From contig OY760067.1 of the NCBI GenBank assembly GCA_963662985.1, positions 1,502,100-1,566,099 of the forward strand: a stretch of DNA of 64,000 nt. The letters are read 5' to 3'. Every line of letters begins with the position of its first letter. Position 1 is the first letter of the stretch. Under the pieces are notes generated by a model that had not been told where the DNA came from, made no database searches, and saw only the letters and a program-made list of their open reading frames with translations. Made by a program: the position numbers and the translations under genes. Of this stretch, positions 1-64,000 are shown piece by piece. Source of the DNA: Anaerolineales bacterium (lineage in GTDB: Bacteria > Chloroflexota > Anaerolineae > Anaerolineales > UBA11579).

Positions 1-870
1 TGCTGCATTCAAACGTGGACCGATTGAAAAGCTAATATTAGATGCCGTCAAATTTTTGGCTTCAATCCCAGTGATCCCAATCAAAGCTTGGATCCCTTGA
101 CGTCGGGGGGTTTGCAAATAGGTCAACCCTTTTTTCACCAAATAGCGGTTTTCGTCAATCAATGGCACCAAATCAGCCACCGTACCCAGCGCAACCAAAT
201 CTAAAAGATCATCCTTCTTCATAGATGTAGGGTTATATTTATTGAGTACCGCACTTGCTAGTTTATACGCCACCCCCACACCAGCTAAGTTTTTATCAGG
301 ATAAAAATCATCCTTTTGCTTTGGATCAATCACAGCCACAGCATCAGGAACTTCTTCACCAACCGTATGATGATCAGTAATGATTAAATCCATGCCTAAG
401 CTTTTCGCATACTTTGCTTCTTCGACAGCACGTACGCCACAATCCACTGTCACGATCAGATTCGTCTTACACTTTTTCAGATCGTCCAGTGCTTCCATAT
501 TCAAGCCATACCCATCATCAAATCGATTTGGAATAAATCCTTTAACATCTGCATTCAAAGCAAGTAATGTAGTTACCAAAACGGTTGTTGCAGTAACACC
601 ATCGGTATCATAATCACCATAGACAACAATACGCTCATGGCGGTCAATCGCTTCTGATAGACGCGCTAATGCTTTATCCATGTCTTTTAACAACATAGGA
701 TCCATATTTTCAGGCGGTGATGCTGTCAGAAAAGATTCTGCTTCATCTGCTTTTGTAATCCCACGATTGAACAATAATTGTTTTGCAATTCGTGGAAACT
801 GTTTTAAGTTTCTATTTGCTTCAGCTGAGATCGGTTGTGCTATTTGCCAATTTTTCTCTAAATGCTCCAT
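1..870 (-). CDS. recJ: Single-stranded-DNA-specific exonuclease RecJ, N-terminal part (gene runs off the left edge)
   Basis: Absent from the ORF track because it has no stop in the window. My minus-strand translation from the ATG at 868-870 reads MEHLEKNWQIAQPISAEANRNLKQFPRIAKQLLFNRGI...RIVVYGDYDTDGVTATTVL...LIITDHHTV...LAGVGVAYKL. These are DHH-family motifs in RecJ order. Confidence 0.85.
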   Translation of the reverse strand, partial: MEHLEKNWQIAQPISAEANRNLKQFPRIAKQLLFNRGITKADEAESFLTASPPENMDPMLLKDMDKALARLSEAIDRHERIVVYGDYDTDGVTATTVLVTTLLALNADVKGFIPNRFDDGYGLNMEALDDLKKCKTNLIVTVDCGVRAVEEAKYAKSLGMDLIITDHHTVGEEVPDAVAVIDPKQKDDFYPDKNLAGVGVAYKLASAVLNKYNPTSMKKDDLLDLVALGTVADLVPLIDENRYLVKKGLTYLQTPRRQGIQALIGITGIEAKNLTASNISFSIGPRLNAA

Positions 871-941
871 TATATATATAATATCCTTATTAATTTCAGG
901 ATAATTTTACTATATAATGGTTTGATTAGGTGAATATTGGA

Positions 942-1451
942 CTAGCAGTGAGAAATCGTTTTTTTTCGTTGATATTCAATATAGAAAAATGAAAATTCAT
1001 TACGCTCGTTTGCTTCATGCACTTCCATATACGATCTTTCCCATTGTTTTTCGTCGTAATCAGGAAAGAAAACATCCCCTTGCACAATAACATCCACTAA
1101 TGACAAATACATATGCGTGGCAATATCCATAGTTTGGTCATAGATTTCTGCCCCACCAATTACAAAAAGGTCACTTTCACCTTTAGAAATTGCATGAGAA
1201 ATACATTTTGACAAAGAATGGAAAATCAGCGCATCATCGGCTTGATAATCCTCTTGTGTCGTTAAAATCATCGTTTCACGCCCCGGCAACGCTCTTCCCA
1301 TGCTTTCATAAGTCTTACGCCCCACCAATAAAGTATGTCCCATAGTTTTTTCTTTGAAGATTGCCAAATCATCTTTGATTTTCCAAGGAATCTCACCCTC
1401 TTTTGCAATCGCATTAGTGCGATCAATCGCAGCAATTAAAATAATATTCAC
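942..1451 (-). CDS. folA: Dihydrofolate reductase
   Basis: 169 aa. [52 protein letters not shown] and [10 protein letters not shown] are typical DHFR motifs. It overlaps thyA by 4 nt, the classic thyA-folA pairing. Confidence 0.9.
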
Positions 1452-2242
1452 ACTGCCACCTTTCCTTTAATCAACGGATGAGGATCATACCCTTCTAATT
1501 CAAAATCATCATAACAAAAATCAAAAATGTTGTTAATCGCAGGATTCAGCTTCATCGTTGGCAGTTTACGTGGAGTACGAGAAAGTTGCAAATTAGCTTG
1601 ATCCAAATGATTCAAATATAAATGTGCGTCCCCAAGCGTGTGCACAAAATCCCCCACCTCAAGCCCACAAACCTGAGCCACCATCATAGTCAACAAAGCA
1701 TAAGACGCAATATTAAACGGAACCCCCAAAAATATATCAGCCGATCGTTGGTAAAGCTGGCACGAAAGTTTATGATTATTCACATAAAATTGAAAAAAAG
1801 TATGGCAAGGAGGCAATGCCATCTGATCTATTTCAGTCACATTCCATGAACTCACAATTATTCTTCTTGAATCCGGAGTAGATTTAATTTGATGAATCAC
1901 TTCTTCAATCTGATCAACTGTTTTCCCATTTGCCCCTGCCCAAGAGCGCCATTGCACCCCATAAACAGGCCCCAAATCACCATTCTCATCCGCCCATTCA
2001 TTCCAAATCCGCACATTGTTTTCTTGTAAATAACCAATATTTGAATCACCCATCAAAAACCACAATAATTCATGGATCACAGATTTTAAATGTACTTTTT
2101 TCGTAGTCAAAAGAGGAAATCCCTCTGAAAGATCGTATCTGGATTGATAGCCAAAAACAGACAACGTACCCGTTCCTGTTCGATCATCTTTTCGTTCCCC
2201 ATGCTCAAGAACATCACGCATTAAATCCAAATATTGTTGCAT
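1448..2242 (-). CDS. thyA: Thymidylate synthase (ThyA type)
   Basis: 264 aa. [31 protein letters not shown], the active-site region [12 protein letters not shown], and [15 protein letters not shown]. Confidence 0.95.
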
Positions 2243-2315
2243 AACAAACTCCTCATTCTGATTGAGTCAAAACTTATTCAATTGTACTATTTATTTTTAT
2301 GGAAATGAAATTAAT

Positions 2316-3242
2316 TTAAGAGAGCATTTCAATCGCAGTGTTGCGATCTTTTTCAATTTGATGCATCAAAGCATCCAGTCCATCAAATTTTTTTTCTTCA
2401 CGAATATAGTCGATAAATTCAACTGTAAGTTGTTTGCCATAGATCTCTTGGGGAGGGAAATTAATAATATGGGCTTCAACGCGCAATTCAGTAGCATCAA
2501 AAGTAGGTCGTATCCCAATATTGAGCACAGATTGATAGCGTATTCCATTATAGATCGCATAAGCCGCATAAACACCAAATTTAGGAATCAGCATACATTC
2601 ATCAACAGCAATATTAGCCGTAGGAAATCCGATAGTCCTTCCTCGTTGATCACCCACAACCACCTCACCGCTAAGTGAATAAGGACGATTTAACAGTTGA
2701 TTTGCTTGAAGTATATCTCCTGCTTTAAGTAATTCGCGAATTCTTGTAGAAGAAACCACTTCATCACTTGATAAAGATTTTTTCAAAGAATGAACTGTAA
2801 ATCCAAAACGTTTTCCAAGCGTGCTTAATTGAGGGATATCTCCCACCCTGTCTTTTCCTAGAGCAAAATCATCACCCACCCAAAGTTCTTTCATACCTAA
2901 GTGTTCACTCAAAAGAGAAATAAATTTTTCAGCGCTATAATTTGCGATTTCTTTTGAAAAAGGAACCACCAAAACATAGTCAACACCAATTTGATTAATG
3001 AAAGATAGTTTTTGTGAAGTTGTGGTCAGATAATAATCCTTATCATCACCAGATAAAACTTTTTTGGGATGTGGGTCAAAGGTAACCACGACAGTTGCAT
3101 AATCATCAGGTGTTTCTTTTGCATTTTTTGAATCTAACAAATGTTGAATTAACCAAACATGCCCTTGATGGACGCCATCAAAAACACCAACAGTAACGAT
3201 TGAATTTTTTAATTTAACTTGATCTATGGAAGTGTAGTTCAT
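2316..3242 (-). CDS. ribF: Bifunctional riboflavin kinase / FMN adenylyltransferase
   Basis: 308 aa. N-terminal nucleotidyltransferase motif VGVFDGVHQGH. C-terminal riboflavin-kinase region GDQRGRTIGFPTANI...EAHIINF. Confidence 0.9.
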   Translation of the reverse strand: MNYTSIDQVKLKNSIVTVGVFDGVHQGHVWLIQHLLDSKNAKETPDDYATVVVTFDPHPKKVLSGDDKDYYLTTTSQKLSFINQIGVDYVLVVPFSKEIANYSAEKFISLLSEHLGMKELWVGDDFALGKDRVGDIPQLSTLGKRFGFTVHSLKKSLSSDEVVSSTRIRELLKAGDILQANQLLNRPYSLSGEVVVGDQRGRTIGFPTANIAVDECMLIPKFGVYAAYAIYNGIRYQSVLNIGIRPTFDATELRVEAHIINFPPQEIYGKQLTVEFIDYIREEKKFDGLDALMHQIEKDRNTAIEMLS

Positions 3243-3254
3243 TGTTTTTAAGGT

Positions 3255-3281
3255 TCACTAGGGGCTTTAAACCCCTAGTGA
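3255..3281. other. Perfect 10-bp stem-loop in the truB-ribF spacer
   Basis: TCACTAGGGG (3255-3264), 7-nt loop, CCCCTAGTGA (3272-3281). On the transcribed (minus) strand no U-tract follows, so it is not a canonical terminator. It may be an RNA processing or stability element. Confidence 0.4.
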
Positions 3282-3295
3282 TTAGGTTTTAATAA

Positions 3296-4210
3296 TTATT
3301 TTGATGCAAAGAAAACCTTACGAGGTTGCCATTCTTTTTCTTCTTCATTGTATTCAAGCAAAGCAACCAGATCACCTTCTTCACTGATAGCTCTTGCCCA
3401 ACCAGAATCGCCTTCTTCACCAGGGAAGCGGTGTCCATGGCGGACTTTTTCAGTCAGGTCTGCATCCAATGTAATTGCACGCCAATCAGATAAAGCTTCT
3501 GATGCAGGAATCAAAAATTCTGACCATGTACCAGTTTCAAAAGATTCGCGAAGTCTACGCAATGAGATTGCATCACGCAAAGTGAATTCACCACTTTGTG
3601 ATCGTCTCAAACCGACCAAGTGAGCACCACAACCGATAGCTTCACCCAAATCATTTGCCAAAGAACGAATATAAGTCCCTGAAGAACAACTCACATCAAT
3701 CACCACTTCAGGAAGCGCCCATTCAAGCACTTCTAAAGAGTGTACGGTAATAATTCTTGGTTCAAGATTTACTTCTTCGCCTGCGCGAGCACGTTCATAT
3801 GCCCGTTTACCATCAACTTTCACCGCACTAAATGCAGGAGGGGTTTGTTCAATCTCACCAATATAGGTACCTAAAAGATCATTAAATTCTTCTTCGGTAA
3901 TATTGATAGGTTCGCCAGTTTCAGTGATAATCCCATCCGCATCATAAGTATCTGAAATTGCACCCAATCGAATGGTTGCTTGATATCGTTTATTTGAAGA
4001 GGACACATACTCACTGAGTCTTACAGCAGGTCCAACAAGAACAACTAAAACTCCGGAAGCACGAGGGTCTAAAGTGCCTGTATGTCCTGCTCGTTTGATA
4101 TTAGTTCCTCGACGAACAATCTGAACGACATCGTGAGAGGTTAGCCCCACAGGTTTATCGATAACGAGGACTCCTGATACGACATTATTTCTCAAATCAT
4201 TATTGTTCAT
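3296..4210 (-). CDS. truB: tRNA pseudouridine-55 synthase
   Basis: 304 aa. GVLVIDKPVGLTSHDVV and the catalytic motif AGHTGTLDPRASGVLVV. Sits in the canonical position downstream of rbfA. Confidence 0.93.
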   Translation of the reverse strand: MNNNDLRNNVVSGVLVIDKPVGLTSHDVVQIVRRGTNIKRAGHTGTLDPRASGVLVVLVGPAVRLSEYVSSSNKRYQATIRLGAISDTYDADGIITETGEPINITEEEFNDLLGTYIGEIEQTPPAFSAVKVDGKRAYERARAGEEVNLEPRIITVHSLEVLEWALPEVVIDVSCSSGTYIRSLANDLGEAIGCGAHLVGLRRSQSGEFTLRDAISLRRLRESFETGTWSEFLIPASEALSDWRAITLDADLTEKVRHGHRFPGEEGDSGWARAISEEGDLVALLEYNEEEKEWQPRKVFFASK

Positions 4211-4240
4211 TTATAGTATCTCCTAAATTTGCAAAAAAAC

Positions 4241-5248
4241 TTAATCTATGTTTTCTTGGCTTTCTTTCATAGTTTCGATTGTTTTAGCTAAAACGCGGTC
4301 AACTGTTTCCTCAAAGTCACCAGCAATCGTAGCTCCAGCTGCAGGAACATGCCCACCACCACCAAAACTTAACGCCACTTGTGACACGTCGAACCCTTTT
4401 TTAGCTCGCCAACTCACTTTCACTTCATCATTAGGTTGTTCGATAAAACATATAGCGATGTTCGATTCTTTGATGGAGGATAAAAGATTGATAAGGTCAG
4501 CATCATCATTACCGGTATAATTTGCTTGTTTTTTATCAGCAATACGAATCGTTGCCCATAAAATACCGTGTTTATAATTGATTTTGTTGAGTGCTAAGCC
4601 CCAAAGTTTTACAGCATTCAAATTGATTTCATTTAATAACTTAAATGAAATGGTTGATATATCGGCACCTAAATCTACTAATTCAGCCGCAATTCTTAAT
4701 GCTTCTGAATTCATATTTTGGGTTCGTAGCCCCAAAGTATCCGTAATAATCCCAGAGAGAATAGTTTCAGCAATTGGTTTTGTAATGTCTATCCCCAAAT
4801 AGCACAACAATTGGTATGTTAATATTGACGCAGCAACTGCTTTGGAATTTACAATATTAATCTCACCAAAATTAGTATTCGTTGGATGATGATCAATATT
4901 TATATCAACCAATGCCCGTTGTTCGTCTGATCTAGCATTAAATAATTCTTCTGAAAACACAGAACCAATTCGTTCCATGTCAGAGGCATCTGTTGAAATA
5001 ATTAAATCAACCGGCATTTCAATGCTATGCTGAATTTGATCCAACTTGGGGATATCAGCAAAAGCATTTCCCGGCTTATCTTGCAAAACGAATTGCACTT
5101 TCTTGCCTAATAACTCAAGGCCTAATCCTAAACTAAATAACGACCCAATTGCGTCTCCATCCGGGCGAACATGAGACACAACTGCTATTGTTTCAGCTTT
5201 ATCAATTAATGATTTTGCTGCTAAAAATTTTTCTTCAAACACAAACAT
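4241..5248 (-). CDS. nrnA: DHH/DHHA1 phosphoesterase (NrnA-like nanoRNase / pAp phosphatase)
   Basis: 335 aa. SHVRPDGDAIGS, DHH (NIDHHPTN) and a C-terminal GGGGH motif. Confidence 0.8.
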   Translation of the reverse strand: MFVFEEKFLAAKSLIDKAETIAVVSHVRPDGDAIGSLFSLGLGLELLGKKVQFVLQDKPGNAFADIPKLDQIQHSIEMPVDLIISTDASDMERIGSVFSEELFNARSDEQRALVDINIDHHPTNTNFGEINIVNSKAVAASILTYQLLCYLGIDITKPIAETILSGIITDTLGLRTQNMNSEALRIAAELVDLGADISTISFKLLNEINLNAVKLWGLALNKINYKHGILWATIRIADKKQANYTGNDDADLINLLSSIKESNIAICFIEQPNDEVKVSWRAKKGFDVSQVALSFGGGGHVPAAGATIAGDFEETVDRVLAKTIETMKESQENID

Positions 5249-5628
5249 TATTCCTTGTTGTTTTCGTTTTCTTCTCTTTCATTACGAATTTTTGCAAAAA
5301 GTTGATCCATCTTATCTGCTTGTTCAGGAGCAGGGTCCCAATAGAATCTTATTTGTGGGAAGCTTCGTAATTGAATTTTTTGTGCTAACTGACGACGGAT
5401 ATAGCCTTTAGCGGCATTAAATCCATCCAAAATTTCATCTTTATTTTCTGAGCCCAAAAAGCTGGATACAAAAATATTTGCATAAGCCAATTCTCGGTCC
5501 ACTCTCACTTGAGTGATTGAAGTATTAGCCACTCTAGGATCAGAAAGATCAAAAATTAACATATTCGATAATTCTTCTAAAATTTGACGAGAGATTCTTC
5601 TCGTTCGATCTTCAGACACCATAATCAT
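5248..5628 (-). CDS. rbfA: Ribosome-binding factor A
   Basis: 126 aa. RISRQILEELSNMLIFDLSDPRV...ITQVRVDRELAYANIFVS. Immediately downstream of infB. Confidence 0.9.
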   Translation of the reverse strand: MIMVSEDRTRRISRQILEELSNMLIFDLSDPRVANTSITQVRVDRELAYANIFVSSFLGSENKDEILDGFNAAKGYIRRQLAQKIQLRSFPQIRFYWDPAPEQADKMDQLFAKIRNEREENENNKE

Positions 5629-5646
5629 GTCTCCTATTATTTAAAC

Positions 5647-7449
5647 TTAGACTGCTTTCACCATTTCTTTTACAAAGCATTCTAAAACATCGCCTTCTTT
5701 ATAATCGCTGAAACCCTTAATCCCAACGCCACATTCGTAACCTTCACGAACTTCTTTGACATCTTCAATTTCATGTTTTAAAGAAACGATTTCATCTTTA
5801 TAAATTTCTTTTCCATTACGTAAAACACGCATAAAACCATTTCGGCGCAGTTCACCTTTGGTCACACGGCAACCAGCAATATTTCCTAATTTTCGAATAC
5901 GGAAAACTGCACGCACTTCAGCTTGGCCAACCACAACTTCACGTTCTTCAGGTTCAAGCATCCCCTTAAGCGCTTTTTCAACATCTTCAATCAAGCGGTA
6001 GATAATATTATAATTTCGGACTTCAATGCCTTCATGATCTGCCAAAATAGAAGCCGCGTTATCCGTAGTAACATTGAACCCCATCACAATCGCCTTTGAA
6101 GCAACAGCCAAAGAAATATCATTTTCTGTAATGTTCCCAGTGCCAGAGTGTAAGACTTTCACCTTAATTGTGCCTTCTTTGTCATTGGCACTAATATCTT
6201 CCAAAGAAGAAATAATGGGTTCCAAAGATCCTTGCACATCTGCTTTCACAATCAAGCGCAACTCACGCACCTGGCCAGCTTGGAATTGATCAAACATTGA
6301 TTCCAAAGTCAAACTACCAGAGGGTGTGTTTGCAGATTCTTTTTCTTTCTCAAGTTTTTCACCGATAATATTTCGAGCTTCTTTATTGGAATCAACTGTA
6401 TAGAAAATATCACCAGCAGAAGGAACTTCGTTCAAACCTAAAACAGAAATAGGAGTTGAAGGTCCTGCTTCTTCAATTGGGTTTCCTCGATAATCGAACA
6501 TAGCGCGAACACTACCATACCCATTCCCAGCGATAAGGATATCGTTCTTGCGCAAAGTTCCATTTTGCACCAAAATCGTGGCAATAATCCCACGATGGCT
6601 GTCTTTTTCAGCTTCAATCACGGTACCTAACACTTTACCATTAGGATTAGCAAAAATCTCAGTATCATCTGCTACTAAAGTGATTGCTTCCAACAAATCA
6701 TCCAACCCGCTTCCTTGTTTAGCAGAAACAGGGATTACCATCGTATCACCGTCCCAATCATCAGGAATCAAACCAACTTCAGAAAGTTGTTGTTTAACAA
6801 AGTTAGGATTTGCATTTTGTTTATCAATCTTATTCAAAGCCACAATGATCGGCACTTGAGCAGCGCGTGCATGTGCCAAAGCTTCTTTTGTTTGCGGCAT
6901 CACACCATCATCAGCTGCCACCACCAAAATCACAACATCTGCCCCTTGTGCCCCACGAGAACGCATCGCAGTGAATGCAGCATGCCCTGGAGTGTCCAAG
7001 AAAGTGATCAATTTATTATTATGTGTGATTTGATAGGCACTAATATGTTGCGTAATCCCACCAACTTCGCCAGCTTGCACACTAGTTTCTCGAATAGCAT
7101 CTAATAATGAAGTTTTACCATGATCGACGTGTCCCAAAATTGTAACCACAGGAGGACGTCTCTGAAGATCAGCATCATCCTCATTTGCAATCATACGTCG
7201 CCAAAGCGGAATTTCATTTTCATCTGCTTGTAATTGTTCGATTTTTTCAAGTTCAACGTTATAGCCCAATTCAACAGCCACAATTTCAGCGGTTTCATAA
7301 TCAATTAATTGATTGATGTTGGCCATCACGCCATTTTGCATCAAGGTTTTGATAATTTCAATCGGATTCGTGCCTAATTTTTCAGCTAAATCTCTCACTG
7401 ACAAACTAATAGGGAGCTCAATCACTTGGCTTTTCTTATTCTTGCTCAT
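5647..7449 (-). CDS. infB: Translation initiation factor IF-2 (short form, 600 aa)
   Basis: G-domain motifs [20 protein letters not shown] and NKID. The C-terminal IF-2 domains are present. Confidence 0.95.
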
Positions 7450-7543
7450 CTTGTTTCTCCTTTTTCTTATAGTAATCCTTGAAGAAAAAAGTCAAAACGA
7501 TAAACTTTTATTCATTCGTTTCAAACGGTTTGCTTCAGGCAAG

Positions 7544-7822
7544 TTATTCTAAATGTTCTGAAATAGTATCTTTATAAGTCAGCAGACGACTTTTATCATC
7601 ATCCGTTAACTGGGTTTTTAAGGATCGAGCCAATGAACCACTCAATCCTTTTTCCCAACAACTTATATCATTATGTAAATAGGCACCTCGACCAGACATT
7701 TTACCGGTTGGATCCACAAAAACTCCATCTTGTGTGCGGACAATACGCACTAGTTCGCGTTTTTCAATCACTTCACGACATCCAACACAAGTTCGTTGCG
7801 GTCGGTGTTTTTTCTTTGTCAA
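7544..7822 (-). CDS. ylxR: YlxR/DUF448 family RNA-binding protein
   Basis: 92 aa. RTCVGCREVIEKRELVRIV...GRGAYLH. Sits in the conserved position between nusA and infB. Confidence 0.85.
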   Translation of the reverse strand: MTKKKHRPQRTCVGCREVIEKRELVRIVRTQDGVFVDPTGKMSGRGAYLHNDISCWEKGLSGSLARSLKTQLTDDDKSRLLTYKDTISEHLE

Positions 7823-7848
7823 GGATACCTCCTTATTTTATTTAACTA

Positions 7849-9771
7849 TTAATAATTCCATTCATCGTTCCAATCATCAATGTCCCAATCGCTGTTGCGT
7901 TTGCGGCGACGTTTCACGATAGTCACATCGTTTTCAGGATCATATTCGATTTCACGATATTTCTTCTTAGATTGTTTTTTATCCTTTTTACCATCATCAT
8001 CAAAGATTTTTTCAATATCATCTTCTGATTCGGCGCGTTCAAATTCTTCAATGGAAATGTCAACCATTGGTTTGTCTTCACCTTCAACGCCTTCTTGAGC
8101 CATTGCTTGTTCAATAGAAGCAATCACATCTTCGATGTCTTGTTCTTCAACAATTTCAGCAATCTCTTCGCTTTCATCTTCTACAGCATCAGCAACTGTT
8201 TCTTCGACAGATTCTTCTGCTTCGGCAGTTTCCACAACTTCTTCAGCCTTAGCTTCTTTAATTGCTTCTGGGAATTCAAAATTATCAATGGCAGTTTGAA
8301 TATCTGCCAAAATCTCTTTAGTAATACCACTAATATTACTAATTTTTTTAGGTGCCAAAGTCAATTCTTCCATCAATTCGCCAATAGTAGAATAACCTTC
8401 CCCTGAAATCATATTAGAAACTCGCAATGAAATCCCCAAATCTTCCAAAGGAAGATCAAAAGCGATTGCAGGAATAGTAGCGCGGATTTTATCAATGCGT
8501 TTTCGTTCTGCTTCCAAAGCTTGTTTGCGGCGTGAGCTTGCTTTGCTTTCCACTTCATCCACAAATCGAGCCATATGAGTATATTCTTCTGGAGATACAG
8601 GGCGATTTTCTTCTTTTCGAGCAAGAATGCTTTCAATCACAGGAATTTCATCCGCCAATTCTTTTGCTTGATTTGCATATTCAGGATTATTTGCCAATTT
8701 ATTCAAAGCGCTAGATGTTGCTTCAGGCAAACTCTTAATATCAATTCTCCATGAAGTTAAACGTGCGGCCAAACGCGCATTTTGTCCATTAGCACCAATA
8801 GCCAAACTCAATTGATCTTCTGGCACCACCACAGTAGCGGTTTTAATATCTTCATTTTCATCCAGATAAACACCTGTCACACGAGCAGGGCTAATTGCTT
8901 TAGAAATATAAACCTCAGGGTCAGAACTCCACTCAATCACGTCGATCTTTTCATCATTTAACTCACGCACAATTGCTTGGATGCGCACACCACGCAAACC
9001 AACACATGCACCCACAGGGTCAATCCCTTGTTGCAATGCTGAAACAGCAATCTTAGATCGATAGCCCGGTTCGCGGCTAATCGAGCGAATCTCAACCAAA
9101 CCTTGATAAATTTCTGGCACTTCATCTTCCACCAAGCGGCGTAAGAAATCTCGGTGTGCACGGGAGAGCACAATTTGCGGTCCACGAGGAGTCATCTTCA
9201 CTTCTTGCAAGAGCACACGAACGCGATCATGCATCTTGAAACGTTCACCAGGAATTTGATCCTTGCGATTCATTTCACCTTCAGCTTTGCGGTCCAAACC
9301 CAAAGTAACTTTATTAGGATTGAAAGACTGCACCACACCATTGATCACTTCACCTTCATGTTCTTTAAAATAATCATATTGGGTTTGACGTTCTGCTTCT
9401 CGAATTCTTTGTTGGATCACTTGACGTGCATTTTGAGCAGCCACGCGGCCAAAATCTTCAGGGGTTGATTCCACCATAATGATGTCATAAAGTTCCACAT
9501 CAGGATCATACTTTTTGGCTTCTTCAATCGACACTTCGGTATCAGGGCTAATCACTTCATCAACAACTTCTTTTTCGGCAAAAATTAATGCAGATCCGTC
9601 CACAAAATTTAAACGAGCTTCAATTTTTTGTGCATTGGAGGCATTCATCGTCTTTCGATATGCAGACACCATCGCAGCTTCAATAGCTTCTCGAATCACT
9701 TCTTGTGGAAGTTGTCGATCATTCAAAACTTCATTGAATGCCAACAAAAATTCTTTCTTCATGTTTTCCAC
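7849..9771 (-). CDS. nusA: Transcription termination/antitermination factor NusA with a long C-terminal extension
   Basis: 640 aa. The N-terminal domain, S1 and KH regions are present (GVVQSFNPNKVTLGL..., IDPVGACVGLRGVRIQAIVREL, LAIGANGQNARLAARLT). These are followed by an HhH-like region and a tail of about 140 aa, acidic then basic. Confidence 0.95.
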   Translation of the reverse strand: MENMKKEFLLAFNEVLNDRQLPQEVIREAIEAAMVSAYRKTMNASNAQKIEARLNFVDGSALIFAEKEVVDEVISPDTEVSIEEAKKYDPDVELYDIIMVESTPEDFGRVAAQNARQVIQQRIREAERQTQYDYFKEHEGEVINGVVQSFNPNKVTLGLDRKAEGEMNRKDQIPGERFKMHDRVRVLLQEVKMTPRGPQIVLSRAHRDFLRRLVEDEVPEIYQGLVEIRSISREPGYRSKIAVSALQQGIDPVGACVGLRGVRIQAIVRELNDEKIDVIEWSSDPEVYISKAISPARVTGVYLDENEDIKTATVVVPEDQLSLAIGANGQNARLAARLTSWRIDIKSLPEATSSALNKLANNPEYANQAKELADEIPVIESILARKEENRPVSPEEYTHMARFVDEVESKASSRRKQALEAERKRIDKIRATIPAIAFDLPLEDLGISLRVSNMISGEGYSTIGELMEELTLAPKKISNISGITKEILADIQTAIDNFEFPEAIKEAKAEEVVETAEAEESVEETVADAVEDESEEIAEIVEEQDIEDVIASIEQAMAQEGVEGEDKPMVDISIEEFERAESEDDIEKIFDDDGKKDKKQSKKKYREIEYDPENDVTIVKRRRKRNSDWDIDDWNDEWNY

Positions 9772-9796
9772 TCCATTTTATATAATAATACCTTAC

Positions 9797-9823
9797 ACAA
9801 AGAAAAGTGGGGGGCACCCACTT
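9797..9823 (-). promoter_or_regulatory. Terminator-like hairpin in the nusA leader (candidate attenuator)
   Basis: The minus-strand RNA reads AAGUGGG-UGCCC-CCCACUU followed by UUCUUUGUG. It lies about 30-50 nt upstream of the nusA ATG (9771). Confidence 0.4.
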
Positions 9824-9940
9824 CTCTGAAAGTACATATTCATAGAAATCTATTTGTATTCTAGCATGGTTGTTCAGCAGATGCAAGACATTCTTAACCT
9901 AATCTAACTATAGCAGATTCGCGCCAGAAACTCCATAATT

Positions 9941-9970
9941 AAAATAAAAAGGATTGTGATTTCACAATCC
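9941..9970 (-). terminator. Intrinsic terminator downstream of glyQS
   Basis: GGATTGTGA (9951-9959) pairs with TCACAATCC (9962-9970). On the minus strand a TTTTTATTTT run follows. It begins 13 nt after the glyQS stop. Confidence 0.75.
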
Positions 9971-9982
9971 TTTTTGAAAATT

Positions 9983-12970
9983 TTAGAATCCTTCGACCTT
10001 AGAAAGGTCTGCAATCCCATCAAGCATACTTGCAATTTCTTGCAACAAACCAAGTCTTGCTTCTTTGAGCTTTTCATCCTCAGCCATCACCAAAACTTGA
10101 TCAAAGAAGGAGTTAATCGGATCAATCAACGGCGCAAAAGCCTCAACAAACCCTTCTACAGAATTAATCTCAGATGCAATTGCTTTTTGAGTTTGCTCAA
10201 AAAGGTCTTTTTCAACTTGTTCAACCAAAGCGGATTTATCAGCAGCAAAGGTTTTTTCTTGTGAACGGGTAATTCGTACACATCGTGCATAAGCCGGCAA
10301 CAAAGCATCCCAATTATCTTGTGCCATTGCATTGCTCAACGCAATCACCGTTCGCTTCACACCTGCCGGGTTGTTATGTTGTGCAGCAAGCACTGCATCC
10401 ACCACATCATGACGATACCCTTCATCTAACAAAATCACTCGCAAGCGAGCCATAATAAATTCTTCACAAGCCTTGAAATCTTCATCTGAAAGCGTCAACG
10501 GCAATTGTTCAGCGGCAACTTTCAAAGCAGCAGACAAATCAAAATCCACATCCCAATCGGTCAAACTTTCCACAATACCCAAAGCAGCTCTTCGTTGTGC
10601 AAACGGATCTTTGTTCCCAGTCGGTGCCAAACCTGCCGCAAACAAACCAGCCAATGAATCCAACTTATCAGCAATCCCAATCGCCAAACCAGCTTTGCTT
10701 CTCGGAGCGCTAGAATAATGATCTTGAATTGCAATCGCCACATCCTCATCTTCACCAGATGCCAACGCATAATCGCGTCCCATCACACCTTGTAAAGAAG
10801 TCATTTCCACCACCATCTTAGTTGCCAAATCTGCCTTACACAAAGTTGCGGCTCTTTTTGCTGTTTTGATTTCTTTATCATTCAAATCTAATTGTGTAGC
10901 TAAATGATCTAATTGAGCTTCAATTCGCTTAGTTTTATCCAACATAGAACCCAAGTCTTTTTGGAACGTCAAAGACTCCAACGCCGGCACATATGCACTT
11001 AATGGTTTGCGCAAATCTTCATTCACAAAGAAAGCTGCATCCGCAAAGCGAGCACGCACCACAGATTCATTACCTTCACGTACTAAATCAAAATTATCAA
11101 TCTTTCCATTTGCAACCGTCACAAAATAAGGCAACAATTTGCCATCTTTTTCAACAGGAAAATAGCGTTGGTGTTTGCGCATCACAGAAATTAATGCTTC
11201 TTTCGGTAAAGCTAAGTGTTCTTCATCAAAAGAACCCAAAATAGCAGTCGGTGCTTCCACCAAATTTGAAACTTCATCTAACAATGCCGGATCATCAAGC
11301 ACTTCCCCATTCACTTCTTTTGCAATTTCTTTGACTTGTTTCGCAATCACAGCTTTTCGTTCAGCGGGGTCCAAAATAATTGTTTCATTCTTAAGTGCCT
11401 TGAAATAATCATCAGCATCTTTCAAACTAAATTGAGCAGGTTCACTAAATCGCAACCCACGAGTAACCTTTTCAGCTTCATATCCAGCATATTCAAATGG
11501 CACAAGCGCTTCGCCAAACATGGCCATCAACCAACGAATCGGTCGAGAAAAACCAACATTGCTTTCGTTCCAACGCATATTCTTTGGGAAGTTAAGTGCT
11601 TTAATCCATTGAGGAATTGCTTCAGAAAGCACTTCAACTGCAGATTTGCCATCTTCCTTAATCAAAGCCGCCACATATTCACCACCATCGATTTCACGTT
11701 TTTCAAGTGCACTGACATCCACACCTTTTCCGCGTGCAAAACCAATTGCAGCTTTTGTAGGAGCACCATTTTCATCAAATGCACGATTTGCAGGAGGTCC
11801 CTTCACCCATTCTTCTCGATTAGGTTGGCTAGCAGCAAGATCTTCCACCAAAACAACCAAACGTCTTGGCGTGCCCATCACAGAAATTTTTCCATAAGAC
11901 AGGCGTAACTCATCCAAATAACTAGGCATGGCAGCTTCAAGTTGTTCTAAAGCGTAAGAAAGATCAGAAGCAGGCAATTCTTCGGTCCCAATCTCAAAAA
12001 TGAAAGGCGCTGGCGCACTTGGCTTTTTTCCACTGCTTCCATCCGCTTGATAATCATTGGTTGAATCTTTCAAAGTACTTTTGGCTCTTTCACCTTGCAA
12101 CCATGGGAAAGATTGTTCTTCGCGTAATTCTAAGAACAATTTAGAAATATCCATTGCATATTGGCGCATTCCTTTAAAATAATATTGACGTTCAGTCACC
12201 CCAACCGCCCCACGCGTATCAAGGATATTAAAAGTATGCGACAACTTAATTAAGTAATCATAAGCCGGCAACACGAGCCGTGCAGCCAGCGCATCTTTAA
12301 GCTCTTGTTCAAACAAACGATAAATTTCAAGTTGACGATCAATGTCCGCCACTTCAAAATAATATTTACTATGTTCTTGTTCCCCTTGCATGTTCACATC
12401 ACCAAAAGTGCGGTCTTGGTTCCATTGAATGTTGGCAAACCCTTTTGCTTTTTGCAAAGGAGCGGCAATTCGATCTAATCCATAAGTAATTTCCACAGCC
12501 ACAGGATCTAAGTTCAAACCACCAGATTGTTGGAAGTAAGTGAATTGTGTAATTTCAAGTCCATCCATCCAAACTTCCCAACCAAGTCCCCACGCCCCAA
12601 TTGCTGGTGAATTCCAGTTATCTTCCACAAAACGAATATCATGTTCTTTAGGATTAATCCCAATTGCTTCCAAAGATTTCAAATAAAGTTCTTGTGGATT
12701 CCCGGGATCTGGTTTCAAAATCACTTGATATTGATAAAACATTTGCAACCGATTCGGATTTTCCCCATAACGACCATCATCAGGGCGAACAGAAGGTTCA
12801 ACATAAGCCACGTTCCAAGGTTCAGGACCCAACACGCGTAAAAATGTTGCCGGATTCATCGTCCCAGCACCCACTTGTGAATAATAAGGTTGCCAAACTA
12901 AACAGCCTTGTTCCGCCCAAAAAGATTCAAGCGCTTTAATCATTGATTGAAAATCATGAGGTTTATCCAT
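9983..12970 (-). CDS. glyQS: Glycine--tRNA ligase, alpha and beta subunits fused in one 995-aa polypeptide
   Basis: The N-terminal ~290 aa is GlyQ-like ([46 protein letters not shown]). A Ser/Pro-rich linker follows, then a GlyS-like region ([12 protein letters not shown]...). Confidence 0.9.
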
Positions 12971-13215
12971 ATCTACCTGCCTAACAAAAATTAAAATAAA
13001 TTTCGTGACTTATTATAACAATGAAACGCAAAATCGAAAGGGCGCTTCATTTTATCTACGCCAGCACCATCAAACTTCACAAAAAAAATGCCCTGAATAT
13101 GATATAATAACAGAACGTATGAGCTAATATTTGAACCTTAATAACTTTTGAAATGCAAACAGCCGCATCTTCCTCACACCGCTCGTTTCTTTCATTTTAA
13201 AAAGAACAAAAAAAC

Positions 13216-13581
13216 TGTCCAAAAACACTGTTCTGTCTTGATCTGCAGGAATAAAAACCATCCTTGGCATGTTGTGGCATTGCAAAAACATGAAAAATCA
13301 TGTCAAAAACACACTCGTTTTTTTTCAAAACCATCCATCAAAATTTTTGAGAAAACATCAACTAACCTCAAAATAGTAAATAATTGGACACTTTTATCCC
13401 AAATTGTCTAAAAATCATCCTCTTTTTGAAAAAAACACCATATATCCACCACAATCAACATTCCTCCCCTGCATATACCAAAAAATTAACCCACCCAAAA
13501 TTGGACACCTGTCCAAAAGTGTCAAAAAAGTGTCCAATTTTTGCTTTACACCTGTCCAATTCTGTCCAATTAAGTTGGACA
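13216..13581. repeat. Cluster of 8 exact TTGGACA/TGTCCAA heptamers, including inverted pairs
   Basis: TGTCCAA at 13216, 13510, 13531, 13553 and 13563. TTGGACA at 13384, 13501 and 13575. One inverted pair is TTGGACA-CC-TGTCCAA (13501-13516). Another is TGTCCAA-TTAAG-TTGGACA (13563-13581). The cluster lies in a 764-bp gene-free region upstream of the GH1 gene. Confidence 0.7.
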
Positions 13582-13734
13582 CATATCTTGCACATAGCGA
13601 AACCACTCAAACGAACTGACCTCTTAATCAATAAACAAGATTTAGGGTGTTAATTTTGGATTATAAATATTCTCATCCATTCACTTCAATCGCTTAATGG
13701 TAAAATTTGTGAAAATACTCGCAAGGATTTAAAA

Positions 13735-15093
13735 ATGAACAATACAAAACAATTTCCTAAAGATTTTTTCTTTGGGGCAGCTTCAGCTAGTTATCAAGTT
13801 GAAGGGGCAGCCTTTGAAGACGGACGAGGGCTTTCCATCTGGGATACTTTTACTGAGCAACCAGAAAAAATCAAATATGGTCACACCGGCGCAATCGCAT
13901 GTGACCATTATCATCGATATAAAGAAGATGTAGCGTTAATGAAACAGGTGGGCTTAGAAGCCTATCGTTTCTCAATCTCTTGGACAAGAGTTTTACCAAA
14001 TGGTGTTGGATCGATCAATCCAAAAGGCATTGCTTTTTATGACAAATTGGTGGATGAATTACTCGAAGCAAACATCACCCCCTGGGCAACCTTATATCAC
14101 TGGGACTTTCCATATGCTTTATATAACCGTGGTGGCTGGCTCAACCGAGACAGTAGTGATTGGTTTGCAGAATACACCAAAGTAGTTGTAGAAGCATTAT
14201 CTGATCGTGTTCAAAATTGGTTCACGCATAATGAGCCCCAAGTAGTAACCTTTTTAGGTCATATAAATGGAGAACATGCCCCCGGAGTGATGTTAGGCAA
14301 ACGTGATGAGCTCAATCTCATTCATAATATCTTGTTATCGCATGGCAAGTCTGTGCAAGCCATCCGAACCTACGCAAAAACAGAACCCAAAGTTGGCTTC
14401 GCCCCAGTGAACGTCAGCGCAATGCCGGCCACAAATTCACCAGAAGATATTCAAGCAGCCAAAAACTATGTCTTCCAAACAGGAGAAAGCCAAGCTTGGA
14501 GCACAACATGGTGGAGTGATCCTGCGTTTTTTGGTGAATATCCACAAGAAGCATTCCAAGCAGTCGAGCATCTTATGCCAGAAATCAAACCGGATGATAT
14601 GAAAACAATTCAGCAACCACTTGACTTTTACGGTATGAATTTATACTCTGGTGCAATCATCTCTGCGGATCCTGAAAAATCTTTTGGGCAAAATGAAAAA
14701 CAATTAGGGGATCCTGAAACGCATCTTGAATGGACTGTTCGTCCAGAAGTTCTCTATTGGCAATCCAAATTTATCTATGAAAGATATCAATCACCAATTG
14801 TAGTCACCGAAAATGGTCTTGCATCAACAGATTGGATCGCCGTAGATGGTGGAGTGCATGATCCTGCAAGAATTGACTACACTTCAAGATATCTAAAAGC
14901 GTATCAAAGCGCAATAGAAGAGGGAGTAGAAGCACTCGGTTATTTCCATTGGACCATTATGGATAATTTTGAATGGGCAGAAGGTTATACCAAACGATTT
15001 GGGTTAATTCATGTAGACTTCGAAACGCAAAAACGCACCCTCAAAGATAGTGCTTATTGGTATCAAAATCTAATAAAATCAAGACAGTTATAA
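13735..15093 (+). CDS. Glycoside hydrolase family 1 beta-glucosidase
   Basis: 452 aa. FPKDFFFGAASASYQVEGA, the acid/base motif FTHNEPQV and the nucleophile motif VVTENGLA. Confidence 0.9.
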   Translation: MNNTKQFPKDFFFGAASASYQVEGAAFEDGRGLSIWDTFTEQPEKIKYGHTGAIACDHYHRYKEDVALMKQVGLEAYRFSISWTRVLPNGVGSINPKGIAFYDKLVDELLEANITPWATLYHWDFPYALYNRGGWLNRDSSDWFAEYTKVVVEALSDRVQNWFTHNEPQVVTFLGHINGEHAPGVMLGKRDELNLIHNILLSHGKSVQAIRTYAKTEPKVGFAPVNVSAMPATNSPEDIQAAKNYVFQTGESQAWSTTWWSDPAFFGEYPQEAFQAVEHLMPEIKPDDMKTIQQPLDFYGMNLYSGAIISADPEKSFGQNEKQLGDPETHLEWTVRPEVLYWQSKFIYERYQSPIVVTENGLASTDWIAVDGGVHDPARIDYTSRYLKAYQSAIEEGVEALGYFHWTIMDNFEWAEGYTKRFGLIHVDFETQKRTLKDSAYWYQNLIKSRQL

Positions 15094-15101
15094 CAAAAAA
15101 A

Positions 15102-15127
15102 ATAAGGAGATTATCTCCTTATTTTTT
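15102..15127. terminator. Bidirectional intrinsic terminator between convergent genes
   Basis: ATAAGGAGA (15102-15110), loop tta, TCTCCTTAT (15114-15122). An A-run lies on one side and a T-run on the other. Confidence 0.75.
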
Positions 15128-15132
15128 ATTCT

Positions 15133-16122
15133 TTATTTGACTATTCCATTCTGCCGATAATTTTTGATTTCATTACGATAAGAATCGATAATCAAAGAAT
15201 TATGTTGAGATTCCTCGCCAAACCGAGCACGTTGTTGTTTTTTAAACGCCATTTCAACACAAGCAGTATAAAATCTGCGTGTAGCTTTTTTACTCCCTGA
15301 AGGAGCACTCAAAAAAGCCATATTTCGTTTACGCGGAGAACATGCAATTGCTGCTTGTTGAAGGGTCAATAATCCACTTTGAACCTCTTCATTTAATTGA
15401 TTTCGAATCCATTTCTTTTCATTGAAGGAGGATACAATCAGAAGCACCAACATAAACACCCAACCGAACCAATCAACAGTCAACATGCGATTTACACTAT
15501 TTTGATCTTGAATCATCGAAGCTAAAAAGTTATGAGAGAAATGTGCCCCAATAGCAATCCCAAACCCAATGATTGGTGCAATAATTTTTATTCCCGTATT
15601 TTTGCTCATTCTGGAAACTGCCAATCCGATCCCAGTGAAAGCCGTATAAACAGCATGGTTCCACCCGCCAAGAATCACTCGAATATAGAATAAGGAGAAT
15701 AATCCCTCCCAACCAGAATTTGAAAATTCATTTGAAAGATAGAGCACATTTTCAGTTGCAGCAAAACCAAGAGCAACAATCCCGGCATAAACAATCCCAT
15801 CTGTTAAATTATCAAATTCAGATCGAACGAACAAAAAAATGATCAAAACAGCCAAGCCCTTAACCGATTCTTCCACCAAAGGAGCCGAGATAATACTAGT
15901 TAAAAAGTCAGCAATTTCTTCTTCTTCTGTTAGCATAAAAATGCCAACACCAAAAATTGAATTTGCAATCATCGCCACAAAAGTAGCCACAATCGCACCC
16001 CAAAAAAAAGCACCCAAAATTAATTTTTTAGGTTCTTTTTCATGGCGATCCATCCAATATAAAATACCTGAATAAATTAACGCAAACAAAAAACTTAAGA
16101 TAAACGCAATAAATGTTGGCAT
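15133..16122 (-). CDS. prsW: PrsW-family intramembrane metalloprotease
   Basis: 329 aa polytopic protein with the PrsW signatures VEESVKG and GAHFSHNF. Confidence 0.8.
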   Translation of the reverse strand: MPTFIAFILSFLFALIYSGILYWMDRHEKEPKKLILGAFFWGAIVATFVAMIANSIFGVGIFMLTEEEEIADFLTSIISAPLVEESVKGLAVLIIFLFVRSEFDNLTDGIVYAGIVALGFAATENVLYLSNEFSNSGWEGLFSLFYIRVILGGWNHAVYTAFTGIGLAVSRMSKNTGIKIIAPIIGFGIAIGAHFSHNFLASMIQDQNSVNRMLTVDWFGWVFMLVLLIVSSFNEKKWIRNQLNEEVQSGLLTLQQAAIACSPRKRNMAFLSAPSGSKKATRRFYTACVEMAFKKQQRARFGEESQHNSLIIDSYRNEIKNYRQNGIVK

Positions 16123-16148
16123 AAGGTCTCCCCAAATATTAGTTAGAT

Positions 16149-16790
16149 TTATAAGACAATTTTTTCTCGATGAAAATTATAGGCATTAATAGCATATCCC
16201 ATCATAAGCATCACATCATCTGGTCGTCCCGTAGAACTTGGTAAAGCAGATAATTGCATCGTTAAGGAAATGCCATCTTTAACAACGCTCATTTCCTCAA
16301 CAAGAGAACGGATATTTATTTTCTTCAATTTTCCTTTTCTCTTTTTTTCCATCAACACTTCTTCAGAATCCATAAACGTTTGGATTTTCTCTTTCAAAGA
16401 TGGATCCTCATTTTTTAAAGTTATCGTAAAAATTGCACTTTCAACGATATTTTGTGGTTTTGGCTCTTGGATAGAAATGGGTTCAAGTGCCAAAAATGTC
16501 ATCCCAGGAGGAAGAGCTTTTTTTAACTGTTTTTCAACTTCATCAATTTCTAAAGGTTCATCAAGCCAAAAATCAACAATTTCATCAGCACTAGTACACC
16601 CAAGAGGTAAGGCTAAAGCTAAAGTGATTTTTGCATGAGGATTAAAACCTTGAGAGTAAGCTAAAGGGATATTGGATCTACGAAATGTGCGTTCTAATGT
16701 GCGATGCAAATCCAAATGTCCAGTATATTTCATCATTTCATTTTTTTCAAAATGAAAGCGGTATCGTGTTAATTGCTCGTTAGTGGACAT
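16149..16790 (-). CDS. TIGR03936/DUF2344 radical-SAM-linked protein
   Basis: RYRFHFEKNEMMKYTGHLDLHRTLERTFRRSNIPLAYSQGFNPHAKI is the typical DUF2344 N-terminus. I chose the start at MSTNEQ (16790) to avoid overlapping the upstream stop. The track ORF extends to 16826. Confidence 0.75.
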   Translation of the reverse strand: MSTNEQLTRYRFHFEKNEMMKYTGHLDLHRTLERTFRRSNIPLAYSQGFNPHAKITLALALPLGCTSADEIVDFWLDEPLEIDEVEKQLKKALPPGMTFLALEPISIQEPKPQNIVESAIFTITLKNEDPSLKEKIQTFMDSEEVLMEKKRKGKLKKINIRSLVEEMSVVKDGISLTMQLSALPSSTGRPDDVMLMMGYAINAYNFHREKIVL

Positions 16791-16798
16791 ATTTCTCT

Positions 16799-18670
16799 TT
16801 ACCCTTTCACCGGCGGACATTTCCAAGCATCATCAGCCGTATTCATTCGGAGATCACTGAAGAATGGCAAAATCCCACAGGCGTAACATTGATTACGACA
16901 ATCATCTCGAGTTTCAAGGCGTTTACTCATTTGATAATCTTCTAACAAATAGTTTTTTCTAATTGCAGGGCTAATATGATCCCAAGCAAAGATTTCATCT
17001 TCACTTCGCACACGTTGGCTATAAAAAGCCATGTCCAATCCTGCTTCTTCAAAAGCTTTTTGCCAATTTTCAAAGTTGAAGAATTCGTTCCATGCGTCAA
17101 ATTTTGCACCATTTTTCCAAGCCAAATAAATTGCTTCTGAAACCCGTCGATCACCTCTAGATAAAGAAGCTTCCAGCATTGTTTCTTTGGGATCATTCCA
17201 ATTTAATTTCAAACCCCATCCACGCAATTCATCTCGCAAAATATCTTGTTTTTCTTTAATTTGCTCAGGAGTATTACAACCCACCCATTGGAACGTGGTC
17301 CATGGCTTAGGCACAAAAGTACTGACACCAACATTCACTTTTGCTTTTCTTCCAATTTGTTGATACCCAACTTCGCGAATTTTCATTGCCAGATCAACAA
17401 TACCTCTAACATCTTCTAATGTTTCTTCAGGGTGTCCAATCATAAAATAAAGTTTAATCGTATGCCAACCACGGCTAAAGATTTCCTTTGCTGTAGTCAA
17501 AATCATTTCTTCAGACATCGGTTTATTGATGATTTTTCGCATTCTTTCAGTGCCAGCTTCAGGAGCCAATGTGAAACCACTTCTTCGCGTAACACTCAAT
17601 GCATCCATCAAATCTACAGAAAATGATTCAATTCTCAATGAAGGCAAAGAAACAGAAAGGTTTTTACCTTCAAATTTTTCACCAATTTTATTCACAAGAT
17701 CTAAAACATAAGTGTAATCAGAGGAAGAAAGAGATAACAGCCCCACTTCTTCATACCCAGTTTTTTCAAGCCCTTCTTCAATAGTGGCTAGAATATCATC
17801 AACACTACGCTCTCGCACAGGTCGAGTAATAATTCCAGCATGGCAAAAACGACAGCCACGTGTACAACCACGCATGATTTCTACAGAAATGCGGTTATGG
17901 ACGGTATCAATATAAGGAACAATAAAATCTGACATTGGCTTTCCAAGTTCAGAAATAATTCTTTTTCGAACAGGCAAAGAAGCATTTTCGAATTTTTTAG
18001 TAACTTCTTTAATCGTTCCATCTGAATTATAGTGAACTTCGTACAGAGAAGGAACATAAACACCCCAAATTAATGAAAGATCTTCCAAAAGAACTTGGCG
18101 TGGTGCTTTCTTTTCTTTCCAAGCTTTATAACAATCAACGATATCATTGATTACCTCTTCACCTTCACCAATTACAAAAGCATCAATAAAAGGATGCATT
18201 GGTTCAGGATTCAATGTACTATGCCCACCTGCAATAATTAGAGGATGCTCTTCCGTTCGTTCTTTACTAAAAATAGGAATTTGAGCGAGATCCAACAAAT
18301 TCAAAGTATTGGTATAAAGAGTTTCATAAGGAACAGATAACCCGATAATATCAAAATCAGATAACGCTTTTTTAGATTCAAGAGAAAAAAGAGGGATAGA
18401 TTCTTCTCTTAAAATAGCTTCCATATCTTTCCAAGGAAGATAGGCTCGTTCTGCTAACGCATCATTTCTTTGATTAATGATATGGTATAGAATCGCTAGA
18501 CCATAATTTGACATACCTAAGTCATAAATATCAGGAAATGCAAAAGCTATTTTCACATCGATTGATTCCCAATTTTTCACTACTTGATTTAATTCTCCGC
18601 CTGTATATCTTCCTGGTTTTTGAACTAAAGGAAGAAAATTTTCAATTTTCGTTTGAATTGTGTTTTCCAT
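16799..18670 (-). CDS. TIGR03960-type B12-binding-domain radical SAM protein
   Basis: 623 aa. The radical-SAM cysteine motif is GCTRGCRFCHAG. It is the usual partner of the DUF2344 gene immediately downstream. Confidence 0.85.
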   Translation of the reverse strand: MENTIQTKIENFLPLVQKPGRYTGGELNQVVKNWESIDVKIAFAFPDIYDLGMSNYGLAILYHIINQRNDALAERAYLPWKDMEAILREESIPLFSLESKKALSDFDIIGLSVPYETLYTNTLNLLDLAQIPIFSKERTEEHPLIIAGGHSTLNPEPMHPFIDAFVIGEGEEVINDIVDCYKAWKEKKAPRQVLLEDLSLIWGVYVPSLYEVHYNSDGTIKEVTKKFENASLPVRKRIISELGKPMSDFIVPYIDTVHNRISVEIMRGCTRGCRFCHAGIITRPVRERSVDDILATIEEGLEKTGYEEVGLLSLSSSDYTYVLDLVNKIGEKFEGKNLSVSLPSLRIESFSVDLMDALSVTRRSGFTLAPEAGTERMRKIINKPMSEEMILTTAKEIFSRGWHTIKLYFMIGHPEETLEDVRGIVDLAMKIREVGYQQIGRKAKVNVGVSTFVPKPWTTFQWVGCNTPEQIKEKQDILRDELRGWGLKLNWNDPKETMLEASLSRGDRRVSEAIYLAWKNGAKFDAWNEFFNFENWQKAFEEAGLDMAFYSQRVRSEDEIFAWDHISPAIRKNYLLEDYQMSKRLETRDDCRNQCYACGILPFFSDLRMNTADDAWKCPPVKG

Positions 18671-18761
18671 TGTTTTACCTTATTCAAGATAATAGTTTAT
18701 AAATCTTTCATAATGTACCATAAATTGGATGAAACAGGGAGAAATTATAAATTTTCTAATT

Positions 18762-18787
18762 AAAGACAAAAGCCCCAAAATTGGAGC
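18762..18787 (-). terminator. Intrinsic terminator of the histidine kinase transcript
   Basis: The minus-strand RNA reads GCUCCAA-UU-UUGGGGC (7 bp including one G-U) followed by UUUUGUCUUU. On the plus strand the same position is a C-A mismatch, which supports minus-strand function. Confidence 0.6.
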
Positions 18788-18880
18788 TTTTATCATAAGA
18801 AGAGTTTGAGATTCGTTATTCAAATTATACAGTCTTTTTATTTCTCAAGAAGCCCCCTAACAAATCTGTAAGTTCAAGAA

Positions 18881-18919
18881 TGCACCAAAAATGCACCGTT
18901 TTTGCACCAAAAATGCACC
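18881..18919. repeat. Four TGCACC hexamers at an exact 11-bp period (a 22-bp unit repeated twice)
   Basis: TGCACC starts at 18881, 18892, 18903 and 18914. The hexamers are separated by alternating A5 and T4-5 tracts. Confidence 0.85.
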
Positions 18920-18954
18920 ATTTTTTTTTGAATAAAAATTACACTTGTATTGCA

Positions 18955-21288
18955 TTACTCTTCTAGCACCTTAACATACTTATTCTTATCTTTGAACCAT
19001 TCAATTATGATATTTGTCCCTTCATATAATTCAGATTCAATATCAAAACTAGCATTGATCAATTTAGCTCTTTCATACATCCCAGCAATTCCAAAATGTC
19101 TTTTTTGGATTAATTGATTGATCGTTACAGCATCAATTGAAGAAAAGTCAATATCAAGGTCCATACCTTTTCCATCATCAGAGATTTCAATCAATATATA
19201 ATCTTCTTCCAAACGACCATATAATGTTATTTCATCTGCTTCAGAATGTGCTAAAGCATTATTGATACCTTGTTGGATCATTCGATAAAGATTCAATTTC
19301 AATTTCTCATCATATCGAAAATCATTTTTTGATTCATAAAAAATATTATTATGAACTTGAATCTTTTTTGTTTGATTGATTTGGAAACAATAGTCTTCGA
19401 TTGAATTATACAAAGGATATTCTTGCATTGGTGGGCGCAGACCTGAAATAGTGTTCCGAATTGAATTTGTAATTGTTTCAAAAAACTCACTCGTTTTCTC
19501 ATCCAATGTATATTGCTCTTCGACATGTTCTTTGAGCAAAGCAAATTCATTCAAGACTGTATCATGTAACTCTCTTAGGATATATGATTCTTGAGCATCT
19601 TCTCGATTAACGCGAATTTGATACATTGATTGAATATGTTGTGTTTGATAAATACTAGAAATCTTCATTGCAATTTGAATGGAGATAACATCAAGTGTTT
19701 CTATCAAATCATAACTAAAAACATCATCTGGAGAATGTTCGCCAATCAACCACCATCCATAAAATGAATCAGAAGTCTTAATAGGAAGGATTAATCGAAT
19801 CCACCCATATTTTGAATTTGATATAAATACATCTTCTAATGGTTGTTTAACTTGTAATTCAGTTAATTTTTCTCGACTAGGAATGAAATTTTCTTGATTA
19901 ATATTAATTTCTTGATAATCATCTTTGAAATCTGATATTAACACAATAATGGATTGATCAATTAAAAGGTCTGTTGTGAGATTTTTTTGAATTAATTGTT
20001 TTAATTCATCAATTGATTCTTGTTGTGATATTTGTTCTGAATATAAATTGATTACATTATCTATGGGGTAAATAGTACCTAAGAATTTTGCACTAACCCA
20101 TTTAACAAATGGAATGTAATTAAATGTAGAAGCTATTGAAATGAGTAATATCAAGAACAACAAAATGATAATCAAAATTGGACTGAATTCAAAAAATATT
20201 AAAAGAACGCTCAATGTTATCGCAATAAAAATTAAGAGGATAGAAAAATACATATAACTTGCAATTAATGGATTTTTTCTTAATTTATATTTTCCAACTT
20301 CTCTTTTGAATAAAATATTTAAGTAAGCTAAAGGAAGCATTGGCAAGAGCACAAGTGATAACCCAAAATCCGGGAAATTTTCAAAACTAAAAATAAGACT
20401 GATAAATAATTGTGGAATAAGAATGATTGACCATGTCAAAATGATAAATAGAATGTCATTGCGATTTTTCTTATTTTTGAAAAATTTATAAACTAATATT
20501 CCTAAAGATCCTAAAATAGCGATAAACAAACCAAAAGAATATAAAAATGAGCCAATCAATTTAAATATTTGCAAACCACTCAATACGATAAAAGGCAAAA
20601 ATAAGCCAATAATGATTCTTTTATCAATTTTGGGCTTATGAATACCTATCAATGAATGTAGTAATAAATAACATGGAATAGATAACCAAAAAGCGACGCG
20701 GAAAACGATTCCTGCAGAGTACATTCGATAAATAGCCATTCCACCTGTCGTTAACCAAATGGATGTTAAATAAGAAGTTGCGATTAAAACTTTCCATTCA
20801 ATGTTTCTAGGGCGGATTACAAAAAATGCAAATGTGCCAATTATCCAAAATAAGATTCCAACAAGATACATATTGGGAAATCTGTTTTTGAATTCTTCAA
20901 AAATAAAAGATTGATTTTTGATCTTAAAATTGAGAGTTTCGTCACCCCTTTGGATTTCAAAGTCTACTTGAGCACCTTTAGGTTGATTTGAAAATATTTC
21001 ACCATATGGATCATTTAAAAAATCTTCATATGCAATCGAATTAATGGATATGACTTGATCACCGATTTTAATTGGAATCTTATCAGAATAGATTTTAGTA
21101 ACAACGCCTTTATTTTCTAAGTGAAATCCATAATATGCTGAGAAGAATAACAAAGTTATAGAGTAAGTTAGAACAATTAAAAGGATGGCAAAAGGAAGTA
21201 ATAGATTAATTTTGTTTATTATTTTTTTCAATTTGGTCACCTGTTTTCTTTTAATTGTATCAAATTTTATAGAAAGGAGAATAATCAT
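18955..21288 (-). CDS. Polytopic sensor histidine kinase, HisKA_3/HATPase_c type (ComP-like); start uncertain
   Basis: The N-terminal ~430 aa contains many hydrophobic helices. The C-terminus has RELHDTVLNEF (H-box), NALAHSEADEI, DDGKGMD and HFGIAGMYERA. The track ORF reaches 21417 only by reading through a palindrome. I use Met44 (21288); GTG at 21240 is an alternative. Confidence 0.8.
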   Translation of the reverse strand: MIILLSIKFDTIKRKQVTKLKKIINKINLLLPFAILLIVLTYSITLLFFSAYYGFHLENKGVVTKIYSDKIPIKIGDQVISINSIAYEDFLNDPYGEIFSNQPKGAQVDFEIQRGDETLNFKIKNQSFIFEEFKNRFPNMYLVGILFWIIGTFAFFVIRPRNIEWKVLIATSYLTSIWLTTGGMAIYRMYSAGIVFRVAFWLSIPCYLLLHSLIGIHKPKIDKRIIIGLFLPFIVLSGLQIFKLIGSFLYSFGLFIAILGSLGILVYKFFKNKKNRNDILFIILTWSIILIPQLFISLIFSFENFPDFGLSLVLLPMLPLAYLNILFKREVGKYKLRKNPLIASYMYFSILLIFIAITLSVLLIFFEFSPILIIILLFLILLISIASTFNYIPFVKWVSAKFLGTIYPIDNVINLYSEQISQQESIDELKQLIQKNLTTDLLIDQSIIVLISDFKDDYQEININQENFIPSREKLTELQVKQPLEDVFISNSKYGWIRLILPIKTSDSFYGWWLIGEHSPDDVFSYDLIETLDVISIQIAMKISSIYQTQHIQSMYQIRVNREDAQESYILRELHDTVLNEFALLKEHVEEQYTLDEKTSEFFETITNSIRNTISGLRPPMQEYPLYNSIEDYCFQINQTKKIQVHNNIFYESKNDFRYDEKLKLNLYRMIQQGINNALAHSEADEITLYGRLEEDYILIEISDDGKGMDLDIDFSSIDAVTINQLIQKRHFGIAGMYERAKLINASFDIESELYEGTNIIIEWFKDKNKYVKVLEE

Positions 21289-21379
21289 GGAAACAATTCG
21301 TTTTATTGAAGAATTAAGCAATATTGAAGTCGAAGAAGCTCGCAATGAAACAGAAAACGGTTGGTTTGATTGGGCATAG
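21287..21379 (+). CDS. 30-codon ORF, candidate ComX-like pheromone precursor (METIRFIEELSNIEVEEARNETENGWFDWA)
   Basis: Strong SD AAAGGAG (21273-21279) 7 nt before the ATG. It has an acidic leader and a Trp-containing C-terminus. A stem-loop follows, and the polyprenyl-synthetase-fold gene lies 70 nt downstream. Confidence 0.45.
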   Translation: METIRFIEELSNIEVEEARNETENGWFDWA

Positions 21380-21396
21380 TCCTGATTAAAGCTACA

Positions 21397-21427
21397 AAAA
21401 GCTAGCTTGATTTTCAAGCTAGCTTTT
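21397..21427. promoter_or_regulatory. Perfect 14-bp inverted repeat (terminator/attenuator or operator)
   Basis: AAAAGCTAGCTTGA (21397-21410), loop ttt, TCAAGCTAGCTTTT (21414-21427). It lies between the small ORF and the ComQ-like gene. Confidence 0.6.
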
Positions 21428-21448
21428 CATACTTCGGAAAGGATAAAA

Positions 21449-22414
21449 ATGATAGAAAAAAAAGCGACTGAAATTGCATTAAATTATCTACTTCATGAAG
21501 ATTTTCCTCAATTAATTAAATGGTTTACGGTAAATCGCGTTGATATGATAAAAGCTGGTTGTCTTGCAGTGGGAGGTGAAATTTCAAATCTTTCTGAAGC
21601 AATTGCAGCAGTATGTTGTATTCATATGGGAATCAAAATAATTGACGATCTAATTGATGAAGATCAAAGAGGAATTCAAGCTGAAGTCGGTGTAGGTCAG
21701 GCCGCTAATGCAGCGTACATATATCAAGCAACGGGGATAAAAATTATTTTAGAATCAAATTATCCATATGATCAAAAAATGAAAGTAATTGATTATTTGA
21801 TTCATTTTTCAAAAATAACATCAATCGGTCAATATTATGATGCAACACAAATATCAACAATAAATAATTTCTATCATGCACTCGAATTAAAAAGTGGTCC
21901 TCTTTTTGGGGATTGTATGAGAATAGGCGCTGTCGTATCCAATGCGACAGAAGAAGAAACACAAACTCTTTATCAATTAGGAGTAATTTACGGATATCTC
22001 ATACAATTGAATGATGATTTATCAGATACATTTGCAACCCCAGCATCAAATGATTGGTTACCAAACAGAACAAACCTTCCTTTATTATATGCAAGTAATT
22101 TACCACATGAAAAACAAATACGATTTAATCAGATAAGAAACCAAGTATTTGATTCAGAAACAATGTTGGCAGAAGCGCAACAAATATTAATTTCTAGTGG
22201 TGCTTATTTTAAAGTAATTGAAGATATTATATGGCAATCATATTTATTTCATGATCTTTTAGAAAAATCTTCCTTAAACAATAAACAACCCCTTGAAGAG
22301 TTGTTAATTGAACTAATGGATCCTGTTATTAAAAAAATTAATAAGCTAAAGCTAACTTTTGACTATCAAGAATTAGAGAGTTGGGTTATCAATCGGCGGA
22401 GGCAAAATGCCTAA
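21449..22414 (+). CDS. Polyprenyl-synthetase-fold protein (ComQ-like)
   Basis: Both Asp-rich motifs are present: KIIDDLIDEDQRG and YLIQLNDDLSD. I cannot find the N-terminal GGKRxR motif typical of chain-elongating synthases. I chose the start at MIEKK, which has the SD GGAAAGGA. Confidence 0.8.
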   Translation: MIEKKATEIALNYLLHEDFPQLIKWFTVNRVDMIKAGCLAVGGEISNLSEAIAAVCCIHMGIKIIDDLIDEDQRGIQAEVGVGQAANAAYIYQATGIKIILESNYPYDQKMKVIDYLIHFSKITSIGQYYDATQISTINNFYHALELKSGPLFGDCMRIGAVVSNATEEETQTLYQLGVIYGYLIQLNDDLSDTFATPASNDWLPNRTNLPLLYASNLPHEKQIRFNQIRNQVFDSETMLAEAQQILISSGAYFKVIEDIIWQSYLFHDLLEKSSLNNKQPLEELLIELMDPVIKKINKLKLTFDYQELESWVINRRRQNA

Positions 22415-23062
22415 TTGCTGTGCTTTCGCCACAGCTGCTGAACGATTGCTAACGTCTAACCTTGCATATGCTCTTGAAAAAGTATTACGGACGGTTGAAG
22501 GAGCCATATTTAAAATTCCAGCAATCTCTTCCATTTTATATTCTGGGTGAGCAGCTGCCAAACTAAGCACATTCATCATTTTTCCAGAAAGATCAGGTGT
22601 TTTTTTTCGAACATTTTCTGGGTTAATTAATTCATATGTTTCTTGTGAGAAAAAGACACCACCAGTTGAAATAGCAGTCACAATATTATTTAAGTTGTGG
22701 ATATTCTCTGAATCATCCTTTACGATATATCCTGAAGCGCCAGCTTTCATTAAGCTCTTAATCATAGATGGCTGGCTATACATTGAGACAACTAAAATTA
22801 ACACTTTTGGAAAATCTCGTTTAATATCTTCAATATATTTAATGATAGGATATCTATTATTATTTGTTTTGCTAACAGGCACACCTATATCTAAAATCAA
22901 AACATTTATATCATTTGACTTTAACATAGGCATTAACTCTTCAGCATATTGTACAGAAGCAACTACTGATATATTATTGTCTTGTTCTAATCTATATCGA
23001 TACCCATCAGAAATTATTATATGGTCATCTAGAATGCCTACATTAATCATTTTTTTCATCAC
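22373..23062 (-). CDS. NarL/LuxR-family response regulator (ComA-like)
   Basis: 229 aa. REC domain (VGILDDH..., NVLILDIGVP) plus a C-terminal LuxR HTH (KMEEIAGILNMAPSTVRNTFSRAYARLDV). Confidence 0.9.
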   Translation of the reverse strand: MMKKMINVGILDDHIIISDGYRYRLEQDNNISVVASVQYAEELMPMLKSNDINVLILDIGVPVSKTNNNRYPIIKYIEDIKRDFPKVLILVVSMYSQPSMIKSLMKAGASGYIVKDDSENIHNLNNIVTAISTGGVFFSQETYELINPENVRKKTPDLSGKMMNVLSLAAAHPEYKMEEIAGILNMAPSTVRNTFSRAYARLDVSNRSAAVAKAQQLGILPPPIDNPTL

Positions 23063-23278
23063 CTAATCCCCAAAATAATTTATATATATAATGAATATAC
23101 AATAACATTGAAAGAGATTTCAATCAATATATACTAATCAAACAAAGTACAAATGTTTAATTGAAGATTAACGAATGTTTGAATAATTAAAAGCTGCAAA
23201 TTGACACTTTGATAGTGAAATAATTTAGTGTATAATGTGGAAGCGGTTCCAGATAAATAAAAATATTAAGGATAATGA

Positions 23279-25441
23279 ATGAGTAAACAATCTTTTAAAA
23301 TAGAAATTCCAAATCATTTTGATTTACCCAAACAATTAAAACGTTTAGGTGAACTTGCTTATAATCTTTGGTGGACATGGGAAAAAGACTGCCAAAGAAT
23401 GTATCGAGATATAGATTTTGATTTATGGGAAAAAACATATCATAATCCGGTGAAATTCTTAAGACAAGTTGAACGAAGTAGAATTAATGAAATGCAAAAC
23501 GATTTGCATTTTATGAAGAAATATAATGATGTGATTGAAGAATTTGATAAATATGTCCAATCAGAGAATACTTGGTTTGACACAACTTATCCAAAAAAGA
23601 AAAAAGAATTAGTTGCTTATCTTTCTTCCGAATTTGGGATGCATGAAACTCTCCCAATCTATGCAGGAGGGTTAGGTATCTTATCAGGGGATCATATCAA
23701 AGAAGCAAGTGATCTTGGCATTCCGATGGTTGGAGTGGGATTCTTATACACGAACGGTTATTTCTCACAAAAAATCACTGAAGATGGTTGGCAAGAAGCT
23801 CGTTATATGAATTTAAAATTTGAAGAACTTCCTGTTTCTCCTGTTATAGATGAAAATGGAGCACCACTAACTGTAAAAGTAGATCTTCCCGGTAGAGAAA
23901 TTTTAGTCCGAGTTTGGAATATTCAAGTTGGACGTGTTCCTCTTTATTTATTGGATAGCAATGTGGATGGTAACTCAGATGCAGATCGACAATTAACTGC
24001 TCGATTATATAGTTCTGATTTAGACCTTAAGATCACACAAGAAGTCATTCTTGGCATTGGAGGAGTTCGAACACTTCGAAAATTAGGTTATGAACCCACT
24101 GCATGGCATATGAATGAAGGTCATTCAGCTTTTAGTTCCCTAGAAAGAGCGCGTGAATTGGTAGTAAAGGGAAAGACTTTTGATGAAGCTGCTGATATTA
24201 TTCGTAAAAATACAGTGTTTACAACACATACACCAGTTCCTGCAGGAAATGAACAATTCCCACTATGGTTAATGGACAAATATTTTTCCCACCTTTGGAC
24301 ACAACTAGGTTTAGATAGAGATCAATTTATGGACATTGCTCGCATGCAGCAACCTTGGGGTGAGACCTTCTCAATGCCTGTCTTAGCGATTCGTATGTCA
24401 GCATTTAGAAACGGTGTTTCTGAATTACATGGACAAGTAGCTCGAAAAATGTGGCAATTCTTGTTTGAAGATACCAAAGTTGAAGACGTTCCGATATCTT
24501 ATGTAACTAACGGAATTCACACAGGGACTTGGATGGCTCGTCGTTTACGAAATTTATTCTCTGAATACTTTGACCCGAATTGGAGAGAGAATATCGATGA
24601 CCCACAAGTTTGGGAAAAAATCAAAGATGTGCCAGATGAAGAACTCTGGGAAGTTCGTCGTCACTTAAAGAGAAAATTGATGATGTATCTTCGTGATCGT
24701 TCTCGAGCACAATGGTTACATGATGGGATTCACCCCGTTCAAGTTGTAGCAGGTGGTGCTTTATTAGATCCATATGCATTAACAATTGGGTTTGCTCGTA
24801 GATTTGCAACATACAAACGTGCGAATTTAATTTTCCGTGATGTTGACCGAATTTTACACTTAATCAACGATCATAACCGACCAGTACAAATTATATTTGC
24901 TGGTAAGGCTCATCCAGCAGATGAACCTGGAAAATTATTAATTCAAGAGATTTATCGAATTGTTAAAAAAGCAGAATGTGGTGGTCGTCTAGTATTTGTG
25001 GAAGATTATGACATGAATATTGCCAGATATTTAGTACAAGGTGTTGATGTTTGGCTAAACACTCCCCGCCGCCCAATGGAAGCCTCAGGAACCTCAGGTG
25101 AAAAAGCAGCCTTAAATGGTGTCCTAAACTTTTCAGTGCTTGATGGTTGGTGGCGAGAAGGCTATAATGGCAAAAATGGTTGGAGCATAGGATCAGAGAA
25201 AGAATATGCTGATACAAATGCACAAGATGAAGCTGATGCTAACAGTCTATATGAAACCCTTGAAAATGAAATCATTCCCATGTATTATGAAAACAGAACC
25301 CCAGATGGAGTTCCGTTGGATTGGATGGAATATATGAAAGAAACTATTCGAACTTGTGGCCCCAATTTCTCCATGAGAAGAATGGTTAAAGAATATACAA
25401 CAGAACTTTATATCCCTTCGATTGAAAATGGAAAAAAATAA
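23279..25441 (+). CDS. glgP: Alpha-glucan phosphorylase (GT35, short maltodextrin/glycogen phosphorylase type)
   Basis: 720 aa. YLSSEFGMHETLPIYAGGLGILSGDHIKEASDLG and the PLP-site region RRPMEASGTSGEKAALNG. Confidence 0.9.
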   Translation: MSKQSFKIEIPNHFDLPKQLKRLGELAYNLWWTWEKDCQRMYRDIDFDLWEKTYHNPVKFLRQVERSRINEMQNDLHFMKKYNDVIEEFDKYVQSENTWFDTTYPKKKKELVAYLSSEFGMHETLPIYAGGLGILSGDHIKEASDLGIPMVGVGFLYTNGYFSQKITEDGWQEARYMNLKFEELPVSPVIDENGAPLTVKVDLPGREILVRVWNIQVGRVPLYLLDSNVDGNSDADRQLTARLYSSDLDLKITQEVILGIGGVRTLRKLGYEPTAWHMNEGHSAFSSLERARELVVKGKTFDEAADIIRKNTVFTTHTPVPAGNEQFPLWLMDKYFSHLWTQLGLDRDQFMDIARMQQPWGETFSMPVLAIRMSAFRNGVSELHGQVARKMWQFLFEDTKVEDVPISYVTNGIHTGTWMARRLRNLFSEYFDPNWRENIDDPQVWEKIKDVPDEELWEVRRHLKRKLMMYLRDRSRAQWLHDGIHPVQVVAGGALLDPYALTIGFARRFATYKRANLIFRDVDRILHLINDHNRPVQIIFAGKAHPADEPGKLLIQEIYRIVKKAECGGRLVFVEDYDMNIARYLVQGVDVWLNTPRRPMEASGTSGEKAALNGVLNFSVLDGWWREGYNGKNGWSIGSEKEYADTNAQDEADANSLYETLENEIIPMYYENRTPDGVPLDWMEYMKETIRTCGPNFSMRRMVKEYTTELYIPSIENGKK

Positions 25442-25458
25442 ATAATCAATAGGATTTT

Positions 25459-25989
25459 ATGACAATGACATTTACAAAAGAAGCCTGGCTAGCAGCTGGG
25501 CTTATTTTTTCACTAAGACTATTAAATACAGCAGTTGCAACATTTCGTATGATGATGACAGCTCGTGGAAGAAGCAACTTAAGTGTAGTATTATCTTTCT
25601 TTGAAGCTATTCTTTATGTTTTCACCCTAACATTTGTTGTTTCAGACCTAAATAATTGGCTTAGTATAACAGCCTATGCTTTAGGATATGCCTTAGGAAA
25701 TTTCACAGGGCAATGGATTGATCGAAAACTAGCAATCGGTCATATGCTATTGCAAGTTATTACATCTACCCATAGTATTTCACTCACAAAAGCATTACGT
25801 GATGCAGGTTTTGCAGTAACAGAAATTGATGCTAGAGGAAAAGATGGTGCAGTAACTGTTTTAAAGGTTGGAGTTATGCGGAAAAATCAAGAAAAAGTGA
25901 GAGAAATAGTCACTTCAATAGATCCTTCTGCCTTTGTGACTGCAGAATCAATGACACCAATGTCCAGAGGATTTTGGGGAAATCCTTAA
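25459..25989 (+). CDS. UPF0316 family membrane protein (DUF2179 C-terminal domain)
   Basis: 176 aa. Three N-terminal TM helices followed by a small soluble domain (AVTEIDARGKDGAVTVLKV). Confidence 0.7.
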   Translation: MTMTFTKEAWLAAGLIFSLRLLNTAVATFRMMMTARGRSNLSVVLSFFEAILYVFTLTFVVSDLNNWLSITAYALGYALGNFTGQWIDRKLAIGHMLLQVITSTHSISLTKALRDAGFAVTEIDARGKDGAVTVLKVGVMRKNQEKVREIVTSIDPSAFVTAESMTPMSRGFWGNP

Positions 25990-26008
25990 ACAGATTTTTT
26001 AGATATAA

Positions 26009-26036
26009 GTGAAGGAAAATAATTCCTTCACTTTTT
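26009..26036 (+). terminator. Intrinsic terminator
   Basis: GTGAAGGAA-aataa-TTCCTTCAC followed by TTTTT. Confidence 0.8.
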
Positions 26037-26134
26037 AATTACCCAACATTCTTCTCATAAATTTTTCTATCACGATGTAAATAAAAAACATGTATAATTG
26101 TTAAATAGGAAAAAGTTGAAAAGTGAGAGAGACT

Positions 26135-28735
26135 ATGACAAATTTATTTAATAAAAAATCATTATGGATAATATTATCTATGATTCTTTTAATAGTATTA
26201 TCTTCATGTTCAGTACTTAATCCACCTGAACCAACTTTAGAACCAACTTCAGCTTATTTAAAAAACAAAACAGGCTCTGTACATGTATTAGCAGATAATA
26301 CTTTGAATGAAATTTCAGTTGGTATGGTATTAAAAGATCAAGATTCATTAATTACTTATAAAACAAGTGATGCGACTATTCTTTTACCAGATCAATCCAG
26401 AATTCAATTAGGTGAATTTACAACAATTAAGCTATTAAATACTGAAATCAATCAAGTTGATCCACTCCAAATTTCTTTAGAAAGTGGAGAAGTTTGGATT
26501 ACGTTAGAGTCTGGTGAAATGCAGGTAAAAACAGAAACAGGTGTTGCTTCGGTAAGTGGATCTGTAATGCATGTGTTCTATTCTCAAGTAACAAAAAACA
26601 TGATTGTCACTTGCTTAGAAGGAGTTTGCCAATTTGATGATATTCTTATTCCTGTTGGTGAAAAAGCAATTTTTTACTTTGACGGGAGTCCAACTGAATA
26701 TATCAAACTATCTCAAGAAGATATTAATAATTGGGAAATAAGAAATCCAAACACTACACATAAACTTTCTCAGCTGACTGCTACTGCATGGTCATTGATT
26801 AATGCGCAAGAAACAGCAACACCAACACCGCAGGAAAATACTGAAGAAGTAGGCCAAAATTGTGAATTAAACACATCATGGTTACCAAAGACAATAAAGG
26901 TTGGCGAGACATTATCAACAATTGCATTTTCCAGTGGGATTTCTATTGATGAATTAGCACAAGGGAACTGTATCAAAACAACTGATCGATTAACAGTTGG
27001 GAGTGTATTATTAGTCCCTGAAGCAAAACCTACTCAATCAAGTATCAATATATCTTGCGGTCCTCCGACAGGATGGATCACTTATACAGTTCAAGAAGGC
27101 AATAAATTAGCTGACATTGCAGGAGCTTATCAAGCCACAATTATGTCATTGCAATTAGCGAATTGTCTTGGATCATCGCAAGCTGTTTTTCCAGGCATGG
27201 TGATTTTTGTTCCCAATGTAATTCCAGTGACATTAACACCCACTCCTACAATAACACCAACATTTATAATTGAGCCAAATACAAACACATCTGGTGGTAC
27301 ATCAGGTGGAACAACTTCCGATGGATCAACAGCAGCGACAAGTACAAGCAGTGGTTCTTCATCAACAGTTGATGATGATGTTATATCTATTTCTTCAGAT
27401 AGCGGTCCTGTAGGCTCAATATCTCAATGTAAAAATTCTTATGAAATACATGTAGATGATTCTGATCGCTTAGAGTTAGCACAGCTAATTTACGAATTAA
27501 ATAATAGTAATATATCCGGTGATAAGTACTTTAATATGAGAGATGAAGGATTTGACAGCTCCGGTTATGAAATTTACACAAAATTAATTAGCATAAATAC
27601 TGCAGATACTCCTGGTGCTACCTCGGTTTATTACCGCTATAAATTTAAAGATCTTTTAGGAAATGTATACTATTATCCAGAACTTGGAAAATCACCATAT
27701 CAATTTATCGACACATTATATTGTGATAGTGTAGGCAACACTTTACCAACAACTACATTTTCTATGCAACAAGGTCCAACTGGTGTTCAAACTGCCTGTA
27801 ATCTAGATTATCAAGCTCTAGTAACAAGTCCAGATGGTATTAAACAAGTTGAGTTAGTTTATTCAACATCAGACCCATCATTAGCAACAATTGAAGGCAA
27901 GAAATTGATGAATAAGGTAAGTGGAACATTGACAAAAGCGACCTATGATCTTCTTGATTATGCGATTACTGCTACGAATGGTGACACTGTATACTATCGT
28001 TTCGAAATGCAAGATCAAGCTTCAAACACAATTGTTGACACATATATATATTCATATACATCCCAAACTTGTACCACTGGCATAACCTCATACACAGTGT
28101 CGTTTAATACAGATGGGGGCACTTCAGTTTCAAATCAAACCATTCCATCTGGTGGAACTGTAACACAACCCTCAGACCCAACCAAAACAGGTTATACCTT
28201 TGGGGGTTGGTATGCAGACGCAGGATTTTCAACTGCTTGGAATTTTGCTAGTGATACCATCACATCAAACACAACTCTCTATGCAAAATTTACCATTAAC
28301 AGCTATACCGTGAGTTTCGATACAGATGGTGGTACTTCTATTGGAGATGATACTGTTGATTACAATAATACAGTAACACAACCTTCAGACCCAACCAAAA
28401 CAGGTTATACCTTTGGGGGATGGTATGCAGATTCAGGATTTTCAACAGCTTGGAATTTTGCTAGTGATACAATCACAGCAAACACAACTATATATGCTAA
28501 ATTTACGATTAATAGTTATACCGTAACTTTTGAAGATAATGGAGCAGATAGTGTTGCGATTCCACCACAAACAATCCAATATGGACAAACAGTAACGAAA
28601 CCATCAGATCCAACCAAAACAGGCTCTACATTCGGGGGATGGTTTTCTGATGTAGCATTGACGATAGCATGGAATTTTGTTACTGACACAGTTTCTGGTG
28701 ATTTAACTCTATATGCAAATTGGACAACTCCGTAA
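26135..28735 (+). CDS. Secreted lipoprotein with two LysM domains and three C-terminal Listeria-Bacteroides (Flg_new/InlB B-type) repeats
   Basis: Signal peptide with lipobox LSSC. LysM-like segments are KVGETLSTIAFSSGISIDELAQGN and QEGNKLADIAGAYQATIMSLQLAN. A Thr/Pro/Ser-rich linker follows. There are three repeats of YTV(S/T)F...GGTS...QPSDPTKTGYTFGGWYAD.GFSTAWNFASDTIT.NTT.YAKFT. ATG 26135 is preferred over GTG 26123. Confidence 0.75.
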   Translation: MTNLFNKKSLWIILSMILLIVLSSCSVLNPPEPTLEPTSAYLKNKTGSVHVLADNTLNEISVGMVLKDQDSLITYKTSDATILLPDQSRIQLGEFTTIKLLNTEINQVDPLQISLESGEVWITLESGEMQVKTETGVASVSGSVMHVFYSQVTKNMIVTCLEGVCQFDDILIPVGEKAIFYFDGSPTEYIKLSQEDINNWEIRNPNTTHKLSQLTATAWSLINAQETATPTPQENTEEVGQNCELNTSWLPKTIKVGETLSTIAFSSGISIDELAQGNCIKTTDRLTVGSVLLVPEAKPTQSSINISCGPPTGWITYTVQEGNKLADIAGAYQATIMSLQLANCLGSSQAVFPGMVIFVPNVIPVTLTPTPTITPTFIIEPNTNTSGGTSGGTTSDGSTAATSTSSGSSSTVDDDVISISSDSGPVGSISQCKNSYEIHVDDSDRLELAQLIYELNNSNISGDKYFNMRDEGFDSSGYEIYTKLISINTADTPGATSVYYRYKFKDLLGNVYYYPELGKSPYQFIDTLYCDSVGNTLPTTTFSMQQGPTGVQTACNLDYQALVTSPDGIKQVELVYSTSDPSLATIEGKKLMNKVSGTLTKATYDLLDYAITATNGDTVYYRFEMQDQASNTIVDTYIYSYTSQTCTTGITSYTVSFNTDGGTSVSNQTIPSGGTVTQPSDPTKTGYTFGGWYADAGFSTAWNFASDTITSNTTLYAKFTINSYTVSFDTDGGTSIGDDTVDYNNTVTQPSDPTKTGYTFGGWYADSGFSTAWNFASDTITANTTIYAKFTINSYTVTFEDNGADSVAIPPQTIQYGQTVTKPSDPTKTGSTFGGWFSDVALTIAWNFVTDTVSGDLTLYANWTTP

Positions 28736-28762
28736 ATATAATTTGAGATAAATAGAAAAAAA

Positions 28763-28790
28763 GGAACTTATTTTATAAGTTCCTTTTTAT
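28763..28790. terminator. Bidirectional intrinsic terminator between convergent genes
   Basis: GGAACTTAT-ttt-ATAAGTTCC, flanked by an A-run and a T-run. Confidence 0.75.
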
Positions 28791-28793
28791 TTT

Positions 28794-29858
28794 CTAAATA
28801 ATTACAATTCTTGTGCCTAAAGTTTTAGACGCCCTCTCGTGGATAGGTAATTCTGGCGTTGCCCAACGAAAAAGCCATTTTGCATCAGGATTGAACATAT
28901 TCACACAACCTTTGCTCATTTGAACTCCAAAATTATGGTGCCAATATGCACCATGAATTGCATATCCTAACAATTGATCATCAAAAAACATTGTCCATGG
29001 CACACCCGGAAGATCTTCATTGGAAGAAGCATTTACTAAACTTCCGGATCCCATATGTTTAGATGGCATTTTTGATTGAACATAATGTGTACCTGTAGGA
29101 GTAAGAGTAGAGATTCCATTGGTTGAATTTGAATTAATTCCTGAAGAAATCATTGTTCTCATCACTTCTTTTTCACCTTCAAATGCCTGAAGCATTTGCC
29201 ATCTTAATGATACAACGATATATTTGTTATCTTTTGGAACTTCAGTGTGAATGGGAGATAATTCACTTTCAGAAAAAATATGAAATGCTTTTGCAGGAGC
29301 ATAGAATTTTCGATCTCGCCATAATTCAGATTCTAAGGCATACCATATTTCTTTATCTGGACCTTCAACAGCATCTACAACCCAATGAGTGGATTCATAA
29401 TAAAGTCTAGAGTTTTCAATAGGAGTCCAACCACCACTTTCTGAGAAAGTATAAGGTTCTACAAAAGCCATTCTTAGTTCAGCTAAATCTCCCTGTTCAC
29501 TTATATTTTCTAATGGTGTTTCAATTTGTTCTTCAAATACTTGAACAAATTTACTATGGATATACCCTTCTTTAATTCGATACCATAAAGGATTATTCGC
29601 GGGGCCATGAATTGCAGTGATTTCTTCTACTATATCAACAATTTCATCCCTAAAAAGATAACCAATCGTCTCAGCTCCATTAATTAAAGGTTTATCAAAA
29701 ATTGAAATTGATTCATACGTTATTCTTCCTTGAAGAGAAGAATTAGCGAGAGCTTTTTGTTTAAAGTTTAAATAAGGAGAGAGACCAATAGCAGAACTGG
29801 TCAAGGTCCCAATTTTCAGAAAATCTCTTCGGGACAAAATTTTATTATTTTTTGTCAT
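28794..29858 (-). CDS. L,D-transpeptidase (YkuD family) with a Tat-type signal
   Basis: SRRDFLKIGTLTSSAIG is a twin-arginine-like signal. The catalytic region is HGAYWHHNFGVQMSKGCVNM. Confidence 0.85.
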   Translation of the reverse strand: MTKNNKILSRRDFLKIGTLTSSAIGLSPYLNFKQKALANSSLQGRITYESISIFDKPLINGAETIGYLFRDEIVDIVEEITAIHGPANNPLWYRIKEGYIHSKFVQVFEEQIETPLENISEQGDLAELRMAFVEPYTFSESGGWTPIENSRLYYESTHWVVDAVEGPDKEIWYALESELWRDRKFYAPAKAFHIFSESELSPIHTEVPKDNKYIVVSLRWQMLQAFEGEKEVMRTMISSGINSNSTNGISTLTPTGTHYVQSKMPSKHMGSGSLVNASSNEDLPGVPWTMFFDDQLLGYAIHGAYWHHNFGVQMSKGCVNMFNPDAKWLFRWATPELPIHERASKTLGTRIVII

Positions 29859-31252
29859 TTTCTCAATCGTTCTTGTTTGAAAACTTCAAGTTCAAGTCTG
29901 GATCTAGTGCCAGCTTTTTCTAATTGTTCGAATGTTTGACGCGTTAAATTAGTAATATTATTAGTTAAGTTCCACATTAGTTTACTTCCTAATTCAGGAT
30001 CATCCTCCACCAAAGCCAACAGGCGCGCTTGGTTTAGGCCAAGTATAACAGCACCTTCAGCACCAGAGATTAATTCTGCTATAGGAGTTTTGTGGTCGAT
30101 CATAGCCAATTCACCTGTCATATCACCAGGTCGAAGTTCAGAAAGTCGCTGAGGTTGTTGATTACGTCCCACACCATTTGTATTTGTCCATGCTTCCATA
30201 GTACCAGCTTGAACAACAAATAATTCTGGATCGTCTGGATTTTCTTGATAAATAGAGCGAAATGGAGGAAAAACATATTGATTCAATTGTGAAGCTAAAC
30301 GGAACCGTTCATTATCATTTAAATTTTCTCCAATACTCGAAACACCTAAAAATTGTGCAGTTTCACGTACCTTCGCCAATTCAGCATCTCCAACAGGTTC
30401 ATTTAAATTATCAGTTAAAACAGGAACACCTAGGAAGGATGCGACAAATTTTTGTACAATTTGTTTTGCTTCAAATTGTGGCCAGTGACCAGCATTTGGT
30501 AAAATACGAAGATCCGCATCAAACATTTCTTCTGCCACAACACCTGCATCTCGCAATGGCACTGTATTATCTTCTGCTCCCCAAATAAAGAGGATAGGGG
30601 TTTGAATTGAGGATAATTTTCCACTTAAATTATTATTTCTCATAGCAGTAAAACATTCAGCTCTAGTTCTCCCACCACGGCGTTGACGAGCATCTGATCG
30701 GAGAACATGATATTCATCATCTGTAATTTTGGTACGGTCAGCAAATGAAATTCCCCTCATCATACGATCAGTAATACCACCAATGACCATTTCACCACCA
30801 TAAATGATAGCTCCCCCAATTCGTGTGCTTTCAACAAAGTTAATTGGTGCAATCAATAAATTTGTTGTAGTCGATAAAACGCCAGTAATAGTTGGTGAAA
30901 TACAAACAATACGTTCAATTAATTCTGGAGTATGAATAGCAGCAGTTAAACTGGTCATGCCACCCATTGAGTGCCCAACCAAAATAACAGGTCCATTACT
31001 AATCTGACGAATTAGTTCAGCAACAAGATCAGCATATCTTTTGATAGTGACACGTTCTTTTAAGTCTTCAGATTTACCATAACCAGGAAGGTCAATAGCA
31101 ATCACATGATATCGTTTACTCAACAATTCCATCAATGGTTGGAGTGCATAAGATGAACTTGACCATCCATGAATCAGAATTGCTTTTTGCCGGTTGGGAG
31201 AGCCCATTTCAACAGTATTAATTGATTGTCCGAGAACTTCATATATTGCCAT
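29855..31252 (-). CDS. Alpha/beta-hydrolase fused to a C-terminal cyclic-nucleotide-binding-like (CAP_ED) domain
   Basis: HGWSSSS, the nucleophile elbow GHSMGG, and NAGHWPQFE. The C-terminal ~140 aa contains LRPGDMTGELAMID in a CAP-effector-like beta-roll context. Confidence 0.7.
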   Translation of the reverse strand: MAIYEVLGQSINTVEMGSPNRQKAILIHGWSSSSYALQPLMELLSKRYHVIAIDLPGYGKSEDLKERVTIKRYADLVAELIRQISNGPVILVGHSMGGMTSLTAAIHTPELIERIVCISPTITGVLSTTTNLLIAPINFVESTRIGGAIIYGGEMVIGGITDRMMRGISFADRTKITDDEYHVLRSDARQRRGGRTRAECFTAMRNNNLSGKLSSIQTPILFIWGAEDNTVPLRDAGVVAEEMFDADLRILPNAGHWPQFEAKQIVQKFVASFLGVPVLTDNLNEPVGDAELAKVRETAQFLGVSSIGENLNDNERFRLASQLNQYVFPPFRSIYQENPDDPELFVVQAGTMEAWTNTNGVGRNQQPQRLSELRPGDMTGELAMIDHKTPIAELISGAEGAVILGLNQARLLALVEDDPELGSKLMWNLTNNITNLTRQTFEQLEKAGTRSRLELEVFKQERLRK

Positions 31253-31360
31253 AATTACAACCTTAAATCCATTAACTTTTATGTTTAATATTAACTTTTA
31301 TTATAGTTTATTTTTTTTCTTTATGGATATGTTCTTTTAATTTCTACCAAGACTATTATT

Positions 31361-34300
31361 TCATGGAACTGGTGTAGGGGTCAATGTCATGAGGATCAAA
31401 CTTGGGGTGTCATCAGTTTCAGTAGGTTGATAAGTTGGAGTTGGAGTGATTGTAGGAGGAATAGGCGTTGGTTCTGGACGAATAGGTTTTATTTCAAAAG
31501 TAACAAATGTCTCTGCATAAGTTCCTTTATTACTATGTAACTTTAATCTTAAAGTAACCGTTTGAGCATTCATTTCTGAAATATCCCAAACATAAACTTC
31601 TGTAGGTTCATAAGATTGAGTAGAGGTTGAAAACAATGTTTTAAAATCACTGTCATTTGTAGTTTGACCTTTTGCCCATTCAATTTCATAATTTCCGAAA
31701 TTGGCTGTTGCATTAGCAATTACAAAAATTCGAACCTCTTTTCCTTCAATCACTTGCCCAGATCGCGGATAGGCAAATTCCATAATAGGTTGAGGCATTG
31801 AGGTTGTGCAACTTTCAGTTGGTATAAATATTAAATCATCACCTTTAAATCCTAATGAACTAGCCCAATTTTTTCCTTGATTGGTTTGTGAGACCCAGTT
31901 TTTATATTCAGGAGTTGTGATATTCAATACCTTTTCGATCTCAGAATTGTTGGGGCATTGATTAGATGCTAAAGTTTGAGTCCAAGTATCAATCACAATT
32001 TTTTGGATGAGATCATTTTCTTTACTCAATGGAGGTTGGCTAGCAACAAAATATTCAAGTCGAGTTGATGGGCAGTCTTCTGATGGTTTTGTACCAGATA
32101 CAGTACAAATTTCTTCTTGGATGATTCCATTTGGAACATAGAATGGGGTTGGATTACCACCAGATATTCGGTTAATTGCTTCTGTCATGAAATTTGCCCA
32201 TGCTGGACCAGCACCGTAAACACCAGAGGTATTTATAAGTTCTGTATTATCAGGGTTGCCGATCCAAACACCAGTTACAAGATCTGGTGTATAGCCAATA
32301 GTCCAGTTGTCTCGAGAGTCATTTGTGGTACCTGTTTTTACAGCTGCATCAAAATTTAAGTTTAGTACAGAATAAGCACCAAACCCGGGAGTTCGAGCAG
32401 CATTGTCAGATAAGATGTCAGAAATCAAAAATGCATGATTGGGATCTATTACTTGGTTTCCTTGAGGAGGAGTATATTCATATAAAATATCTCCCGAGTA
32501 GTTTGTCACTTTTGTGATCGATACTGGTGGAATATATCGGCCATAATTGGCGAAAACAGAATAAGCACTAGTCATATCTAATAAACTTATTTCTGCTGCA
32601 CCTAAAGCTAATGAATAGCCATAATGATCAGAATTTAATCCACTAATTCCAAATCGGTTATAGTAGTTCAAAATCCCTTCCACGCGTGGAGTACTAGGAT
32701 TATCATAAATCCCCACAAATTTAAGAGCAGATACTGCAGGAATATTATAGGAACTCGCCAAAGCAGTTCTTAAAGTGATAGGGCCATGTTCTGAATAATC
32801 ATAATTTCTTGGGGTATATGTAGATGTGTCATAAGGATCTTCAGAAGCAGGGAATGTAGTTTGAATATCCCAGAATAATGTGGCAGGTGTGTATCCTAAT
32901 TCAAATGCAGCTGCATAAGTGAATGGTTTAATTGTTGAACCAGGTTGACGTGGGCTGATTGCCATATTGATCTGCCCATCTATATCTTCATTGTAATAAT
33001 CCTCTGATCCAACCATAGCAAGAATTTCCCCAGTGGAAGGTTGAATAGCAACTAAAGCCCCACTTTGCACATTATTATCAACAAGATTAGCAACTTGTTC
33101 ACTGATTGCTTCTTCTGCTAATTTTTGTAATGTAGGTTCAAGAGTTGTATAGACAGTATAACCAGATTGATAAAGTGCTTGAGAACCAAAAACATCTTCA
33201 AGTTGATTACGAATGTAATTGACCCAATGAGGATATAACATTTCATGTACAGGAGGAACAAATTCATAATTTGCAATTTCTTTTGTTATTGCGACTGCTT
33301 CATCATCTGAAACACAAACAGGAATTTGACTTTCATAAATCTTTATACAATTTGTTTCTGCACTTAATTTTCTGGTTGCATACACAACAGATTGATGGCG
33401 AGCCAAAACAGCTTCACGATTTGAATAAATATCATAATAAGACGGAGCTTGTGGTAAACCCGCTAAGAAGGTTGCTTGAGCCATTGTGAGATCTTTTGCA
33501 CGGACACCAAAATAGGTTTGTGCGGCAGCTTCAATACCATATGCCAAGTTCCCATAATAAATTTCATTAAGATAGATTTCCATGATCTCATCTTTTGTAT
33601 ATTGGCGGGTCATTTCTTGAGCCAATAATGCTTCATGGACTTTTACTAAATAACTTAATGATCCTGCTTCTTCTTGCGTTAAGAATAAATGCTCAGCTAA
33701 TTGTTGTGTGATTGTAGACGCACCAGAAACAATTGTGCCACTTTGTGTGTTTTGAATAAACGCTCTGATGATTGCACGAATACTAAAACCAGGATTGTTA
33801 TAAAAATCTTCATCTTCTGTGGCAATCGTTGCAGCGATTACATTTGGAGAAATTTCACTGATTGGAACATAGATTCTTGAACCGCCAGTAGGATCGTTTA
33901 TTTCGTATAGCAAATTCCCATTTCGATCCATAATCCGAGTCGTTTCAAATTGCAAAGTTCTTGTCCGCAGATCTGCCACTGAAGGAAGACTAACAGCCAC
34001 ATCATAATACATAAAAATAGCAAAAGAAAGTGCAGCAAAGCTAGTTAAGATAATACCTAAAGATAATATGAAAAATGAACGAATTAGGCATGACGATCGC
34101 TCACTTTTTTTCTTTTTCGTCTTTTTTCTTGAATATTTATTTGCAATTTGAGATGTTTCGCCTTCTTTTTCATTGAGAGGCATCCCATTTTGATCAATTG
34201 CTGGTCTTGAAAATTTTATATCTCCTAATGGAGGTGGTGCGGGAATGTCTTCTGATTTTTCATCTAATATTGGTTTTGTAGAAGTTGAAATTTTATTTTT

Positions 34301-34699
34301 TACATTATCAATCAAATTTGAATCTTCTAATTCTTTTTCAAAATGATTATTTTCATCATTAATAATAACAGGCTTAACTGTATTAGGCATATGATGTGTT
34401 GCTTCGTTAATTTGAATTTCTGAATAATTGATTGATTCTTCTTTCTCATCTAAATCTATAGGTTTGCTAATTGGTTTTGTTGAGTCTTGGCTTTCAGATG
34501 AACTTAATATTGAAGAATTTTGATTTGTTGAGATTCTTTGAGTAGGTTGAGTATCGACTTGATTAATTGGATTGACCCGATTTAAATATTCAGACATTTC
34601 ATTTTCTTGAGAATCTAGCAGATCATTGAACTTTTTTTTAGGTTTTGTCGAACCTTTTTCTTCAAAAGAAGATTGAGATGGATTTTTTTTATCAGTCAT
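31361..34699 (-). CDS. Class A penicillin-binding protein (PBP1A-type transglycosylase/transpeptidase), 1112 aa
   Basis: GT51 motifs (ATIATEDEDFYNNPGF, GASTITQQLAE). Transpeptidase motifs STIKP, SYN and KTGTT. It also has a ~200-aa N-terminal low-complexity cytoplasmic extension, a TM helix, and a C-terminal domain with a Pro/Thr tail. Confidence 0.9.
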   Translation of the reverse strand: MTDKKNPSQSSFEEKGSTKPKKKFNDLLDSQENEMSEYLNRVNPINQVDTQPTQRISTNQNSSILSSSESQDSTKPISKPIDLDEKEESINYSEIQINEATHHMPNTVKPVIINDENNHFEKELEDSNLIDNVKNKISTSTKPILDEKSEDIPAPPPLGDIKFSRPAIDQNGMPLNEKEGETSQIANKYSRKKTKKKKSERSSCLIRSFFILSLGIILTSFAALSFAIFMYYDVAVSLPSVADLRTRTLQFETTRIMDRNGNLLYEINDPTGGSRIYVPISEISPNVIAATIATEDEDFYNNPGFSIRAIIRAFIQNTQSGTIVSGASTITQQLAEHLFLTQEEAGSLSYLVKVHEALLAQEMTRQYTKDEIMEIYLNEIYYGNLAYGIEAAAQTYFGVRAKDLTMAQATFLAGLPQAPSYYDIYSNREAVLARHQSVVYATRKLSAETNCIKIYESQIPVCVSDDEAVAITKEIANYEFVPPVHEMLYPHWVNYIRNQLEDVFGSQALYQSGYTVYTTLEPTLQKLAEEAISEQVANLVDNNVQSGALVAIQPSTGEILAMVGSEDYYNEDIDGQINMAISPRQPGSTIKPFTYAAAFELGYTPATLFWDIQTTFPASEDPYDTSTYTPRNYDYSEHGPITLRTALASSYNIPAVSALKFVGIYDNPSTPRVEGILNYYNRFGISGLNSDHYGYSLALGAAEISLLDMTSAYSVFANYGRYIPPVSITKVTNYSGDILYEYTPPQGNQVIDPNHAFLISDILSDNAARTPGFGAYSVLNLNFDAAVKTGTTNDSRDNWTIGYTPDLVTGVWIGNPDNTELINTSGVYGAGPAWANFMTEAINRISGGNPTPFYVPNGIIQEEICTVSGTKPSEDCPSTRLEYFVASQPPLSKENDLIQKIVIDTWTQTLASNQCPNNSEIEKVLNITTPEYKNWVSQTNQGKNWASSLGFKGDDLIFIPTESCTTSMPQPIMEFAYPRSGQVIEGKEVRIFVIANATANFGNYEIEWAKGQTTNDSDFKTLFSTSTQSYEPTEVYVWDISEMNAQTVTLRLKLHSNKGTYAETFVTFEIKPIRPEPTPIPPTITPTPTYQPTETDDTPSLILMTLTPTPVP

Positions 34700-34821
34700 A
34701 TTTATTTAAATGAACCTATTGTGAAATGATTAAGCAAACTATAATTTAGAATATTATAGACAATCTTGCACGATTACGCTTGGTATTCGCAAGACCTTTA
34801 TTCCAAATTAATAAATAAGAT

Positions 34822-35913
34822 ATGAAAAATAATATTCACTCCATTCAAGAAATCTTAAAACAATTTTTCTCATTAGAAGAAATAATATCAATAGAGAATT
34901 TAATTAAAGGGAATATCAATGATAGCTATAAAATTAACTTAAGCGATAAAACCTTTCTCTTGCAAAGAATAAATACGGAGGTTTTTTCAAATCCCATTCA
35001 AGTTATTCAAAACATAGAAGCTGTCACAACTTATATCCAACGAAATTTTCCTGAAAAAAAATTGATAGAAATAAAATATACAAAGGATAATAATCCTTAT
35101 TATCTTTCTTCGAAACATCAATATTGGCGTGTTATAAATTGGATTGACAATTCAGTGTCTTATAGTTCTCCAAGAAATCAGGAACAAGCTGAAGAAGCGG
35201 GGAAAGCATTAGCTGATTTTCATAACAACCTTGTAGAATACCCTGTACATTTATTATTTGAGACTATTCCAAATTTTCATAATACAAGTCAAAGATATGA
35301 ACAATTTTTAATTGCTCTTGATAATAATATTGTTAATCGAAGAAGCGGTATTAAAGATGAAGTCGATTTTTTGTTAGAAAGGGTAGAATTAAGTACGAAA
35401 CTTCAATCATTAATTACTTGTAAAAAGATACCAATTCGAGTTACTCATAATGATCCAAAAATGGATAATATACTTTTGGATCAAAATACTGGAAGAGCAA
35501 TTTGTTTGATTGATCTTGATACGATTATGCCAGGTACAATATTACATGATTTTGGAGATATGATTCGTACATGTACTGTTACAGCTTCTGAAAATGAAAC
35601 AAATCTCTCTAAAGTGGAAATTGATCAAAATCTATTTGAAGGATGTGTAAAAGGATATGCCTCGATTGCAAATCAATTTATTACTAATAACGAAAAAGAA
35701 AACCTATATGTTGGTGCGCTTACAATAACATATGAACAATCAATGCGTTTCTTAACAGATTATTTAAATGGTGATCAATATTATAAAATAGCGCACCCAG
35801 AACATAATCTTGAGCGCGCTAAAAATCAAATAAAATTAACCAAATCCTTAGAAGATCACCATCATAAACTACAAGAAATACTTTATAAAAGTTTTGATCT
35901 TTTACCTCAATAA
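34822..35913 (+). CDS. APH-fold phosphotransferase/kinase (sugar-1-kinase-like)
   Basis: 363 aa. Brenner-type catalytic loop VTHNDPKMDNILLD and metal-binding motif LIDLDT. Confidence 0.65.
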   Translation: MKNNIHSIQEILKQFFSLEEIISIENLIKGNINDSYKINLSDKTFLLQRINTEVFSNPIQVIQNIEAVTTYIQRNFPEKKLIEIKYTKDNNPYYLSSKHQYWRVINWIDNSVSYSSPRNQEQAEEAGKALADFHNNLVEYPVHLLFETIPNFHNTSQRYEQFLIALDNNIVNRRSGIKDEVDFLLERVELSTKLQSLITCKKIPIRVTHNDPKMDNILLDQNTGRAICLIDLDTIMPGTILHDFGDMIRTCTVTASENETNLSKVEIDQNLFEGCVKGYASIANQFITNNEKENLYVGALTITYEQSMRFLTDYLNGDQYYKIAHPEHNLERAKNQIKLTKSLEDHHHKLQEILYKSFDLLPQ

Positions 35914-35914
35914 A

Positions 35915-37117
35915 TTATTTTTTCTTATAAACAGTAGCTAAGCCACCAATCGAAGTTTCACGATAAAGATTTGGTAAGTCATGACCTGTTTGTTTCATAG
36001 CTTGTACTACCTCATCAAATGAGATGTGATGTGTTCCATCAGTAAAAACAGCATAGTTGGCAGCATCAATTGCTCGCTTAGCGCCAAAAACATTACGTTC
36101 GATACATGGAATTTGAACTAAACCAGCTACTGGATCACAGGTTAAGCCGAGATGATGTTCCAATCCCATTTCTGCAGCATATTCAATTTGACGTACTGAT
36201 CCACCCATCAATTGCGCTGCAGCTGCAGCCGCCATAGCGCATGCAACACCAACTTCACCTTGACATCCAACCTCTGCTCCAGAGATAGAAGCATTATATT
36301 TTACTAAATTACCAATCAAGCCAGCTGTAGCTAGTGCCCGAATGATTTCATCTTCTGAACAATCAAATGTATCTCGCATATGATGTAATACTGCAGGCAA
36401 AACACCACATGCCCCAGCTGTTGGAGCAGTTACGATTATGCCACCGGATGCATTTTCTTCAGAAACAGCGAGAGCATAAGCTGTCATATAACCGGGTTGA
36501 ACTCCCATTGCACCACCAGCAAGTTTTACTTTTCGATGCAAAGACATGCTTTTGCGGGGCAAAGCGAGGCTGCCAGGCAATACACCATCAGTTTTCAAGC
36601 CACGTAATACAGCTTCTTGCATAGCTTGCCAAATAGTAGATAAATATTCAAAAATCTCAGGACCTTCGTAATGTTTAACTATTTCCCACAATGTCCAACC
36701 ATTATCTTTGCAAGCGAGAAGAATTTCGTCCATTGAGTGAATATCATAGACATATTTGATATTAAGTGTGTCATTTTCATATTTTAAAGCACCACCGCCA
36801 ACACTATAAACCGTTTCCTCACCAATCAATTTTTTATTTTCATCATAAGCATGAAGAATCAAACCATTTGGATGATAAGGCAGTGCTTTGTCTAAATGAA
36901 AGACAATTTCTGCTAAAGGATCATCTAATCCTTCATAAAGAGCTATATCTGTTAAGTGACCACGACCTGTCATTGCCAAACTCCCAAAAAGCTCTGCTTT
37001 GTAAGATGCAGCATTAGGATATTTTCTTTTAAAATTTTGAGCAGCATAGAATGGCCCCATTGTGTGACTACTAGAAGGACCTTTTCCAATTCGATAAAGT
37101 TCTCGGAGAGATTGCAT
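35915..37117 (-). CDS. sdaA: L-serine ammonia-lyase (Fe-S dependent, single-chain)
   Basis: MQSLRELYRIGKGPSSSHTMGP N-terminus, and Cys-containing motifs (GACGVLPA, EVGCQGEVGVACAMAAA). Confidence 0.88.
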   Translation of the reverse strand: MQSLRELYRIGKGPSSSHTMGPFYAAQNFKRKYPNAASYKAELFGSLAMTGRGHLTDIALYEGLDDPLAEIVFHLDKALPYHPNGLILHAYDENKKLIGEETVYSVGGGALKYENDTLNIKYVYDIHSMDEILLACKDNGWTLWEIVKHYEGPEIFEYLSTIWQAMQEAVLRGLKTDGVLPGSLALPRKSMSLHRKVKLAGGAMGVQPGYMTAYALAVSEENASGGIIVTAPTAGACGVLPAVLHHMRDTFDCSEDEIIRALATAGLIGNLVKYNASISGAEVGCQGEVGVACAMAAAAAAQLMGGSVRQIEYAAEMGLEHHLGLTCDPVAGLVQIPCIERNVFGAKRAIDAANYAVFTDGTHHISFDEVVQAMKQTGHDLPNLYRETSIGGLATVYKKK

Positions 37118-37170
37118 AATTTTTCCTTTGAAATATAGCTCAGAAGCACATATATTGGTTAAGAATATAA

Positions 37171-37195
37171 AGAGCTGCCAAAATCTGACAGCTCT
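37171..37195 (-). terminator. Possible terminator downstream of ldh
   Basis: AGAGCTG...CAGCTCT, a 7-bp stem with an 11-nt loop. The minus-strand sequence that follows is only moderately T-rich. Confidence 0.35.
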
Positions 37196-37225
37196 CCTAA
37201 ATATGTCTAATAAATTTTCACTTTA

Positions 37226-38170
37226 CTAACTGATAGACTTGATCAAATCAGAGATCAAGGTAGCGCTAGCAATTAAACTACGTTCTTCGTGCATATTTAA
37301 TGGCAATTCAAGGTATTCTAAAACGCCTGCACCACCTACCATGTTTGGCATAGAGACAGTTACGTCTTTAACACCATATAAATCATCCATAGGAGCACAC
37401 ACAGTGAGTAATGATCTTTCGTCTCTTAGAATCGCCCTTGCAATTCTGCTAATCGCTGCGCCAATTCCGTAATAGGTTGCACCTTTTCCATCTAATATCT
37501 TATATCCTGCTTCACGAACCTGTTCTTCCACAAATATCTTGTCGTCTTCATTGAATTTGATTCCCCATTGTTTGCAGAAATCATCAATCGGAATCACACC
37601 GATATAAGTAGAAGACCAAGCAAAAATCTCTGAATCACCATGTTCGCCCAAGACATAGCCATGAATATGATGAGAATCGATATTCATTTTTTGACTAAGC
37701 AAAGAACGGAAACGAGCGGTATCTAATGTGGTGCCAGAACCTAATACACGCCCCTTAGGCATACCATGTTCTCTAGCGATTTTTGCTGCAATATGGGTCA
37801 TAATATCAACAGGATTTGTTGCCACTAATAACACTGCATTAGGTGCATATTTGATGATATTAGGAATAATCTGTTTAAAGATTGCAGAATTTTTTTCTAA
37901 TAAATCTAATCGTGTAATGCCTGATCCGGGAGGTTGTTTTACACCAGCTGTGATTACTACCAAATCAGAGTTTTTTAAATCTTCATAATCACCTGCACGT
38001 ACAAGCATACGAGCAGAAAAGGGGATTGCATGGCGAATGTCCATTGCCTCAGCTTCTGTTCTCACTTTATCCAAATCAACCAAAACAATTTCTCGTCCCA
38101 CCCCTTTCATCACCATTGCATAAGCAGCGGTTGCGCCAACTTTACCTGCGCCAACAATTCCAACTTTCAT
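37226..38170 (-). CDS. ldh: L-lactate dehydrogenase
   Basis: MKVGIVGAGKVGATAAYAM and GEHGDS. The substrate-specificity position is Gln (ITAGVKQPPG), as in LDH, rather than Arg as in MDH. Confidence 0.9.
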   Translation of the reverse strand: MKVGIVGAGKVGATAAYAMVMKGVGREIVLVDLDKVRTEAEAMDIRHAIPFSARMLVRAGDYEDLKNSDLVVITAGVKQPPGSGITRLDLLEKNSAIFKQIIPNIIKYAPNAVLLVATNPVDIMTHIAAKIAREHGMPKGRVLGSGTTLDTARFRSLLSQKMNIDSHHIHGYVLGEHGDSEIFAWSSTYIGVIPIDDFCKQWGIKFNEDDKIFVEEQVREAGYKILDGKGATYYGIGAAISRIARAILRDERSLLTVCAPMDDLYGVKDVTVSMPNMVGGAGVLEYLELPLNMHEERSLIASATLISDLIKSIS

Positions 38171-38375
38171 TTATTCCTCTTTCTTAAGCTTGTAATACGT
38201 AGCTTTTTTTACAATTAAAAGTTATTTTATAATGAATGATAGCATTATATATATCTTACAATAGTTTTGTAAACAAGAATTAAAAAGAAATTTAAAACTT
38301 GTTTGATATTCACAAAATATCACAAATATATGATATAGTGCCCATTAATTATACGATTAAGGAGAGATAAATTCC

Positions 38376-39275
38376 ATGACAAAAACAATAAAGGTTGGAT
38401 ATATAGGTTTAGGTTTGATGGGAAAGCCCATGGCTATAAATATCTTAAATGCTGGCTATGAGGTCATGGTTCATAATCGTAGTAGAAGAAAGGTTGATGA
38501 GTTAGTAAACCTTGGTGCAAAAGAAGGACATTCACCCAAAGAAGTTGCAGAATTTGCAGATATTGTCTTCACAAATTTACCAGATTCACCTGATGTGGAG
38601 TTAGTAGTTTTAGGTAAAGAGGGTATTATTGAAGGGGCTCATACGGGCATGATCTATATCGATAACTCAACCATTAAACCAGCAACTGCACGACGAATTG
38701 CTGAGGTATTGTCGGAAAAAGAAGTATTTTGTTTAGATGCACCAGTTTCTGGTGGTGACATTGGTGCTCAAAATGGTACACTCACCATTATGGTAGGGGG
38801 AGATGAAAAGGCTTTGCAAAAAGCGATGCCTGTTTTAGAAGTGATTGGGAAAAAGATTACCCATGTGGGGGAAAGTGGTGCGGGGCAGGTCACAAAGGCT
38901 TGTAACCAAATTATGGTGGCAGCGCAAATGACAGCAATGGCTGAATTGTTGATTTTTGCGAAAAAATCAGGTGTAGACCCTGAAAAAGTAGTACAAGCAA
39001 TCAAAGCAGGAGCAGCACAATGTTGGAGCTTAGACGTAAAGCCTTCACGATTATTTGAAGGAAATCGAGAACCTGGATTTAAGGCATATATGCAGGCAAA
39101 AGATTTGGGAATTGTGATGGATACTGCTAGAGAATATAGTATTCCTTTACCAGCAACAGCAGTGAATACTCAACTCTTTGATGCGATGTTAGCAATGGGG
39201 ATGCAAGAATTAGATAATTCTGCTGTTATTGCTGTGATTGAAAAATTAGCAAATCAAAAACTTTTAGAGGATTAA
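38376..39275 (+). CDS. HIBADH-family NAD(P)-dependent oxidoreductase (2-hydroxy-3-oxopropionate reductase-like)
   Basis: VGYIGLGLMGKPMAINIL Rossmann motif, DAPVSGG, and GESGAGQVTKACNQI. Confidence 0.85.
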   Translation: MTKTIKVGYIGLGLMGKPMAINILNAGYEVMVHNRSRRKVDELVNLGAKEGHSPKEVAEFADIVFTNLPDSPDVELVVLGKEGIIEGAHTGMIYIDNSTIKPATARRIAEVLSEKEVFCLDAPVSGGDIGAQNGTLTIMVGGDEKALQKAMPVLEVIGKKITHVGESGAGQVTKACNQIMVAAQMTAMAELLIFAKKSGVDPEKVVQAIKAGAAQCWSLDVKPSRLFEGNREPGFKAYMQAKDLGIVMDTAREYSIPLPATAVNTQLFDAMLAMGMQELDNSAVIAVIEKLANQKLLED

Positions 39276-39284
39276 TGTAGAAAA

Positions 39285-40202
39285 ATGAATGAATTTTTGA
39301 CTTCTTTAAAGATCAGAAGAAAACGCAGACAATTGATCGTTGATTTCTTATTTATTTTGGCTGGAGCATTGATGCAGGCAATTGCATTGAATATGTTCTT
39401 AGTGCCTGCAAATTTGATTGCAGGCGGAATAACTGGTATTTCACAGGTAATTAATCATTATACTGGTTTTCCAATTGGCACGATGATCTTGATTGGAAAC
39501 ATTCCATTGTTTATTATTGGATGGCGTTATTTAGGTGGGTTTAATTTTGCGATTCGTACAGCATGGTCAGTATTGGCTTATTCTATTTTGACAGATGTTA
39601 CATCGCTTTTTTTACCTCAACATTTTACAGAAGATATTTTATTGAACGCATTGTTTGGTGGTGTAATTAGTGGAATTGGTTTTGGTTTAGTCTATAGAGG
39701 ACGTGGTACAAGTGGTGGTTCTGATATTATCGCTAGAATATTAAATCACTATCGTGGTATTTCTATTTCTATGTCTTATTTAATGACTGATACAATCGTA
39801 ATGATGAGTGGTGGTTTTATATTTGGCTGGGAGAAAGCTCTCTATGCATTAGTAAATTTGTTTGTTAGTGGTGAAGCGGCGAATGGGATAACAACAGGAT
39901 CCAATATTGTACGTACAGTTTTTATTATTTCTGATAAACCTACAGAAATTGCTCAAAGTATTATGGATCAACTTAATCGAGGTGTTACTTATGTTGATGT
40001 AACAGGTGCTTATACTGGAAATCAAAAAACATCTTTATATACTGTAGTATCTAGAGCTGAAGTTGAACGTGTAAAATATATAGTGCAAACGGTTGATAAG
40101 AAAGCATTTGTGGTGGTAGGACAAGCTCAAGAAGTGTTTGGAGAAGGATTCTTACCATTACATGATGAACATGAGGAAGAACAAAAAACTATTGAATCGT
40201 AG
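39285..40202 (+). CDS. YitT-family membrane protein (DUF2179)
   Basis: 305 aa. GGITGISQVINHYTGFPIGTMILIGNIPLFIIGW and a C-terminal DUF2179-like domain. Confidence 0.85.
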   Translation: MNEFLTSLKIRRKRRQLIVDFLFILAGALMQAIALNMFLVPANLIAGGITGISQVINHYTGFPIGTMILIGNIPLFIIGWRYLGGFNFAIRTAWSVLAYSILTDVTSLFLPQHFTEDILLNALFGGVISGIGFGLVYRGRGTSGGSDIIARILNHYRGISISMSYLMTDTIVMMSGGFIFGWEKALYALVNLFVSGEAANGITTGSNIVRTVFIISDKPTEIAQSIMDQLNRGVTYVDVTGAYTGNQKTSLYTVVSRAEVERVKYIVQTVDKKAFVVVGQAQEVFGEGFLPLHDEHEEEQKTIES

Positions 40203-40929
40203 CAGAAAAATGCTGCAATAAAATCAATTGCATAGTTTCACTTTGTAAACAGGCCAACACCTTATCATCTGCATAAGGTGTTTTTGTTCCTCTGCTAACT
40301 AATATAGGAATATGCACATTGGTTGCAAAAGTTTTCTCTACATCTGAGGCAAGCGATTTTGGAATAAATCCGATGGCATTTGGGTTTTCATTGATTTTAT
40401 TTTGCATTTCTTGGATAGATGTGACCAATTCAGCATTCATTGAAAGAGATTGCCCTTGCAACACATAACGTTCAAATGCAATTTGTAATTCATTATCAGA
40501 ACTATATATAAAAACTTGAATGGGTTGAGAGGTGTTGTTGAAGGGCTGCCAAGAATTGATTGTGCCGTTAAAAATTGAACGAATTTGAGAGAGTGAAAGA
40601 TCGTTGATTAAATTATTTGGATTTGTAACGATTGCAATGTCATCATAGGTAATGGGAATAAGTGAAGTCAGTTCTATATTTGGTTCACCAAAATGAAAAT
40701 AAGTGAGATCTTTTGGATTTTCTGAGAAATAAGGTGTATAGTCAAAGTCTGGAATAGACATATCGCAGATTTTGAGTGTATCTAATAAACCTTTTGTAGC
40801 AGGATTGAACGTCAATTCAATTTGTGTGACTTTATTCAAGGTGATAGAAGAGTTTTGCTCTTGACAGGCGCTTAAAAAGAATAGTAAGAGGGAAAAAAGA
40901 ATTAATGTCCAACTATATTTTTTTACCAT
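40189..40929 (-). CDS. PBP-fold (PstS-like) substrate-binding lipoprotein
   Basis: Lipobox LSAC. IRSIFNGTINSWQPF resembles the PBP_like_2 motif. I chose the start at MVKKYSW (40929), so it does not overlap uppP. Confidence 0.55.
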   Translation of the reverse strand: MVKKYSWTLILFSLLLFFLSACQEQNSSITLNKVTQIELTFNPATKGLLDTLKICDMSIPDFDYTPYFSENPKDLTYFHFGEPNIELTSLIPITYDDIAIVTNPNNLINDLSLSQIRSIFNGTINSWQPFNNTSQPIQVFIYSSDNELQIAFERYVLQGQSLSMNAELVTSIQEMQNKINENPNAIGFIPKSLASDVEKTFATNVHIPILVSRGTKTPYADDKVLACLQSETMQLILLQHFSATIQ

Positions 40930-40933
40930 GGTT

Positions 40934-41749
40934 TTATAATACAAATAAAACAGAAACAATACAAACTAGCATTAGATAAATGCTGAATTTACCAAGAGAA
41001 TGATTGCTAAGGTAATGTAATAGCCATCTTATTGAAAGATAGCCAACAGCTCCTGCTACTAAAAAACCAACGATTAATGCTGGTATAAAGGAAGATGAGT
41101 TTGTTATTGAGGGGATATCAAATAAGGTAACGATGGACGCGCCTAACATAATTGGAACAGACATTAAGAATGAAAAGCGAGCTGCTGAAGCGCGGTCAAG
41201 GTTGCGTAAAAGCCCGCCAGTGATAGTGGAACCAGAACGAGAAATGCCTGGGAAGAGAGCAAGAACTTGGAAAAGTCCTATAGTAAGTGCATCGATCCAA
41301 TTGAGTTCTTCTAAATTTCGTTGTTTGTTTCCAAGCCATTCCCCAACAGATAGAAGAATTGCAGTGATAGCTAAAAATACAACTGTCATTTTTGCGCTAC
41401 TAAAAGCAGATTCAACTAAATTGTCTAAAAAGAGACCTCCAATCACACCGGGGATGGTGGCAAGAATTAATAGCCATCCTAATTTTGCTTCATGTGTTCC
41501 GAATGGTTTTTTGTTAAATAAAGCAGAAAACCAACCAGTGAAGATAGACCATAGATCTTTCCAAAAATAGAGAATAACTGCAACAAGTGTACCAGCTTGA
41601 ATGAGCATATCAAATACAAAAACTTGGTCTTGAGGGATATTCCAATTGAAGAGATGTGGTAGTAAGACTAAGTGACCTGAGCTTGAAATTGGAAGAAATT
41701 CTGTTAATCCTTGGACAATACCTAAAATAATTGCTTGAAAGATAGTCAT
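40934..41749 (-). CDS. uppP: Undecaprenyl-diphosphate phosphatase
   Basis: IILGIVQGLTEFLPISSSGH and PGISRSGSTI motifs. The start is MTIFQ with SD GGGAGG, forming an ATGA overlap with the tgt stop. Confidence 0.92.
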   Translation of the reverse strand: MTIFQAIILGIVQGLTEFLPISSSGHLVLLPHLFNWNIPQDQVFVFDMLIQAGTLVAVILYFWKDLWSIFTGWFSALFNKKPFGTHEAKLGWLLILATIPGVIGGLFLDNLVESAFSSAKMTVVFLAITAILLSVGEWLGNKQRNLEELNWIDALTIGLFQVLALFPGISRSGSTITGGLLRNLDRASAARFSFLMSVPIMLGASIVTLFDIPSITNSSSFIPALIVGFLVAGAVGYLSIRWLLHYLSNHSLGKFSIYLMLVCIVSVLFVL

Positions 41750-42855
41750 TTCTTTGCCTCCCATAGCCATGGTTGTGAAAATTCTTCAAACTCACCGTCA
41801 ATGATTGCTTTGCGCATATCACGAGCGAGTTGTAACAACGTGTGAATATTGTGGATCGATAGTAATGTGGCACCGGTCATCTCTTTGCAAACCATGAGGT
41901 GGCGTAGGTAAGCGCGCGAGAAGTTTTGACAGGTGTAGCAAGTACAATTGTTATCAATGGGGTTTGAATCTTTTGCAAATTTAAGATTACGCATGTTCAA
42001 ACGACCACCTTGCCGTAAAAAGACAGATCGATTTCTGCCCAAACGAGTGGGGAGTACGCAATCAAAAATATCAATTCCCTTAGAGACACAGTTAACAAGG
42101 TCTTCAGGTGTGCCAACTCCCATTAAATAGCGAGGTTTGTTTTGTGGCATGAGCGGCATTACAGCTTCTAAAACTGAAATCATTTCTTCTTTGGTTTCAC
42201 CAACAGAAAGGCCACCAATAGCAAACCCAGGTAAATCTTTGGAAGTAACATAAGTAGCTGATTCTGCGCGGAGATCATCAAAGATTCCTCCTTGGACGAT
42301 ACCAAAAAGAGCTTGATCTTCTCTGGTCTTTGCATCAATACAACGATCTAACCAGCGATGAGTACGCTCCATAGCACTTTTGACATATTTTTTATCATAA
42401 GGATCAGAACATTCATCAAATGCCATTATGATATCAGCACCAAGATTTTCTTGAATTTTAATGGAGCTTTCAGGTGTAAAACGATGAATTGAGCCGTCGA
42501 TATGACTTTTAAATGTAACTCCATCATCGTCGATTTTATTACTTTCGCTTTGAGAAAAGACCTGGAATCCTCCACTATCTGTCAATATAGGGTTAGGCCA
42601 ATTCATAAACTTGTGTAACCCACCCATTTCTGCTACAAGCTCATCACCGGGACGGAGATATAAATGATAAGTGTTAGAAAGAATTAGTGAAGCGCCCATT
42701 TCATGAAGTTGAGCAGGTGTGATGGATTTTACTGTGGCAGCTGTGCCAACTGGTGCAAAAATAGGTGTTTCAATCACACCATGTGGAGTTTCAAAGCGGC
42801 CTGAGCGAGCAGCACCATCTATAGCATCTAAGTGAAATTGGAAAGAATTAGTCAT
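41746..42855 (-). CDS. tgt: Queuine tRNA-ribosyltransferase (tRNA-guanine transglycosylase)
   Basis: 369 aa. ILTDSGGFQVFS, GLSVGE, and the zinc motif CTCYTCQNFSRAYLRHL. Confidence 0.95.
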   Translation of the reverse strand: MTNSFQFHLDAIDGAARSGRFETPHGVIETPIFAPVGTAATVKSITPAQLHEMGASLILSNTYHLYLRPGDELVAEMGGLHKFMNWPNPILTDSGGFQVFSQSESNKIDDDGVTFKSHIDGSIHRFTPESSIKIQENLGADIIMAFDECSDPYDKKYVKSAMERTHRWLDRCIDAKTREDQALFGIVQGGIFDDLRAESATYVTSKDLPGFAIGGLSVGETKEEMISVLEAVMPLMPQNKPRYLMGVGTPEDLVNCVSKGIDIFDCVLPTRLGRNRSVFLRQGGRLNMRNLKFAKDSNPIDNNCTCYTCQNFSRAYLRHLMVCKEMTGATLLSIHNIHTLLQLARDMRKAIIDGEFEEFSQPWLWEAKK

Positions 42856-42942
42856 ATGCGTATTATACCTGTAAAGTATTCCGTCTCAACAATTCTTTTA
42901 ATTTACTTAAGAAGAAAATATTTTCTCTGATATACTTAATTT

Positions 42943-44370
42943 ATGGATCTTTTTGACTATTCAATGAAAAAGAAAACTGAACGAGAATCACCGTTGGCAG
43001 CACGAATGCGCCCAAAAACCATTGAGCAGTATGTGGGACAAGAGGAAATTTTGGGAGAAGGTAAGCTTTTGCGTCGGACGATTGAAGCAGATCGGTTGTT
43101 CTCTTCAATCATTTTATGGGGGCCACCAGGGACTGGTAAAACTACCTTAGCAACTGTGATTGCAAACCAAACGGCTTCGTATTTTGAAACTTTGTCAGCT
43201 GTGATGGATGGTAAGTCTCGCTTACGAGAAGTGGTACAAGATGCAATTGAACGGCGACGTTTGTATAATACGCGGACGATTTTATTTGTGGATGAGGTGC
43301 ATCGCTGGAACCGTGCACAACAAGATGCGTTACTACCACATGTAGAAAATGGTACAGTGACATTAATTGGAGCAACCACTGAAAACCCCTATTTTGAAGT
43401 CAATGGAGCTTTGGTATCACGTTCAAGAATTTTTCAATTACATCCCTTAGAGTCAAAACACATTCGACAAATCCTCTTAAATGCATTAAGCAATACTGAA
43501 GTTGGATTTGGAAATATGAATGTGGATTTGAAGGAAGAAGCGTTAGCACATATCATTCACGTAGCTAATGGGGATGCACGCAATGCGTTGAATGCATTGG
43601 AATTGGCAGTGGAAAGCACACCACCGAATGATGCGGGTGAGATTGTGGTGACTTTAGATGTAGCCCAAGAATCAATTCAACAGCGAGCAGTGTTATACGA
43701 TAAAGATGGAGATTCTCATTACGATACAATTTCAGCATTTATTAAGTCAATTCGAGGGTCTGATCCCGATGCAGCAATCTATTGGTTAGCTAAAATGCTT
43801 TATGCAGGAGAAGATCCTCGATTCATTTTAAGAAGGTTGTTGATTTCTGCGTCAGAAGATATTGGATTAGCGGATCCAAATGCTATGGTGGTGGCAAATG
43901 CTGCAGCACAGACTTTTGAGTTTGTAGGAATGCCAGAAGGTGTGTTTGCTATTTCAGAAGCGACACTTTATTTGGCTACAGCGCCTAAATCCAATAGCGT
44001 AGGGGCATATTTTAAAGCATTTGATATGTTGGAAAAAGATGGTGCAGTGGAAGTGCCCAAACATTTGAAAGATGGAAATCGTGATGCAAAGACTTTGGGA
44101 CATGGCAAAGATTATTTGTATCCTCATGATTTTAAAGATCATTTTATTCCGCAACAATATTTACCAGATGCTTTATTAGGAACGCATTTTTATACACCTT
44201 CTGAGATGGGTAAAGAAACAGAAATCAAGGCGCGTTTAGAAAAATGGCGTGCAGAACAGAGAGAAGCATTGCGTATTAAATCAATTGAAGAAATGCCGAG
44301 TCTTTCAGAAGAAGAAGTGTTTGGCATTAAACGTCGACACAAATCTGGACGCGGCAAGAGTACGATTTAA
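42943..44370 (+). CDS. rarA: Replication-associated recombination protein A (AAA+ ATPase)
   Basis: Walker A GPPGTGKTT, Walker B LFVDEVHRWN, and the MgsA C-terminal region (YDTISAFIKSIRGSDPDAAIYWLAKM). Confidence 0.93.
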   Translation: MDLFDYSMKKKTERESPLAARMRPKTIEQYVGQEEILGEGKLLRRTIEADRLFSSIILWGPPGTGKTTLATVIANQTASYFETLSAVMDGKSRLREVVQDAIERRRLYNTRTILFVDEVHRWNRAQQDALLPHVENGTVTLIGATTENPYFEVNGALVSRSRIFQLHPLESKHIRQILLNALSNTEVGFGNMNVDLKEEALAHIIHVANGDARNALNALELAVESTPPNDAGEIVVTLDVAQESIQQRAVLYDKDGDSHYDTISAFIKSIRGSDPDAAIYWLAKMLYAGEDPRFILRRLLISASEDIGLADPNAMVVANAAAQTFEFVGMPEGVFAISEATLYLATAPKSNSVGAYFKAFDMLEKDGAVEVPKHLKDGNRDAKTLGHGKDYLYPHDFKDHFIPQQYLPDALLGTHFYTPSEMGKETEIKARLEKWRAEQREALRIKSIEEMPSLSEEEVFGIKRRHKSGRGKSTI

Positions 44371-44398
44371 GCAATTGAGAAAGAAGAACAAAGGATTG

Positions 44399-44860
44399 AT
44401 GATGAAAGGAAAATCGAGCATGCAAGTTGCTATAATTTCTTTGTTGTTTGTGATGTTGGGTGGTGTGGCCATCACAATCCAAAATATTGTCTCAGGTGAG
44501 ATGGCTTCCAAGACAGCATCTATAACAAGCGTATTTATTATTCAATTAAGTGGAACAATCCTTTCTGGTTTGATCATTTTGTTTATGAAAGGAAACCCAT
44601 TGAAGGGATGGACAACTATCCCATGGTATATGTTCTTTGTGGGGTTATCGGGGATTATTGTAATTCTATCGATGGTGTATTCGATTCCTCGAATTGGTGT
44701 TTCGGGTGCTGTTAGCGGACAGCTGATTGCTATGTTGACTTGTAGTGCATTAATCGATCATTTTGGCGCTTTTGGTGTGGAACGAATTCCTTTAACTTCA
44801 TTAAAACTGGTGGGGATGTTGACTCTGATTGTTGGTGTGTTTTTAGTCTTGAAAAAATAG
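44399..44860 (+). CDS. DMT-superfamily membrane protein (DUF606/YdcZ-like)
   Basis: About 153 aa with the IDHFGAFG motif. The track ORF start (44249) overlaps rarA, so I prefer the in-frame ATG at 44399. Confidence 0.7.
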   Translation: MMKGKSSMQVAIISLLFVMLGGVAITIQNIVSGEMASKTASITSVFIIQLSGTILSGLIILFMKGNPLKGWTTIPWYMFFVGLSGIIVILSMVYSIPRIGVSGAVSGQLIAMLTCSALIDHFGAFGVERIPLTSLKLVGMLTLIVGVFLVLKK

Positions 44861-45056
44861 ACTATGGAACAAAATTTGGATTGATTACGTTAAAATACTA
44901 AGAGATTTTGTTTGATACTTAAATTTTGAATAAGAAAAAGGCGTTTTTTGTTTAGAATATTTGCCAATAATCGCTTATTCATAGATGACAAGGTATAATT
45001 CAACAAGTATAATTCAAGCTTGAGCGTAAACTCAGAAAAGCAAAGGATAGATAAGA

Positions 45057-45830
45057 ATGAAAAAGTATTTAAAAGTTGTTTTTATTATTGCAATTTTGGC
45101 TGTTGCACTCACAGCATGTAATTCAGGAAATGATAACAATGGTGTTTCTGAAGCAGATGCAGTGATGACACAAGCAGCATTGCTAGTAAATGAAATGTCC
45201 ACCCAAGCTGCTCAGACAGAAGCTGCTAAGGAACCAACACCTACAAATACACCTGTTCCACCAACTCCAACAAACACAGTTGCTCCAACTGCAACTTTGA
45301 TTCCTACTTTACCAAATGCTGCCGATCCAGCAACCGCAACCCCGATCGCTACTTTGGCAAACCAAGGCAATAGTTCTAATACAGGTACTACTTCAACTGG
45401 TAACTGTACATGGGATGCTCATTTTGAATATGAGACAATTCCGGATGGCACCCGTTTCAAACGTGAAACAGTATTTGATAAGACATGGCGAATCAAGAAC
45501 ACTGGCACTTGTTTGTGGGGACCGGACATTGAATTAGTCTGGTTGGCAAGCTATTATGATAAAGATGTAGATGGCTCATGGGATGCTTGGACAGATAAAT
45601 TCACTGCATATGATGTGTTGGAAACCACAAAAGCATCTTCTGTGATTGCACAAGATATTGGCACTTTGGGAAATCAACAAATTGGTGAATTCAAGATTAC
45701 ATATCAAGCACCAATGAAAGCTGGTTTGTATCGTTTGGATTATCAAATTCGTACGAATGGCGCGATTATCCCAATCGATGGTGGCGTGATCTATGTAGTG
45801 TTTGAATCCTATGATCCGGAAGCTGAATAG
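45057..45830 (+). CDS. Lipoprotein with an NBR1-like Ig domain
   Basis: Lipobox LTAC and a Thr/Pro linker. CTWDAHFEYETIPDGTRFKRETVFDKTWRIKNTGTCLWGP matches the N_BRCA1_IG-type pattern. Confidence 0.6.
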   Translation: MKKYLKVVFIIAILAVALTACNSGNDNNGVSEADAVMTQAALLVNEMSTQAAQTEAAKEPTPTNTPVPPTPTNTVAPTATLIPTLPNAADPATATPIATLANQGNSSNTGTTSTGNCTWDAHFEYETIPDGTRFKRETVFDKTWRIKNTGTCLWGPDIELVWLASYYDKDVDGSWDAWTDKFTAYDVLETTKASSVIAQDIGTLGNQQIGEFKITYQAPMKAGLYRLDYQIRTNGAIIPIDGGVIYVVFESYDPEAE

Positions 45831-45851
45831 AAACGTTGAATGATTAATTAG

Positions 45852-45882
45852 AGAGCTGGTGTGATGCCAGCTCTTTTGTTTT
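45852..45882 (+). terminator. Intrinsic terminator; also the point where composition changes
   Basis: AGAGCTGG-tgtgatg-CCAGCTCT followed by TTTTGTTTT. Confidence 0.75.
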
Positions 45883-45905
45883 AAGTTGGGTGTGAGGGTG
45901 AGCGG

Positions 45906-46607
45906 TTATTGAATGAGGGAGAGGTAGTGATTGAGGACCCCGAAGGCGAAAAGGAGCTGGCCGAGTTGATAGAAGATACGGCTGATGAGGCGCGTGTATT
46001 TGTGTTCGATGACCCATTGACGATAGCCGAGTAATGAGTCGGCGTAGAACATGGAGAAGGCTCCAAGGGCGGCAAAGTAGGAGAATAAGGGGTTGCTCTT
46101 CCAGAGGAAGAAGGAGCTGATGGCACGGTAGAGGGTGGAGGAGATGACGATGAGGTAGAGTAGGGAGGGAGCGTATAGGTCAAGGATTTTGCGCGCATTC
46201 ATGACCCGTTGGAGGAGATAGGCGAAGAAGATGACAACGGGAACAAAGAAGATGGCGAGGAAGATGCTGGGCGCGAGGGTGCTGGATTGGAAGACGGGGG
46301 TGATGGCGAGGTTATAGGCGATGTGGGCGAGGAGGAAGAGGAAAAGACCGAGTTTGAAGGGACGTTTGGGGAGCATGAGGGTGATGTCTCCGGCGAGGGA
46401 GAAGGCGAGGCCAATGAGCACCCAAAGGATGTTGCCTGCGGAGGTGCCGATGAATTTGGTGTTGCCGATTTGAATGAAGGCGGTGATGAGGATGGCGATG
46501 ATGACGAGCGGTTTGGTGATGTAGCCAAGTTTGATTTTTTTTGTTTGTAGGGCGTACCAGTCGGCGACCATGATGAGCAGAACTGGGAGTAGGAGTAGGT
46601 AGTTCAT
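45906..46607 (-). CDS. YhhN-family membrane protein (lysoplasmalogenase-like)
   Basis: 233 aa polytopic protein with a YhhN-like layout (KPLVIIAILI..., LAFSLAGDITLM..., FYADSLLG). The coding strand is conspicuously C-rich. Confidence 0.65.
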   Translation of the reverse strand: MNYLLLLPVLLIMVADWYALQTKKIKLGYITKPLVIIAILITAFIQIGNTKFIGTSAGNILWVLIGLAFSLAGDITLMLPKRPFKLGLFLFLLAHIAYNLAITPVFQSSTLAPSIFLAIFFVPVVIFFAYLLQRVMNARKILDLYAPSLLYLIVISSTLYRAISSFFLWKSNPLFSYFAALGAFSMFYADSLLGYRQWVIEHKYTRLISRIFYQLGQLLFAFGVLNHYLSLIQ

Positions 46608-46643
46608 GAGGATCCTTTGCGCGCTGTGCGAGGGGTTGGTGGG

Positions 46644-47570
46644 CTAGTCTTGTTTGCCGTAGCCGAAGCGATCTAGGAAGGCGTCGTCGTTGCGCCAGTT
46701 TTTGCGGACTTTGACTCGTAGGCGGAGGAAGACTTTGCGGCCGCTCATGGCTTCGATAGAATTGCGAGCGGAGGAGCCGATGCGTTTGAGCATTTCGCCT
46801 CCTTTGCCGATGACGATGCCTTTTTGGGAGTCACGCTCGACGAAGAGAGTGGCTTCGACATAGGCGCCGTGGTCTTCGCGTTCGGTATATTCGTCTACAC
46901 GGACGGCGATGCCGTGGGGGACTTCGTCTTTGAGGAGGATGAGGGCGGCTTCGCGGATGAGGTCGGCGGCGATGTCGCGTTCGTAGAGATCGGTGATTTG
47001 ATCTTCTGGGTAGAGTGGGGGACCTTCGGGGAGCATTTCGATGATTTGTTGGGTGAGCTCGGCGATGCCAAGGCCTTTGCGTGCGGCGATGGTGATGCTT
47101 TGGGAGGCGGGGACGAGGGCTTGGTATTCTTGGATGCGGGCGGCGAGCTTGGTTTGGTCTGGGACGAGATCGAGCTTGTTGATGACGAGGAGGAGGGGGG
47201 TGGTGAGGTTGGCTTCGTGAATGGCTTCAGCGATGATGAAGTCTCCTTCTTGGGGTGGGGTGCTGGCGTCTACGAGGAAGAGGATGAGGTCGTTTTCTTC
47301 TAGGGTGGAGAGGGCTTCTTCGTTCATTTTTTCGCCGAGTTTGTGTTTGATTTTGTGGACGCCGGGGGTGTCTACGAAGATGAGTTGGGCTTGGTCTTCT
47401 AGGGTGAGGATGCCGAGTTGGTTTTTGCGGGTGGTTTGGGGGCGAGGGGAGACGGCGGCGATTTTTTGCCCGAGGAATTTGTTTAGGAGGGTGGATTTGC
47501 CGGCATTTGGTTTGCCGATGATGCTGATATAGCCAGCACGATAGTTGTTGTTTTGGGTATTTTCTGTCAT
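46644..47570 (-). CDS. era: GTPase Era
   Basis: GKPNAGKSTL, DTPGVH, NKLD, and the C-terminal KH domain (IVIGKGGEMLKRIG). Confidence 0.95.
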   Translation of the reverse strand: MTENTQNNNYRAGYISIIGKPNAGKSTLLNKFLGQKIAAVSPRPQTTRKNQLGILTLEDQAQLIFVDTPGVHKIKHKLGEKMNEEALSTLEENDLILFLVDASTPPQEGDFIIAEAIHEANLTTPLLLVINKLDLVPDQTKLAARIQEYQALVPASQSITIAARKGLGIAELTQQIIEMLPEGPPLYPEDQITDLYERDIAADLIREAALILLKDEVPHGIAVRVDEYTEREDHGAYVEATLFVERDSQKGIVIGKGGEMLKRIGSSARNSIEAMSGRKVFLRLRVKVRKNWRNDDAFLDRFGYGKQD

Positions 47571-47636
47571 AGGTGTATTATACAGGTAATTGAGGGAAAG
47601 GAATATGGGTTTTGGGATATGAGGTTGTTTGGGCCC

Positions 47637-47664
47637 TTGCTTGTGGGGCAGGTTGGTTTATAAT
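47637..47664 (+). promoter_or_regulatory. Putative sigma-70 promoter of tRNA-Ser
   Basis: TTGCTT (47637-47642), a 16-nt spacer, then TATAAT (47659-47664). It ends 10 nt before the tRNA 5' end. Confidence 0.5.
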
Positions 47665-47673
47665 ACGACGGAT

Positions 47674-47762
47674 GGAGAGGTGCCAGAGTGGTTTAATGGG
47701 GCGGTCTCGAAAATCGTTGTAGTGCGCTAGCGCTACCGTGGGTTCGAATCCCACCCTCTCCG
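47674..47762 (+). tRNA. tRNA-Ser, anticodon CGA
   Basis: I folded it by hand. The acceptor stem is GGAGAGG/CCTCTCC. The D-stem is 3 bp with a GG loop. The anticodon loop is CTCGAAA. The long variable arm has a 7-bp stem. The T-arm is GTGGG-TTCGAAT-CCCAC. The discriminator is G, and no CCA is encoded. Confidence 0.88.
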
Positions 47763-47817
47763 CTGTTTTCTTTTTTCCCATTTTTTGTTTTGAATTTTTT
47801 AAGGTTGTTTTTTTTGG

Positions 47818-47910
47818 GTTGCCAGAATGTGCCAAGGCGGGTTTTGTTTGGTGCAGGAGGTGCCCTGGGGTGGGTTTTGCTGTGCCAGATGGTGCCAGGG
47901 TTTTGGGCGA
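47818..47910. repeat. Three degenerate ~31-bp tandem units just 3' of tRNA-Ser
   Basis: Units start at 47818, 47849 and 47880. Each has a (T/G)GTGCC(A) core followed by a GGGTTTTG tail. Unit 3 (GTGCCAGATGGT) resembles the tRNA D-arm segment GTGCCAGAGTGGT. Confidence 0.5.
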
Positions 47911-48110
47911 AGTGTGTTATTTAGTGCTTGAATTGCTTTTTAATTCTTTATTTAAATATAAAATGTATTTTTATATTATTTCTAAAATCTAGTTATATTT
48001 TTATTAAGTTATTATATCTTATTTCAGTTTTGGGCGCTGAGAAAAAAAGTGATGGAGTTGTTTTTTTGGTGTGTTTTTTCCCAGTGGGGGTGTTTGATTT
48101 TGTTAAGGTA

Positions 48111-48160
48111 CAGAACGTATGTTCTGTTTATATTATAGCGGATGTGTGGGGTTTTGTCAA
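48111..48160 (-). promoter_or_regulatory. Consensus sigma-70 promoter overlapped by a perfect LexA (Cheo/SOS) box
   Basis: On the minus strand: TTGACA (48155-48160), a 17-nt spacer, TATAAT (48132-48137). CAGAACGTATGTTCTG (48111-48126) contains GAAC-N4-GTTC across the expected transcription start. Confidence 0.6.
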
Positions 48161-48430
48161 ATTTAGGGGATGGTGAGAGGAGTTGTTTTCGTCTGTGTCG
48201 CTGGAGAAGATGGTGATTCCTAGGTAGGGTTGGTATTGCATGTCTTTGCCGGTGAGGGTGTCTAGGGTGGATTGGATATCTGCGAGGGTTTTGGGCATAG
48301 GCTTGTTGGGCATTGAGGGCTGCGACGGTTTGGGCTACGCTTAGTTCTGCGGTTTGGTCGTTGGTTTGTTGATCGCTGTTGTTGCCACAGGCGTATAAAA
48401 TTAAAAAAATACAATACCCCCTACGAGCAT
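48128..48430 (-). pseudogene. Degraded lipoprotein gene remnant
   Basis: Pieces sit in different frames. They are MLVGGIVFF*, then ...FLILYACGNNSDQQTNDQTAELSVAQTVAALNAQQAYAQ, then MPKTLADIQSTLDTLTGKDMQYQPYLGITIFSSDTDENNS. At least two frame breaks are present, one at a T7 run. Confidence 0.3.
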
Positions 48431-48582
48431 CGTTTTGTTTGTCAAATTTGTTTGGAGGAAGTTTTGGTTTGTTGTTATAATTTGGGCTATCAATGGTTTG
48501 GAGTGGGTTATATGATGACTTTCTTTTTTTTTTATTTTTTAATTTGCATTGGGGATATGTGGGTTTTTGATGAGGAGGATTT

Positions 48583-49229
48583 ATGGGGTTGGCTGATTAT
48601 AATAAGAAGTTTGATTTTAAGGATTTCTTTATTTTACTAATTTTAATATTGATTTGTGAATCGTCTTTATTGTTTGAATTTTTACTTGAAAAAGAGATAA
48701 GACTTTATATATGGAAATATTCATTTATTTTTGATTTGCTTTTTATTATCTTATTGCTTTTGAATAAAATAATAAAAAGCAATATTTTTTATACTATAGC
48801 TACTTAGCTACTTTTTTTAACCCTGCTTTTCGTCTTATGTTTAACTTAGCTTTTGGATTAATAATACGTTTTTTTGGTTTTAATTATTCATGGTTTATTC
48901 CTATAGTTATTATTTATTTCTCAATTTATCTTTTGATTTTAATTCCAGATGATAAATTAGTTATTATTAATAAATTTTTTGTTGATAGTAAAGTGATAAG
49001 TATTGGATTAGTTTTGCTTGGTTTTTTCATTGCTTTTGATAATAACAGGTATGTACTTCGATATAAGGTGCCTGGTAGTTTTAGAGAGATGTCTGGAATT
49101 CTTAGGGCTGGAATAGGAGTAATTATTTTAAATTTTTATTTTATAGTTTTGGCTGTTTCAAGTATAAAGAAATCGTATAAGAAATTCGATAATGAGAAAT
49201 TGCGGAAGAAAGGTTTTGTTGAGGAATGA
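48583..49229 (+). pseudogene. Array copy 1 (type A) of the six-TM paralog family, disrupted by an 8-bp tandem duplication
   Basis: Track ORFs 48583-48807 and 48837-49229 join into one full-length homolog of copies 3 and 5 if the second TAGCTACT (48805-48812) is removed. Confidence 0.8.
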
Positions 49230-49251
49230 GTGGGGTTTTGGAGGAGGATTA

Positions 49252-49896
49252 ATGGGATTTGCTGATTACACAAAAAAAATTACTTTAAAAGAAATTTTAT
49301 ATTTCTTTTTAATAACTTTTGGAACAGAGTCCGTTTTAATTTTTACATTTATGCTAGATAAAAATATACGAATTCAAATTTGTAAGTTTAATTTTTTATT
49401 TGATTTTATTTATTTTTTTTTACTATTGATAAACAAATACTTAAAGAGTAATTCGATATATATAATTTCACTTTATTTCACTTCAGCTTTTCGTATGATT
49501 GCAAATATGGCTATTGTTTTTATAATTTATTCGATAGGTTTTAGCTATGATTGGTTTTTACCTTTAGTTATCATTTATAGTTTATTTTGGCTTCATTTAC
49601 TATTTCCAGCAGATCAATTAAAAAAAATAAACACTTTTTTTATAGAAAGTAAAATTGTAAAAATAGTTTTGTTGATTCTGATTTCAATAACTATTTTTGG
49701 AAATAATCGTTATGCAATAAGATATAAAAGTATTGAAAGTATAAATTCAGGATTTTTATGTTTTGGATTAGGAACTATTATTTTTAATTATTACTGGATT
49801 ATTTCAGGAATTACTTCAGCAAAAGAATCGATAAAAATTTTTGAAAATAGAAAATTAAAGTTGGAAGAAAGAGAAGCAGAAGTTGTTGAGGGATGA
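49252..49896 (+). CDS. Array copy 2 (type B), ~214-aa six-TM protein of unknown function
   Basis: MGFADYTKK... N-terminus, SD GGAGGAGGA, and type-B C-terminus ENRKLKLEEREAEVVEG. Confidence 0.75.
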   Translation: MGFADYTKKITLKEILYFFLITFGTESVLIFTFMLDKNIRIQICKFNFLFDFIYFFLLLINKYLKSNSIYIISLYFTSAFRMIANMAIVFIIYSIGFSYDWFLPLVIIYSLFWLHLLFPADQLKKINTFFIESKIVKIVLLILISITIFGNNRYAIRYKSIESINSGFLCFGLGTIIFNYYWIISGITSAKESIKIFENRKLKLEEREAEVVEG

Positions 49897-49921
49897 AAGA
49901 GGGGTTTGAGAAGGAGGATTT

Positions 49922-50560
49922 ATGGGGTTAGCTGATTATAATAAGAAGGTTGATTTTAAGGATTTATTTTATTTAATATTATTAACTATCTTTTGTGAAT
50001 CATTTTTATTTTTAACATTTATGATAGAAAAGAAAATTCGGAGTCAAATATGGAAGTATTCAATTGTATTCGATTTATTCTTGTTTATATTATTAATTTT
50101 GAATAAAAAATTTAAAAGTAATTTATTATATTTTTTAGCATCAATTTTTTTACCAGTTTTGAGACCATTGTTTATTATGGGAATTGTATTAATTATAAGG
50201 ACAATTGGATTTGATTTCTCTTGGTTTATTCCAATTGTAATTTTTTATTTTTCTATTTGGTTTTTGCTTTTTTTACCTTCTGATAAATTAGAAACTCTTA
50301 ATAATTTTATTGTCAATAGTAAAGTAGCGTCAATTATATTATTTTTTATTATCGCATTTAGCATTTTTGATAATAACAGATATATAGTGAGATATAAAAT
50401 ACCAGGAAGCATTAGAGAAATTTCAGGTGCTATTAGATTAGGGTTTGGTTTAATAGTATTCAATTATTATTTTATTTTATTAGTCGTTACAGCTTTAAAA
50501 AGATCAAGTATAAAATTCACTGATGAGAAATTGCGGAAGAAAGGTTTTGTTGAGGGGTAA
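49922..50560 (+). CDS. Array copy 3 (type A), 212-aa six-TM protein of unknown function
   Basis: MGLADYNKK... N-terminus, SD AAGGAGGA, and type-A C-terminus DEKLRKKGFVEG. Confidence 0.75.
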   Translation: MGLADYNKKVDFKDLFYLILLTIFCESFLFLTFMIEKKIRSQIWKYSIVFDLFLFILLILNKKFKSNLLYFLASIFLPVLRPLFIMGIVLIIRTIGFDFSWFIPIVIFYFSIWFLLFLPSDKLETLNNFIVNSKVASIILFFIIAFSIFDNNRYIVRYKIPGSIREISGAIRLGFGLIVFNYYFILLVVTALKRSSIKFTDEKLRKKGFVEG

Positions 50561-50584
50561 GTGTTTTTTTGATGAGGAGGATTT

Positions 50585-51229
50585 ATGGGATTGCCTGATT
50601 ATACAAAAAAACTTAATTTAAAAGATTTTATATATTTCTTTTTATTAACAATTGGAACTGAATCGACTTTATTGTTTGCATTTATGCTGGAGAAAAATAT
50701 TCGTATTCAAATATGGAAGTATTCAATATTGCTTGATTGTATTTGTATATTTTTATTAATAATAAATAAATTTTTAAAGAATAAATATGTTTATATTTTG
50801 GCAAGTTTTTTTGCACCAGTTTTACGTATGATCTCGAATATGAGCATAGTTTTTATAATTTACTCAATTGGATTTAGTTATAAATGGTTTTCAATTGTAG
50901 TAATACTATATTGTTTAATTTGGTTATTTTTACTTTTTCCAAAAGATCAATTAAAAAAAATAAACACATTTTTTGTTGAAAGTAAAATTGTAAAAATAAT
51001 TTTATTGATAGTAATTCTAATTGCAATTTTTGGAAATAATCGTTATGCAATAAGATATAAAAGTATTGAAAGTATAAATTCAGGATTTTTACGTTTTGGA
51101 TTAGGATTTACTGTATTTAATTATTACTGGATAATATTAGGAGTTACTTCTATTAAGGAATCAATAAAAATATTTGAAAATAGAAAATTAAAGTTGGAAG
51201 AAGGAGGAGTAGAAGTTGTTGAGGGATGA
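50585..51229 (+). CDS. Array copy 4 (type B), 214-aa six-TM protein of unknown function
   Basis: MGLPDYTKK... N-terminus. It shares an identical 60-nt stretch with copy 2 (49699-49758 = 51032-51091). Confidence 0.75.
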   Translation: MGLPDYTKKLNLKDFIYFFLLTIGTESTLLFAFMLEKNIRIQIWKYSILLDCICIFLLIINKFLKNKYVYILASFFAPVLRMISNMSIVFIIYSIGFSYKWFSIVVILYCLIWLFLLFPKDQLKKINTFFVESKIVKIILLIVILIAIFGNNRYAIRYKSIESINSGFLRFGLGFTVFNYYWIILGVTSIKESIKIFENRKLKLEEGGVEVVEG

Positions 51230-51251
51230 AAGAGGGGTTTGAGGAGGATTT

Positions 51252-51893
51252 ATGGGATTGCCTGATTATAATAAAAAACTAACCTTTAAAGATTTTTTTG
51301 TTTTATTATTATTGGTTTTTTTATCTGAATCTTTGTTATTGTTAGCATTTTTACTAGAAAAAGAAATTCGAATTCAAATATGGAAATTTTCATTTATATT
51401 TGATCTTATATTCTTTTTATTATTATTAATAAATAAAATTATTAAAAGTAATGTAATTTATACAATTGCTACAATTTTTAACCCATCCTTTAGAGCAGTT
51501 ATAAATTTAGCTCTTATTATTCTTATTCGATATATCGGATTTAATTATTCTTGGTTTATTCCAATAGTGATAGTATATTTTTCCATGTATATTTTAATTT
51601 TTTTACCTGAAGATAAATTAGAAAGTATTAAAACGTTTTTTTTAGATAGTAAAGTGATATCAATAGGTTTATTTTTACTTTTTCTTTTCAGCTCAATAGG
51701 TAATAATAGATATGTTGTAAGATATAAAGTCCCTGGAAGCTTTAGTGAATTATCAGGTGCTGTTAGGTTGGGAATAGGTTTATTGATTATAAATTATTAT
51801 TTTATGATATTAGCTTTAACTACAATAAAAATCTCGTACAAACAATTTAATGATGAAAAATTGCTGAAGAAAGGTTTTGTTGAGGAATTATAG
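51252..51893 (+). CDS. Array copy 5 (type A), 213-aa six-TM protein of unknown function
   Basis: MGLPDYNKK... N-terminus and type-A C-terminus DEKLLKKGFVEEL. Confidence 0.75.
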   Translation: MGLPDYNKKLTFKDFFVLLLLVFLSESLLLLAFLLEKEIRIQIWKFSFIFDLIFFLLLLINKIIKSNVIYTIATIFNPSFRAVINLALIILIRYIGFNYSWFIPIVIVYFSMYILIFLPEDKLESIKTFFLDSKVISIGLFLLFLFSSIGNNRYVVRYKVPGSFSELSGAVRLGIGLLIINYYFMILALTTIKISYKQFNDEKLLKKGFVEEL

Positions 51894-51953
51894 AGGGGTT
51901 TAATAAATATAATTCTCATTTCTTTCTGATTAATTTAAGGGTAGAAATTAAGG

Positions 51954-52773
51954 TTGAAGATGCTAGATAAAAAATTATTGGAAAAGTACCAACTTGTATT
52001 TAAAAGAAATTATAAATTTTTTTATGATCTATGGGATAAAAAGGATTTATCTGAAATTTCGAATAATGATCTAATTTTTATTGGTTATTCTTTATTTGAA
52101 TTTTCAAAAAGAATTATTAATAAGAATAAAAGAGATTTATTGTTAAGTGAATCTAGAGATGTTTTGAATTTAATTTGTTTAGAAGATCTAAATGAATATG
52201 AAAAAGCTATTTATGATGAGTTTTTATTTTATATTAATTTTAGTGATTATTCTGATGAAGAGATTCTATTTAAATTGGAAGAAAATGTTGTTGATTTCCC
52301 TTTCTTAGGGAAATCGATGCTTAAGTTAGCTAAAACAAAAATTGATGAAAAAAAAATGATGATGCATTAATGCTTGCTGAAAAATTAGTGTCTATTTTTT
52401 CGTCCGATACATATTTACAATATTTTTATTTTGATATATTGATTTTGTTAGATAAAAAGGCAGTGGCTAGAAAAAAGATAAAAGATACGGAAAATAATAT
52501 AATAAAATTAATTTTTTTATACGTTTGTTCAGAGAGAAATATATTATTTAATTTTGCTATAGTTTAATTTATTTGTTTATTTCTTATTTAATAATTGAAA
52601 AATTATATTTAGGCTTAGTTGTTGTTATCTTATTAGTGGTTTTAATTAATTTTTTATTTTATTTATATCGATATTTGACAATTATTATGTTTAAAAATGA
52701 TTGGATAAAGAAAATTTTTGTGTCAGTCCCAATATTGGTTTTGTTTCATATTGTTAGACTTTTTCTGGTGTGA
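51954..52773 (+). pseudogene. Fragmented paralog of the 52828-53652 gene, split over three reading frames
   Basis: ORFs 51954-52370, 52370-52567 and 52573-52773 are collinear with the N-terminal, middle and TM parts of the neighbouring 274-aa protein. One example is LNEYEKAIYDEFLFYINFSDYSDEEILFKLEENVVDFPFLG versus LSLEEQSIFEEFQLFYNVYFNDYEEIKFDELISKFPYLG. Confidence 0.6.
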
Positions 52774-52827
52774 TGAAGTTGATTGAAAAAAAATAATAAG
52801 GATATTTAGGCGAGGATTTCAGTGTTT

Positions 52828-53652
52828 ATGGAAAATACTGCTTTACGTAATATGTATTTAGATATTTTTCAGGGAAAGTATGAGAAATATGCTATAGAGA
52901 TTGAGGAAAGTAATTTTGAAGAAATGAGTGTTCCTATGTTATTAGGGATGTATTATATATTAATTTCTGAGGCACATACTATTAAGAATTTATATTATAA
53001 AAAATTAAAATTAGGATATGCAAACCAGATTTTTGATATTTTGTCTAAAAGAAATTTATCTCTTGAAGAACAAAGTATCTTTGAAGAATTTCAATTATTT
53101 TATAATGTTTACTTTAATGATTATGAAGAAATTAAATTTGATGAATTGATTTCGAAGTTTCCTTATTTAGGTTTTACAAGAATTAGACGAATTAAAAATT
53201 TTAGAGACTTAAAAGAATTTAATAATGCTTTATTGGAAATTTCAATTATTAAAAATTATTATCCAAATTTGGAATTTTTAGAAATTTTGGAATCAGATAT
53301 TTTGGTAGAAAACAATGAATATGGAAAAGCATTAGATCTTATATATAATCTTAAACAGAATTATCTTACTAAGGTGTTTAAGTTATATTTGACTCCATTT
53401 TCAAAAGATAAAATGAAATATTTTGTTTTTTTGCTTGAAATTTTTATTTTTATAGTAGATTATTATTTGTTTAAAATTCATATAATGTTAGGATTTTTAC
53501 TTCTTTTACTAATTTTATATGGCTTAGGAAGGTTATATAAATATTACAAATTAAATACGATAATTTTATATGTTCAACTTTTTGTAAGAAAATGCGTTTT
53601 TTCTTTAATAATAATTTTTTTGTTAAATAATTTGATAGAGAAAATTGTTTAA
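52828..53652 (+). CDS. Hypothetical protein: helical N-terminal domain plus C-terminal TM helices
   Basis: About 274 aa counted from ATG 52828; the track starts at GTG 52822. I recognise no family. It is very AT-rich and is the intact paralog of the preceding fragments. Confidence 0.6.
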   Translation: MENTALRNMYLDIFQGKYEKYAIEIEESNFEEMSVPMLLGMYYILISEAHTIKNLYYKKLKLGYANQIFDILSKRNLSLEEQSIFEEFQLFYNVYFNDYEEIKFDELISKFPYLGFTRIRRIKNFRDLKEFNNALLEISIIKNYYPNLEFLEILESDILVENNEYGKALDLIYNLKQNYLTKVFKLYLTPFSKDKMKYFVFLLEIFIFIVDYYLFKIHIMLGFLLLLLILYGLGRLYKYYKLNTIILYVQLFVRKCVFSLIIIFLLNNLIEKIV

Positions 53653-53668
53653 AATTTGACAATTTTTT

Positions 53669-53694
53669 GACTGCCCTTGAGGCAGTCTTTTTTT
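53669..53694 (+). terminator. Intrinsic terminator closing the AT-rich island
   Basis: GACTGCC-cttga-GGCAGTC followed by TTTTTTT. Confidence 0.8.
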
Positions 53695-54958
53695 ATTCTG
53701 GTTTGGAGGGGGAGGAGAAGAAGCGGTTGGCGAGGAGGCTGGTGAGGGCGATGAGGAGGAAGAGGAGGGGGATGGAGAATTGGTCGGCGATGAAGCCAAA
53801 GAGGGGGGCGAATAGGGCGGTGAAGAGTGCTTTGAATTGGGATTCTACGGAGAGGACGGTGACGCGTTCGTTTTTTTGCATGGTGTCGCCGATGACGTCG
53901 ACAAAGAGAGGGCGGCGGACATCTTTGAGGATAAAAAGGAAGAAGTAGATGAGGATGATGGGGAGGATGAGATCTTGACGGATGCAGATGGCGAGGATGA
54001 AGAAGGCGAGGGCGAAGAGGTCGTAGAAGCGGTTCATGAGGAGGCGGGCAGGTTTTTTGTCGGTGAGGCGATAGACGTTGCGGGAGCCAATTGCGCTAAA
54101 GATGTAGAAGAAGCCGTAGATGATGGCGAGGGTGGTTTCGAGGGAGTCGTCTATGGAGAGAGATTTGAAGAGGAGGAGGGGGGAGGCAAGCAGTGCGGCT
54201 TGAAGGATGGGTTGGATATAGTCTTTGATGGATTTGAAGATGGCATCAAAGGAGGAGGAGGATAGCATGAGCTTCATTTCTTCGTTATTGCGGATGATGT
54301 TTTTGAGACTGCCGAAGAGAAGGTTGAGGAAGCTGGTGAATTGGAAGGCGCTCTTTTGTTTTTGGTTGAATTTTGCGGGGTAGGAGAGAATGAGGAAGAA
54401 GTCGGCGAGGTAGGGGATGATGCCAAAGAGGAAGAGGAGGCGGAGGTTGTCGAAGCGGAGGACGAGCAGGATGGAGATAAAGGCGGAGATGGCGGAACCA
54501 GTGAGAGAGAAGGAGCGGGTGCGTCCGTATACGAAACTTTTTTCGGAGAACCAGTTTTTTTCTTCGAGATATTCATAAATCATAGCTTTGTGGGTGCCGG
54601 AGCGGAAAGCTTCGCCAAGGCCAAAGAATAACATGGCAAAGGCAAGGAGCCAAAAGTTGGTGCCGAAGTAAAAAAAGATGAAGGAGATGATGTAGAAAAT
54701 GAAGCAGAGGTTGAGCTCAGTTTTTTTGCCGAAATGGTCAGCAAAGACACCAGAGGGAATTTCAAAGATGTAGTTGACGATCTCGCGGATGGAATAGAGC
54801 AGGCCGACTTGGAAGAGGTTGAGGTTGGCATTGAGGAGTACGAGGACTAGGAAGGGCTCAAAAAATTTCAGATCTTTAAGAAAGCCGTATGCACAGAACT
54901 TTTTAATTTGGGGGTCTTTTTTGATGATTTGGCGGGTAGTGAGGATGGGTTCGTTCAT
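53693..54958 (-). CDS. Polytopic transporter, probably MFS
   Basis: 421 aa with about 12 hydrophobic segments in two halves. The coding strand is C-rich and G-poor. Confidence 0.6.
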   Translation of the reverse strand: MNEPILTTRQIIKKDPQIKKFCAYGFLKDLKFFEPFLVLVLLNANLNLFQVGLLYSIREIVNYIFEIPSGVFADHFGKKTELNLCFIFYIISFIFFYFGTNFWLLAFAMLFFGLGEAFRSGTHKAMIYEYLEEKNWFSEKSFVYGRTRSFSLTGSAISAFISILLVLRFDNLRLLFLFGIIPYLADFFLILSYPAKFNQKQKSAFQFTSFLNLLFGSLKNIIRNNEEMKLMLSSSSFDAIFKSIKDYIQPILQAALLASPLLLFKSLSIDDSLETTLAIIYGFFYIFSAIGSRNVYRLTDKKPARLLMNRFYDLFALAFFILAICIRQDLILPIILIYFFLFILKDVRRPLFVDVIGDTMQKNERVTVLSVESQFKALFTALFAPLFGFIADQFSIPLLFLLIALTSLLANRFFSSPSKPE

Positions 54959-55057
54959 ATTTCAAATAGTAGCACTTAATGAGTAAAACGGAAAGTTTTT
55001 AGTTTCGGGGAATGATATTATGATTTAGTAATATAAAAAATTAATGTATGGTAATAT

Positions 55058-55456
55058 ATGGAAATGAAAAAATCTTTCTTTATTATTTTGGGGTTTTTGT
55101 TTTTGGGAATTGCTGTTGTGGGGATTGTTTTGCCAATTTTGCCGACAGTTCCTTTTTTGTTATTGACTTCTTATTTCTTTGTGCGGGGATCTGATCGGGT
55201 GAATGATTGGTTTGTGAACACCAAAGTGTATCAGAAACATTTGATTGTGTTCAAAGAAAAGGGTGGATTGAGTTTGAAGGCAAAGTTGTTGATTTTAATT
55301 CCTGTTTATGTGATTTTGATGGCTTTGTTTTTTGCAAAAGATATTTTGGCAATGCGAATTACGATTGTTGTTTTGCTATTGGTAAAGACGATTGTGTTTA
55401 TCAAAATGAAGACGATTTCACCAAAGGAGATGCAACAGAACGATGATGCTGAATAA
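55058..55456 (+). CDS. DUF454/YbaN-family inner membrane protein
   Basis: 132 aa. GIAVVGIVLPILPTVPFLLLTSYFFVRGSDRV is the typical YbaN N-terminus. Confidence 0.8.
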   Translation: MEMKKSFFIILGFLFLGIAVVGIVLPILPTVPFLLLTSYFFVRGSDRVNDWFVNTKVYQKHLIVFKEKGGLSLKAKLLILIPVYVILMALFFAKDILAMRITIVVLLLVKTIVFIKMKTISPKEMQQNDDAE

Positions 55457-57170
55457 ACGTTTGATTGATTTGATGGGGGCGGATAAGAAATTTGTGGGAT
55501 GGACAATCTTGTTTAAGTGGGGGGCACTTTTGACGAATGTGGGATTGTTGTTTATTTTTTCTTTTGTAATTGATAATTTTGATTTTTTTGACCCTCGGCT
55601 TTGGCGAAATGTTCTATTGGCTTTTGGCGGGATCTTATTATTCCGTTTTTTGTTTAATTATTTTTCTGTTTATTTTGCGGGAAAAGTTTCTCGAATGGCG
55701 AAGATTATTTTGCGCAATAAGGTTTATGACAAGATTTTGCGGATTCATGGTGGATTTGGGGGAGATGTTGACACGATGGAAGTTTTGCAGAATGCGACTG
55801 AGGGGATTGAGTCGTTGGAGAATTATTTTGGGCGCTATTTGCCACAATTTTTTTATGCATTGATTGCACCTGTGACTCTTTTTTTTGTGACAGCGTTTGT
55901 CTCTTTGAAGGTGGCGGTTCTCTTTATTGTTTGTGTGCCTTTGATTCCGCTTTCCATTATGTTGTTTATGAAAATTGCAAAGAAAATTATGAAAGATTAT
56001 TGGGGGGCTTATGTTGATTTGGGCGGGACATTTTTGGAGAATTTGCGGGGTTTGACCACTTTGAAATTGTTTGAGGTGGCGGATGTGGCGCATGAAGAGA
56101 TGGATGAAGAGGCAGAGTCTTTTCGAAAGATGACGATGCGTTTGCTGGGGATGCAGTTGAATTCGGTGACGATTATGGATTTGGTGGCTTATGGGGGGGC
56201 TGCAGCTGGGATTTTGGTTGCACTTTTTGAATTGAGGGCGGGTGCGATCTCTGTGGGTGAGTTTGTGTTTGTGGTTTTGATTGCGGCTGAGTTTTTTATT
56301 CCGTTGCGGCTGTTGGGCTCTTTTTTTCATGTGGCAATGACGAGTGTGACTGCGTCTGAGAAAATTTTTGATTTGTTGGCGATTGAAGAACCTTTTTTTG
56401 GGGATCGAGTTTTGGGTGAAATTGACACTTTGGAAATGCAAGGTGTGGATTTTGCGTATGATGAACGAGAGATGATTTTGAGTGGTTTAAATTTTATGAT
56501 CCGTAAGGGAGATTCGGTGGCTTTTGTGGGGGATAGTGGGAGCGGAAAAAGCACGTTGGCGAATTTGTTGATGGGGTTGCGCAAGCCTTTTCATGGAAAT
56601 GTTTTGGTGAATGGGGAAGCGATTGATAGTTATTCTTTTGAAGATTTGATGAAACGGATTACTTTGATTTCGACGAATAGCCCTGTTTTTGGGATGACGA
56701 TTCGAGAGAATTTGTTGATTGCAAATCCAAATGCTACTGAGGAAGAACTGTTTGAGGTGCTGGAGAAAGCACAGTTGTTGAAGGAAGTTTTGGGATTTCC
56801 TTTGGGCTTGGATACGGGGGTGGGCCAGCAGGGAAGTGAGCTTTCTGGAGGGCAGAAGCAACGATTGGCGATTGCACGGGCTTTGCTTGCTGACCGGGAG
56901 GTTTTGATTTTTGATGAAGCTACTTCGAATATTGATAGTGAGAGTGAAGAATTGATTTGGAAGGTGATTGAAGGATTGAGCGGGAGCAAGACGTTGATTG
57001 TGATTTCCCATCGTTTGGAAACGGTTCGATTTGTGGACCGGATCTTTTTGTTGGGGGGAGGGGAAATTTTGGAAGAGGGGAAGCATGAGGCTTTGATGGT
57101 GAATGATGGCAGGTATGCTGCTATGGTGAGGATGCAAAAGGAATTGGAAAGTTATCGGGGAGGGTTTTGA
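55443..57170 (+). CDS. ABC exporter half-transporter (TMD-NBD), CydD-like member of a heterodimeric pair
   Basis: 575 aa. Walker A GDSGSGKST, signature LSGGQKQRLAIARAL, Walker B LIFDEATS. Confidence 0.88.
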   Translation: MMLNKRLIDLMGADKKFVGWTILFKWGALLTNVGLLFIFSFVIDNFDFFDPRLWRNVLLAFGGILLFRFLFNYFSVYFAGKVSRMAKIILRNKVYDKILRIHGGFGGDVDTMEVLQNATEGIESLENYFGRYLPQFFYALIAPVTLFFVTAFVSLKVAVLFIVCVPLIPLSIMLFMKIAKKIMKDYWGAYVDLGGTFLENLRGLTTLKLFEVADVAHEEMDEEAESFRKMTMRLLGMQLNSVTIMDLVAYGGAAAGILVALFELRAGAISVGEFVFVVLIAAEFFIPLRLLGSFFHVAMTSVTASEKIFDLLAIEEPFFGDRVLGEIDTLEMQGVDFAYDEREMILSGLNFMIRKGDSVAFVGDSGSGKSTLANLLMGLRKPFHGNVLVNGEAIDSYSFEDLMKRITLISTNSPVFGMTIRENLLIANPNATEEELFEVLEKAQLLKEVLGFPLGLDTGVGQQGSELSGGQKQRLAIARALLADREVLIFDEATSNIDSESEELIWKVIEGLSGSKTLIVISHRLETVRFVDRIFLLGGGEILEEGKHEALMVNDGRYAAMVRMQKELESYRGGF

Positions 57171-58828
57171 TGAAAAAATTTTTTGATGATGTGAAGATTT
57201 TGGTCCGTTTGTTGGTTCACTTGAAGTCTTTGACGTTTGTGATGATGTTGACCATTTTGTTTGGGGTGTTGGGGTATCTTGCGGCTTCGGGGATTCTTGT
57301 TTTTTCTGTTTTGGGTGCGATGCGTTTTTTGGGATTGGCAATTTCTATTCCGATTAAAAGAGTGGTGTTGGTGGTGATTGTTTTGGCGGTTGGGCGGGGA
57401 TTTTTTAAGTATTTTGAACAATTATCTGGTCACTTTGTGGCATTTCGGATTTTGGCTGATTTACGGTCTGAGGTTTTTGAAAAGCTGAAAACTTTGGCTC
57501 CGGCGAAATTAGATTTGAAAGATCAGGGAGATTTGGTGACTATTTTGACTGCTGATGTTGAAGCATTGGAAGTGTTTTATGCACATACGATTGCGCCGAT
57601 TATGATTAGCCTTTTGACAGGGCTGGTCTTTTTAGGGGGTCTGTTTTGGATCGATCCTGCTTATGCTTTGTTGGCTTTGGGGGCTTATGTGTTGCTTGGG
57701 GTTGTGCTTCCTTTTGTTTTTCGCTATTTATCGGATGCAGATATGGCGAAATATCGAGAAGGGTTTTGGCAGTCTAATTCTTATTTTTTGGATGCTTTGC
57801 AGGGATTGAGTGTGACTTTGTTTTTTGGCTATCAGGAAAAAAGCAAGGCTGCGATTGAAAAGCGGTCTGAGGCGTTGAGTGATCAAATTGAAAAAGTGAA
57901 AAAGATGGAAGCGATTAATTTTGCTATGTTTGACGGTTTGGTTTTGCTTTTTATGATGTTGAATTTGCTGATGGGGGCATGGTTGTGGTCGGCAGGGAGG
58001 GTTGATTTTTCAGGCGTTTTGGTTTCTTTTGTGGCATTTTCCTCTTCTTTTGGGGCAGTGAGCGCGATTTCGGCTTTGTCTACTGTTTTTTCGGGGACGA
58101 TTGCTTCGGCAAGACGGCTTTTTGAAGTTTTGGATGAAAGCCCTTTGGTGGAGGAAGTGGCGGGAGAGGATGTTTTGAGAACTGCTGATTTTGATTTTGA
58201 TCAAGTGGGATTTTATTATCCAAATCGAGAGAGGTGGGTTTTGAAAGATTTGACGTTTTCAATGAGAGAAAAGGGGATTTTGGCGATTGTTGGAGAGAGT
58301 GGGGTGGGGAAGAGCACGATTTTGAAATTGATGATGCGATTCTATGACCCTATTTTGGGGCGGGTGTCGCTTGATGAGGTCTCTTTGGATGAGATGGCGA
58401 CGAAGACTTTGCGGGGAACGCAGGCATTGATTGCTCAGAAAACATTTTTGTTTAATGCGACGATTGAAGAGAATATTCGGATGCGCAATTTTGAAAAGCC
58501 TTTTGAGGATGTGGTGCGGGCAGCGGAGAAAGCGGCGATTCATGATTTTGTGATTTCGTTACCGGAAGGATATGCAACGCCGGTGGGTGAATTGGGGGAA
58601 CGATTATCTGAAGGACAAAAACAAAGGATTGGGCTGGCGAGAGCTTTTTTCAAGGATAGTGAGGTTTTGCTTTTGGATGAACCGACAAGCAATTTGGATG
58701 TGTTGAATGAGGCGGTGATTTTGAAAAGCCTTAAAGAAGGAGCTGGCGACCGACAGGTTGTTTTGGTGTCTCATCGACAGAGCACCACTGCGATTGCTGA
58801 TGAAATTTTTGATATTACTGAACGATAA
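57167..58828 (+). CDS. ABC exporter half-transporter (TMD-NBD), CydC-like partner
   Basis: 553 aa. Walker A GESGVGKST, signature LSEGQKQRIGLARAF, Walker B LLLDEPTS. It overlaps the upstream gene by 4 nt. Confidence 0.88.
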   Translation: MMKKFFDDVKILVRLLVHLKSLTFVMMLTILFGVLGYLAASGILVFSVLGAMRFLGLAISIPIKRVVLVVIVLAVGRGFFKYFEQLSGHFVAFRILADLRSEVFEKLKTLAPAKLDLKDQGDLVTILTADVEALEVFYAHTIAPIMISLLTGLVFLGGLFWIDPAYALLALGAYVLLGVVLPFVFRYLSDADMAKYREGFWQSNSYFLDALQGLSVTLFFGYQEKSKAAIEKRSEALSDQIEKVKKMEAINFAMFDGLVLLFMMLNLLMGAWLWSAGRVDFSGVLVSFVAFSSSFGAVSAISALSTVFSGTIASARRLFEVLDESPLVEEVAGEDVLRTADFDFDQVGFYYPNRERWVLKDLTFSMREKGILAIVGESGVGKSTILKLMMRFYDPILGRVSLDEVSLDEMATKTLRGTQALIAQKTFLFNATIEENIRMRNFEKPFEDVVRAAEKAAIHDFVISLPEGYATPVGELGERLSEGQKQRIGLARAFFKDSEVLLLDEPTSNLDVLNEAVILKSLKEGAGDRQVVLVSHRQSTTAIADEIFDITER

Positions 58829-58925
58829 ATTTTGGCTTGGTATATGGTTGAGATAGCGTTTTTTTTGATTCTGAAAAAAAATATCGATGCTTGCCATGGG
58901 GGGGAGTTCGTGATTAAATTGATTT

Positions 58926-60104
58926 ATGAACGAAATTACTTATCGACATATTTTACTTAAAGATCTGGTGCCTTGGGCTGAAGAAATTGTGAGTAAGGCA
59001 GGTGAAGGCGACTTTGTGCCGATTACTTTGCATCGTGCGGAGGCAATGGCGGCGAACCCTTATGGGGCGCCGGAAGATGTGAGCATGATTGCGGCTTATT
59101 TGGGGGATAAGTGTGTGGGCTATTTTGGGGTGATGCCGATTATGGTAAAGCTGGGGGATGTGTTGGAGAAGATTTCTTGGTTTACGACTTGGACCGTGGC
59201 TCCGGAAACGCAGGGGATGGGCGTGGGAAGCGGGTTGTTGAAATCGGCTTTGACGATTGAAGAAGATTTTATGATTGTGGGGAGCCATTTTGCGGTGCGG
59301 GCTTGCGAGAAGCAAGGGTTTGCACGGTTTGAAGATTTTGAATATAGCATGATTGATTTGCGATTGTTGGGGAAGTATAACCCTGTGTCTGTGGGGATGC
59401 GTTTGTTGCGCAAGGCTTCGACTGTGGTGGGGAAGGAATGGCAGGTGGAGCCGAAGATTCAGAAGGTGAATCAGTTTTTTGCGAAGTTTTATGTGCCGAT
59501 GGTGGGGGAAACAATTTATGCAAAGACGTTGAAGGAATTGGATGCAGCGGTGACGTTGGAAATGAAGGGGATTGAGATTCGACGCGTGCCGAAGGTGGCG
59601 GAGATTGAATTGGAACTGTTGCCTGAGTTTGCTTTTTTGCGTGATGAAAAGGTGATTAATTGGATGCTGAATTATCCTTGGGTGGCAAAGACGGGGGAAT
59701 CGGCTACGGAAAAGATGAATTATTATTTTACGGATGCGCGAGATGAATTTGAGATGCAAGCGTATGAATTTTATGAAGGGGCGAAACGCGTGGCTGTGGT
59801 GACTTTGATGGTGACGAAGATTGGGAAAGATCGACGTCAGGTGCGTGTTTTGGATTGTTTGGCGGAGGATGCGCTGTTGCCATTGATTCGTAAGTTTGTG
59901 GTGGATGTGGCGCAGGACTATGGGGCGGTGCAGATGATGGGGGATGTGCGGGTGCTGGGTGCTTTGGCAGAGACGGCGATAGGGAAGGTATATGAAGTCA
60001 AGGAACGCACGTATCAGACGATGACGAAGAAGGATTCTGTTTTCGCAAAGGATTGGGAGAAAATCACAAAACGATTTGCAGATGGCGACATGGCGTTTAC
60101 TTAG
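58926..60104 (+). CDS. Hypothetical protein with an N-terminal GNAT-like acetyltransferase motif
   Basis: 392 aa. VGYFGVMPI...WTVAPETQGMGVGSGLLKSAL resembles the GNAT acetyl-CoA-binding motif A. I do not recognise the remainder. Confidence 0.5.
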   Translation: MNEITYRHILLKDLVPWAEEIVSKAGEGDFVPITLHRAEAMAANPYGAPEDVSMIAAYLGDKCVGYFGVMPIMVKLGDVLEKISWFTTWTVAPETQGMGVGSGLLKSALTIEEDFMIVGSHFAVRACEKQGFARFEDFEYSMIDLRLLGKYNPVSVGMRLLRKASTVVGKEWQVEPKIQKVNQFFAKFYVPMVGETIYAKTLKELDAAVTLEMKGIEIRRVPKVAEIELELLPEFAFLRDEKVINWMLNYPWVAKTGESATEKMNYYFTDARDEFEMQAYEFYEGAKRVAVVTLMVTKIGKDRRQVRVLDCLAEDALLPLIRKFVVDVAQDYGAVQMMGDVRVLGALAETAIGKVYEVKERTYQTMTKKDSVFAKDWEKITKRFADGDMAFT

Positions 60105-60195
60105 GATGTGAGTGCTAGGAAGCTGTTTCAATGCTGTTGTTTAATGAAATTGTTGAGCTTTAGAAACACCTTTCTTTAAAAGAAAAGAAGTGATT

Positions 60196-61218
60196 ATGAA
60201 AGAAAAAATTAAAGGATTGGTAAAAAAATCTTTACGGTTTGTGCCGTTGAGTGTGTTTAAAGAATTGTTCCCGATGGAGTTGACGGGATTTTTCTACCAT
60301 GCGGTGACGAATGGGGAGATGCTGCATGTGAAGAATTTATATCCGCCAGTTTCAGCTGAAGATTTTGAGGCAACTTTGGTGGCATTGAAGAAACGCTATA
60401 CGTTTGTGAGCTATGCGGATTTGGTGGCGGCGTTTGAAGGCAAGGCATATTTGCCTAAGAAAGCGGCTCATTTATCTTTTGATGATGGGTTTGTGGAAAA
60501 TTATACGGTGGTGATGCCCATTTTGCAGAAGTTGGAAATTCCATGTATGTTCTTTTTGACGAGTGAATGGATTGATAATCAGGCGTTGTTCTATCGTTCG
60601 AAGGTGTCTTTGTGCGTGGAGAAAGTAAATACGATGAATGAGGCGGCGTTGAATGCTTCTATTGAGACGATTGGTGATGATGGGGTGACGGACAAGGATT
60701 CTTTGCTACGGAAGGTGATGCGTTTTAAGCAAGAAGATGAGGATGAAGTGAGCCGTTATTGTGCGGCGTTGGGGGTGGATACGGATGCGTATTTGAAGGA
60801 AGCACAACCATTTTTGAGTACAGTGCAGATTCAAGAGATGTATGCGGCGGGATTCACTTTTGGGGGACATTCGGTTTCACATCGTAAGTTTGTGCAGTTG
60901 CCTGTGGAACGAGTGGAAGCGGAGATTGTGGATTCTTGCAAGAAAATTCAGGAAATCACGGGGCAGAAAGAAGTGCCGTTTGCGTTTCCGAACAGTGCAA
61001 CGGGGTTTGATCGTAAGTTGTTGACTGAGATTCGTGAAAAAAATGTGGTGTTGGGGTTGATTTTTAATTCAAAAGGATTGTTGCCGGATGAGCCTTATTT
61101 GTTTAATCGAATTTGGATGGAACGAAAATTGAAAAATGGGAAGCGAACGTGGCAGGCTTATTTGAAGGATGCCTATGAAGGATTTGTGTGGGATAAGATT
61201 TTGAATTGGCGACGATAA
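60196..61218 (+). CDS. Polysaccharide deacetylase (NodB-homology, CE4-like)
   Basis: HLSFDDGF (Asp-Asp motif) and GGHSVSH (His-His motif). ATG 60196 is preferred over GTG 60190. Confidence 0.78.
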   Translation: MKEKIKGLVKKSLRFVPLSVFKELFPMELTGFFYHAVTNGEMLHVKNLYPPVSAEDFEATLVALKKRYTFVSYADLVAAFEGKAYLPKKAAHLSFDDGFVENYTVVMPILQKLEIPCMFFLTSEWIDNQALFYRSKVSLCVEKVNTMNEAALNASIETIGDDGVTDKDSLLRKVMRFKQEDEDEVSRYCAALGVDTDAYLKEAQPFLSTVQIQEMYAAGFTFGGHSVSHRKFVQLPVERVEAEIVDSCKKIQEITGQKEVPFAFPNSATGFDRKLLTEIREKNVVLGLIFNSKGLLPDEPYLFNRIWMERKLKNGKRTWQAYLKDAYEGFVWDKILNWRR

Positions 61219-61230
61219 GGTTGATTATGA

Positions 61231-61266
61231 AAGAGGTGGCCCTTTGATGGACCACCTCTTTTTTGT
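61231..61266 (+). terminator. Intrinsic terminator between convergent genes
   Basis: AAGAGGTGG...CCACCTCTT followed by TTTTGTTT. Confidence 0.75.
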
Positions 61267-61983
61267 TTAATTGGTTTTTTGTTTTTGATAGAGCCAGATG
61301 CTGATGACCACCATGATGAGGATGATGCAGAGCATGGGGAAGAGCTGCAAAAAGTCGATGGTGGTTGATTGCATGGCGGTGAATCCCCAATAGGCGGGGA
61401 GGAGCTGGCCGATTTTGCCGAGGACTGGGGGGAGGAGATCGATGGGGAACATGATGCCGGCGAGCATGACGGAGGGGAGGAAGAAGATTTGGGAGATCAT
61501 GGTGAGGCGGGAGGCGTTTTTGACGGCGAGGCCGAGAACGGTGCCGATGTAGATGCTAGATATAAGGAAGAAGATGAGGCCTATGAGGAAGGGAAAGATG
61601 GCTTGAGGAGGCGTGGCTCCGAAGGCTAGGGGGGAGATGAGGATGATGACCAAGCTCATGAGGAAGAGATGGAGGAAGGCGGAGATGAAGTTGTTGAGGA
61701 TGCCTGTCCAGAGTGGGATGCGACCGACTTGATAGGCTTTTTTGATGTCACTGTTGAATAGGTCTACTAAGGGAGAGGGGGTGCCAAGGAAGGCGCCCAT
61801 GGTGGCCCCAAAGACAACCATGGTTTGAACGAGGGTGTCTTTGGCGGTGGGGTTGATGGAGGAGAAGATGCCGCTCATAAATGCAAAGAAGAGCAGGGGG
61901 ACGACGTAATAAGTGAGGAGGATGCTGCGATTGCGAATGTCTAGTTTCCATTGTAATTGGATGCCGTTTAGGAATGCTTTCAT
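61267..61983 (-). CDS. ABC-2 type transporter permease
   Basis: 238 aa with six TM segments. It abuts the upstream ATPase gene, sharing 1 nt. Confidence 0.72.
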   Translation of the reverse strand: MKAFLNGIQLQWKLDIRNRSILLTYYVVPLLFFAFMSGIFSSINPTAKDTLVQTMVVFGATMGAFLGTPSPLVDLFNSDIKKAYQVGRIPLWTGILNNFISAFLHLFLMSLVIILISPLAFGATPPQAIFPFLIGLIFFLISSIYIGTVLGLAVKNASRLTMISQIFFLPSVMLAGIMFPIDLLPPVLGKIGQLLPAYWGFTAMQSTTIDFLQLFPMLCIILIMVVISIWLYQKQKTN

Positions 61984-62846
61984 TATTTGACCTCTCTTGC
62001 AATTTCGATAAAGCGTTGTTCTAGGGTGGCGTGTTCGATTTTGATGTCTTGAACGGTGTGATTGTTTTGGTTGGCGTATTGAAGGAGCTCGATGAGCCCT
62101 TGACTGATGTCTTTGGTGGTGAAGATGGCGTAGTCTTGTTTGTGTTGTTCAAATTCAGAGAAGGTGAAGTTGGTGGGTAAAATGGGATCTGTTTTGATGT
62201 GGATGTTATAGAGGGCGCTGACGGAGCTGGTGAGTTGAGCAGCGGTCCCGATGAAGGCGATGTGTTTTTGATCGAGGATGGCGATGCGGTCACAGAGGCT
62301 TTCGACTTCGGCCATGTCATGACTGGCCATGATGAGGGTTTTTCCTTGTTGTTTGAGGGAGCGGATGACATCATGCAGGGAAGCGCGGGCTTCGACATCT
62401 AGACCGGCAGAAGGTTCGTCTAGGAAGATGATGTCGGGATCGCCGATGAGGGCGATGGCGAGATGGAGACGACGCTTTTGACCGGTGGAGAGTTGGTGAT
62501 ATTGGAGGTCTTTGATTTGGTCGATGCCAAAGGTGTGGAGATGATCGGGATTGGGGGTGGTTTTGTTCCAGAGGGAGAACATTTGAATGGCTTCGATTGG
62601 CTTGATCTCTTTGGGGAGGGAGGTGGATTGAAGTTGGACGCCGAGTTTGCCGTTGACTTGGATGGTGCCATTTTGATAGGAACGGAGACCTTCGATACAT
62701 TCTAGGGTGGTGGTTTTGCCGGCGCCGTTGGTGCCGAGGAGACCAAAGATTTCACCTTTTTGAATCTCAAATGAGATGTCTTCTATGACGGGGGTGCTGC
62801 CATAGGATTTGGAGAAGTTCTCCACTTTGATGATGGGGTGATTCAT
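61983..62846 (-). CDS. ABC transporter ATP-binding protein
   Basis: Walker A GTNGAGKTT, signature LSTGQKRRL, Walker B IFLDEPSAGLD. Confidence 0.92.
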   Translation of the reverse strand: MNHPIIKVENFSKSYGSTPVIEDISFEIQKGEIFGLLGTNGAGKTTTLECIEGLRSYQNGTIQVNGKLGVQLQSTSLPKEIKPIEAIQMFSLWNKTTPNPDHLHTFGIDQIKDLQYHQLSTGQKRRLHLAIALIGDPDIIFLDEPSAGLDVEARASLHDVIRSLKQQGKTLIMASHDMAEVESLCDRIAILDQKHIAFIGTAAQLTSSVSALYNIHIKTDPILPTNFTFSEFEQHKQDYAIFTTKDISQGLIELLQYANQNNHTVQDIKIEHATLEQRFIEIAREVK

Positions 62847-62890
62847 TTTTTTTACTCCTTAATTGTCCCTTTTTGATGCTTGAACCTTTT

Positions 62891-63664
62891 TTAGATTTGA
62901 ATATTGTTTGATTTGAAATAAACATTGACGGCTTCACTGATGTAGTCGGTGATATAGAGCTGCCTTTGTTTGATTTCTTCGTCCCATTGGTCTTTGCTTT
63001 CTTCAAAGTCCATGAGTTTGTTGAGGAGTTGCATGTCGCCACCGGTGAATTCGGTGACCATGTTCCAGAATTCATGGGTAATTTTTTGTGCGACGGGAGA
63101 GGAGGGGGAGATACCTTCTTTTTTTAGTTTGTAAAATTGGTTGCTGAGGTGGTCCCATGTTTTGTAGAGATTGGCGCTGATTTGTTGGTCTTGTTCGTAT
63201 TTGGTTGAGATGTGTTCTAGGAGGGAAGGGTCCATGTGTTTGACGGGCCAGATGTTTTCGTTTTTGATGCGGAGCATGTAGATGATGGTGGCGTATTTAT
63301 CGAAATCGACCTCTTGCATTTGGGTGACTTCTTTTTCGAGCTGTTGGATGGCTTGTTGAATGTGGTGGAGGTGTTGGATTTGTTTTTGAATGGCATTTTT
63401 TTGATTTTTGAGCACTTCGAGAACTTCATCTGGAGTGTTGAGGGGGATGAGGTTGTTTTTGATCTGGTCTAATGAAAATCCAAGGTATTTCATGGAGAGA
63501 ATCTGGTATAGTTTGACCACCTCTTTTTTTGAATAGCGCCTTTTGCCTTGCGCATCTCGGTGAGATGGTTTGAGAAGATCAATCTTATCGTAGTATTGTA
63601 GGGTGCGAGCGGTGATATCCATTTTATTGGCAAGTTCGCCGACGGTGAGTAGCTCTTCTTTCAT
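62891..63664 (-). CDS. MerR-family transcriptional regulator with a long C-terminal effector domain
   Basis: LTVGELANKMDITARTLQYYDKIDLLKP is a MerR HTH. It is followed by a coiled-coil and a C-terminal domain of about 130 aa. Confidence 0.9.
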   Translation of the reverse strand: MKEELLTVGELANKMDITARTLQYYDKIDLLKPSHRDAQGKRRYSKKEVVKLYQILSMKYLGFSLDQIKNNLIPLNTPDEVLEVLKNQKNAIQKQIQHLHHIQQAIQQLEKEVTQMQEVDFDKYATIIYMLRIKNENIWPVKHMDPSLLEHISTKYEQDQQISANLYKTWDHLSNQFYKLKKEGISPSSPVAQKITHEFWNMVTEFTGGDMQLLNKLMDFEESKDQWDEEIKQRQLYITDYISEAVNVYFKSNNIQI

Positions 63665-63692
63665 TTTTTGCTCCTTTTCTCCTCTTGGAGGA

Positions 63693-63723
63693 ATTATACA
63701 ACGTTACGTTACGTAATGTGCAA
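63693..63723 (-). promoter_or_regulatory. MerR-type promoter with a 19-bp spacer containing a palindromic operator
   Basis: On the minus strand: TTGCAC (63718-63723), a 19-nt spacer, TATAAT (63693-63698). The spacer contains TTACGT-T-ACGTAA (63704-63716). Confidence 0.65.
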
Positions 63724-63795
63724 GGGTGAAAGTGGAAAATGTGCGTTTCAAAAGTCTAGCGGTATAATTTAACAAAAAAGGAAGTTTGCAGAGCT

Positions 63796-64000
63796 ATGAA
63801 AGAATGGACAAAACCAGGGTTGGCATTGCCGGAAGCATTGAAGGGCAATGAAACAGGAACTTTTGCAGGAAACACGGTGCGGAAACGGATGCCGGCGATT
63901 GGGCGAAAGATGATGGCGGATGCTTTCTTTGATGAGCCGACCAATGAGCGATTGCGAGATATGTTTGATGGGATGCCTGATGGAAAGATTACTTTGATGG
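63796..64000 (+). CDS. Hypothetical protein, 5' part only (possibly DUF89/ARMT1-like); runs off the right edge
   Basis: My translation reads MKEWTKPGLALPEALKGNETGTFAGNTVRKRMPAIGRKMMADAFFDEPTNERLRDMFDGMPDGKITLM. The G/T-ending codon usage matches the other plus-strand genes in this region. The family guess is weak. Confidence 0.4.
   Translation, partial: MKEWTKPGLALPEALKGNETGTFAGNTVRKRMPAIGRKMMADAFFDEPTNERLRDMFDGMPDGKITLM

Follow-up and report, generated by a model that had tools for sequence, protein, structure and literature searches.

Does a member of the Chloroflexota, a phylum in which, to our knowledge, peptide signalling has barely been described, encode a peptide-pheromone system related to ComQXPA of Bacillus subtilis? 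The question is raised by four genes in a 64-kb stretch of DNA from an uncultured Anaerolineales bacterium (the window): a sensor histidine kinase gene (18955-21288, minus strand), a small open reading frame X (21287-21379, plus strand), a prenyltransferase-like gene Q (21449-22414, plus strand) and a response regulator gene (22373-23062, minus strand). The original prediction regarded them as the ComQXPA parts list in a scrambled Bacillus gene order. All four ORFs were found intact at these coordinates and the parts list was confirmed, the four genes forming one conserved unit. The order is not scrambled, since kinase (minus), X, Q and regulator (minus) is the norm of the family.

Conservation and layout of the cassette

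A search for the same four-gene neighbourhood in relatives, as the original prediction had suggested, revealed about 45 loci, nearly all of them in Chloroflexota MAGs. With three or four components each, these loci cover several orders of the phylum. At least 16 show a divergent kinase followed by X, Q and a convergent regulator, and about 21 show X and Q followed by a co-directional kinase. Neighbourhood comparison of the family loci found no recurring neighbour of Q beyond X and the sensor module. Nor do these loci share a processing protease or exporter close to the cassette, and this absence counts against a pheromone system. The locus has a GC content of 29-31%, below that of its flanks, and is syntenic and vertically inherited within the clade of the host.

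The precursor gene X and the enzyme Q

X encodes a 30-codon precursor peptide, METIRFIEELSNIEVEEARNETENGWFDWA. The strong Shine-Dalgarno sequence and the Trp-containing C-terminus predicted for it are both present: AAAGGAG (21273-21279, plus strand) lies 7 nt before the ATG and is kept in relatives, and the peptide ends in W-x-x-W-x, with Trp residues at positions 26 and 29 and one residue after the last Trp. X is conserved in the relatives, with substitutions mostly at third codon positions and pairwise dN/dS values of 0.10-0.42, and this purifying selection indicates that X is a real gene. Moreover, an ORF of 30-70 residues ending in WxxW or WxW is located immediately 5' of Q in 43 of 46 loci, compared with 2.3% of 9014 background ORFs. 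X was also predicted to be like ComX; however, it falls outside the ComX family, as PF05952 yielded no match to X against 26.3 bits for the Bacillus ComX control, and hhalign gave only 1.7%. The lack of detectable similarity of X to ComX, as well as to the NHLP and Nif11 leader models, counts against the pheromone reading.

Q is a protein of 321 residues with a trans-isoprenyl-diphosphate-synthase fold and a predicted peptide Trp prenyltransferase. Pfam assigned it to PF00348 with 63.6 bits (E 2e-17). The two Asp-rich motifs that had been noticed are kept in the family, and correspond in Q to a FARM of D66-D67-x-x-D70-x-D72 and a SARM of D189-D190-x-x-D193, in addition to K148 and Q186. The reported lack of GGKRxR also holds, with GK[RK]xR found in none of 159 family representatives, and Q, like the rest of its family, has lost the GK lysines that follow the SARM. 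Q belongs to a discrete family (214 representatives at E<=1e-30), and NCBIfam synthase equivalogs score it at 14-40 bits, all far below their cut-offs of 275-600; the HepT model, for example, gives 32 bits against a cut-off of 456.

The assignment of Q as ComQ-type stands in part. Comparison of the Q and ComQ profiles yields 96.7% (E 4e-10, score 77), indicating remote homology, and the IPP-binding motifs are lost; however, Q is closer to canonical synthases, with a profile score of 113.6, and has the full DDxxD. The closest sequence and fold matches of Q are GGPP and long-chain synthases, and in Foldseek the GGPP synthases (TM 0.77) rank above the indole farnesyltransferase Ord1 (TM 0.66, rank 29). 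The profile score, the Foldseek ranking and the presence of all three canonical SARM aspartates in 141 of 159 family members count against a pheromone function. Pfam and JGI annotate Q as a polyprenyl or GGPP synthase, and no other isoprenyl synthase gene is found within the window.

The sensor kinase, the regulator and the intergenic elements

The kinase gene was delimited from its catalytic core, a TM scan, sensor conservation and the start codons in relatives. The start at 21288 is probably 16-19 codons too far upstream. As the relatives begin at GTG 21240 or TTG 21231, and a conserved promoter-like element lies within 21241-21288, one of these two codons is probably the start, giving a ComP-like kinase at 18955-21240 on the minus strand. 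The protein consists of TM1, a PDZ-like extracytoplasmic loop, about nine TM helices, a GAF-like cytoplasmic domain, a HisKA_3-type DHp and HATPase_c. A crude hydropathy scan places TM1 at residues 29-47, followed by a 92-residue loop and about nine further TM segments up to residue 389, in agreement with the large polytopic N-terminus that had been proposed. Pfam gives a weak PDZ_2 match at residues 72-124. At the C-terminus, predicted to be HisKA_3/HATPase_c, Pfam recognizes HATPase_c (E 9e-8), and the kinase best matches NCBIfam models of the HisKA_3 class, among them UhpB, NarQ, NarX and LiaS; however, Pfam HisKA_3 has no match in this kinase even at E<1, which again counts against the pheromone reading.

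BLASTP aligns the H-box and catalytic core with those of Bacillus ComP at 24% identity over 259 residues (E 6e-13). Alignment of the sensor half with the ComP sensor by hhalign yields 95.9% (E 5.9e-9) over 451 collinear columns, compared with 0.5% for the reversed control. The kinase is thus like ComP, as suggested, and its sensor is remotely homologous to that of ComP. Its topology matches the one published for ComP, which has ten TM helices and a first loop with a PDZ fold. The sensor module of about 510 residues adjoins Q in 41 of 44 loci, coupled to various outputs: HisKA_3-HATPase, HisKA-HATPase(-REC) or HD_5 (HD-GYP-type). X and Q therefore have as their constant partner a ComP-homologous sensor on varied outputs, as expected of a ligand-receptor pair.

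The regulator (22373-23062, minus strand) is a ComA-like protein of the NarL/LuxR class, composed of REC and a GerE-type HTH. Its predicted REC plus LuxR-HTH architecture is supported by Response_reg (E 5e-12), by GerE at 21.2 bits, slightly under the 23.5-bit cut-off, and by a full-length alignment with ComA (22% identity, E 1e-11); NCBIfam gives weak full-length matches to NarL-class regulators. ATG 23059 and GTG 23062 are equally likely starts. In 16 loci a regulator gene converges on Q. The 42-bp overlap of the two 3' ends in the window (22373-22414, coding on both strands) was noticed correctly; four relatives keep it, along with the tails of both proteins.

Two further elements lie between the genes. 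The 12-nt element ATTGTATCAAAT (21254-21265), located between the kinase gene and X, is invariant in four relatives while its flanks vary. It reads TGATACAAT on the minus strand, an extended -10, and might serve either as the kinase promoter or as an operator of the regulator. Between X and Q, a conserved stem-loop (21397-21427, plus strand) followed by a U-rich stretch has an MFE of -26.1 kcal/mol (z = -5.4) and 12 pairs, three of which show compensatory changes among the four relatives. It probably raises the X:Q ratio, either as an attenuating terminator or by stabilising the transcript.

Proposed function and comparison with known systems

We consider it likely that the cassette is a peptide-pheromone system of the ComQXPA type, forming a distinct Chloroflexota-wide family. 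X would be translated off its strong ribosome-binding site, and the hairpin 3' of X probably keeps it in excess over Q. Q retains the allylic-diphosphate/Mg2+ site (FARM and K148) and the Gln-x-x-Asp of indole prenyltransferases, with the IPP site lost, and would attach a prenyl chain (geranyl, farnesyl or longer) to the indole ring of either or both Trp residues of W-x-x-W. The lipidated C-terminal peptide would be freed by a putative protease and export route, and sensed, possibly in a density-dependent manner, through the PDZ-like extracytoplasmic loop and the TM bundle of its cognate receptor, the ComP-homologous kinase. Phosphorylation of the NarL/LuxR-type regulator would then alter transcription, and the cassette itself may be among the targets.

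It is doubtful, by comparison, that the product of X and Q is a lipidated RiPP, antimicrobial or surface-active, with the kinase and regulator only controlling its production, possibly through nisin-like autoinduction. Prenylated Trp peptides of the PalQ type are indeed classed among the RiPPs, and the activity of antimicrobial peptides prenylated by PalQ depends on prenyl chain length; the low GC content of the locus would also fit. However, the cassette has no conserved immunity gene, ABC transporter or protease alongside it, and the locus shows synteny and vertical inheritance. X and Q have a single constant partner, a sensor with homology to ComP, the receptor of ComX, coupled to differing outputs that include the HD-GYP type.

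We regard it as quite unlikely that Q is a small-molecule isoprenoid enzyme, for chain elongation or for prenylation of free indole or tryptophan, the product of which is the signal, with X being an unrelated small protein or a kinase regulator. Such an enzyme would agree with the full FARM and SARM, with the GGPP and long-chain synthases as nearest matches and with Ord1, in which the same fold prenylates free indole (PMC12510300), whereas the family-wide loss of GKRxR and of the GK lysines, as well as the low equivalog scores, argue otherwise. Three characterised relatives (ComQ, PalQ and StheQ) act on the neighbouring small peptide, at a Trp near its C-terminus. The WxxW-tailed upstream ORF, kept in 43 of 46 loci and under purifying selection, is hard to explain unless X is the substrate. 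Two-component pairs are ubiquitous, and an ordinary pair might simply adjoin a housekeeping polyprenyl synthase, the 30-codon ORF being no gene. The database names of Q and its being the only synthase in the window would suit this. However, the comparative data already contradict chance adjacency, which is highly improbable: the components occur together in about 45 loci of several orders, X has a Shine-Dalgarno sequence, third-position-biased substitution and an invariant motif, and Q forms a discrete family devoid of IPP-binding motifs.

The preferred pheromone system shares with ComQXPA the four-part list: the PF00348 fold of Q and ComQ, matched at profile level; the ComP architecture, with both termini inside, a PDZ-like first loop, about ten TM helices, a cytoplasmic linker and a HisKA_3-type core; the REC and LuxR-HTH of ComA; and a small precursor with Trp near its C-terminus. 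The Bacillus genes are ordered Q-X-P-A on one strand, whereas the Chloroflexota order is P(-), X, Q, A(-). X has two Trp residues in a conserved W-x-x-W and the ComX sequences compared have one, and ComQ carries the pseudo-SARM QISGDY / NDxxx where Q has the full DDxxD. Because X is not ComX, Q is nearer to canonical synthases with a full DDxxD and the gene order differs, the cassette is, judged by its sequences, a distinct, distantly related system and not a ComQXPA orthologue. A 2014 census found ComQXPA-type loci in Firmicutes only, whereas the present host belongs to the Chloroflexota; a related cassette recurs across a phylum with a scant record of peptide signalling.

Compared with the best sequence and structure matches, GGPPS, HepT and IspB, Q keeps the FARM, GQxxD, K(T/S) and SARM of chain-elongating synthases but lacks GGKRxR and the GK lysines, has a four-residue deletion after the SARM, and is linked to WxxW-peptide and sensor genes. 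Ord1 (PDB 9V4G/9V4J) has the same all-alpha-helical fold (E 1e-13 for Q against its PDB profile), and its catalytic Q216 and D219 correspond to Q186 and D189; it retains the upstream Gln and the first two SARM aspartates, with Ala at the third position. Ord1 acts on free indole in a small-molecule pathway with no precursor peptide or kinase (PMC12510300), whereas the cassette has X and a kinase. PalPXQ of Paenibacillus alvei combines a precursor with a histidine kinase and a prenyltransferase, and its X gene lies 5' of the Q gene as in the cassette. PalQ, of the isoprenoid-synthase superfamily, binds its precursor in a complex and prenylates the indole C3 of Trp; it clusters on its own, at a distance from the trans-IDS and ComQ families (PMC10853753). 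PalX carries an NHLP leader and requires its acceptor Trp to be the final residue, whereas X has one residue beyond its last Trp.

From the same phylum comes StheQ of Sphaerobacter thermophilus (Chloroflexi), an IPPS-fold enzyme with an adjacent small ORF containing two Trp near the C-terminus, StheX, whose second-from-end Trp it farnesylates (bioRxiv 10.64898/2026.08.29.745113). The residue numbering of StheQ fits none of the top 150 Q-family representatives, and StheQ is compared here by its published residues only. The spacing of FARM...K...Q-x-x-[N/D]-D-x-x-D is alike, K174/Q212 in StheQ and K148/Q186 in Q being 38 residues apart each. StheQ has D-E-x-x-D and a pseudo-SARM with N215, N215D losing 98% of the activity, whereas Q has the full DDxxD; N-to-D mutants of ComQ and StheQ at this first SARM position lose 90-98%. 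StheX (69 residues, tail WW-x) is reportedly encoded 3' of stheQ, whereas X (30 codons, tail W-x-x-W-x) is 5' of Q. The 2026 preprint concerns one ComQ-like Chloroflexi enzyme, not the present family or its receptor; it describes no receptor or regulator for StheQ, whereas the cassette includes genes for a predicted receptor and a regulator.

Organization and conservation of the cassette

The region 18955-23062 contains four ORFs, as the original prediction of a ComQXPA-like cassette had stated. The gene of a membrane histidine kinase (18955-21288 or 21240, - strand, ~760-777 aa) diverges from the 30-codon gene of the putative precursor peptide X (METIRFIEELSNIEVEEARNETENGWFDWA; 21287-21379, + strand), which has AAAGGAG upstream. 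The polyprenyl-synthetase-fold protein Q (21449-22414, + strand, 321 aa) follows, and a response regulator with REC and LuxR-HTH domains is encoded convergently (22373-23062, - strand), its 3' end overlapping that of the Q gene by 42 bp. The kinase ORF is present as predicted, but its start at 21288 probably does not hold, as relatives begin 16-19 codons further in, at the positions of GTG 21240 or TTG 21231. GC content in the cassette region is 29-31%, compared with ~38% in the flanks.

Q-like proteins are rare, forming 12 clusters in an index of 5.8 billion proteins. An HMM scan of 1.84 billion representatives revealed a discrete family of 214 representatives at E<=1e-30, beyond which the Q-profile scores drop towards ordinary synthases. 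Scanning of the GTDB species representatives yielded 39 loci, nearly all in Chloroflexota MAGs, from Anaerolineales, Ardenticatenaceae, Caldilineaceae, Promineifilaceae and "Chloroflexia". The best match is an Anaerolineales MAG with 79% identity and the same flanking genes, which places the window in this order. All relatives are derived from metagenomes, many of the loci coming from wastewater, sediment and mats. All-against-all clustering of the neighbours within 6 kb gave Q (44 loci), the sensor (41) and the regulator (16) as recurrent genes, and no conserved protease, exporter or immunity gene; the remaining clusters are antisense shadow ORFs. The four-gene neighbourhood proposed from the single contig therefore does recur in related genomes, and the cassette is a conserved family. 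The "scrambled" gene order of the original prediction is in fact the family norm, either P(-), X(+), Q(+), A(-) or X-Q-P(+). In the type A layout, that of the window, a divergent HisKA_3-type kinase, X, Q and a convergent NarL-class regulator are found, and the X tails tend towards W-[D/E/S/Q]-x-W. In the type B layout, X and Q are followed by a co-directional receptor, and the tails tend towards W-x-G-W.

Two Caldilineaceae loci, L039 (6948-9086) and L042 (6961-9126), are exceptions to the three-gene rule. X (...NRWGWW and ...NRWGWC) and Q are present in both, but the kinase next to Q is a MASE6-PAS hybrid kinase instead of a PDZ-type sensor in L039 and is also without the sensor module in L042. 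In the metagenomic protein P0120 (655 aa), the N-terminal 240 aa are Q-like and ~400 aa without a Pfam domain follow; a frameshift has probably joined the Q-like part to the sensor downstream, although the fusion may be genuine.

Scans of the locus for promoter and terminator consensus sequences returned sites no more frequently than in shuffled sequence, and conservation was used instead. In four relatives, the element ATTGTATCAAAT (21254-21265) is invariant; it lies between the divergent genes of the kinase and X, within a stretch that is non-coding up to 21288. It may be either the extended -10 of the kinase promoter, which reads TGATACAAT on the - strand, or an operator, being nearly palindromic. 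Between X and Q, a stem-loop at 21397-21427 (z = -5.4 in folding) is conserved in four relatives, and 3 of its 12 pairs show compensatory changes. The 42-bp overlap of the Q and regulator genes (22373-22414) is coding on both strands, and the corresponding protein tails, WVIxRRRQNA and GILPPPIDNPTL, are both conserved in four relatives. The two genes would thus be transcribed convergently through each other's 3' ends, so that antisense coupling is possible.

Two features of base composition were observed elsewhere in the window. After a tRNA-Ser(CGA) gene (47674-47763), the GC content falls to 23-29%, and this stretch (47674-53700 with the tRNA) may be an island integrated at the tRNA. It contains four tandem paralogous ORFs of 212-234 aa on the + strand (49192-49896, 49922-50560, 50585-51229 and 51252-51893), none with a Pfam match. 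The + strand of 46000-64000 combines a negative AT skew with a GC skew of +0.33 to +0.49, which is far above the expectation for bacterial genomes. Even where the ORFs are on the - strand, it is rich in G+T and very poor in C, as can be read directly from the sequence at 56000-56480.

The enzyme Q and the putative precursor peptide X

The search of Q against PF00348, the check put forward with the original prediction, yielded a match at 63.6 bits. The AF2 model of Q is all-alpha and adopts the trans-IDS fold (pLDDT 92.3). Foldseek placed GGPP synthases (TM 0.77) above the indole farnesyltransferase Ord1 (TM 0.66); the fold does not decide the function, because Foldseek fails to separate synthases from indole prenyltransferases. 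The first and second Asp-rich motifs of Q (FARM and SARM) are DDLIDED and DDLSD, and the residues D66, D67, D70, D189, D190 and D193 are invariant in the Q alignment. Q also keeps D72, K148, a GQxxD motif and Q186, which are invariant or nearly so. The full DDxxD SARM is found in the window Q and 141 of 159 family members. The lack of GGKRxR, noticed in the original prediction, was confirmed by alignment with the canonical synthase P0012, whose GKRIRP and GKPTGNDIREGK regions are both missing from Q, and GK[RK]xR occurs in none of the 159 family members examined. The same alignment shows a 4-residue deletion after the SARM, where both GK lysines are absent. NCBIfam equivalog models of synthases, including HepT, GGPPS, IspB and FPPS, scored 14-40 bits on Q against cut-offs of 275-600 (40 bits against 450 for the best, 32 against 456 for HepT). 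No other synthase was found in the 64-kb window.

ComQ prenylates ComX. A comparison set of real ComQ and ComP sequences and the Bacillus locus L052, with the order Q-X-P-A, was used to relate the cassette to this system. Q matched a profile of 12 ComQ sequences with an hhalign probability of 96.7% (E 4e-10, 172 columns), which, like the other hhalign values, rests on small alignments (Neff 2-4). It matched the canonical synthase better, at 98.6% (score 113.6), whereas ComQ barely matched the same synthase (24.6%). Therefore, Q is a less derived branch of the superfamily and not an orthologue of ComQ. The ComQ-type assignment is borne out by the fold, the profile match and the missing IPP motif, but not by the full DDxxD or by orthology.

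An upstream + strand ORF with a W-x-x-W (rarely W-x-W) tail is present in 43 of 46 non-redundant loci, counting motifs in the last 14 residues of ORFs that end no more than 700 nt upstream of Q, compared with a background of 2.3% among 9014 ORFs of these loci. In another locus, the motif is found 19 residues before the ORF end. Most peptides continue for 0-2 residues after the second Trp; W is the last residue in only 5 of 42 family precursors, and Gly stands directly before the second Trp in 17 of 39 peptides. The window X (30 aa) has W26 and W29 and ends W-A. This short form is that of the window's own clade; the other family precursors have 43-66 aa, all with a Trp-bearing tail, and the Bacillus ComX precursor has ~50-70 aa. 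In the putative N-terminal helix, the window X has IRFIEEL, and the longer peptides have M..F[H/Y]..L. Comparison of X with three relatives gave dN/dS values of 0.10-0.42, the changes being mostly at third codon positions.

The small ORF was originally described as ComX-like, and its conservation, its AAAGGAG and its Trp-bearing C-terminus agree with this, but a relationship to ComX itself was not found. PF05952 (ComX) gave no match at E<=10 for the window X and nine family precursors, the positive control Bacillus ComX reaching 26.3 bits against a cut-off of 25. A 42-sequence X alignment matched ComX with only 1.7% in hhalign, and no leader model in Pfam or NCBIfam matched X at E<=10. Since these searches were null, X is not assigned to ComX, NHLP or Nif11.

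Because a conserved WxxW peptide gene adjoins that of Q, together with the motif evidence, Q is predicted to be a Trp prenyltransferase, and Trp prenylation of X is its most likely activity. The full DDxxD of Q is a real difference from the known enzymes and the main internal caveat, because ComQ and StheQ, the enzyme of Sphaerobacter thermophilus, have Asn at the position of D189 and their N-to-D mutants lose 90-98% of the activity (bioRxiv 10.64898/2026.08.29.745113).

The sensor kinase and the regulator

When residues 1-540 of the kinase served as phmmer query, the neighbour of Q was matched in nearly all loci, with E values of 1e-20 to 1e-65. The sensor alignment revealed the motifs PFWLAGT, RPRDxRW, YLHLH, YAxYKRxLGxxEFRANRL and WVRLxIPL...GxWLFGRRDPDDxY. 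In the present scans, no Pfam or NCBIfam model matched this sensor-module family, which is newly defined here. A crude TM scan, which is not a topology predictor, placed TM1 at 29-47, followed by a 92-aa loop and ~9 further TM segments; the loop has a weak PDZ_2 match, and the same weak PDZ match is found in the ComP N-terminus. Pairwise BLASTP of the two N-termini gave no match and the sensor profile matched a single ComP sequence with 15.6%, only profile-profile comparison being informative here. Against the sensor profile of 12 ComP sequences, from which the catalytic 225 residues had been removed, hhalign gave 95.9% (E 5.9e-9) over 451 collinear columns that extend from the PDZ-like loop through the TM bundle into the cytoplasmic GAF-like domain, compared with 0.5% (E 0.11) for the reversed-sequence control. 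The H-box and ATPase region aligned with ComP at E 6e-13 in BLASTP. The ComP-like character of the kinase is thus upheld for both the sensor and the catalytic core, although the Pfam HisKA_3 match is below threshold; its class is assigned from NCBIfam matches to UhpB, NarQ, NarX and LiaS together with the BLASTP alignment. In the Bacillus reference locus L052 (CP051464.1), comP (6175-8501) is split into ORFs 6175-7104 and 7116-8501, which makes it a probable pseudogene of this strain.

Of 16 type B receptors, 15 join the sensor to HisKA-HATPase, some of them with additional PAS, GAF or REC domains, and one joins it to an HD_5 (HD-GYP-type) domain. In the latter, from an Anaerolineales MAG (L016, 6833-9316), the PDZ/TM/GAF sensor next to X and Q carries HD_5 (E 4e-39) in place of a kinase core, so that the same signal may have a c-di-GMP output. 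A sensor with a constant place next to X and Q but a variable output domain is the signature of a ligand-receptor pair.

The regulator was correctly described as ComA-like. It has a Response_reg domain (E 5e-12) and a GerE match of 21.2 bits, just under the 23.5-bit cut-off, and it aligns with ComA over the full length with 22% identity (E 1e-11).

Proposed circuit and comparison with known systems

From the observed co-conservation, homologies and motif content of the cassette, we infer the following mechanism. X would be made in excess from its strong ribosome-binding site, the hairpin before Q probably attenuating read-through. Q would bind the conserved N-terminal helix of X and prenylate W29 and/or W26, and the W-x-x-W core might be prenylated twice. 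The C-terminal lipopeptide would then be released; the cassette has no linked protease or exporter gene, and to our knowledge ComX in Bacillus is likewise without one. The released lipopeptide would bind the PDZ/TM sensor, upon which the kinase would phosphorylate the LuxR-type regulator.

Other readings of the same genes were weighed. X and Q could make a RiPP natural product, the two-component system merely regulating its production. The variable output of a constant sensor argues for a receptor of the peptide, and no immunity gene or exporter recurs, so that we consider the RiPP reading unlikely. Q might also be a small-molecule isoprenoid enzyme with X unrelated to it. The synthase-like fold and intact SARM are consistent with such an enzyme, the persistent Trp-tailed ORF and the loss of the IPP motif speak against it, and we regard this reading as more doubtful still. 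That the genes adjoin merely by chance has a negligible probability beside their recurrence across the family.

We give about an even chance to the reading that ComQXPA is not an invention of Firmicutes but one branch of an older prenyl-peptide signalling, of which filamentous Chloroflexota (Anaerolineales, Ardenticatenaceae, Caldilineaceae and Promineifilaceae) would hold a sister family with a double-Trp W-x-x-W core, a full SARM and a portable PDZ/10-TM sensor. In such a sister family, the ComP-type sensor would be coupled to kinases of the HisKA_3 type, to hybrid kinases with HisKA or to an HD-GYP-type domain, the last providing a c-di-GMP output if the domain is active. Chloroflexota are abundant, mostly uncultured filamentous bacteria whose cell-cell communication is barely known, and Trp-prenylated peptide pheromones have so far been regarded as particular to Bacillus and related bacteria. 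The putative signal, modifying enzyme, ComP-homologous receptor and regulator are all visible at sequence level and conserved across the phylum. If the sister-family reading is true, no complete circuit of peptide signalling between cells would have been proposed for Chloroflexota before this one. The prediction is directly testable with two small genes. Natural W-x-x-W substrates and full-SARM enzymes may be usable for peptide-lipidation biocatalysis, and the family offers evolutionary evidence on how an isoprenoid synthase became a peptide prenyltransferase.

A census of 2014 placed comQXPA-like loci in Firmicutes only (PMC4008528). Full-text search of the later literature found one relevant item, the August 2026 preprint on StheQ and its peptide StheX, which describes a single enzyme-peptide pair from Chloroflexi and suggests that it is linked to quorum sensing, with no receptor, regulator or family (bioRxiv 10.64898/2026.08.29.745113). 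In this search, W-x-x-W precursors, a full-SARM Q family, a ComP-homologous sensor family with swappable output and the two layouts were not found described; the search on ChrPC gave no lead.

Indole prenylation is known for four enzymes that share the fold of Q, namely ComQ, PalQ, StheQ and Ord1. Among the known systems, chain-elongating trans-IDS share FARM and SARM with Q, whereas GGKRxR and the post-SARM GK...GK lysines are theirs and missing from Q. ComQ has a pseudo-SARM, NDxxx or Q-x-x-[N,G,S]-D (QISGDY was seen), whereas Q keeps DDxxD. Ord1, whose substrate is free indole, uses the catalytic pair Q216 and D219, a Gln-x-x-Asp at the SARM start (PMC12510300), which is reproduced by Q186 and D189 of the window Q. 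StheQ modifies the adjacent StheX in Sphaerobacter, Chloroflexi (bioRxiv 10.64898/2026.08.29.745113). As in the window, an IPPS-fold enzyme lies there beside a small ORF with extreme C-terminal Trp residues, but StheQ has the pseudo-SARM N-D-x-x-D with X downstream, whereas the window Q has D189 with X upstream. None of the best 150 family representatives fits the published residue numbering of StheQ. In the kinase-X-Q cluster of Paenibacillus alvei, PalQ modifies the adjacent NHLP peptide PalX (PMC10853753); PalX has an NHLP-type leader and an obligatory C-terminal Trp, and the window X has neither. In a published model, ComP has 10 TM helices with both ends of the protein inside, and its first loop, of 85 aa, adopts a PDZ fold (PMC9620489); the window kinase fits this architecture of ~10 TM segments, a PDZ-like first loop, a HisKA_3-type core and HATPase_c. 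ComA has REC and the GerE/LuxR HTH in common with the window regulator. Finally, the Bacillus ComQXPA shares with the cassette a small Trp-tailed precursor adjoining Q, but its genes run Q-X-P-A on one strand, whereas those of the window are arranged P(-), X(+), Q(+), A(-).

Follow-up and report, generated by a model that had tools for sequence, protein, structure and literature searches.

A conserved 30-codon gene in a candidate ComQXPA-like signalling cassette of filamentous Chloroflexota

Introduction

For a long time, pheromone peptides with a prenylated tryptophan were regarded as exclusive to Bacillus and other Firmicutes. The host groups considered here are filamentous bacteria that abound in wastewater sludge, digesters and sediments and have for the most part escaped cultivation; we know of nothing described on the cell-cell signalling of these filamentous Chloroflexota. 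A 2014 census found no ComQXPA loci outside Firmicutes (PMC4008528), and only a preprint of August 2026 has since described a case there, a single pair of enzyme and peptide from a species of Chloroflexi (bioRxiv 10.64898/2026.08.29.745113). The peptide of that pair, StheX, has two Trp near its C-terminus, and the second-from-end Trp was farnesylated in vitro (same preprint).

Here we analysed a 64,000-nucleotide stretch of an Anaerolineales genome (contig OY760067.1, hereafter the window), in which a short ORF ending in GWFDWA had been proposed as a ComX-like pheromone precursor. Precursor, modifying enzyme, receptor kinase and regulator all have candidates at this locus, which would make the circuit complete. 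Most likely, the ORF belongs to a ComQXPA-like cassette found widely, yet so far undescribed, in filamentous Chloroflexota (Anaerolineae).

Results

A 30-codon ORF with its own translation signal

Direct reading of the sequence placed the ORF, called X, and its upstream elements as follows:

21254 to 21264, + strand: 11-nt motif ATTGTATCAAA upstream of X, invariant in 5 aligned loci
21273 to 21279, + strand: Shine-Dalgarno AAAGGAG of X, 7 nt 5′ of the ATG
21287 to 21379, + strand: X, candidate 30-aa precursor peptide gene, translation METIRFIEELSNIEVEEARNETENGWFDWA followed by a stop codon

The 30-aa ORF, the AAAGGAG 7 nt upstream and the strong stem-loop behind it, all claimed in the initial annotation, were confirmed in the sequence. 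Its remark that the ORF track shows only a 64-aa version (21185-21379) was equally correct, the ORF tool listing X in this version only. The peptide comprises an acidic leader, METIRFIEELSNIEVEEARNETEN, and the core GWFDWA. Its two Trp are W26 and W29 of 30, W29 being second from the C-terminus. Only 9 of the 745 window ORFs of at least 22 aa were short ORFs ending in W-x-x-W. The ComX ending GIFWEQ, named in the initial annotation as a parallel, is indeed published (LSKKCKGIFWEQ, PMC5331326).

Upstream, the sequence flanking ATTGTATCAAA diverges among the same 5 loci in which the motif is invariant. A -10-like TATCAA lies inside the motif (21258-21263), and TTGGTC at 21233-21238, which shares bases with the start codon of the kinase, is a possible -35; a consensus scan gave no promoter on the + strand. 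It is the conservation of ATTGTATCAAA on which we base its proposal as a candidate promoter or operator of X.

Conservation of X and the start of the divergent kinase

X had exactly 30 codons, with start, stop and Shine-Dalgarno kept, in each of the six distinct related loci. The Q-like proteins encoded there share 65-97% identity, and pN/pS of X was 0.16-0.75. The Shine-Dalgarno was kept in 5/5 aligned close loci, and gene callers predicted the 30-aa ORF in relatives. Conservation in orthologous loci had been put forward as one way to check the ORF, and the frame, both Trp and the Shine-Dalgarno were all kept.

Further database peptides were collected by a protein search whose query alignment was headed by a 55-aa member. 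Other members of the family measure 43-68 aa, compared with 30 aa for the window peptide. Leaders across the family have 24-60 aa, and at least one residue usually comes after the Trp pair. The window peptide ends in W-A; only some members end in W. Among 44 family peptides the two Trp (W-x-x-W) were the only invariant columns, and W-x-x-W was present in 88/88 further database peptides. The tail around this conserved C-terminal di-Trp is variable, and leader residues far from the Trp codons show amino-acid conservation in two leader families. The window peptide matched neither ComX (PF05952) nor any other Pfam or NCBIfam family at E ≤ 0.01. At E ≤ 1 the 44 family peptides gave weak, scattered matches, from which ComX and NHLP were absent.

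The window has a GC content of 37% and many short ORFs, and a long frame is open across X on the opposite strand, so that X could have been a chance open frame within the N-terminal coding region or 5′ UTR of the kinase. This antisense frame belongs to an 820-aa minus-strand ORF beginning at TTG 21417, the Met44 codon of which (21288-21286) overlaps the X ATG head to head. In relatives, however, the antisense extension was broken by a stop in locus L002 and a frame change in L005, whereas the 30-codon frame was always intact. The conserved 30 codons, pN/pS below 1, homologues ahead of Q-like genes and invariant Trp of W-x-x-W peptides family-wide show X to be more than chance. By comparative sequence data the chance explanation is effectively refuted, with a negligible residual probability, and the 30-codon ORF is judged to be a real conserved gene with its frame under purifying selection. 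Because the antisense extension is broken in relatives, we place the predicted kinase start at GTG 21240, not at 21288 or 21417. The initial annotation had foreseen that one of the two overlapping start assignments would need changing, and it is that of the kinase. These data correct the annotation in two respects, adding a 30-aa gene that had been missed and moving back a kinase start that had been placed too far upstream.

A hairpin separates X from the downstream enzyme gene

X ends 69 nt before the gene of a Q-like enzyme, and the interval contains a perfect hairpin starting 17 nt past the X stop:

21397 to 21427, no strand assigned: 14-bp palindromic hairpin AAAAGCTAGCTTGA / TCAAGCTAGCTTTT with loop TTT, between X and Q

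The region 21375-21450 folds at -26.1 kcal/mol (z = -6.0; 0/200 shuffles as good). A strong X-Q hairpin was found in ∼35/41 family loci, its structure conserved and its sequence unrelated. A simple terminator scan did not call the 21397-21427 hairpin. It is terminator-like on both strands since an A-run and a T-run flank it. The strong Shine-Dalgarno would drive translation of X, and the hairpin probably acts as a partial terminator leaving X transcript in large excess over Q mRNA. Searches of sequencing runs for RNA retrieved assembled, DNA-like contigs only, and the assembler depth of four runs was flat or fragmented and marked no transcript ends.

Two Trp codons near a stop, followed 17 nt on by a terminator-like hairpin before an enzyme gene, could also describe a Trp-codon leader peptide (a trpL-like attenuator) or a uORF controlling hairpin read-through into Q. 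We rejected this reading, to which we attach very little probability. There is no antiterminator, the sole competing structure being a 7-nt pairing with the 3′ arm, and the leader is conserved far from the Trp codons in two families. Furthermore, the X-to-Q distance ranges from 8 to 482 nt across the family, Q lies outside the Trp pathway, and the Trp are spaced W-x-x-W rather than in tandem.

The adjacent enzyme has an isoprenyl-diphosphate-synthase fold and lacks the IPP-binding motif

21449 to 22414, + strand: Q-like, 321-aa trans-isoprenyl-diphosphate-synthase-fold enzyme (PF00348 2.2e-17; AF2 model)

The AF2 model of Q-like (pLDDT 92) has an IPPS fold. The FARM, D66 D67 x x D70 with invariant aspartates, is present in 134/138 family members. 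The second motif, Q186-L-N-D189-D190-L-S-D193, is a canonical DDxxD SARM, with Q-x-x-DDxxD in 131/138, and D202-W203 is invariant. The IPP-binding GKRxR (motif I) was found in 0/138 family members; the outgroup canonical IPPS P0012 carries GKRIRP. For the RRG that would follow the FARM, HMMER aligns Q-R74-G75 as the equivalent, whereas MAFFT and hhalign do not. Homologues of Q-like form at least 227 clusters (E ≤ 1e-30; 50% identity) and are almost confined to Chloroflexota.

In trans-IDS-like peptide prenyltransferases, a network of Gln and the first Asp recognises Trp (PMC13290415). The Gln-x-x-Asp spacing of Q-like equals that of this network and that of PalQ (Q197/D200/D204). Among PDB sequences, the indole prenyltransferase Ord1 ranked second (E 8.9e-7). 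The fold search returned generic IPPS folds (TM 0.7-0.77) with Ord1 at rank 29, and such a search cannot separate a prenyltransferase from a chain-elongating synthase. Against Trp prenylation counts the canonical DDxxD SARM itself: the ComQ criterion is a pseudo-SARM NDxxx or GDxxx, and DDxxD has been called unsuitable for Trp prenylation (PMC5331326). The substitutions N186D in ComQ and N215D in StheQ cost 90-98% of activity. By analogy, Q-like is most likely a candidate peptide Trp prenyltransferase.

Could Q-like instead be a heteromeric isoprenyl diphosphate synthase or other terpenoid enzyme, with the peptide as a partner or regulator that takes no part in catalysis, instead of a substrate? 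In favour, each of its Asp-rich motifs has the canonical form, chain-elongating synthases score best in both fold and sequence searches, and small second subunits are established, as in the heptaprenyl diphosphate synthase of B. subtilis (PDB 9kp1). Yet GKRxR is missing from 138/138 members, and neither a conserved di-Trp on a variable tail nor linkage to a kinase has a rationale in chain elongation. Known synthase small subunits are, moreover, far longer than 30-60 aa. We therefore regard a synthase as highly improbable, and retain the peptide prenyltransferase as the preferred reading of Q-like.

X and Q lie between a polytopic kinase and a LuxR-type regulator

18955 to 21240, - strand: P-like sensor histidine kinase, 761 aa from GTG 21240 (domain and topology searches)
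20869 to 21144, - strand: extracytoplasmic PDZ-like loop, kinase residues ∼33-124 (profile searches)
22373 to 23062, - strand: A-like response regulator, receiver plus LuxR/GerE HTH (Pfam and NarL-class matches)

The kinase comprises TM1, the extracytoplasmic PDZ-like loop, ∼9 further TM helices, an H-box RELHD and a HATPase_c domain (PF02518, 9e-8). HisKA_3 (PF07730) was not matched even at E ≤ 10; the region expected for it is covered by RELHD and by matches to NarQ, UhpB, NarX and LiaS. When compared with the PDB, a profile of 22 kinase loops matched PDZ domains only (best 8.3e-7), and 11/22 loops matched Pfam PDZ_2 (PF13180; best 4.7e-6). The window's own loop matched PDZ_2 at E 1.1e-3, below the curated cut-off. 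It is beta-rich in the AF2 model of the kinase sensor domain, a poor model (pLDDT 48).

A word-index search with the kinase sensor domain gave 3 matches only. Kinases beside Q-like genes fall into two transmitter classes with one common N-terminal sensor module bearing the PDZ-like loop, and this module scores 68-176 bits outside the window's own clade. The regulator has a receiver (PF00072, 5e-12), a LuxR-type HTH (PF00196, 2.2e-4, slightly short of the cut-off with 21.2 of 23.5 bits) and full-length matches to NarL-class regulators. Its 3′ end overlaps that of Q by 42 nt (22373-22414), and the same convergent 42-nt overlap occurs in L001, L002, L003 and L005. The presence next to X of a ComQ/PalQ-like enzyme, a kinase and a LuxR-type regulator gives the pheromone reading its strongest evidence, which the initial annotation had not used.

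The cassette recurs across several groups of Chloroflexota

The window order is P(-), X(+), Q(+), A(-). A second architecture in the family is X-Q-hybrid kinase on one strand. A small same-strand ORF preceded Q in 37/39 GTDB species-representative loci, with one frameshifted copy in addition, and a same-strand peptide ORF was upstream of Q in all metagenome loci. The nearest downstream genes (n = 35) encoded HATPase_c in 17 cases, Response_reg in 17 and GerE in 11, and HATPase_c was encoded by the nearest upstream gene in 13/31. The control canonical IPPS P0012 had neither such an upstream ORF nor a kinase nearby. The cassette is conserved across Anaerolineales, Ardenticatenaceae, Caldilineaceae and Promineifilaceae, and the association of X, hairpin, Q and sensor module holds family-wide. 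No exporter or leader peptidase was found in the cassette.

X and Q might together make a prenylated RiPP with an antimicrobial, surfactant or membrane-anchoring role, the two-component system regulating its production or sensing something else. The evidence for X as a substrate of Q is the same for such a product, and PalX and StheX are likewise without an established role. However, no conserved immunity, transporter or further tailoring genes were found near the cassette, and the polytopic PDZ-bearing sensor module always accompanies X-Q while fused to two transmitter types. A sensor module that stays constant with X-Q across both types is the pattern expected for a ligand-receptor pair. We thus consider the RiPP explanation unlikely, and propose the P-like kinase as the candidate receptor of the X peptide.

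Discussion

The proposal of a ComX-like pheromone precursor gene is supported computationally by the conserved frame of X and by the IPPS-fold enzyme next door. We hold with reasonable confidence that X is the precursor of a peptide signal made on the ribosome and then lipidated by prenylation of Trp, similar to ComX and PalX.

We infer the chemistry, choice of Trp, processing, export, ligand-receptor pairing and a role in quorum sensing as follows. Q-like, having lost the IPP-binding GKRxR and kept the FARM and Gln-x-x-Asp-Asp-x-x-Asp, most likely binds the acidic helical leader of X and moves a prenyl group (C10-C20) onto one invariant Trp of GWFDWA. By analogy with ComQ, PalQ and StheQ, prenylation would occur at indole C3 with formation of a pyrroloindoline. 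The leader would then be removed and the lipopeptide would leave the cell; the cassette encodes neither protease nor exporter, as for ComX. Outside the cell, the receptor of the peptide would be the polytopic histidine kinase encoded divergently, whose PDZ-like extracytoplasmic loop would suit binding of a free peptide C-terminus. The kinase would in turn phosphorylate the LuxR-type regulator encoded convergently to Q.

A broader proposal is more tentative, and we regard it as possible rather than probable: that the family across several Chloroflexota orders (at least 227 clusters at 50% identity) consists of W-x-x-W lipopeptide pheromones, made by a SARM-retaining branch of prenyltransferases and detected by a PDZ sensor gripping the free C-terminus. 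Both Trp of W-x-x-W might be modified.

If the circuit operates as proposed, filamentous Anaerolineae would for the first time have a complete peptide quorum-sensing circuit on record, and a PDZ grip on the peptide C-terminus would represent a new receptor logic in peptide quorum sensing. A SARM-retaining branch of peptide prenyltransferases would offer a new resource for lipidation biocatalysis, and the circuit might open a way to influence how filaments behave in treatment plants. Directly testable hypotheses follow from the locus.

How does the locus compare with known systems? For the enzymes ComQ, PalQ and StheQ, the comparison with Q-like was made by motifs and published descriptions rather than by sequence phylogeny. 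ComQXPA (2014, PMC4008528; Okada review, PMC5331326) is made of four functional parts that each have a counterpart here, namely a PF00348 enzyme, a Trp-bearing small precursor, a polytopic kinase of the NarL class and a regulator with receiver and LuxR domains. For the kinase ComP, the P-like protein is the putative counterpart. As here, the ComX Trp lies 2-5 residues from the C-terminus and the locus is without protease or exporter. The functional definition of ComX (Dogsa 2014), a Trp within the last 5-10 residues encoded beside the enzyme gene, also describes X. In contrast, ComQXPA genes run Q-X-P-A on one strand, whereas X here precedes Q and the cassette occupies two strands. The ComX precursor measures 52-73 aa, compared with 30 aa, two invariant Trp and no PF05952 match for the window peptide. 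ComQ has the pseudo-SARM NDxxx/GDxxx where Q-like has DDxxD, and the PDZ-like kinase loop is a further feature by which the locus differs from ComQXPA.

PalP-PalX-PalQ of Paenibacillus alvei (Miyata et al. 2023/24, PMC10853753) likewise combines a kinase, a precursor and a trans-IDS-like Trp prenyltransferase, and by listed order its precursor stands ahead of the enzyme, as here. PalQ keeps the SARM aspartates and the Gln three residues upstream, corresponding to Q186/D189/D193 of Q-like, and the target Trp of PalX, like the Trp of X, is C-terminal. However, the leader of PalX is long and of NHLP type and its single Trp is strictly C-terminal, whereas X has a short leader, no NHLP match and two Trp. 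The PalPXQ host belongs to Firmicutes and not to Anaerolineae, and our cassette also includes a LuxR-type regulator.

StheQ-StheX of Sphaerobacter thermophilus (bioRxiv 10.64898/2026.08.29.745113), a ComQ-like peptide prenyltransferase with an adjacent peptide, also comes from Chloroflexota, although from a different class. There stheX is downstream of stheQ, the reverse of X and Q. StheX has 69 aa with adjacent WW, compared with 30 aa and W-x-x-W for the window peptide. StheQ carries NDxxD, with N215 essential, whereas Q-like carries DDxxD, and the text on StheQ-StheX mentions no histidine kinase. Finally, the all-alpha-helical Ord1 (PDB 9V4G/9V4J; PMC12510300) shares the IPPS fold of Q-like, and its Q216/D219, needed for indole prenylation, align with Q186/D189. 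It differs in acting on free indole or tryptophan and not on a peptide, in its pseudo-SARM DDxxA, and in having no adjacent precursor or kinase.

Since X matches neither ComX nor NHLP families and its enzyme is without the ComQ pseudo-SARM, we conclude that X/Q is not a strict ComX/ComQ family member but a functional analogue or a new branch.

Conservation of X and position of the kinase start

The 30-codon ORF X had been proposed in the initial annotation as the precursor of a ComX-like pheromone. The features described there, a 30-aa ORF with a Shine-Dalgarno (SD) sequence and a stem-loop, were all present in the sequence, and the ORF list does give just a 64-aa version (21185-21379).

21287-21379, + strand: ORF X, translation METIRFIEELSNIEVEEARNETENGWFDWA
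21273-21279, + strand: SD AAAGGAG of X, 7 nt 5' of the ATG

Conservation in related loci and of the Trp positions had been suggested as checks. In the close group of loci (Q identity 65-97%) X was exactly 30 codons long throughout, its frame and SD were kept, and pN/pS ranged from 0.16 to 0.75. When 44 non-redundant peptides were aligned, no column was invariant apart from the two Trp (W26 and W29 in the window peptide). Comparison of the loci shows X to be a real gene.

The initial annotation also held that, since the kinase Met44 codon (21288-21286) overlaps the X ATG, at least one of the two starts must move. Met44 belongs to an 820-aa minus-strand ORF running from TTG 21417 in the mechanical ORF list. 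The overlap is as described, and it is the kinase start that moves. Because the antisense kinase frame carries an in-frame stop in one related locus (L002) and lies in a different frame in another (L005), and because the kinases called in relatives are 759-761 aa long, we place the start at GTG 21240, at neither Met44 nor TTG 21417. Given this start, 46 nt separate X from the kinase.

Organisation of the locus

The decisive context, absent from the initial annotation, is the neighbouring PF00348 enzyme, kinase and regulator. The Q-like gene (21449-22414, 321 aa; PF00348 match 2.2e-17) begins 69 nt 3' of X. A sensor histidine kinase with HATPase_c and a NarQ/UhpB/NarX-like transmitter is encoded divergently from X. 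Convergent with the Q-like gene is a response regulator with receiver and LuxR/GerE domains (22373-23062), whose GerE match scored under the curated cut-off; the two genes overlap at their 3' ends by 42 nt (22373-22414), identically in four relatives (L001, L002, L003 and L005). With X, a PF00348 enzyme, a kinase and a LuxR-type regulator, all four functional components of a ComQXPA system are thus present, in the order P(-) / X(+) Q(+) / A(-). As the minus strand encodes both regulator and kinase, antisense transcription across X-Q is conceivable.

21397-21427, sequence and fold: perfect 14-bp hairpin with a 3-nt loop, between X and Q

Region 21375-21450 folded at -26.1 kcal/mol (z = -6.0), a value reached by 0 of 200 shuffles. 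In about 35 of 41 loci the X-Q interval contained a strong hairpin; the hairpin sequences were unrelated, and T-runs followed many of them. This conservation of structure without conservation of sequence argues for a function. Most likely the hairpin would be a partial terminator yielding X mRNA in excess over Q mRNA; an excess of precursor over enzyme mRNA is common for RiPP precursor genes. No alternative antiterminator structure was found. Since the window hairpin is palindromic, with an A-run 5' and a T-run 3', it could also stop minus-strand transcription from the regulator gene.

Upstream of X, the 11-nt motif ATTGTATCAAA (21254-21264) was invariant in five related loci, with diverging flanks, and contains a -10-like TATCAA about 24 nt before the X ATG. 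Its invariance makes it a candidate X promoter, and it could equally be a binding site of the regulator. A possible -35, TTGGTC (21233-21238), runs into the start codon of the kinase, GTG (21240-21238), and X promoter and kinase translation start may therefore interfere.

The cassette is flanked 5' by a B12-binding-type radical SAM gene (Radical_SAM_N2; 16799-18670, -), with DUF2344 next in relatives, and on the other side by a DUF3417 alpha-glucan phosphorylase and a DUF5698/DUF2179 gene (23279-25989, +). The synteny holds for every close relative. Distant family loci lack this conservation of the flanks, so the flanking genes probably do not belong to the system. An Rfam scan of the window revealed no riboswitch or other known RNA near the cassette; its sole match was a tRNA (47674-47762, +; 54 bits). 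In run X3, window 20500-23300 fell into short contigs (depths 37.5, 15.8, 18.8 and 72.1) broken at about 20857/21031, 21773 and 22594/22711, other runs giving one long contig; strain variation or an RNA-like library could explain this fragmentation.

The Q-like enzyme

The AlphaFold model of the Q-like protein is a confident all-alpha IPPS fold (pLDDT 92). The Foldseek matches of this model were GGPP and polyprenyl synthases at TM 0.7-0.77; the indole prenyltransferase Ord1 stood lower down the list but was the second best PDB match by sequence. Over 138 full-length family members, the first Asp-rich motif (FARM) DDxxD occurred in 134, Q-x-x-DDxxD in 131 and a family-specific D-W (window D202-W203) in 135. 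None of the 138 had GKRxR, which serves chain-elongating synthases as IPP-binding motif I.

The second motif of ComQ must be NDxxx or GDxxx, DDxxD being reported unsuitable (PMC5331326), and N215D in StheQ caused a 98% loss of activity (StheQ preprint, August 2026). As its second motif is DDxxD, the Q-like enzyme is by this criterion not of ComQ type. Q197/D200/D204 are retained in PalQ, for which peptide Trp prenylation is proven; Ord1 requires Q216/D219; and a 2026 review describes, for the ChrPC and PalQ clusters, a Trp-recognition network made up of the Gln and the first Asp of the second Asp-rich motif (SARM). Motif logic and genomic context therefore suggest that Q-like fits a SARM-retaining, trans-IDS-like peptide prenyltransferase.

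The X peptide family

Among 5.8 billion proteins, a word-index search found only 12 Q-like homologues, and on every contig a small same-strand ORF lay just 5' of Q. This peptide is 30 aa in the close group and 52-56 aa in a group at 24-37% Q identity (called as 66 aa in one contig variant). Its endings include GWFDWA, GWFDWL, GWYDWA and GWLTWF, as well as GWSGWRG, WWSGWRA, FWSDWRVA and LWGWSWR. A Q-like profile run on one genome per GTDB species gave 39 loci, nearly all in Chloroflexota (Anaerolineales, Anaerolineaceae, Ardenticatenaceae, Caldilineaceae, Promineifilaceae), the top match being an Anaerolineales MAG at 79% identity, which places the source of the window among the Anaerolineales. 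Automatic and manual inspection found an intact upstream peptide ORF at 37 of them. In L031 (5564-5890) a frameshift or an assembly error puts the leader in one frame and the core GSWSGWSM in another; L046 (5965-6501) has a Q-like gene truncated to 141 aa, and no peptide ORF was found there. We regard both as decaying copies.

A few loci have W-x-W in place of W-x-x-W. A profile search added 88 further peptide clusters, all 88 with W-x-x-W and most commonly with the core LAWD(V)WxEAK; those named are all 'hypothetical protein', and the few organism-labelled records are Anaerolineales MAGs. Short ORFs ending in such a Trp motif account for 9 of the 745 window ORFs of at least 22 aa. Near a canonical synthase (P0012, a distant match with GKRIRP) there was no small ORF and no kinase. 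At E <= 1e-30, a full HMM search yielded 227 clusters of Q-like proteins (50% identity).

Two leader types were seen, '..TIE(E/T)F..LL....PL..ALR.L...PE..' and 'M.MQAFY....'. The longer leaders align to the 30-aa window peptide through their C-terminal half, indicating a shortened leader in the clade of the window peptide. No family peptide matched ComX (PF05952), NHLP or other Pfam/NCBIfam models. One locus labelled 'Patescibacteria group bacterium' (L042) is probably mis-binned, since its cassette hardly differs from the one in a Chloroflexia MAG (L039); another, labelled Rhodospirillales (L048; divergent peptide …EPWPNWGRDA), could reflect mis-binning or horizontal transfer.

The kinase sensor module

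Across 35 loci, the nearest downstream neighbours of Q carried HATPase_c in 17 (16 with HisKA), a receiver domain in 17 and GerE in 11; HATPase_c was found in 13/31 nearest upstream neighbours. Two architectures recur: kinase(-) / X Q(+) / LuxR regulator(-), as in the window (type A), and the same-strand series X, Q, large hybrid kinase (type B). These kinases differ in their transmitters and have a common N-terminal layout of TM1, a ~100-aa loop and 7-9 TM helices to about residue 400. Residues 1-420 of the window kinase matched all kinases tested, scoring 36-176 bits against those outside the window's clade (68 bits or more where the N-terminus was complete) and 669 bits against L014, with E-values from a tiny database and scores possibly somewhat inflated by hydrophobic bias. 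Pfam HisKA_3 was not detected in the window kinase, and the membrane part falls outside every Pfam model; this modular sensor domain seems unnamed so far.

20869-21144, - strand: PDZ-like extracytoplasmic loop between TM1 and TM2 of the kinase

The PDZ-like domain accompanies NarL-class and hybrid HisKA + receiver transmitters alike (kinases including L007-L052). A profile of 22 loops matched nothing but PDZ domains in the PDB (GRIP at 8.3e-7, DegP, DegS and site-2-protease PDZs). Pfam PDZ_2 matched 11 of the 22, and the window loop alone gave E 1.1e-3, under the curated cut-off. The AF2 sensor model was poor (pLDDT 48), its beta-rich loop more confident (57-83). Free peptide C-termini are the typical ligands of PDZ domains, so an extracytoplasmic PDZ beside a membrane bundle would be an attractive site for a lipopeptide ending W-x-x-W-x-COOH.

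Proposed mechanism and comparison with known systems

In the loci compared, X, hairpin, Q and sensor module travel together. We infer the chemistry, processing, receptor pairing and density dependence of the X-Q system: X would be translated and bound by Q-like, which would prenylate W29 and/or W26; leader removal and export would fall to other factors; and the PDZ-bearing polytopic kinase would sense the peptide and phosphorylate the LuxR-type regulator.

Literature text searches found no paper on the Anaerolineae Q-like/X family. Dogsa et al. (2014) described ComQXPA-like loci in Firmicutes only, as four genes on one strand; the window locus has the four functional parts in common with them, but on two strands. 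The only Chloroflexi precedent, StheQ/StheX (August 2026 preprint), differs in its downstream peptide gene and NDxxD motif, and its text names no kinase. Closest in organisation and catalytic motif is PalPXQ of Paenibacillus: although PalX differs in its NHLP leader and strictly C-terminal Trp, the Q197/D200/D204 spacing of PalQ is that of Q-x-x-DDxxD in Q-like.

Follow-up and report, generated by a model that had tools for sequence, protein, structure and literature searches.

A saw-tooth of strand-specific G-enrichment in an Anaerolineales genome and its possible link to secondary replication initiation zones

The plus strand of the window (the whole 64-kb stretch of Anaerolineales DNA analysed) becomes abruptly G-rich at position 45852, which raises the question of whether the switch reflects the way in which the chromosome is replicated or a junction between DNA segments of different history.

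Strand composition across the window

Computation bears out the strong switch described in the initial annotation. Plus-strand GC skew rises from +0.162 (38201-45851, GC 0.375) to +0.424 (45852-64000, GC 0.393, AT skew -0.135), a step of +0.286 with 5-kb flanks that ranks at the 99.8th percentile among all positions of the 2.37-Mb contig (sd 0.094). The four hand counts on which the description had relied are exact (47221-47280, G23/C11; 61381-61440, G26/C12; 56101-56160, G22/C7; 5701-5760, G6/C20), as is the quoted start of era. The step lies, as had been stated, at a convergent gene boundary, in an intergenic spacer with a terminator hairpin (45831..45905); here the right arm, with its strong enrichment, has its inner edge, which is found also in a congener. 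The change is most apparent at third codon positions. To the left of the step the plus-strand NBR1-Ig-like gene (45057-45830) has a GC3 of 0.28 and a GC3 skew of +0.10, whereas yhhN-era (45906..47570, minus strand), the first genes with full enrichment, display values of 0.76 and +0.79 (yhhN) and 0.68 and +0.89 (era). GC3 thus moves from 0.28 to ∼0.7, with GC3 skews rising to +0.8 to +0.9 on either gene strand; plus-strand genes at 55-61 kb have GC3 skews of +0.77 to +0.80 at a GC3 of 0.44-0.56. Throughout the genome, genes of both strands have equal GC3 skew when it is read on the plus strand; the G-richness is thus independent of gene orientation, in agreement with the earlier description.

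The reversed polarity reported for the left end is also present. Positions 1..18700 constitute a left arm with a C-rich plus strand (skew -0.176, or about -0.18; GC 0.386; GC3 skew to -0.7), which is weak relative to the arms of other sources in the genome. The middle is AT-rich, again as described: 18701..38200 is a neutral core (computed skew -0.009, GC 0.342) with a GC3 of 0.17-0.31 on both strands, typically ∼0.2, and G3 and C3 each at ∼0.1. Its genes encode a histidine kinase and response regulator, GlgP-like, LysM/Flg_new, YkuD, PBP1, APH, SdaA and Mdh proteins. The polarity switch sits in this core, at 18.7-38.2 kb, and is distinct from the 45.85-kb step, where the right arm has its sharp inner edge. 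Between the two is a plateau of low G-enrichment (38201..45851; skew +0.16, G3 0.15-0.21 versus C3 0.06-0.13) that carries 6PGDH-like, YitT, PBP-like, UppP, Tgt, RarA, YdcZ and NBR1-Ig-like genes. In this genus yitT and yhhN are separated by an inserted block of ∼5.6 kb (40.2-45.8 kb), which may sharpen the edge of the step.

To the right, a block with a GC of only 0.22 (48601..53650, plus strand) consists of tandem ORFs of ∼213 aa without Pfam match. It has a skew of +0.36, cannot be aligned with the congener and is probably a younger insertion inside the arm that has been enriched only in part. The right arm continues at 53651..64000 (skew +0.44, GC 0.45) and falls to a skew of ∼0.05-0.1 another 120-150 kb out, giving a total length of >150 kb.

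A genome-wide saw-tooth and its TGGCAC elements

The likeness to a replication origin proposed in the initial annotation holds for the polarity of the switch and for its kind, a point at which strand asymmetry diverges, but this is not the origin of the chromosome: the genome contains ∼15 points from which extreme one-strand G-enrichment runs outward, and the window holds one of them. The composition switch at 45.85 kb is real and is one tooth of a saw-tooth. Teeth are uniform in shape, with an abrupt up-step followed by near-linear decay across 100-300 kb until the opposite arm of the next source is reached. Steps of at least 0.35 (15-kb flanks) comprise five up and none down, while the declines cross zero gradually (at least six crossings). 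Each up-step has an AT-rich core of 6-60 kb with a GC3 of ∼0.2, no skew and ordinary genes. The outward strand (5'→3' away from the core) gains G at the expense of A most, then of C and T, and its polarity, G>C and T>A, is canonical for a leading strand. Each arm covers roughly half the distance to the next source, and the mid-zones are little enriched on either strand; to the left of the window core the opposite-sign arm shows C3 of up to 0.29 across 100 kb. Another genus of the family lacks the saw-tooth (GC 0.60-0.63, |skew| ≤0.08), and around era the skew in other Anaerolineales is ≤0.15.

A classical macro-V is superimposed on the saw-tooth, with its cumulative skew minimum at C2:1,287,241, 250 kb from the window step and at the centre of the 1278k/1296k bracket. 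Asymmetry of the arms is consistent with one dominant zone and additional weaker zones. The initial annotation had found no dnaA gene and no clear DnaA boxes; the gene is indeed absent from the 64-kb window, where the boxes are at chance level (25 versus 22.6 expected), and dnaA, at C2:1.088 Mb, coincides with no switch. The G-rich strand carries both rRNA operons, 32 of the 46 tRNA genes and ∼60-64% of genes (z=2.8 against a circular-shift null).

G-enrichment peaks within a few kb of inverted TGGCAC-repeat elements that bracket the cores. The element is ∼300 bp in length, contains three TGGCAC-pair/AAAACCACC units and often lies downstream of an inward-reading sigma70 promoter and LexA box. 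It was confined to this genus among the 31 genomes searched. At all 21 element loci the orientation agrees with the local sign of the skew, although this rule might be inflated if elements in the 'wrong' orientation erode faster. The step at elements averages 0.32 against a null of 0 ± 0.03, and in a meta-profile outward-strand G climbs from 0.17 to 0.29 within 8 kb and is again at baseline ∼105 kb out. Inverted pairs surround six cores, including that of the window. Here the left member is a degenerate plus-strand copy between infB and GH1 (13241..13280; nhmmer E=0.0016 and alignment), of which about one unit remains. The right member (47820..47899, minus strand; nhmmer E=3.6e-15) has three ∼32-bp units, in each of which a pair of TGGCAC-like half-sites, 10 bp apart, is accompanied by a AAAACCCACC-like spacer. 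It is adjoined by a tRNA-Ser(CGA) gene (47674..47763, plus strand) at the place of the distal part in full copies. Positions 48113..48160 (minus strand) hold a promoter of the sigma70 type (TTGACA-17-TATAAT), directed inward to the element, and after it a perfect LexA box, GAACATACGTTC (48113-48124). Enrichment begins 1-3.5 kb inside the elements, the 45.85-kb step being 2 kb inside the right-hand copy; the elements are thus most likely polar gates or regulators of the zones rather than start sites. No Rep_3 initiator, other initiator gene or DnaA-box cluster was found at the cores.

A proposed replication initiation zone and alternative explanations

Our leading interpretation, to which we assign a probability of about 0.4, is that the source in the window is a putative secondary replication initiation zone. 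Divergent forks would depart the core in both directions, and their polarity would be visible in the sequence because strand-specific mutation bias is extreme: the outward strand, as lagging-strand template, would be subject to a strong transition bias favouring AT→GC, with GC→AT on the complement. Fork polarity would drop with distance from the zone, as forks from neighbouring zones and from C2:1.287 Mb, the presumed dominant origin-like point, copy the same DNA oppositely in some cell cycles. Such distance-dependent polarity would leave arms directed away from the dominant point long and strong (window right) and those facing it short and weak (window left). The elements themselves would carry an inward-directed promoter under SOS control. 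Substitutions between this genome and its sister species accord with fork polarity, as third-position A<>G exchange per A site amounts to 0.47 for the G-rich and 0.13 for the C-rich strand, with 0.30 for either strand of mid-zones, so that the sum of the two arm strands is conserved relative to mid-zones. Against initiation zones, the cores are at baseline (G3 = C3 ∼0.1), whereas under a simple polarity model both should be enriched to an intermediate degree; extra exposure of both core strands must therefore be assumed. Furthermore, gene orientation is fitted no better by the saw-tooth (56.8-59.6%) than by one or two switches (58.6-59.4%), and in the left macro-arm it ignores the saw-tooth (41% versus 34% of genes on the plus strand). 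Many long-standing origins are thus unsupported, and the zones would be recent or conditional.

Alternatively, replication may run from a single origin near C2:1.287 Mb and leave little skew, as in relatives, with conditional outward synthesis beside each core in addition. We regard this as a less likely alternative; that gene orientation largely conforms to two arms counts in its favour. In such a scheme DNA damage would cause LexA-controlled elements to license DnaA-independent, error-prone copying of limited processivity, an analogue of inducible stable or break-induced replication. The gradient left on the displaced or late-copied strand would be of the dose type. In E. coli, inducible stable DNA replication (oriM) is SOS-induced and DnaA-independent, and LexA control of the elements would resemble it, although oriM sites, unlike the elements, are not defined repeats. 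Of the 21 elements, 13 have LexA-type boxes in their outer 450 bp (14 boxes versus a null of 3.3 ± 1.9; one on the inner side), and five of the ten perfect intergenic boxes adjoin elements, the operator motif being validated by the one perfect box of lexA itself. The promoter-plus-box layout is common to the window copy and the 540k copy, and DNA-damage genes (Ogt, AlkD-like) adjoin some elements. The dose-like shape, with exempt cores, low mid-zones and arms of about half the inter-source distance, also fits, as does the failure to find a Y-family polymerase in this genus. However, the promoters point inward rather than outward, enrichment starts inside the elements, and a rare stress event would have to dominate the entire substitution record, with GC3 skew of up to 0.9. 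In addition, the conserved A<>G sum behaves as if every replication round counts, and a search for genus-specific recombination-restart or extra polymerase genes identified none.

It is improbable that the elements act instead as polar 'reset' sites on a chromosome with a single origin, where permissive fork passage would raise exposure or error of the lagging-strand template, through re-priming, exchange of polymerase or accessory factors or a loaded mutagenic factor, with an effect that fades over ∼100 kb and a saw-tooth along the direction of travel. Past 1.82 Mb in the right macro-arm and at 0-0.4 Mb all elements are on the minus strand, and after those at 1899k, 2016k, 2151k, 60k, 122k, 221k and 400k the skew shows a renewed positive rise and is never negative; the majority of copies are, moreover, co-oriented with their own macro-arm. 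Opposite-sign arms within macro-arms (the C-rich arm left of the window core; 1722-1778k; positive teeth at 532-580k and 945-1020k) would nevertheless require opposite movement, the neutral cores between inverted pairs are left unexplained, and no replisome mechanism of this kind is known.

A relic of rearrangement is very unlikely. Here the chromosome of an ancestor with two extreme arms would have been shuffled by numerous inversions, possibly between copies of the element, leaving the saw-tooth as a slowly decaying record. Inverted segments move skew, element and gene orientation together, which would render the 21/21 rule trivial, and genes are indeed reversed in the negative patches of the right macro-arm (37% versus 65% on the plus strand). 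Unpolarised substitution ratios are also near the calculated expectation for a decaying relic with symmetric rates. Inversions predict, however, equal numbers of abrupt down- and up-steps, which is not what is seen, and the positive patches of the left macro-arm are not inversions since genes there are oriented as in the rest of that arm (31-42% on the plus strand). The era-yhhN-yitT-6PGDH-like adjacency over the window step is ancestral, being present in many Anaerolineales genera, which also argues against the rearrangement breakpoint considered in the initial annotation. The two species show no rearrangement despite third-position divergence of 25-36%, and their skew profiles agree segment by segment (2 Mb collinear, 80-95% identity). 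G sites on the G-rich strand are threefold more stable than those in cores, and asymmetric change is ongoing: in a polarised check, an IS copy in a C-rich domain had nine private T>C against one A>G (10 changes only).

The abrupt change exactly at a gene boundary in a metagenome-assembled genome might suggest that an artefact or foreign DNA begins at 45.85 kb, through a chimeric join, contamination by another contig or acquisition of a large segment. This is refuted as far as sequence can show, as the independently assembled sister species has the identical junction at the same gene boundary (86.5% identity over window 36.6-48.2 kb), the neighbours are ancestral, the core genes are ordinary with no mobility genes among them, the long G-rich arm belongs to a pattern that recurs ∼15 times with the same anatomy, and genome completeness and contamination are 97% and 1.5%.

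Comparison with known replication systems

The switch in the window resembles that at a bacterial oriC, the single DnaA-dependent origin of two replichores, in its plus-strand change from C>G to G>C, the G>C and T>A outward strand, some co-orientation of genes, tRNAs and rRNAs, and a global cumulative minimum. In contrast to oriC there are ∼15 switches, not one, none at dnaA or with a DnaA-box cluster; the skew decays with distance instead of being flat, each switch has a neutral AT-rich core of 6-60 kb, and the amplitude exceeds that around the same gene in Bacilli by a factor of 2-3 (0.4-0.6 versus 0.15-0.19, with GC3 skew to 0.9). Saw-tooth shape and broad zones are shared with the skew N-domains of human and yeast, where abrupt upward jumps at broad initiation zones are followed by a near-linear fall through zero, interpreted as graded fork polarity that results from stochastic use of origins and stochastic termination (PMC3320577, PMC4729899, PMC3459929). 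The present case differs in its bacterial host, with DnaA and a single DnaE, in an amplitude higher by an order of magnitude, in the defined inverted repeat elements on either side of the zones and in cores without enrichment, a feature not expected from polarity alone. Several initiation sites per circular chromosome, some dormant or conditional, occur in Sulfolobus and Haloferax (PMC4595724, PMC3000693), as is proposed for this prokaryotic chromosome; archaeal origins have Orc1/Cdc6, ORB boxes beside initiator genes and weak skews, whereas searches of the cores here yielded no initiator gene.

Like Tus-Ter of E. coli and RTP-Ter of B. subtilis, the elements are short cis sequences with several putative protein-binding sites, an orientation that may be locked to the direction of replication, and opposed sets that bracket a zone. 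They differ in bracketing origin-like up-steps rather than a terminus, in their unrelated sequence and in the attached SOS promoter; searches found no Tus or RTP homologue, and fork arrest is only a candidate function. Their three direct repeat units, which are in helical phase and precede an A/T-rich stretch, recall iteron origins (lambda ori, theta plasmids), from which the elements are distinguished by the lack of a detected Rep_3 initiator, the 21 chromosomal copies and an enrichment that does not start at the element. Finally, vertebrate mitochondrial DNA displays a graded strand-specific A→G bias that scales with position, as with single-stranded time (PMC3269012), and the gradient here is similarly graded. 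Unlike the mitochondrial case, the exposed strand shows no C→T excess over the cores, the teeth are numerous and bidirectional, and purine content rises, so that transversions to G also contribute. No precedent was found for such an apparent multiplicity of replication start zones on one bacterial chromosome.

Composition of the window and conservation of the step

Plus-strand GC skew in the window is −0.18 between 1 and 18.7 kb, close to zero between 18.7 and 38.2 kb (where GC content is 0.34), +0.16 between 38.2 and 45.85 kb and +0.42 between 45.85 and 64 kb. Measured with 5-kb flanks, the step at position 45,852 amounts to +0.29, placing it at the 99.8th percentile of the contig. These values, together with per-gene GC3, bear out the initial annotation, which had described from 60-nt hand counts (exact when recomputed) a left part of reversed skew, an AT-rich middle and a plus strand that is G-rich to the right of 45,852 irrespective of gene orientation. 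The last gene to the left of the step displays a GC3 of 0.28 and a GC3 skew of +0.10. To the right, yhhN (GC3 0.76) and era (GC3 0.68) have plus-strand GC3 skews of +0.79 and +0.89, respectively, while for plus-strand genes farther right the value is ∼+0.78. Genome-wide, plus-strand GC3 skew is equal for genes of either strand, head-on genes being slightly more extreme, demonstrating that the signal is specific to the DNA strand and independent of transcription. The G-rich strand has an excess of T as well, which is the canonical leading-strand signature.

The host genome is a metagenome-assembled genome of an Anaerolineales (Chloroflexota) bacterium, comprising two contigs (C1 and C2, the latter containing the window) that total 3.0 Mb, with a GC content of 0.39 and a completeness of 97%. 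A sister species of the same genus, assembled independently, is collinear with this genome across at least 2 Mb at a nucleotide identity of 80–95%. The step occurs at the identical convergent gene boundary in the sister species, and skew is equal in the two organisms in all 54 of the 54 sampled 20-kb segments. The order and orientation of era, yhhN/yitT and a 6PGDH-like gene across the step are kept in many other Anaerolineales genera. The block at 15–45 kb contains ordinary chromosomal genes, encoding PrsW, PBP1, Mdh, SdaA, Tgt, UppP, RarA and others, and the Pfam matches between 15 and 55 kb include no mobility genes. The shared junction, the ancestral adjacency and the ordinary gene content contradict the three alternatives to an origin that had been raised initially. 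A chimeric assembly is improbable, as judged from the recurrence of the junction and step in the congener. A horizontally acquired island is rejected by the lack of mobility genes, the collinearity of the block in the sister species and the ancestral neighbours across the step, and an inversion or other rearrangement breakpoint by the lack of a synteny break against relatives and by the exclusively upward direction of abrupt steps. A local genus-specific insertion between yitT and yhhN (window 40.2–45.8 kb) may sharpen the edge of the step.

A genome-wide saw-tooth and its substitution record

Along both contigs skew rises in abrupt up-steps and then declines gradually through zero, reaching −0.3 or −0.4. 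Counted with 15-kb flanks, five steps of at least 0.35 go up and none goes down, and there are ∼15 comparable skew switches in the genome. The cores, the neutral AT-rich stretches at the up-steps, have G3 and C3 values of ∼0.1 each, and A3 and T3 values of ∼0.4 each. To the right of a core G3 alone increases (0.3–0.5) and C3 does not exceed baseline; on the left side C3 alone increases; and midway between the up-steps, or skew sources, both are ∼0.18. The saw-tooth is an enrichment in G of the strand running 5′→3′ outward from each core, at the expense of the other bases (A loses ∼45%, C ∼33% and T ∼25%), which peaks beside the core and fades over 100–300 kb. The enriched flanks, or arms, are long and strong when directed away from C2:1.287 Mb, and short and weak when facing that position. 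Beyond 1.8 Mb the saw-tooth is one-signed. The combination of abrupt upward jumps, gradual declines through zero and independence of transcription corresponds to the shape of the skew N-domains of human and yeast, which, with their initiation zones, resemble the pattern described here in how it works (PMC3320577, PMC4729899, PMC3459929). The literature searched contained no report of a saw-tooth skew in bacteria. We class the feature as a new form of replication-type strand asymmetry.

Elsewhere in the Anaerolineales |skew| around era is ≤0.15, in Bacilli it is 0.15–0.19, and a contiguous genome from another genus of the family has a GC content of 0.60–0.63 and |skew| ≤0.08 throughout. The comparison indicates that both the saw-tooth and the decrease in GC from ∼0.6 to 0.39 are derived traits of this genus.

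Differences between the two species follow local skew, with r=−0.89 for the excess of C/T over A/G and r=+0.89 for that of G/T over A/C. At third positions A<>G differences per A site are 0.47 on the G-rich strand, 0.13 on the C-rich strand, 0.30 on both strands of the mid-zones and 0.23 in cores; per G site they are 0.29 on the G-rich strand and 0.91 in cores. The summed strand-specific per-A values are equal in arms and mid-zones, and the log ratio of per-A to per-T differences tracks GC3 skew (r=0.98); these third-position differences are unpolarised, and by calculation a decaying relic with symmetric rates would yield similar ratios. In a polarised test, an insertion sequence (IS) copy in a C-rich domain carried nine private T>C changes vs one A>G, compared with two vs one for a copy in unskewed DNA; small as these numbers are, the bias has the predicted sign.

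Recent IS insertions and variable low-GC blocks form unenriched or partly enriched patches. An IS-like repeat of ∼1.07 kb, present in five copies of 93–99.9% identity (C1:383636, 558225, 612601 and 616005; C2:967546), is unenriched where it lies within skewed domains. A block of the second kind occupies 48.6–53.65 kb of the window, where DNA with a GC content of 0.22 contains four tandem paralogous plus-strand ORFs of 212–234 aa (49192–51893), which have no Pfam match and are flanked by shorter ORFs (48837–49229 and 51954–52370). In the sister species, to which the ORF block cannot be aligned, another low-GC block, of 8.5 kb, occupies this location.

The repertoire of repair and polymerase genes was considered as a source of the bias. 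MutS is encoded in the genome, arguing against its loss as the cause; EndoV was not found in any of the 15 genomes searched, relatives alike; and only one DnaE is encoded, the same number as in relatives. A Y-family (IMS/DinB-type) polymerase was found in neither species of this genus, and in eight of the nine other relatives searched. Among these genes it is the only one missing specifically in this genus, and an N→G outcome would not obviously follow from it.

TGGCAC elements flanking the cores

Comparison of the up-step regions revealed a ∼300-bp repeat that they have in common. The element consists of three ∼32-bp units, in each of which a AAAACCACC-like spacer accompanies two TGGCAC half-sites 10 bp apart, a conserved A/T-rich block and, often, a CTATGCGCA motif. 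A profile search of the genome located 21 loci, and orientation matches the sign of local skew in 21 of the 21, ‘+’ copies residing in C-rich DNA and ‘−’ copies in G-rich DNA. Inverted pairs flank six cores, at C1 407k/422k and at C2 509k/540k, 888k/955k, 1278k/1296k, 1515k/1550k and 1769k/1816k. The pair at 1515k/1550k is that of the window, comprising a degenerate copy at 13.24–13.28 kb and a second copy at 47.82–47.90 kb. Smaller up-steps carry single copies. The mean skew step at elements is 0.32, vs 0±0.03 at random placements. In a meta-profile, outward-strand G climbs from 0.17 at −12 kb to 0.29 at −4 kb, and falls linearly to baseline at ∼105 kb outward. Strong enrichment extends 1–3.5 kb coreward past each element; there it falls off steeply, in most cases where a terminator separates convergent genes, to a low plateau that fades over 5–10 kb. 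The 45.85-kb step of the window, 2.0 kb inside its element, is a typical inner edge. No motif is common to the sharp inner edges, of which four out of five are intrinsic terminators at convergent genes, and no core-specific k-mers were found besides the elements.

Among the 31 related genomes searched, the multi-unit element was restricted to this species and its sister species. All copies detected in the sister species are at orthologous positions and in the same orientation, leaving no natural element loss for comparison. The element has no match in Rfam. The 524-kb contig C1 of the sister species starts and ends within the core of the C1 skew source (equivalent to C1:417–421k of the genome studied). 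Element copies are located ∼12 kb (11.9 kb) after the start of this contig and ∼4.4 kb before its end. This may mean that C1 is a circular replicon of its own, opened in the core, or that the assembly broke there.

Similar to Tus–Ter and RTP–Ter sites, in which orientation is locked to replication direction, the elements have a fixed orientation (here relative to skew sign) and occur in oppositely oriented sets. The known sites, however, flank the terminus, whereas the elements flank origin-like up-steps, and neither Tus nor RTP (PF05472 and PF02334) was found in the genome. Direct repeats in helical phase, here with a 32-bp period, followed by an A/T-rich conserved block are reminiscent of iteron origins. 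No Rep initiator was evident among the genes of two complete cores and the element neighbours, and Rep3_N was not found in the genome. The logic of the elements recalls polar Ter sites and their form recalls iteron origins, but they probably belong to neither class. A σ54 promoter has the form TGGCAC-N5-TTGCW with a fixed GG-to-GC spacing, TGGCAC being the −24 half. Inspection of the elements showed that the next GC is one nucleotide too close and that the −12 consensus is missing, so they were rejected as σ54 promoters. The genome encodes RpoN, or σ54 (C2:92258–92698, minus strand), for which the array spacing is non-canonical.

Beside its element the window contains, on the minus strand at 48113–48160, a perfect σ70 promoter (TTGACA-17-TATAAT) followed after 7 nt by GAACATACGTTC, a perfect LexA box of the GAAC-N4-GTTC type (48113–48124). 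The promoter has no downstream ORF and is directed inward, towards the TGGCAC arrays. The arrangement is a regular feature of the outer side of the elements, and the copy at 540k has the same layout. LexA-type boxes (at most one mismatch, within 450 bp of the element) are found on the outer side, away from the core, in 13 of the 21 elements, totalling 14 boxes compared with a null of 3.3±1.9 and with a single box on the inner side. Of the ten perfect intergenic LexA boxes in the genome, five abut elements and one is upstream of lexA, most of the others being in or at cores. The box at 447816, upstream of lexA itself (C2:447054–447761), validates the operator. From these sequence matches the elements are predicted to be under SOS (LexA) control.

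Genes neighbouring the elements include those for an Ogt-type methyltransferase and an AlkD-like glycosylase. A dCTP-deaminase-like protein (357 aa; C2:400526–401599, plus strand), whose gene is divergent from a perfect LexA box that adjoins one of the elements, was a candidate for a nucleotide-pool cause of the bias. As the gene is missing from the sister species it cannot explain the shared pattern. PADLOC returned no match for this protein or for eight unknown proteins beside elements. A search for a MobA-type relaxase was negative, with one marginal coupling-protein-like match.

Replication layout and interpretation

A change from C>G to G>C led the initial annotation to consider a replication origin in the window. 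The polarity of the switch (−0.18 to +0.42) stands, but the switch is not unique, has no DnaA-box cluster and is remote from the global minimum of cumulative G−C, which is at C2:1,287,241, the centre of the 1278k/1296k bracket. The gene dnaA (C2:1,088,360), like this minimum, is outside the window, 414 kb from its start, within a smooth negative slope that contains no switch. The reported absence of clear DnaA boxes is consistent with the 25 boxes (at most one mismatch) found in the window vs 22.6 expected, and no cluster of more than five relaxed boxes per 600 bp occurs genome-wide. These data reject the window as a DnaA-dependent oriC. The replication-restart gene priA (C2:1286228–1288744, minus strand) is at the centre of the 1278k/1296k core, at the global minimum, and rarA/mgsA (window 42943–44370, plus strand) is in the core of the window; the presence of such genes in cores may be coincidence. 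An ORF of 448 aa with two tandem DnaA-like AAA+ modules (C2:2316446–2317435, plus strand) is not at a skew switch, and similar tandem matches occur in most relatives.

The G-rich strand carries both rRNA operons, 32 of the 46 tRNA genes and 60–64% of genes (circular-shift null for co-orientation, z=2.8; 0/2000 shifts reach the observed value). The rRNA operons are 100% identical and mutually inverted (C2:895339–901067, minus strand, and 1684864–1690592, plus strand), each co-oriented with the local G-rich strand, and the first is just inside the 888k/955k bracket. If the cores were instead fixed termini, with initiation dispersed and the leading strand rich in C, the rRNA operons, most tRNA genes and most genes would be head-on; this bias makes such a layout unlikely. 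As proof of many origins gene orientation is weaker than hoped, since a one- or two-switch layout fits equally well (58.6–59.4%; best switch ∼1.23 Mb). To the right of the global minimum, orientation follows the saw-tooth (65% vs 37% of genes on the plus strand) and flips with skew in individual patches; to the left it does neither (41% vs 34%).

The most far-reaching interpretation, with a probability of roughly one in three, is that ∼15 initiation zones replicate one bacterial chromosome, each gated by inverted LexA-controlled TGGCAC arrays. The simplest account is one dominant origin-like zone and ∼14 secondary zones, the latter possibly SOS-conditional. Forks from each zone would be replaced progressively with distance by those of neighbouring zones, and an extreme lagging-template mutation bias in this genus would record fork polarity and so make the pattern legible. 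The anatomy suggests that the elements act beside the zones, as polar gates or regulators, and are not themselves the start sites. In cores neither strand is enriched and GC→AT exchange is highest, which would require additional single-strand exposure of both strands there, or a different mode of replication.

The main rival to these initiation zones is a single origin, with arms produced by SOS-licensed, error-prone outward synthesis of limited processivity. Such synthesis would fit the dose-like shape of the arms and the LexA link, but it is at odds with the inward-facing promoters and with the constancy of the summed strand rates. A ‘reset element’ model covers only part of the pattern, accounting for the one-signed teeth beyond 1.8 Mb but not for arms of opposite sign. 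A relic of rearrangement fails, as abrupt down-steps are absent, tooth shape is uniform, synteny is ancestral and positive patches retain the gene orientation of their arm.

The textbook view of the bacterial chromosome is that of a single-origin replicon, and skew plots serve to locate the origin and to judge the correctness of metagenome assemblies. This bacterial genus has ∼15 origin-like switches, with amplitudes that are the largest among the comparisons found (GC3 skew up to 0.9), in a saw-tooth that is conserved between species and linked to a new family of polar, putatively SOS-regulated repeat elements. On such genomes skew-based origin calling and skew-based mis-assembly checks would both fail. 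If the sources are not initiation zones, they would reflect a strand-specific mutagenic DNA transaction extending 100–300 kb from defined sites, which is equally novel. If they are initiation zones, they would provide evidence from sequence, the first of its kind, that Bacteria can use several replication origins regularly or conditionally, and supply candidate cis elements; the sequence would then be a natural OK-seq record, making multi-origin replication in Bacteria directly testable.
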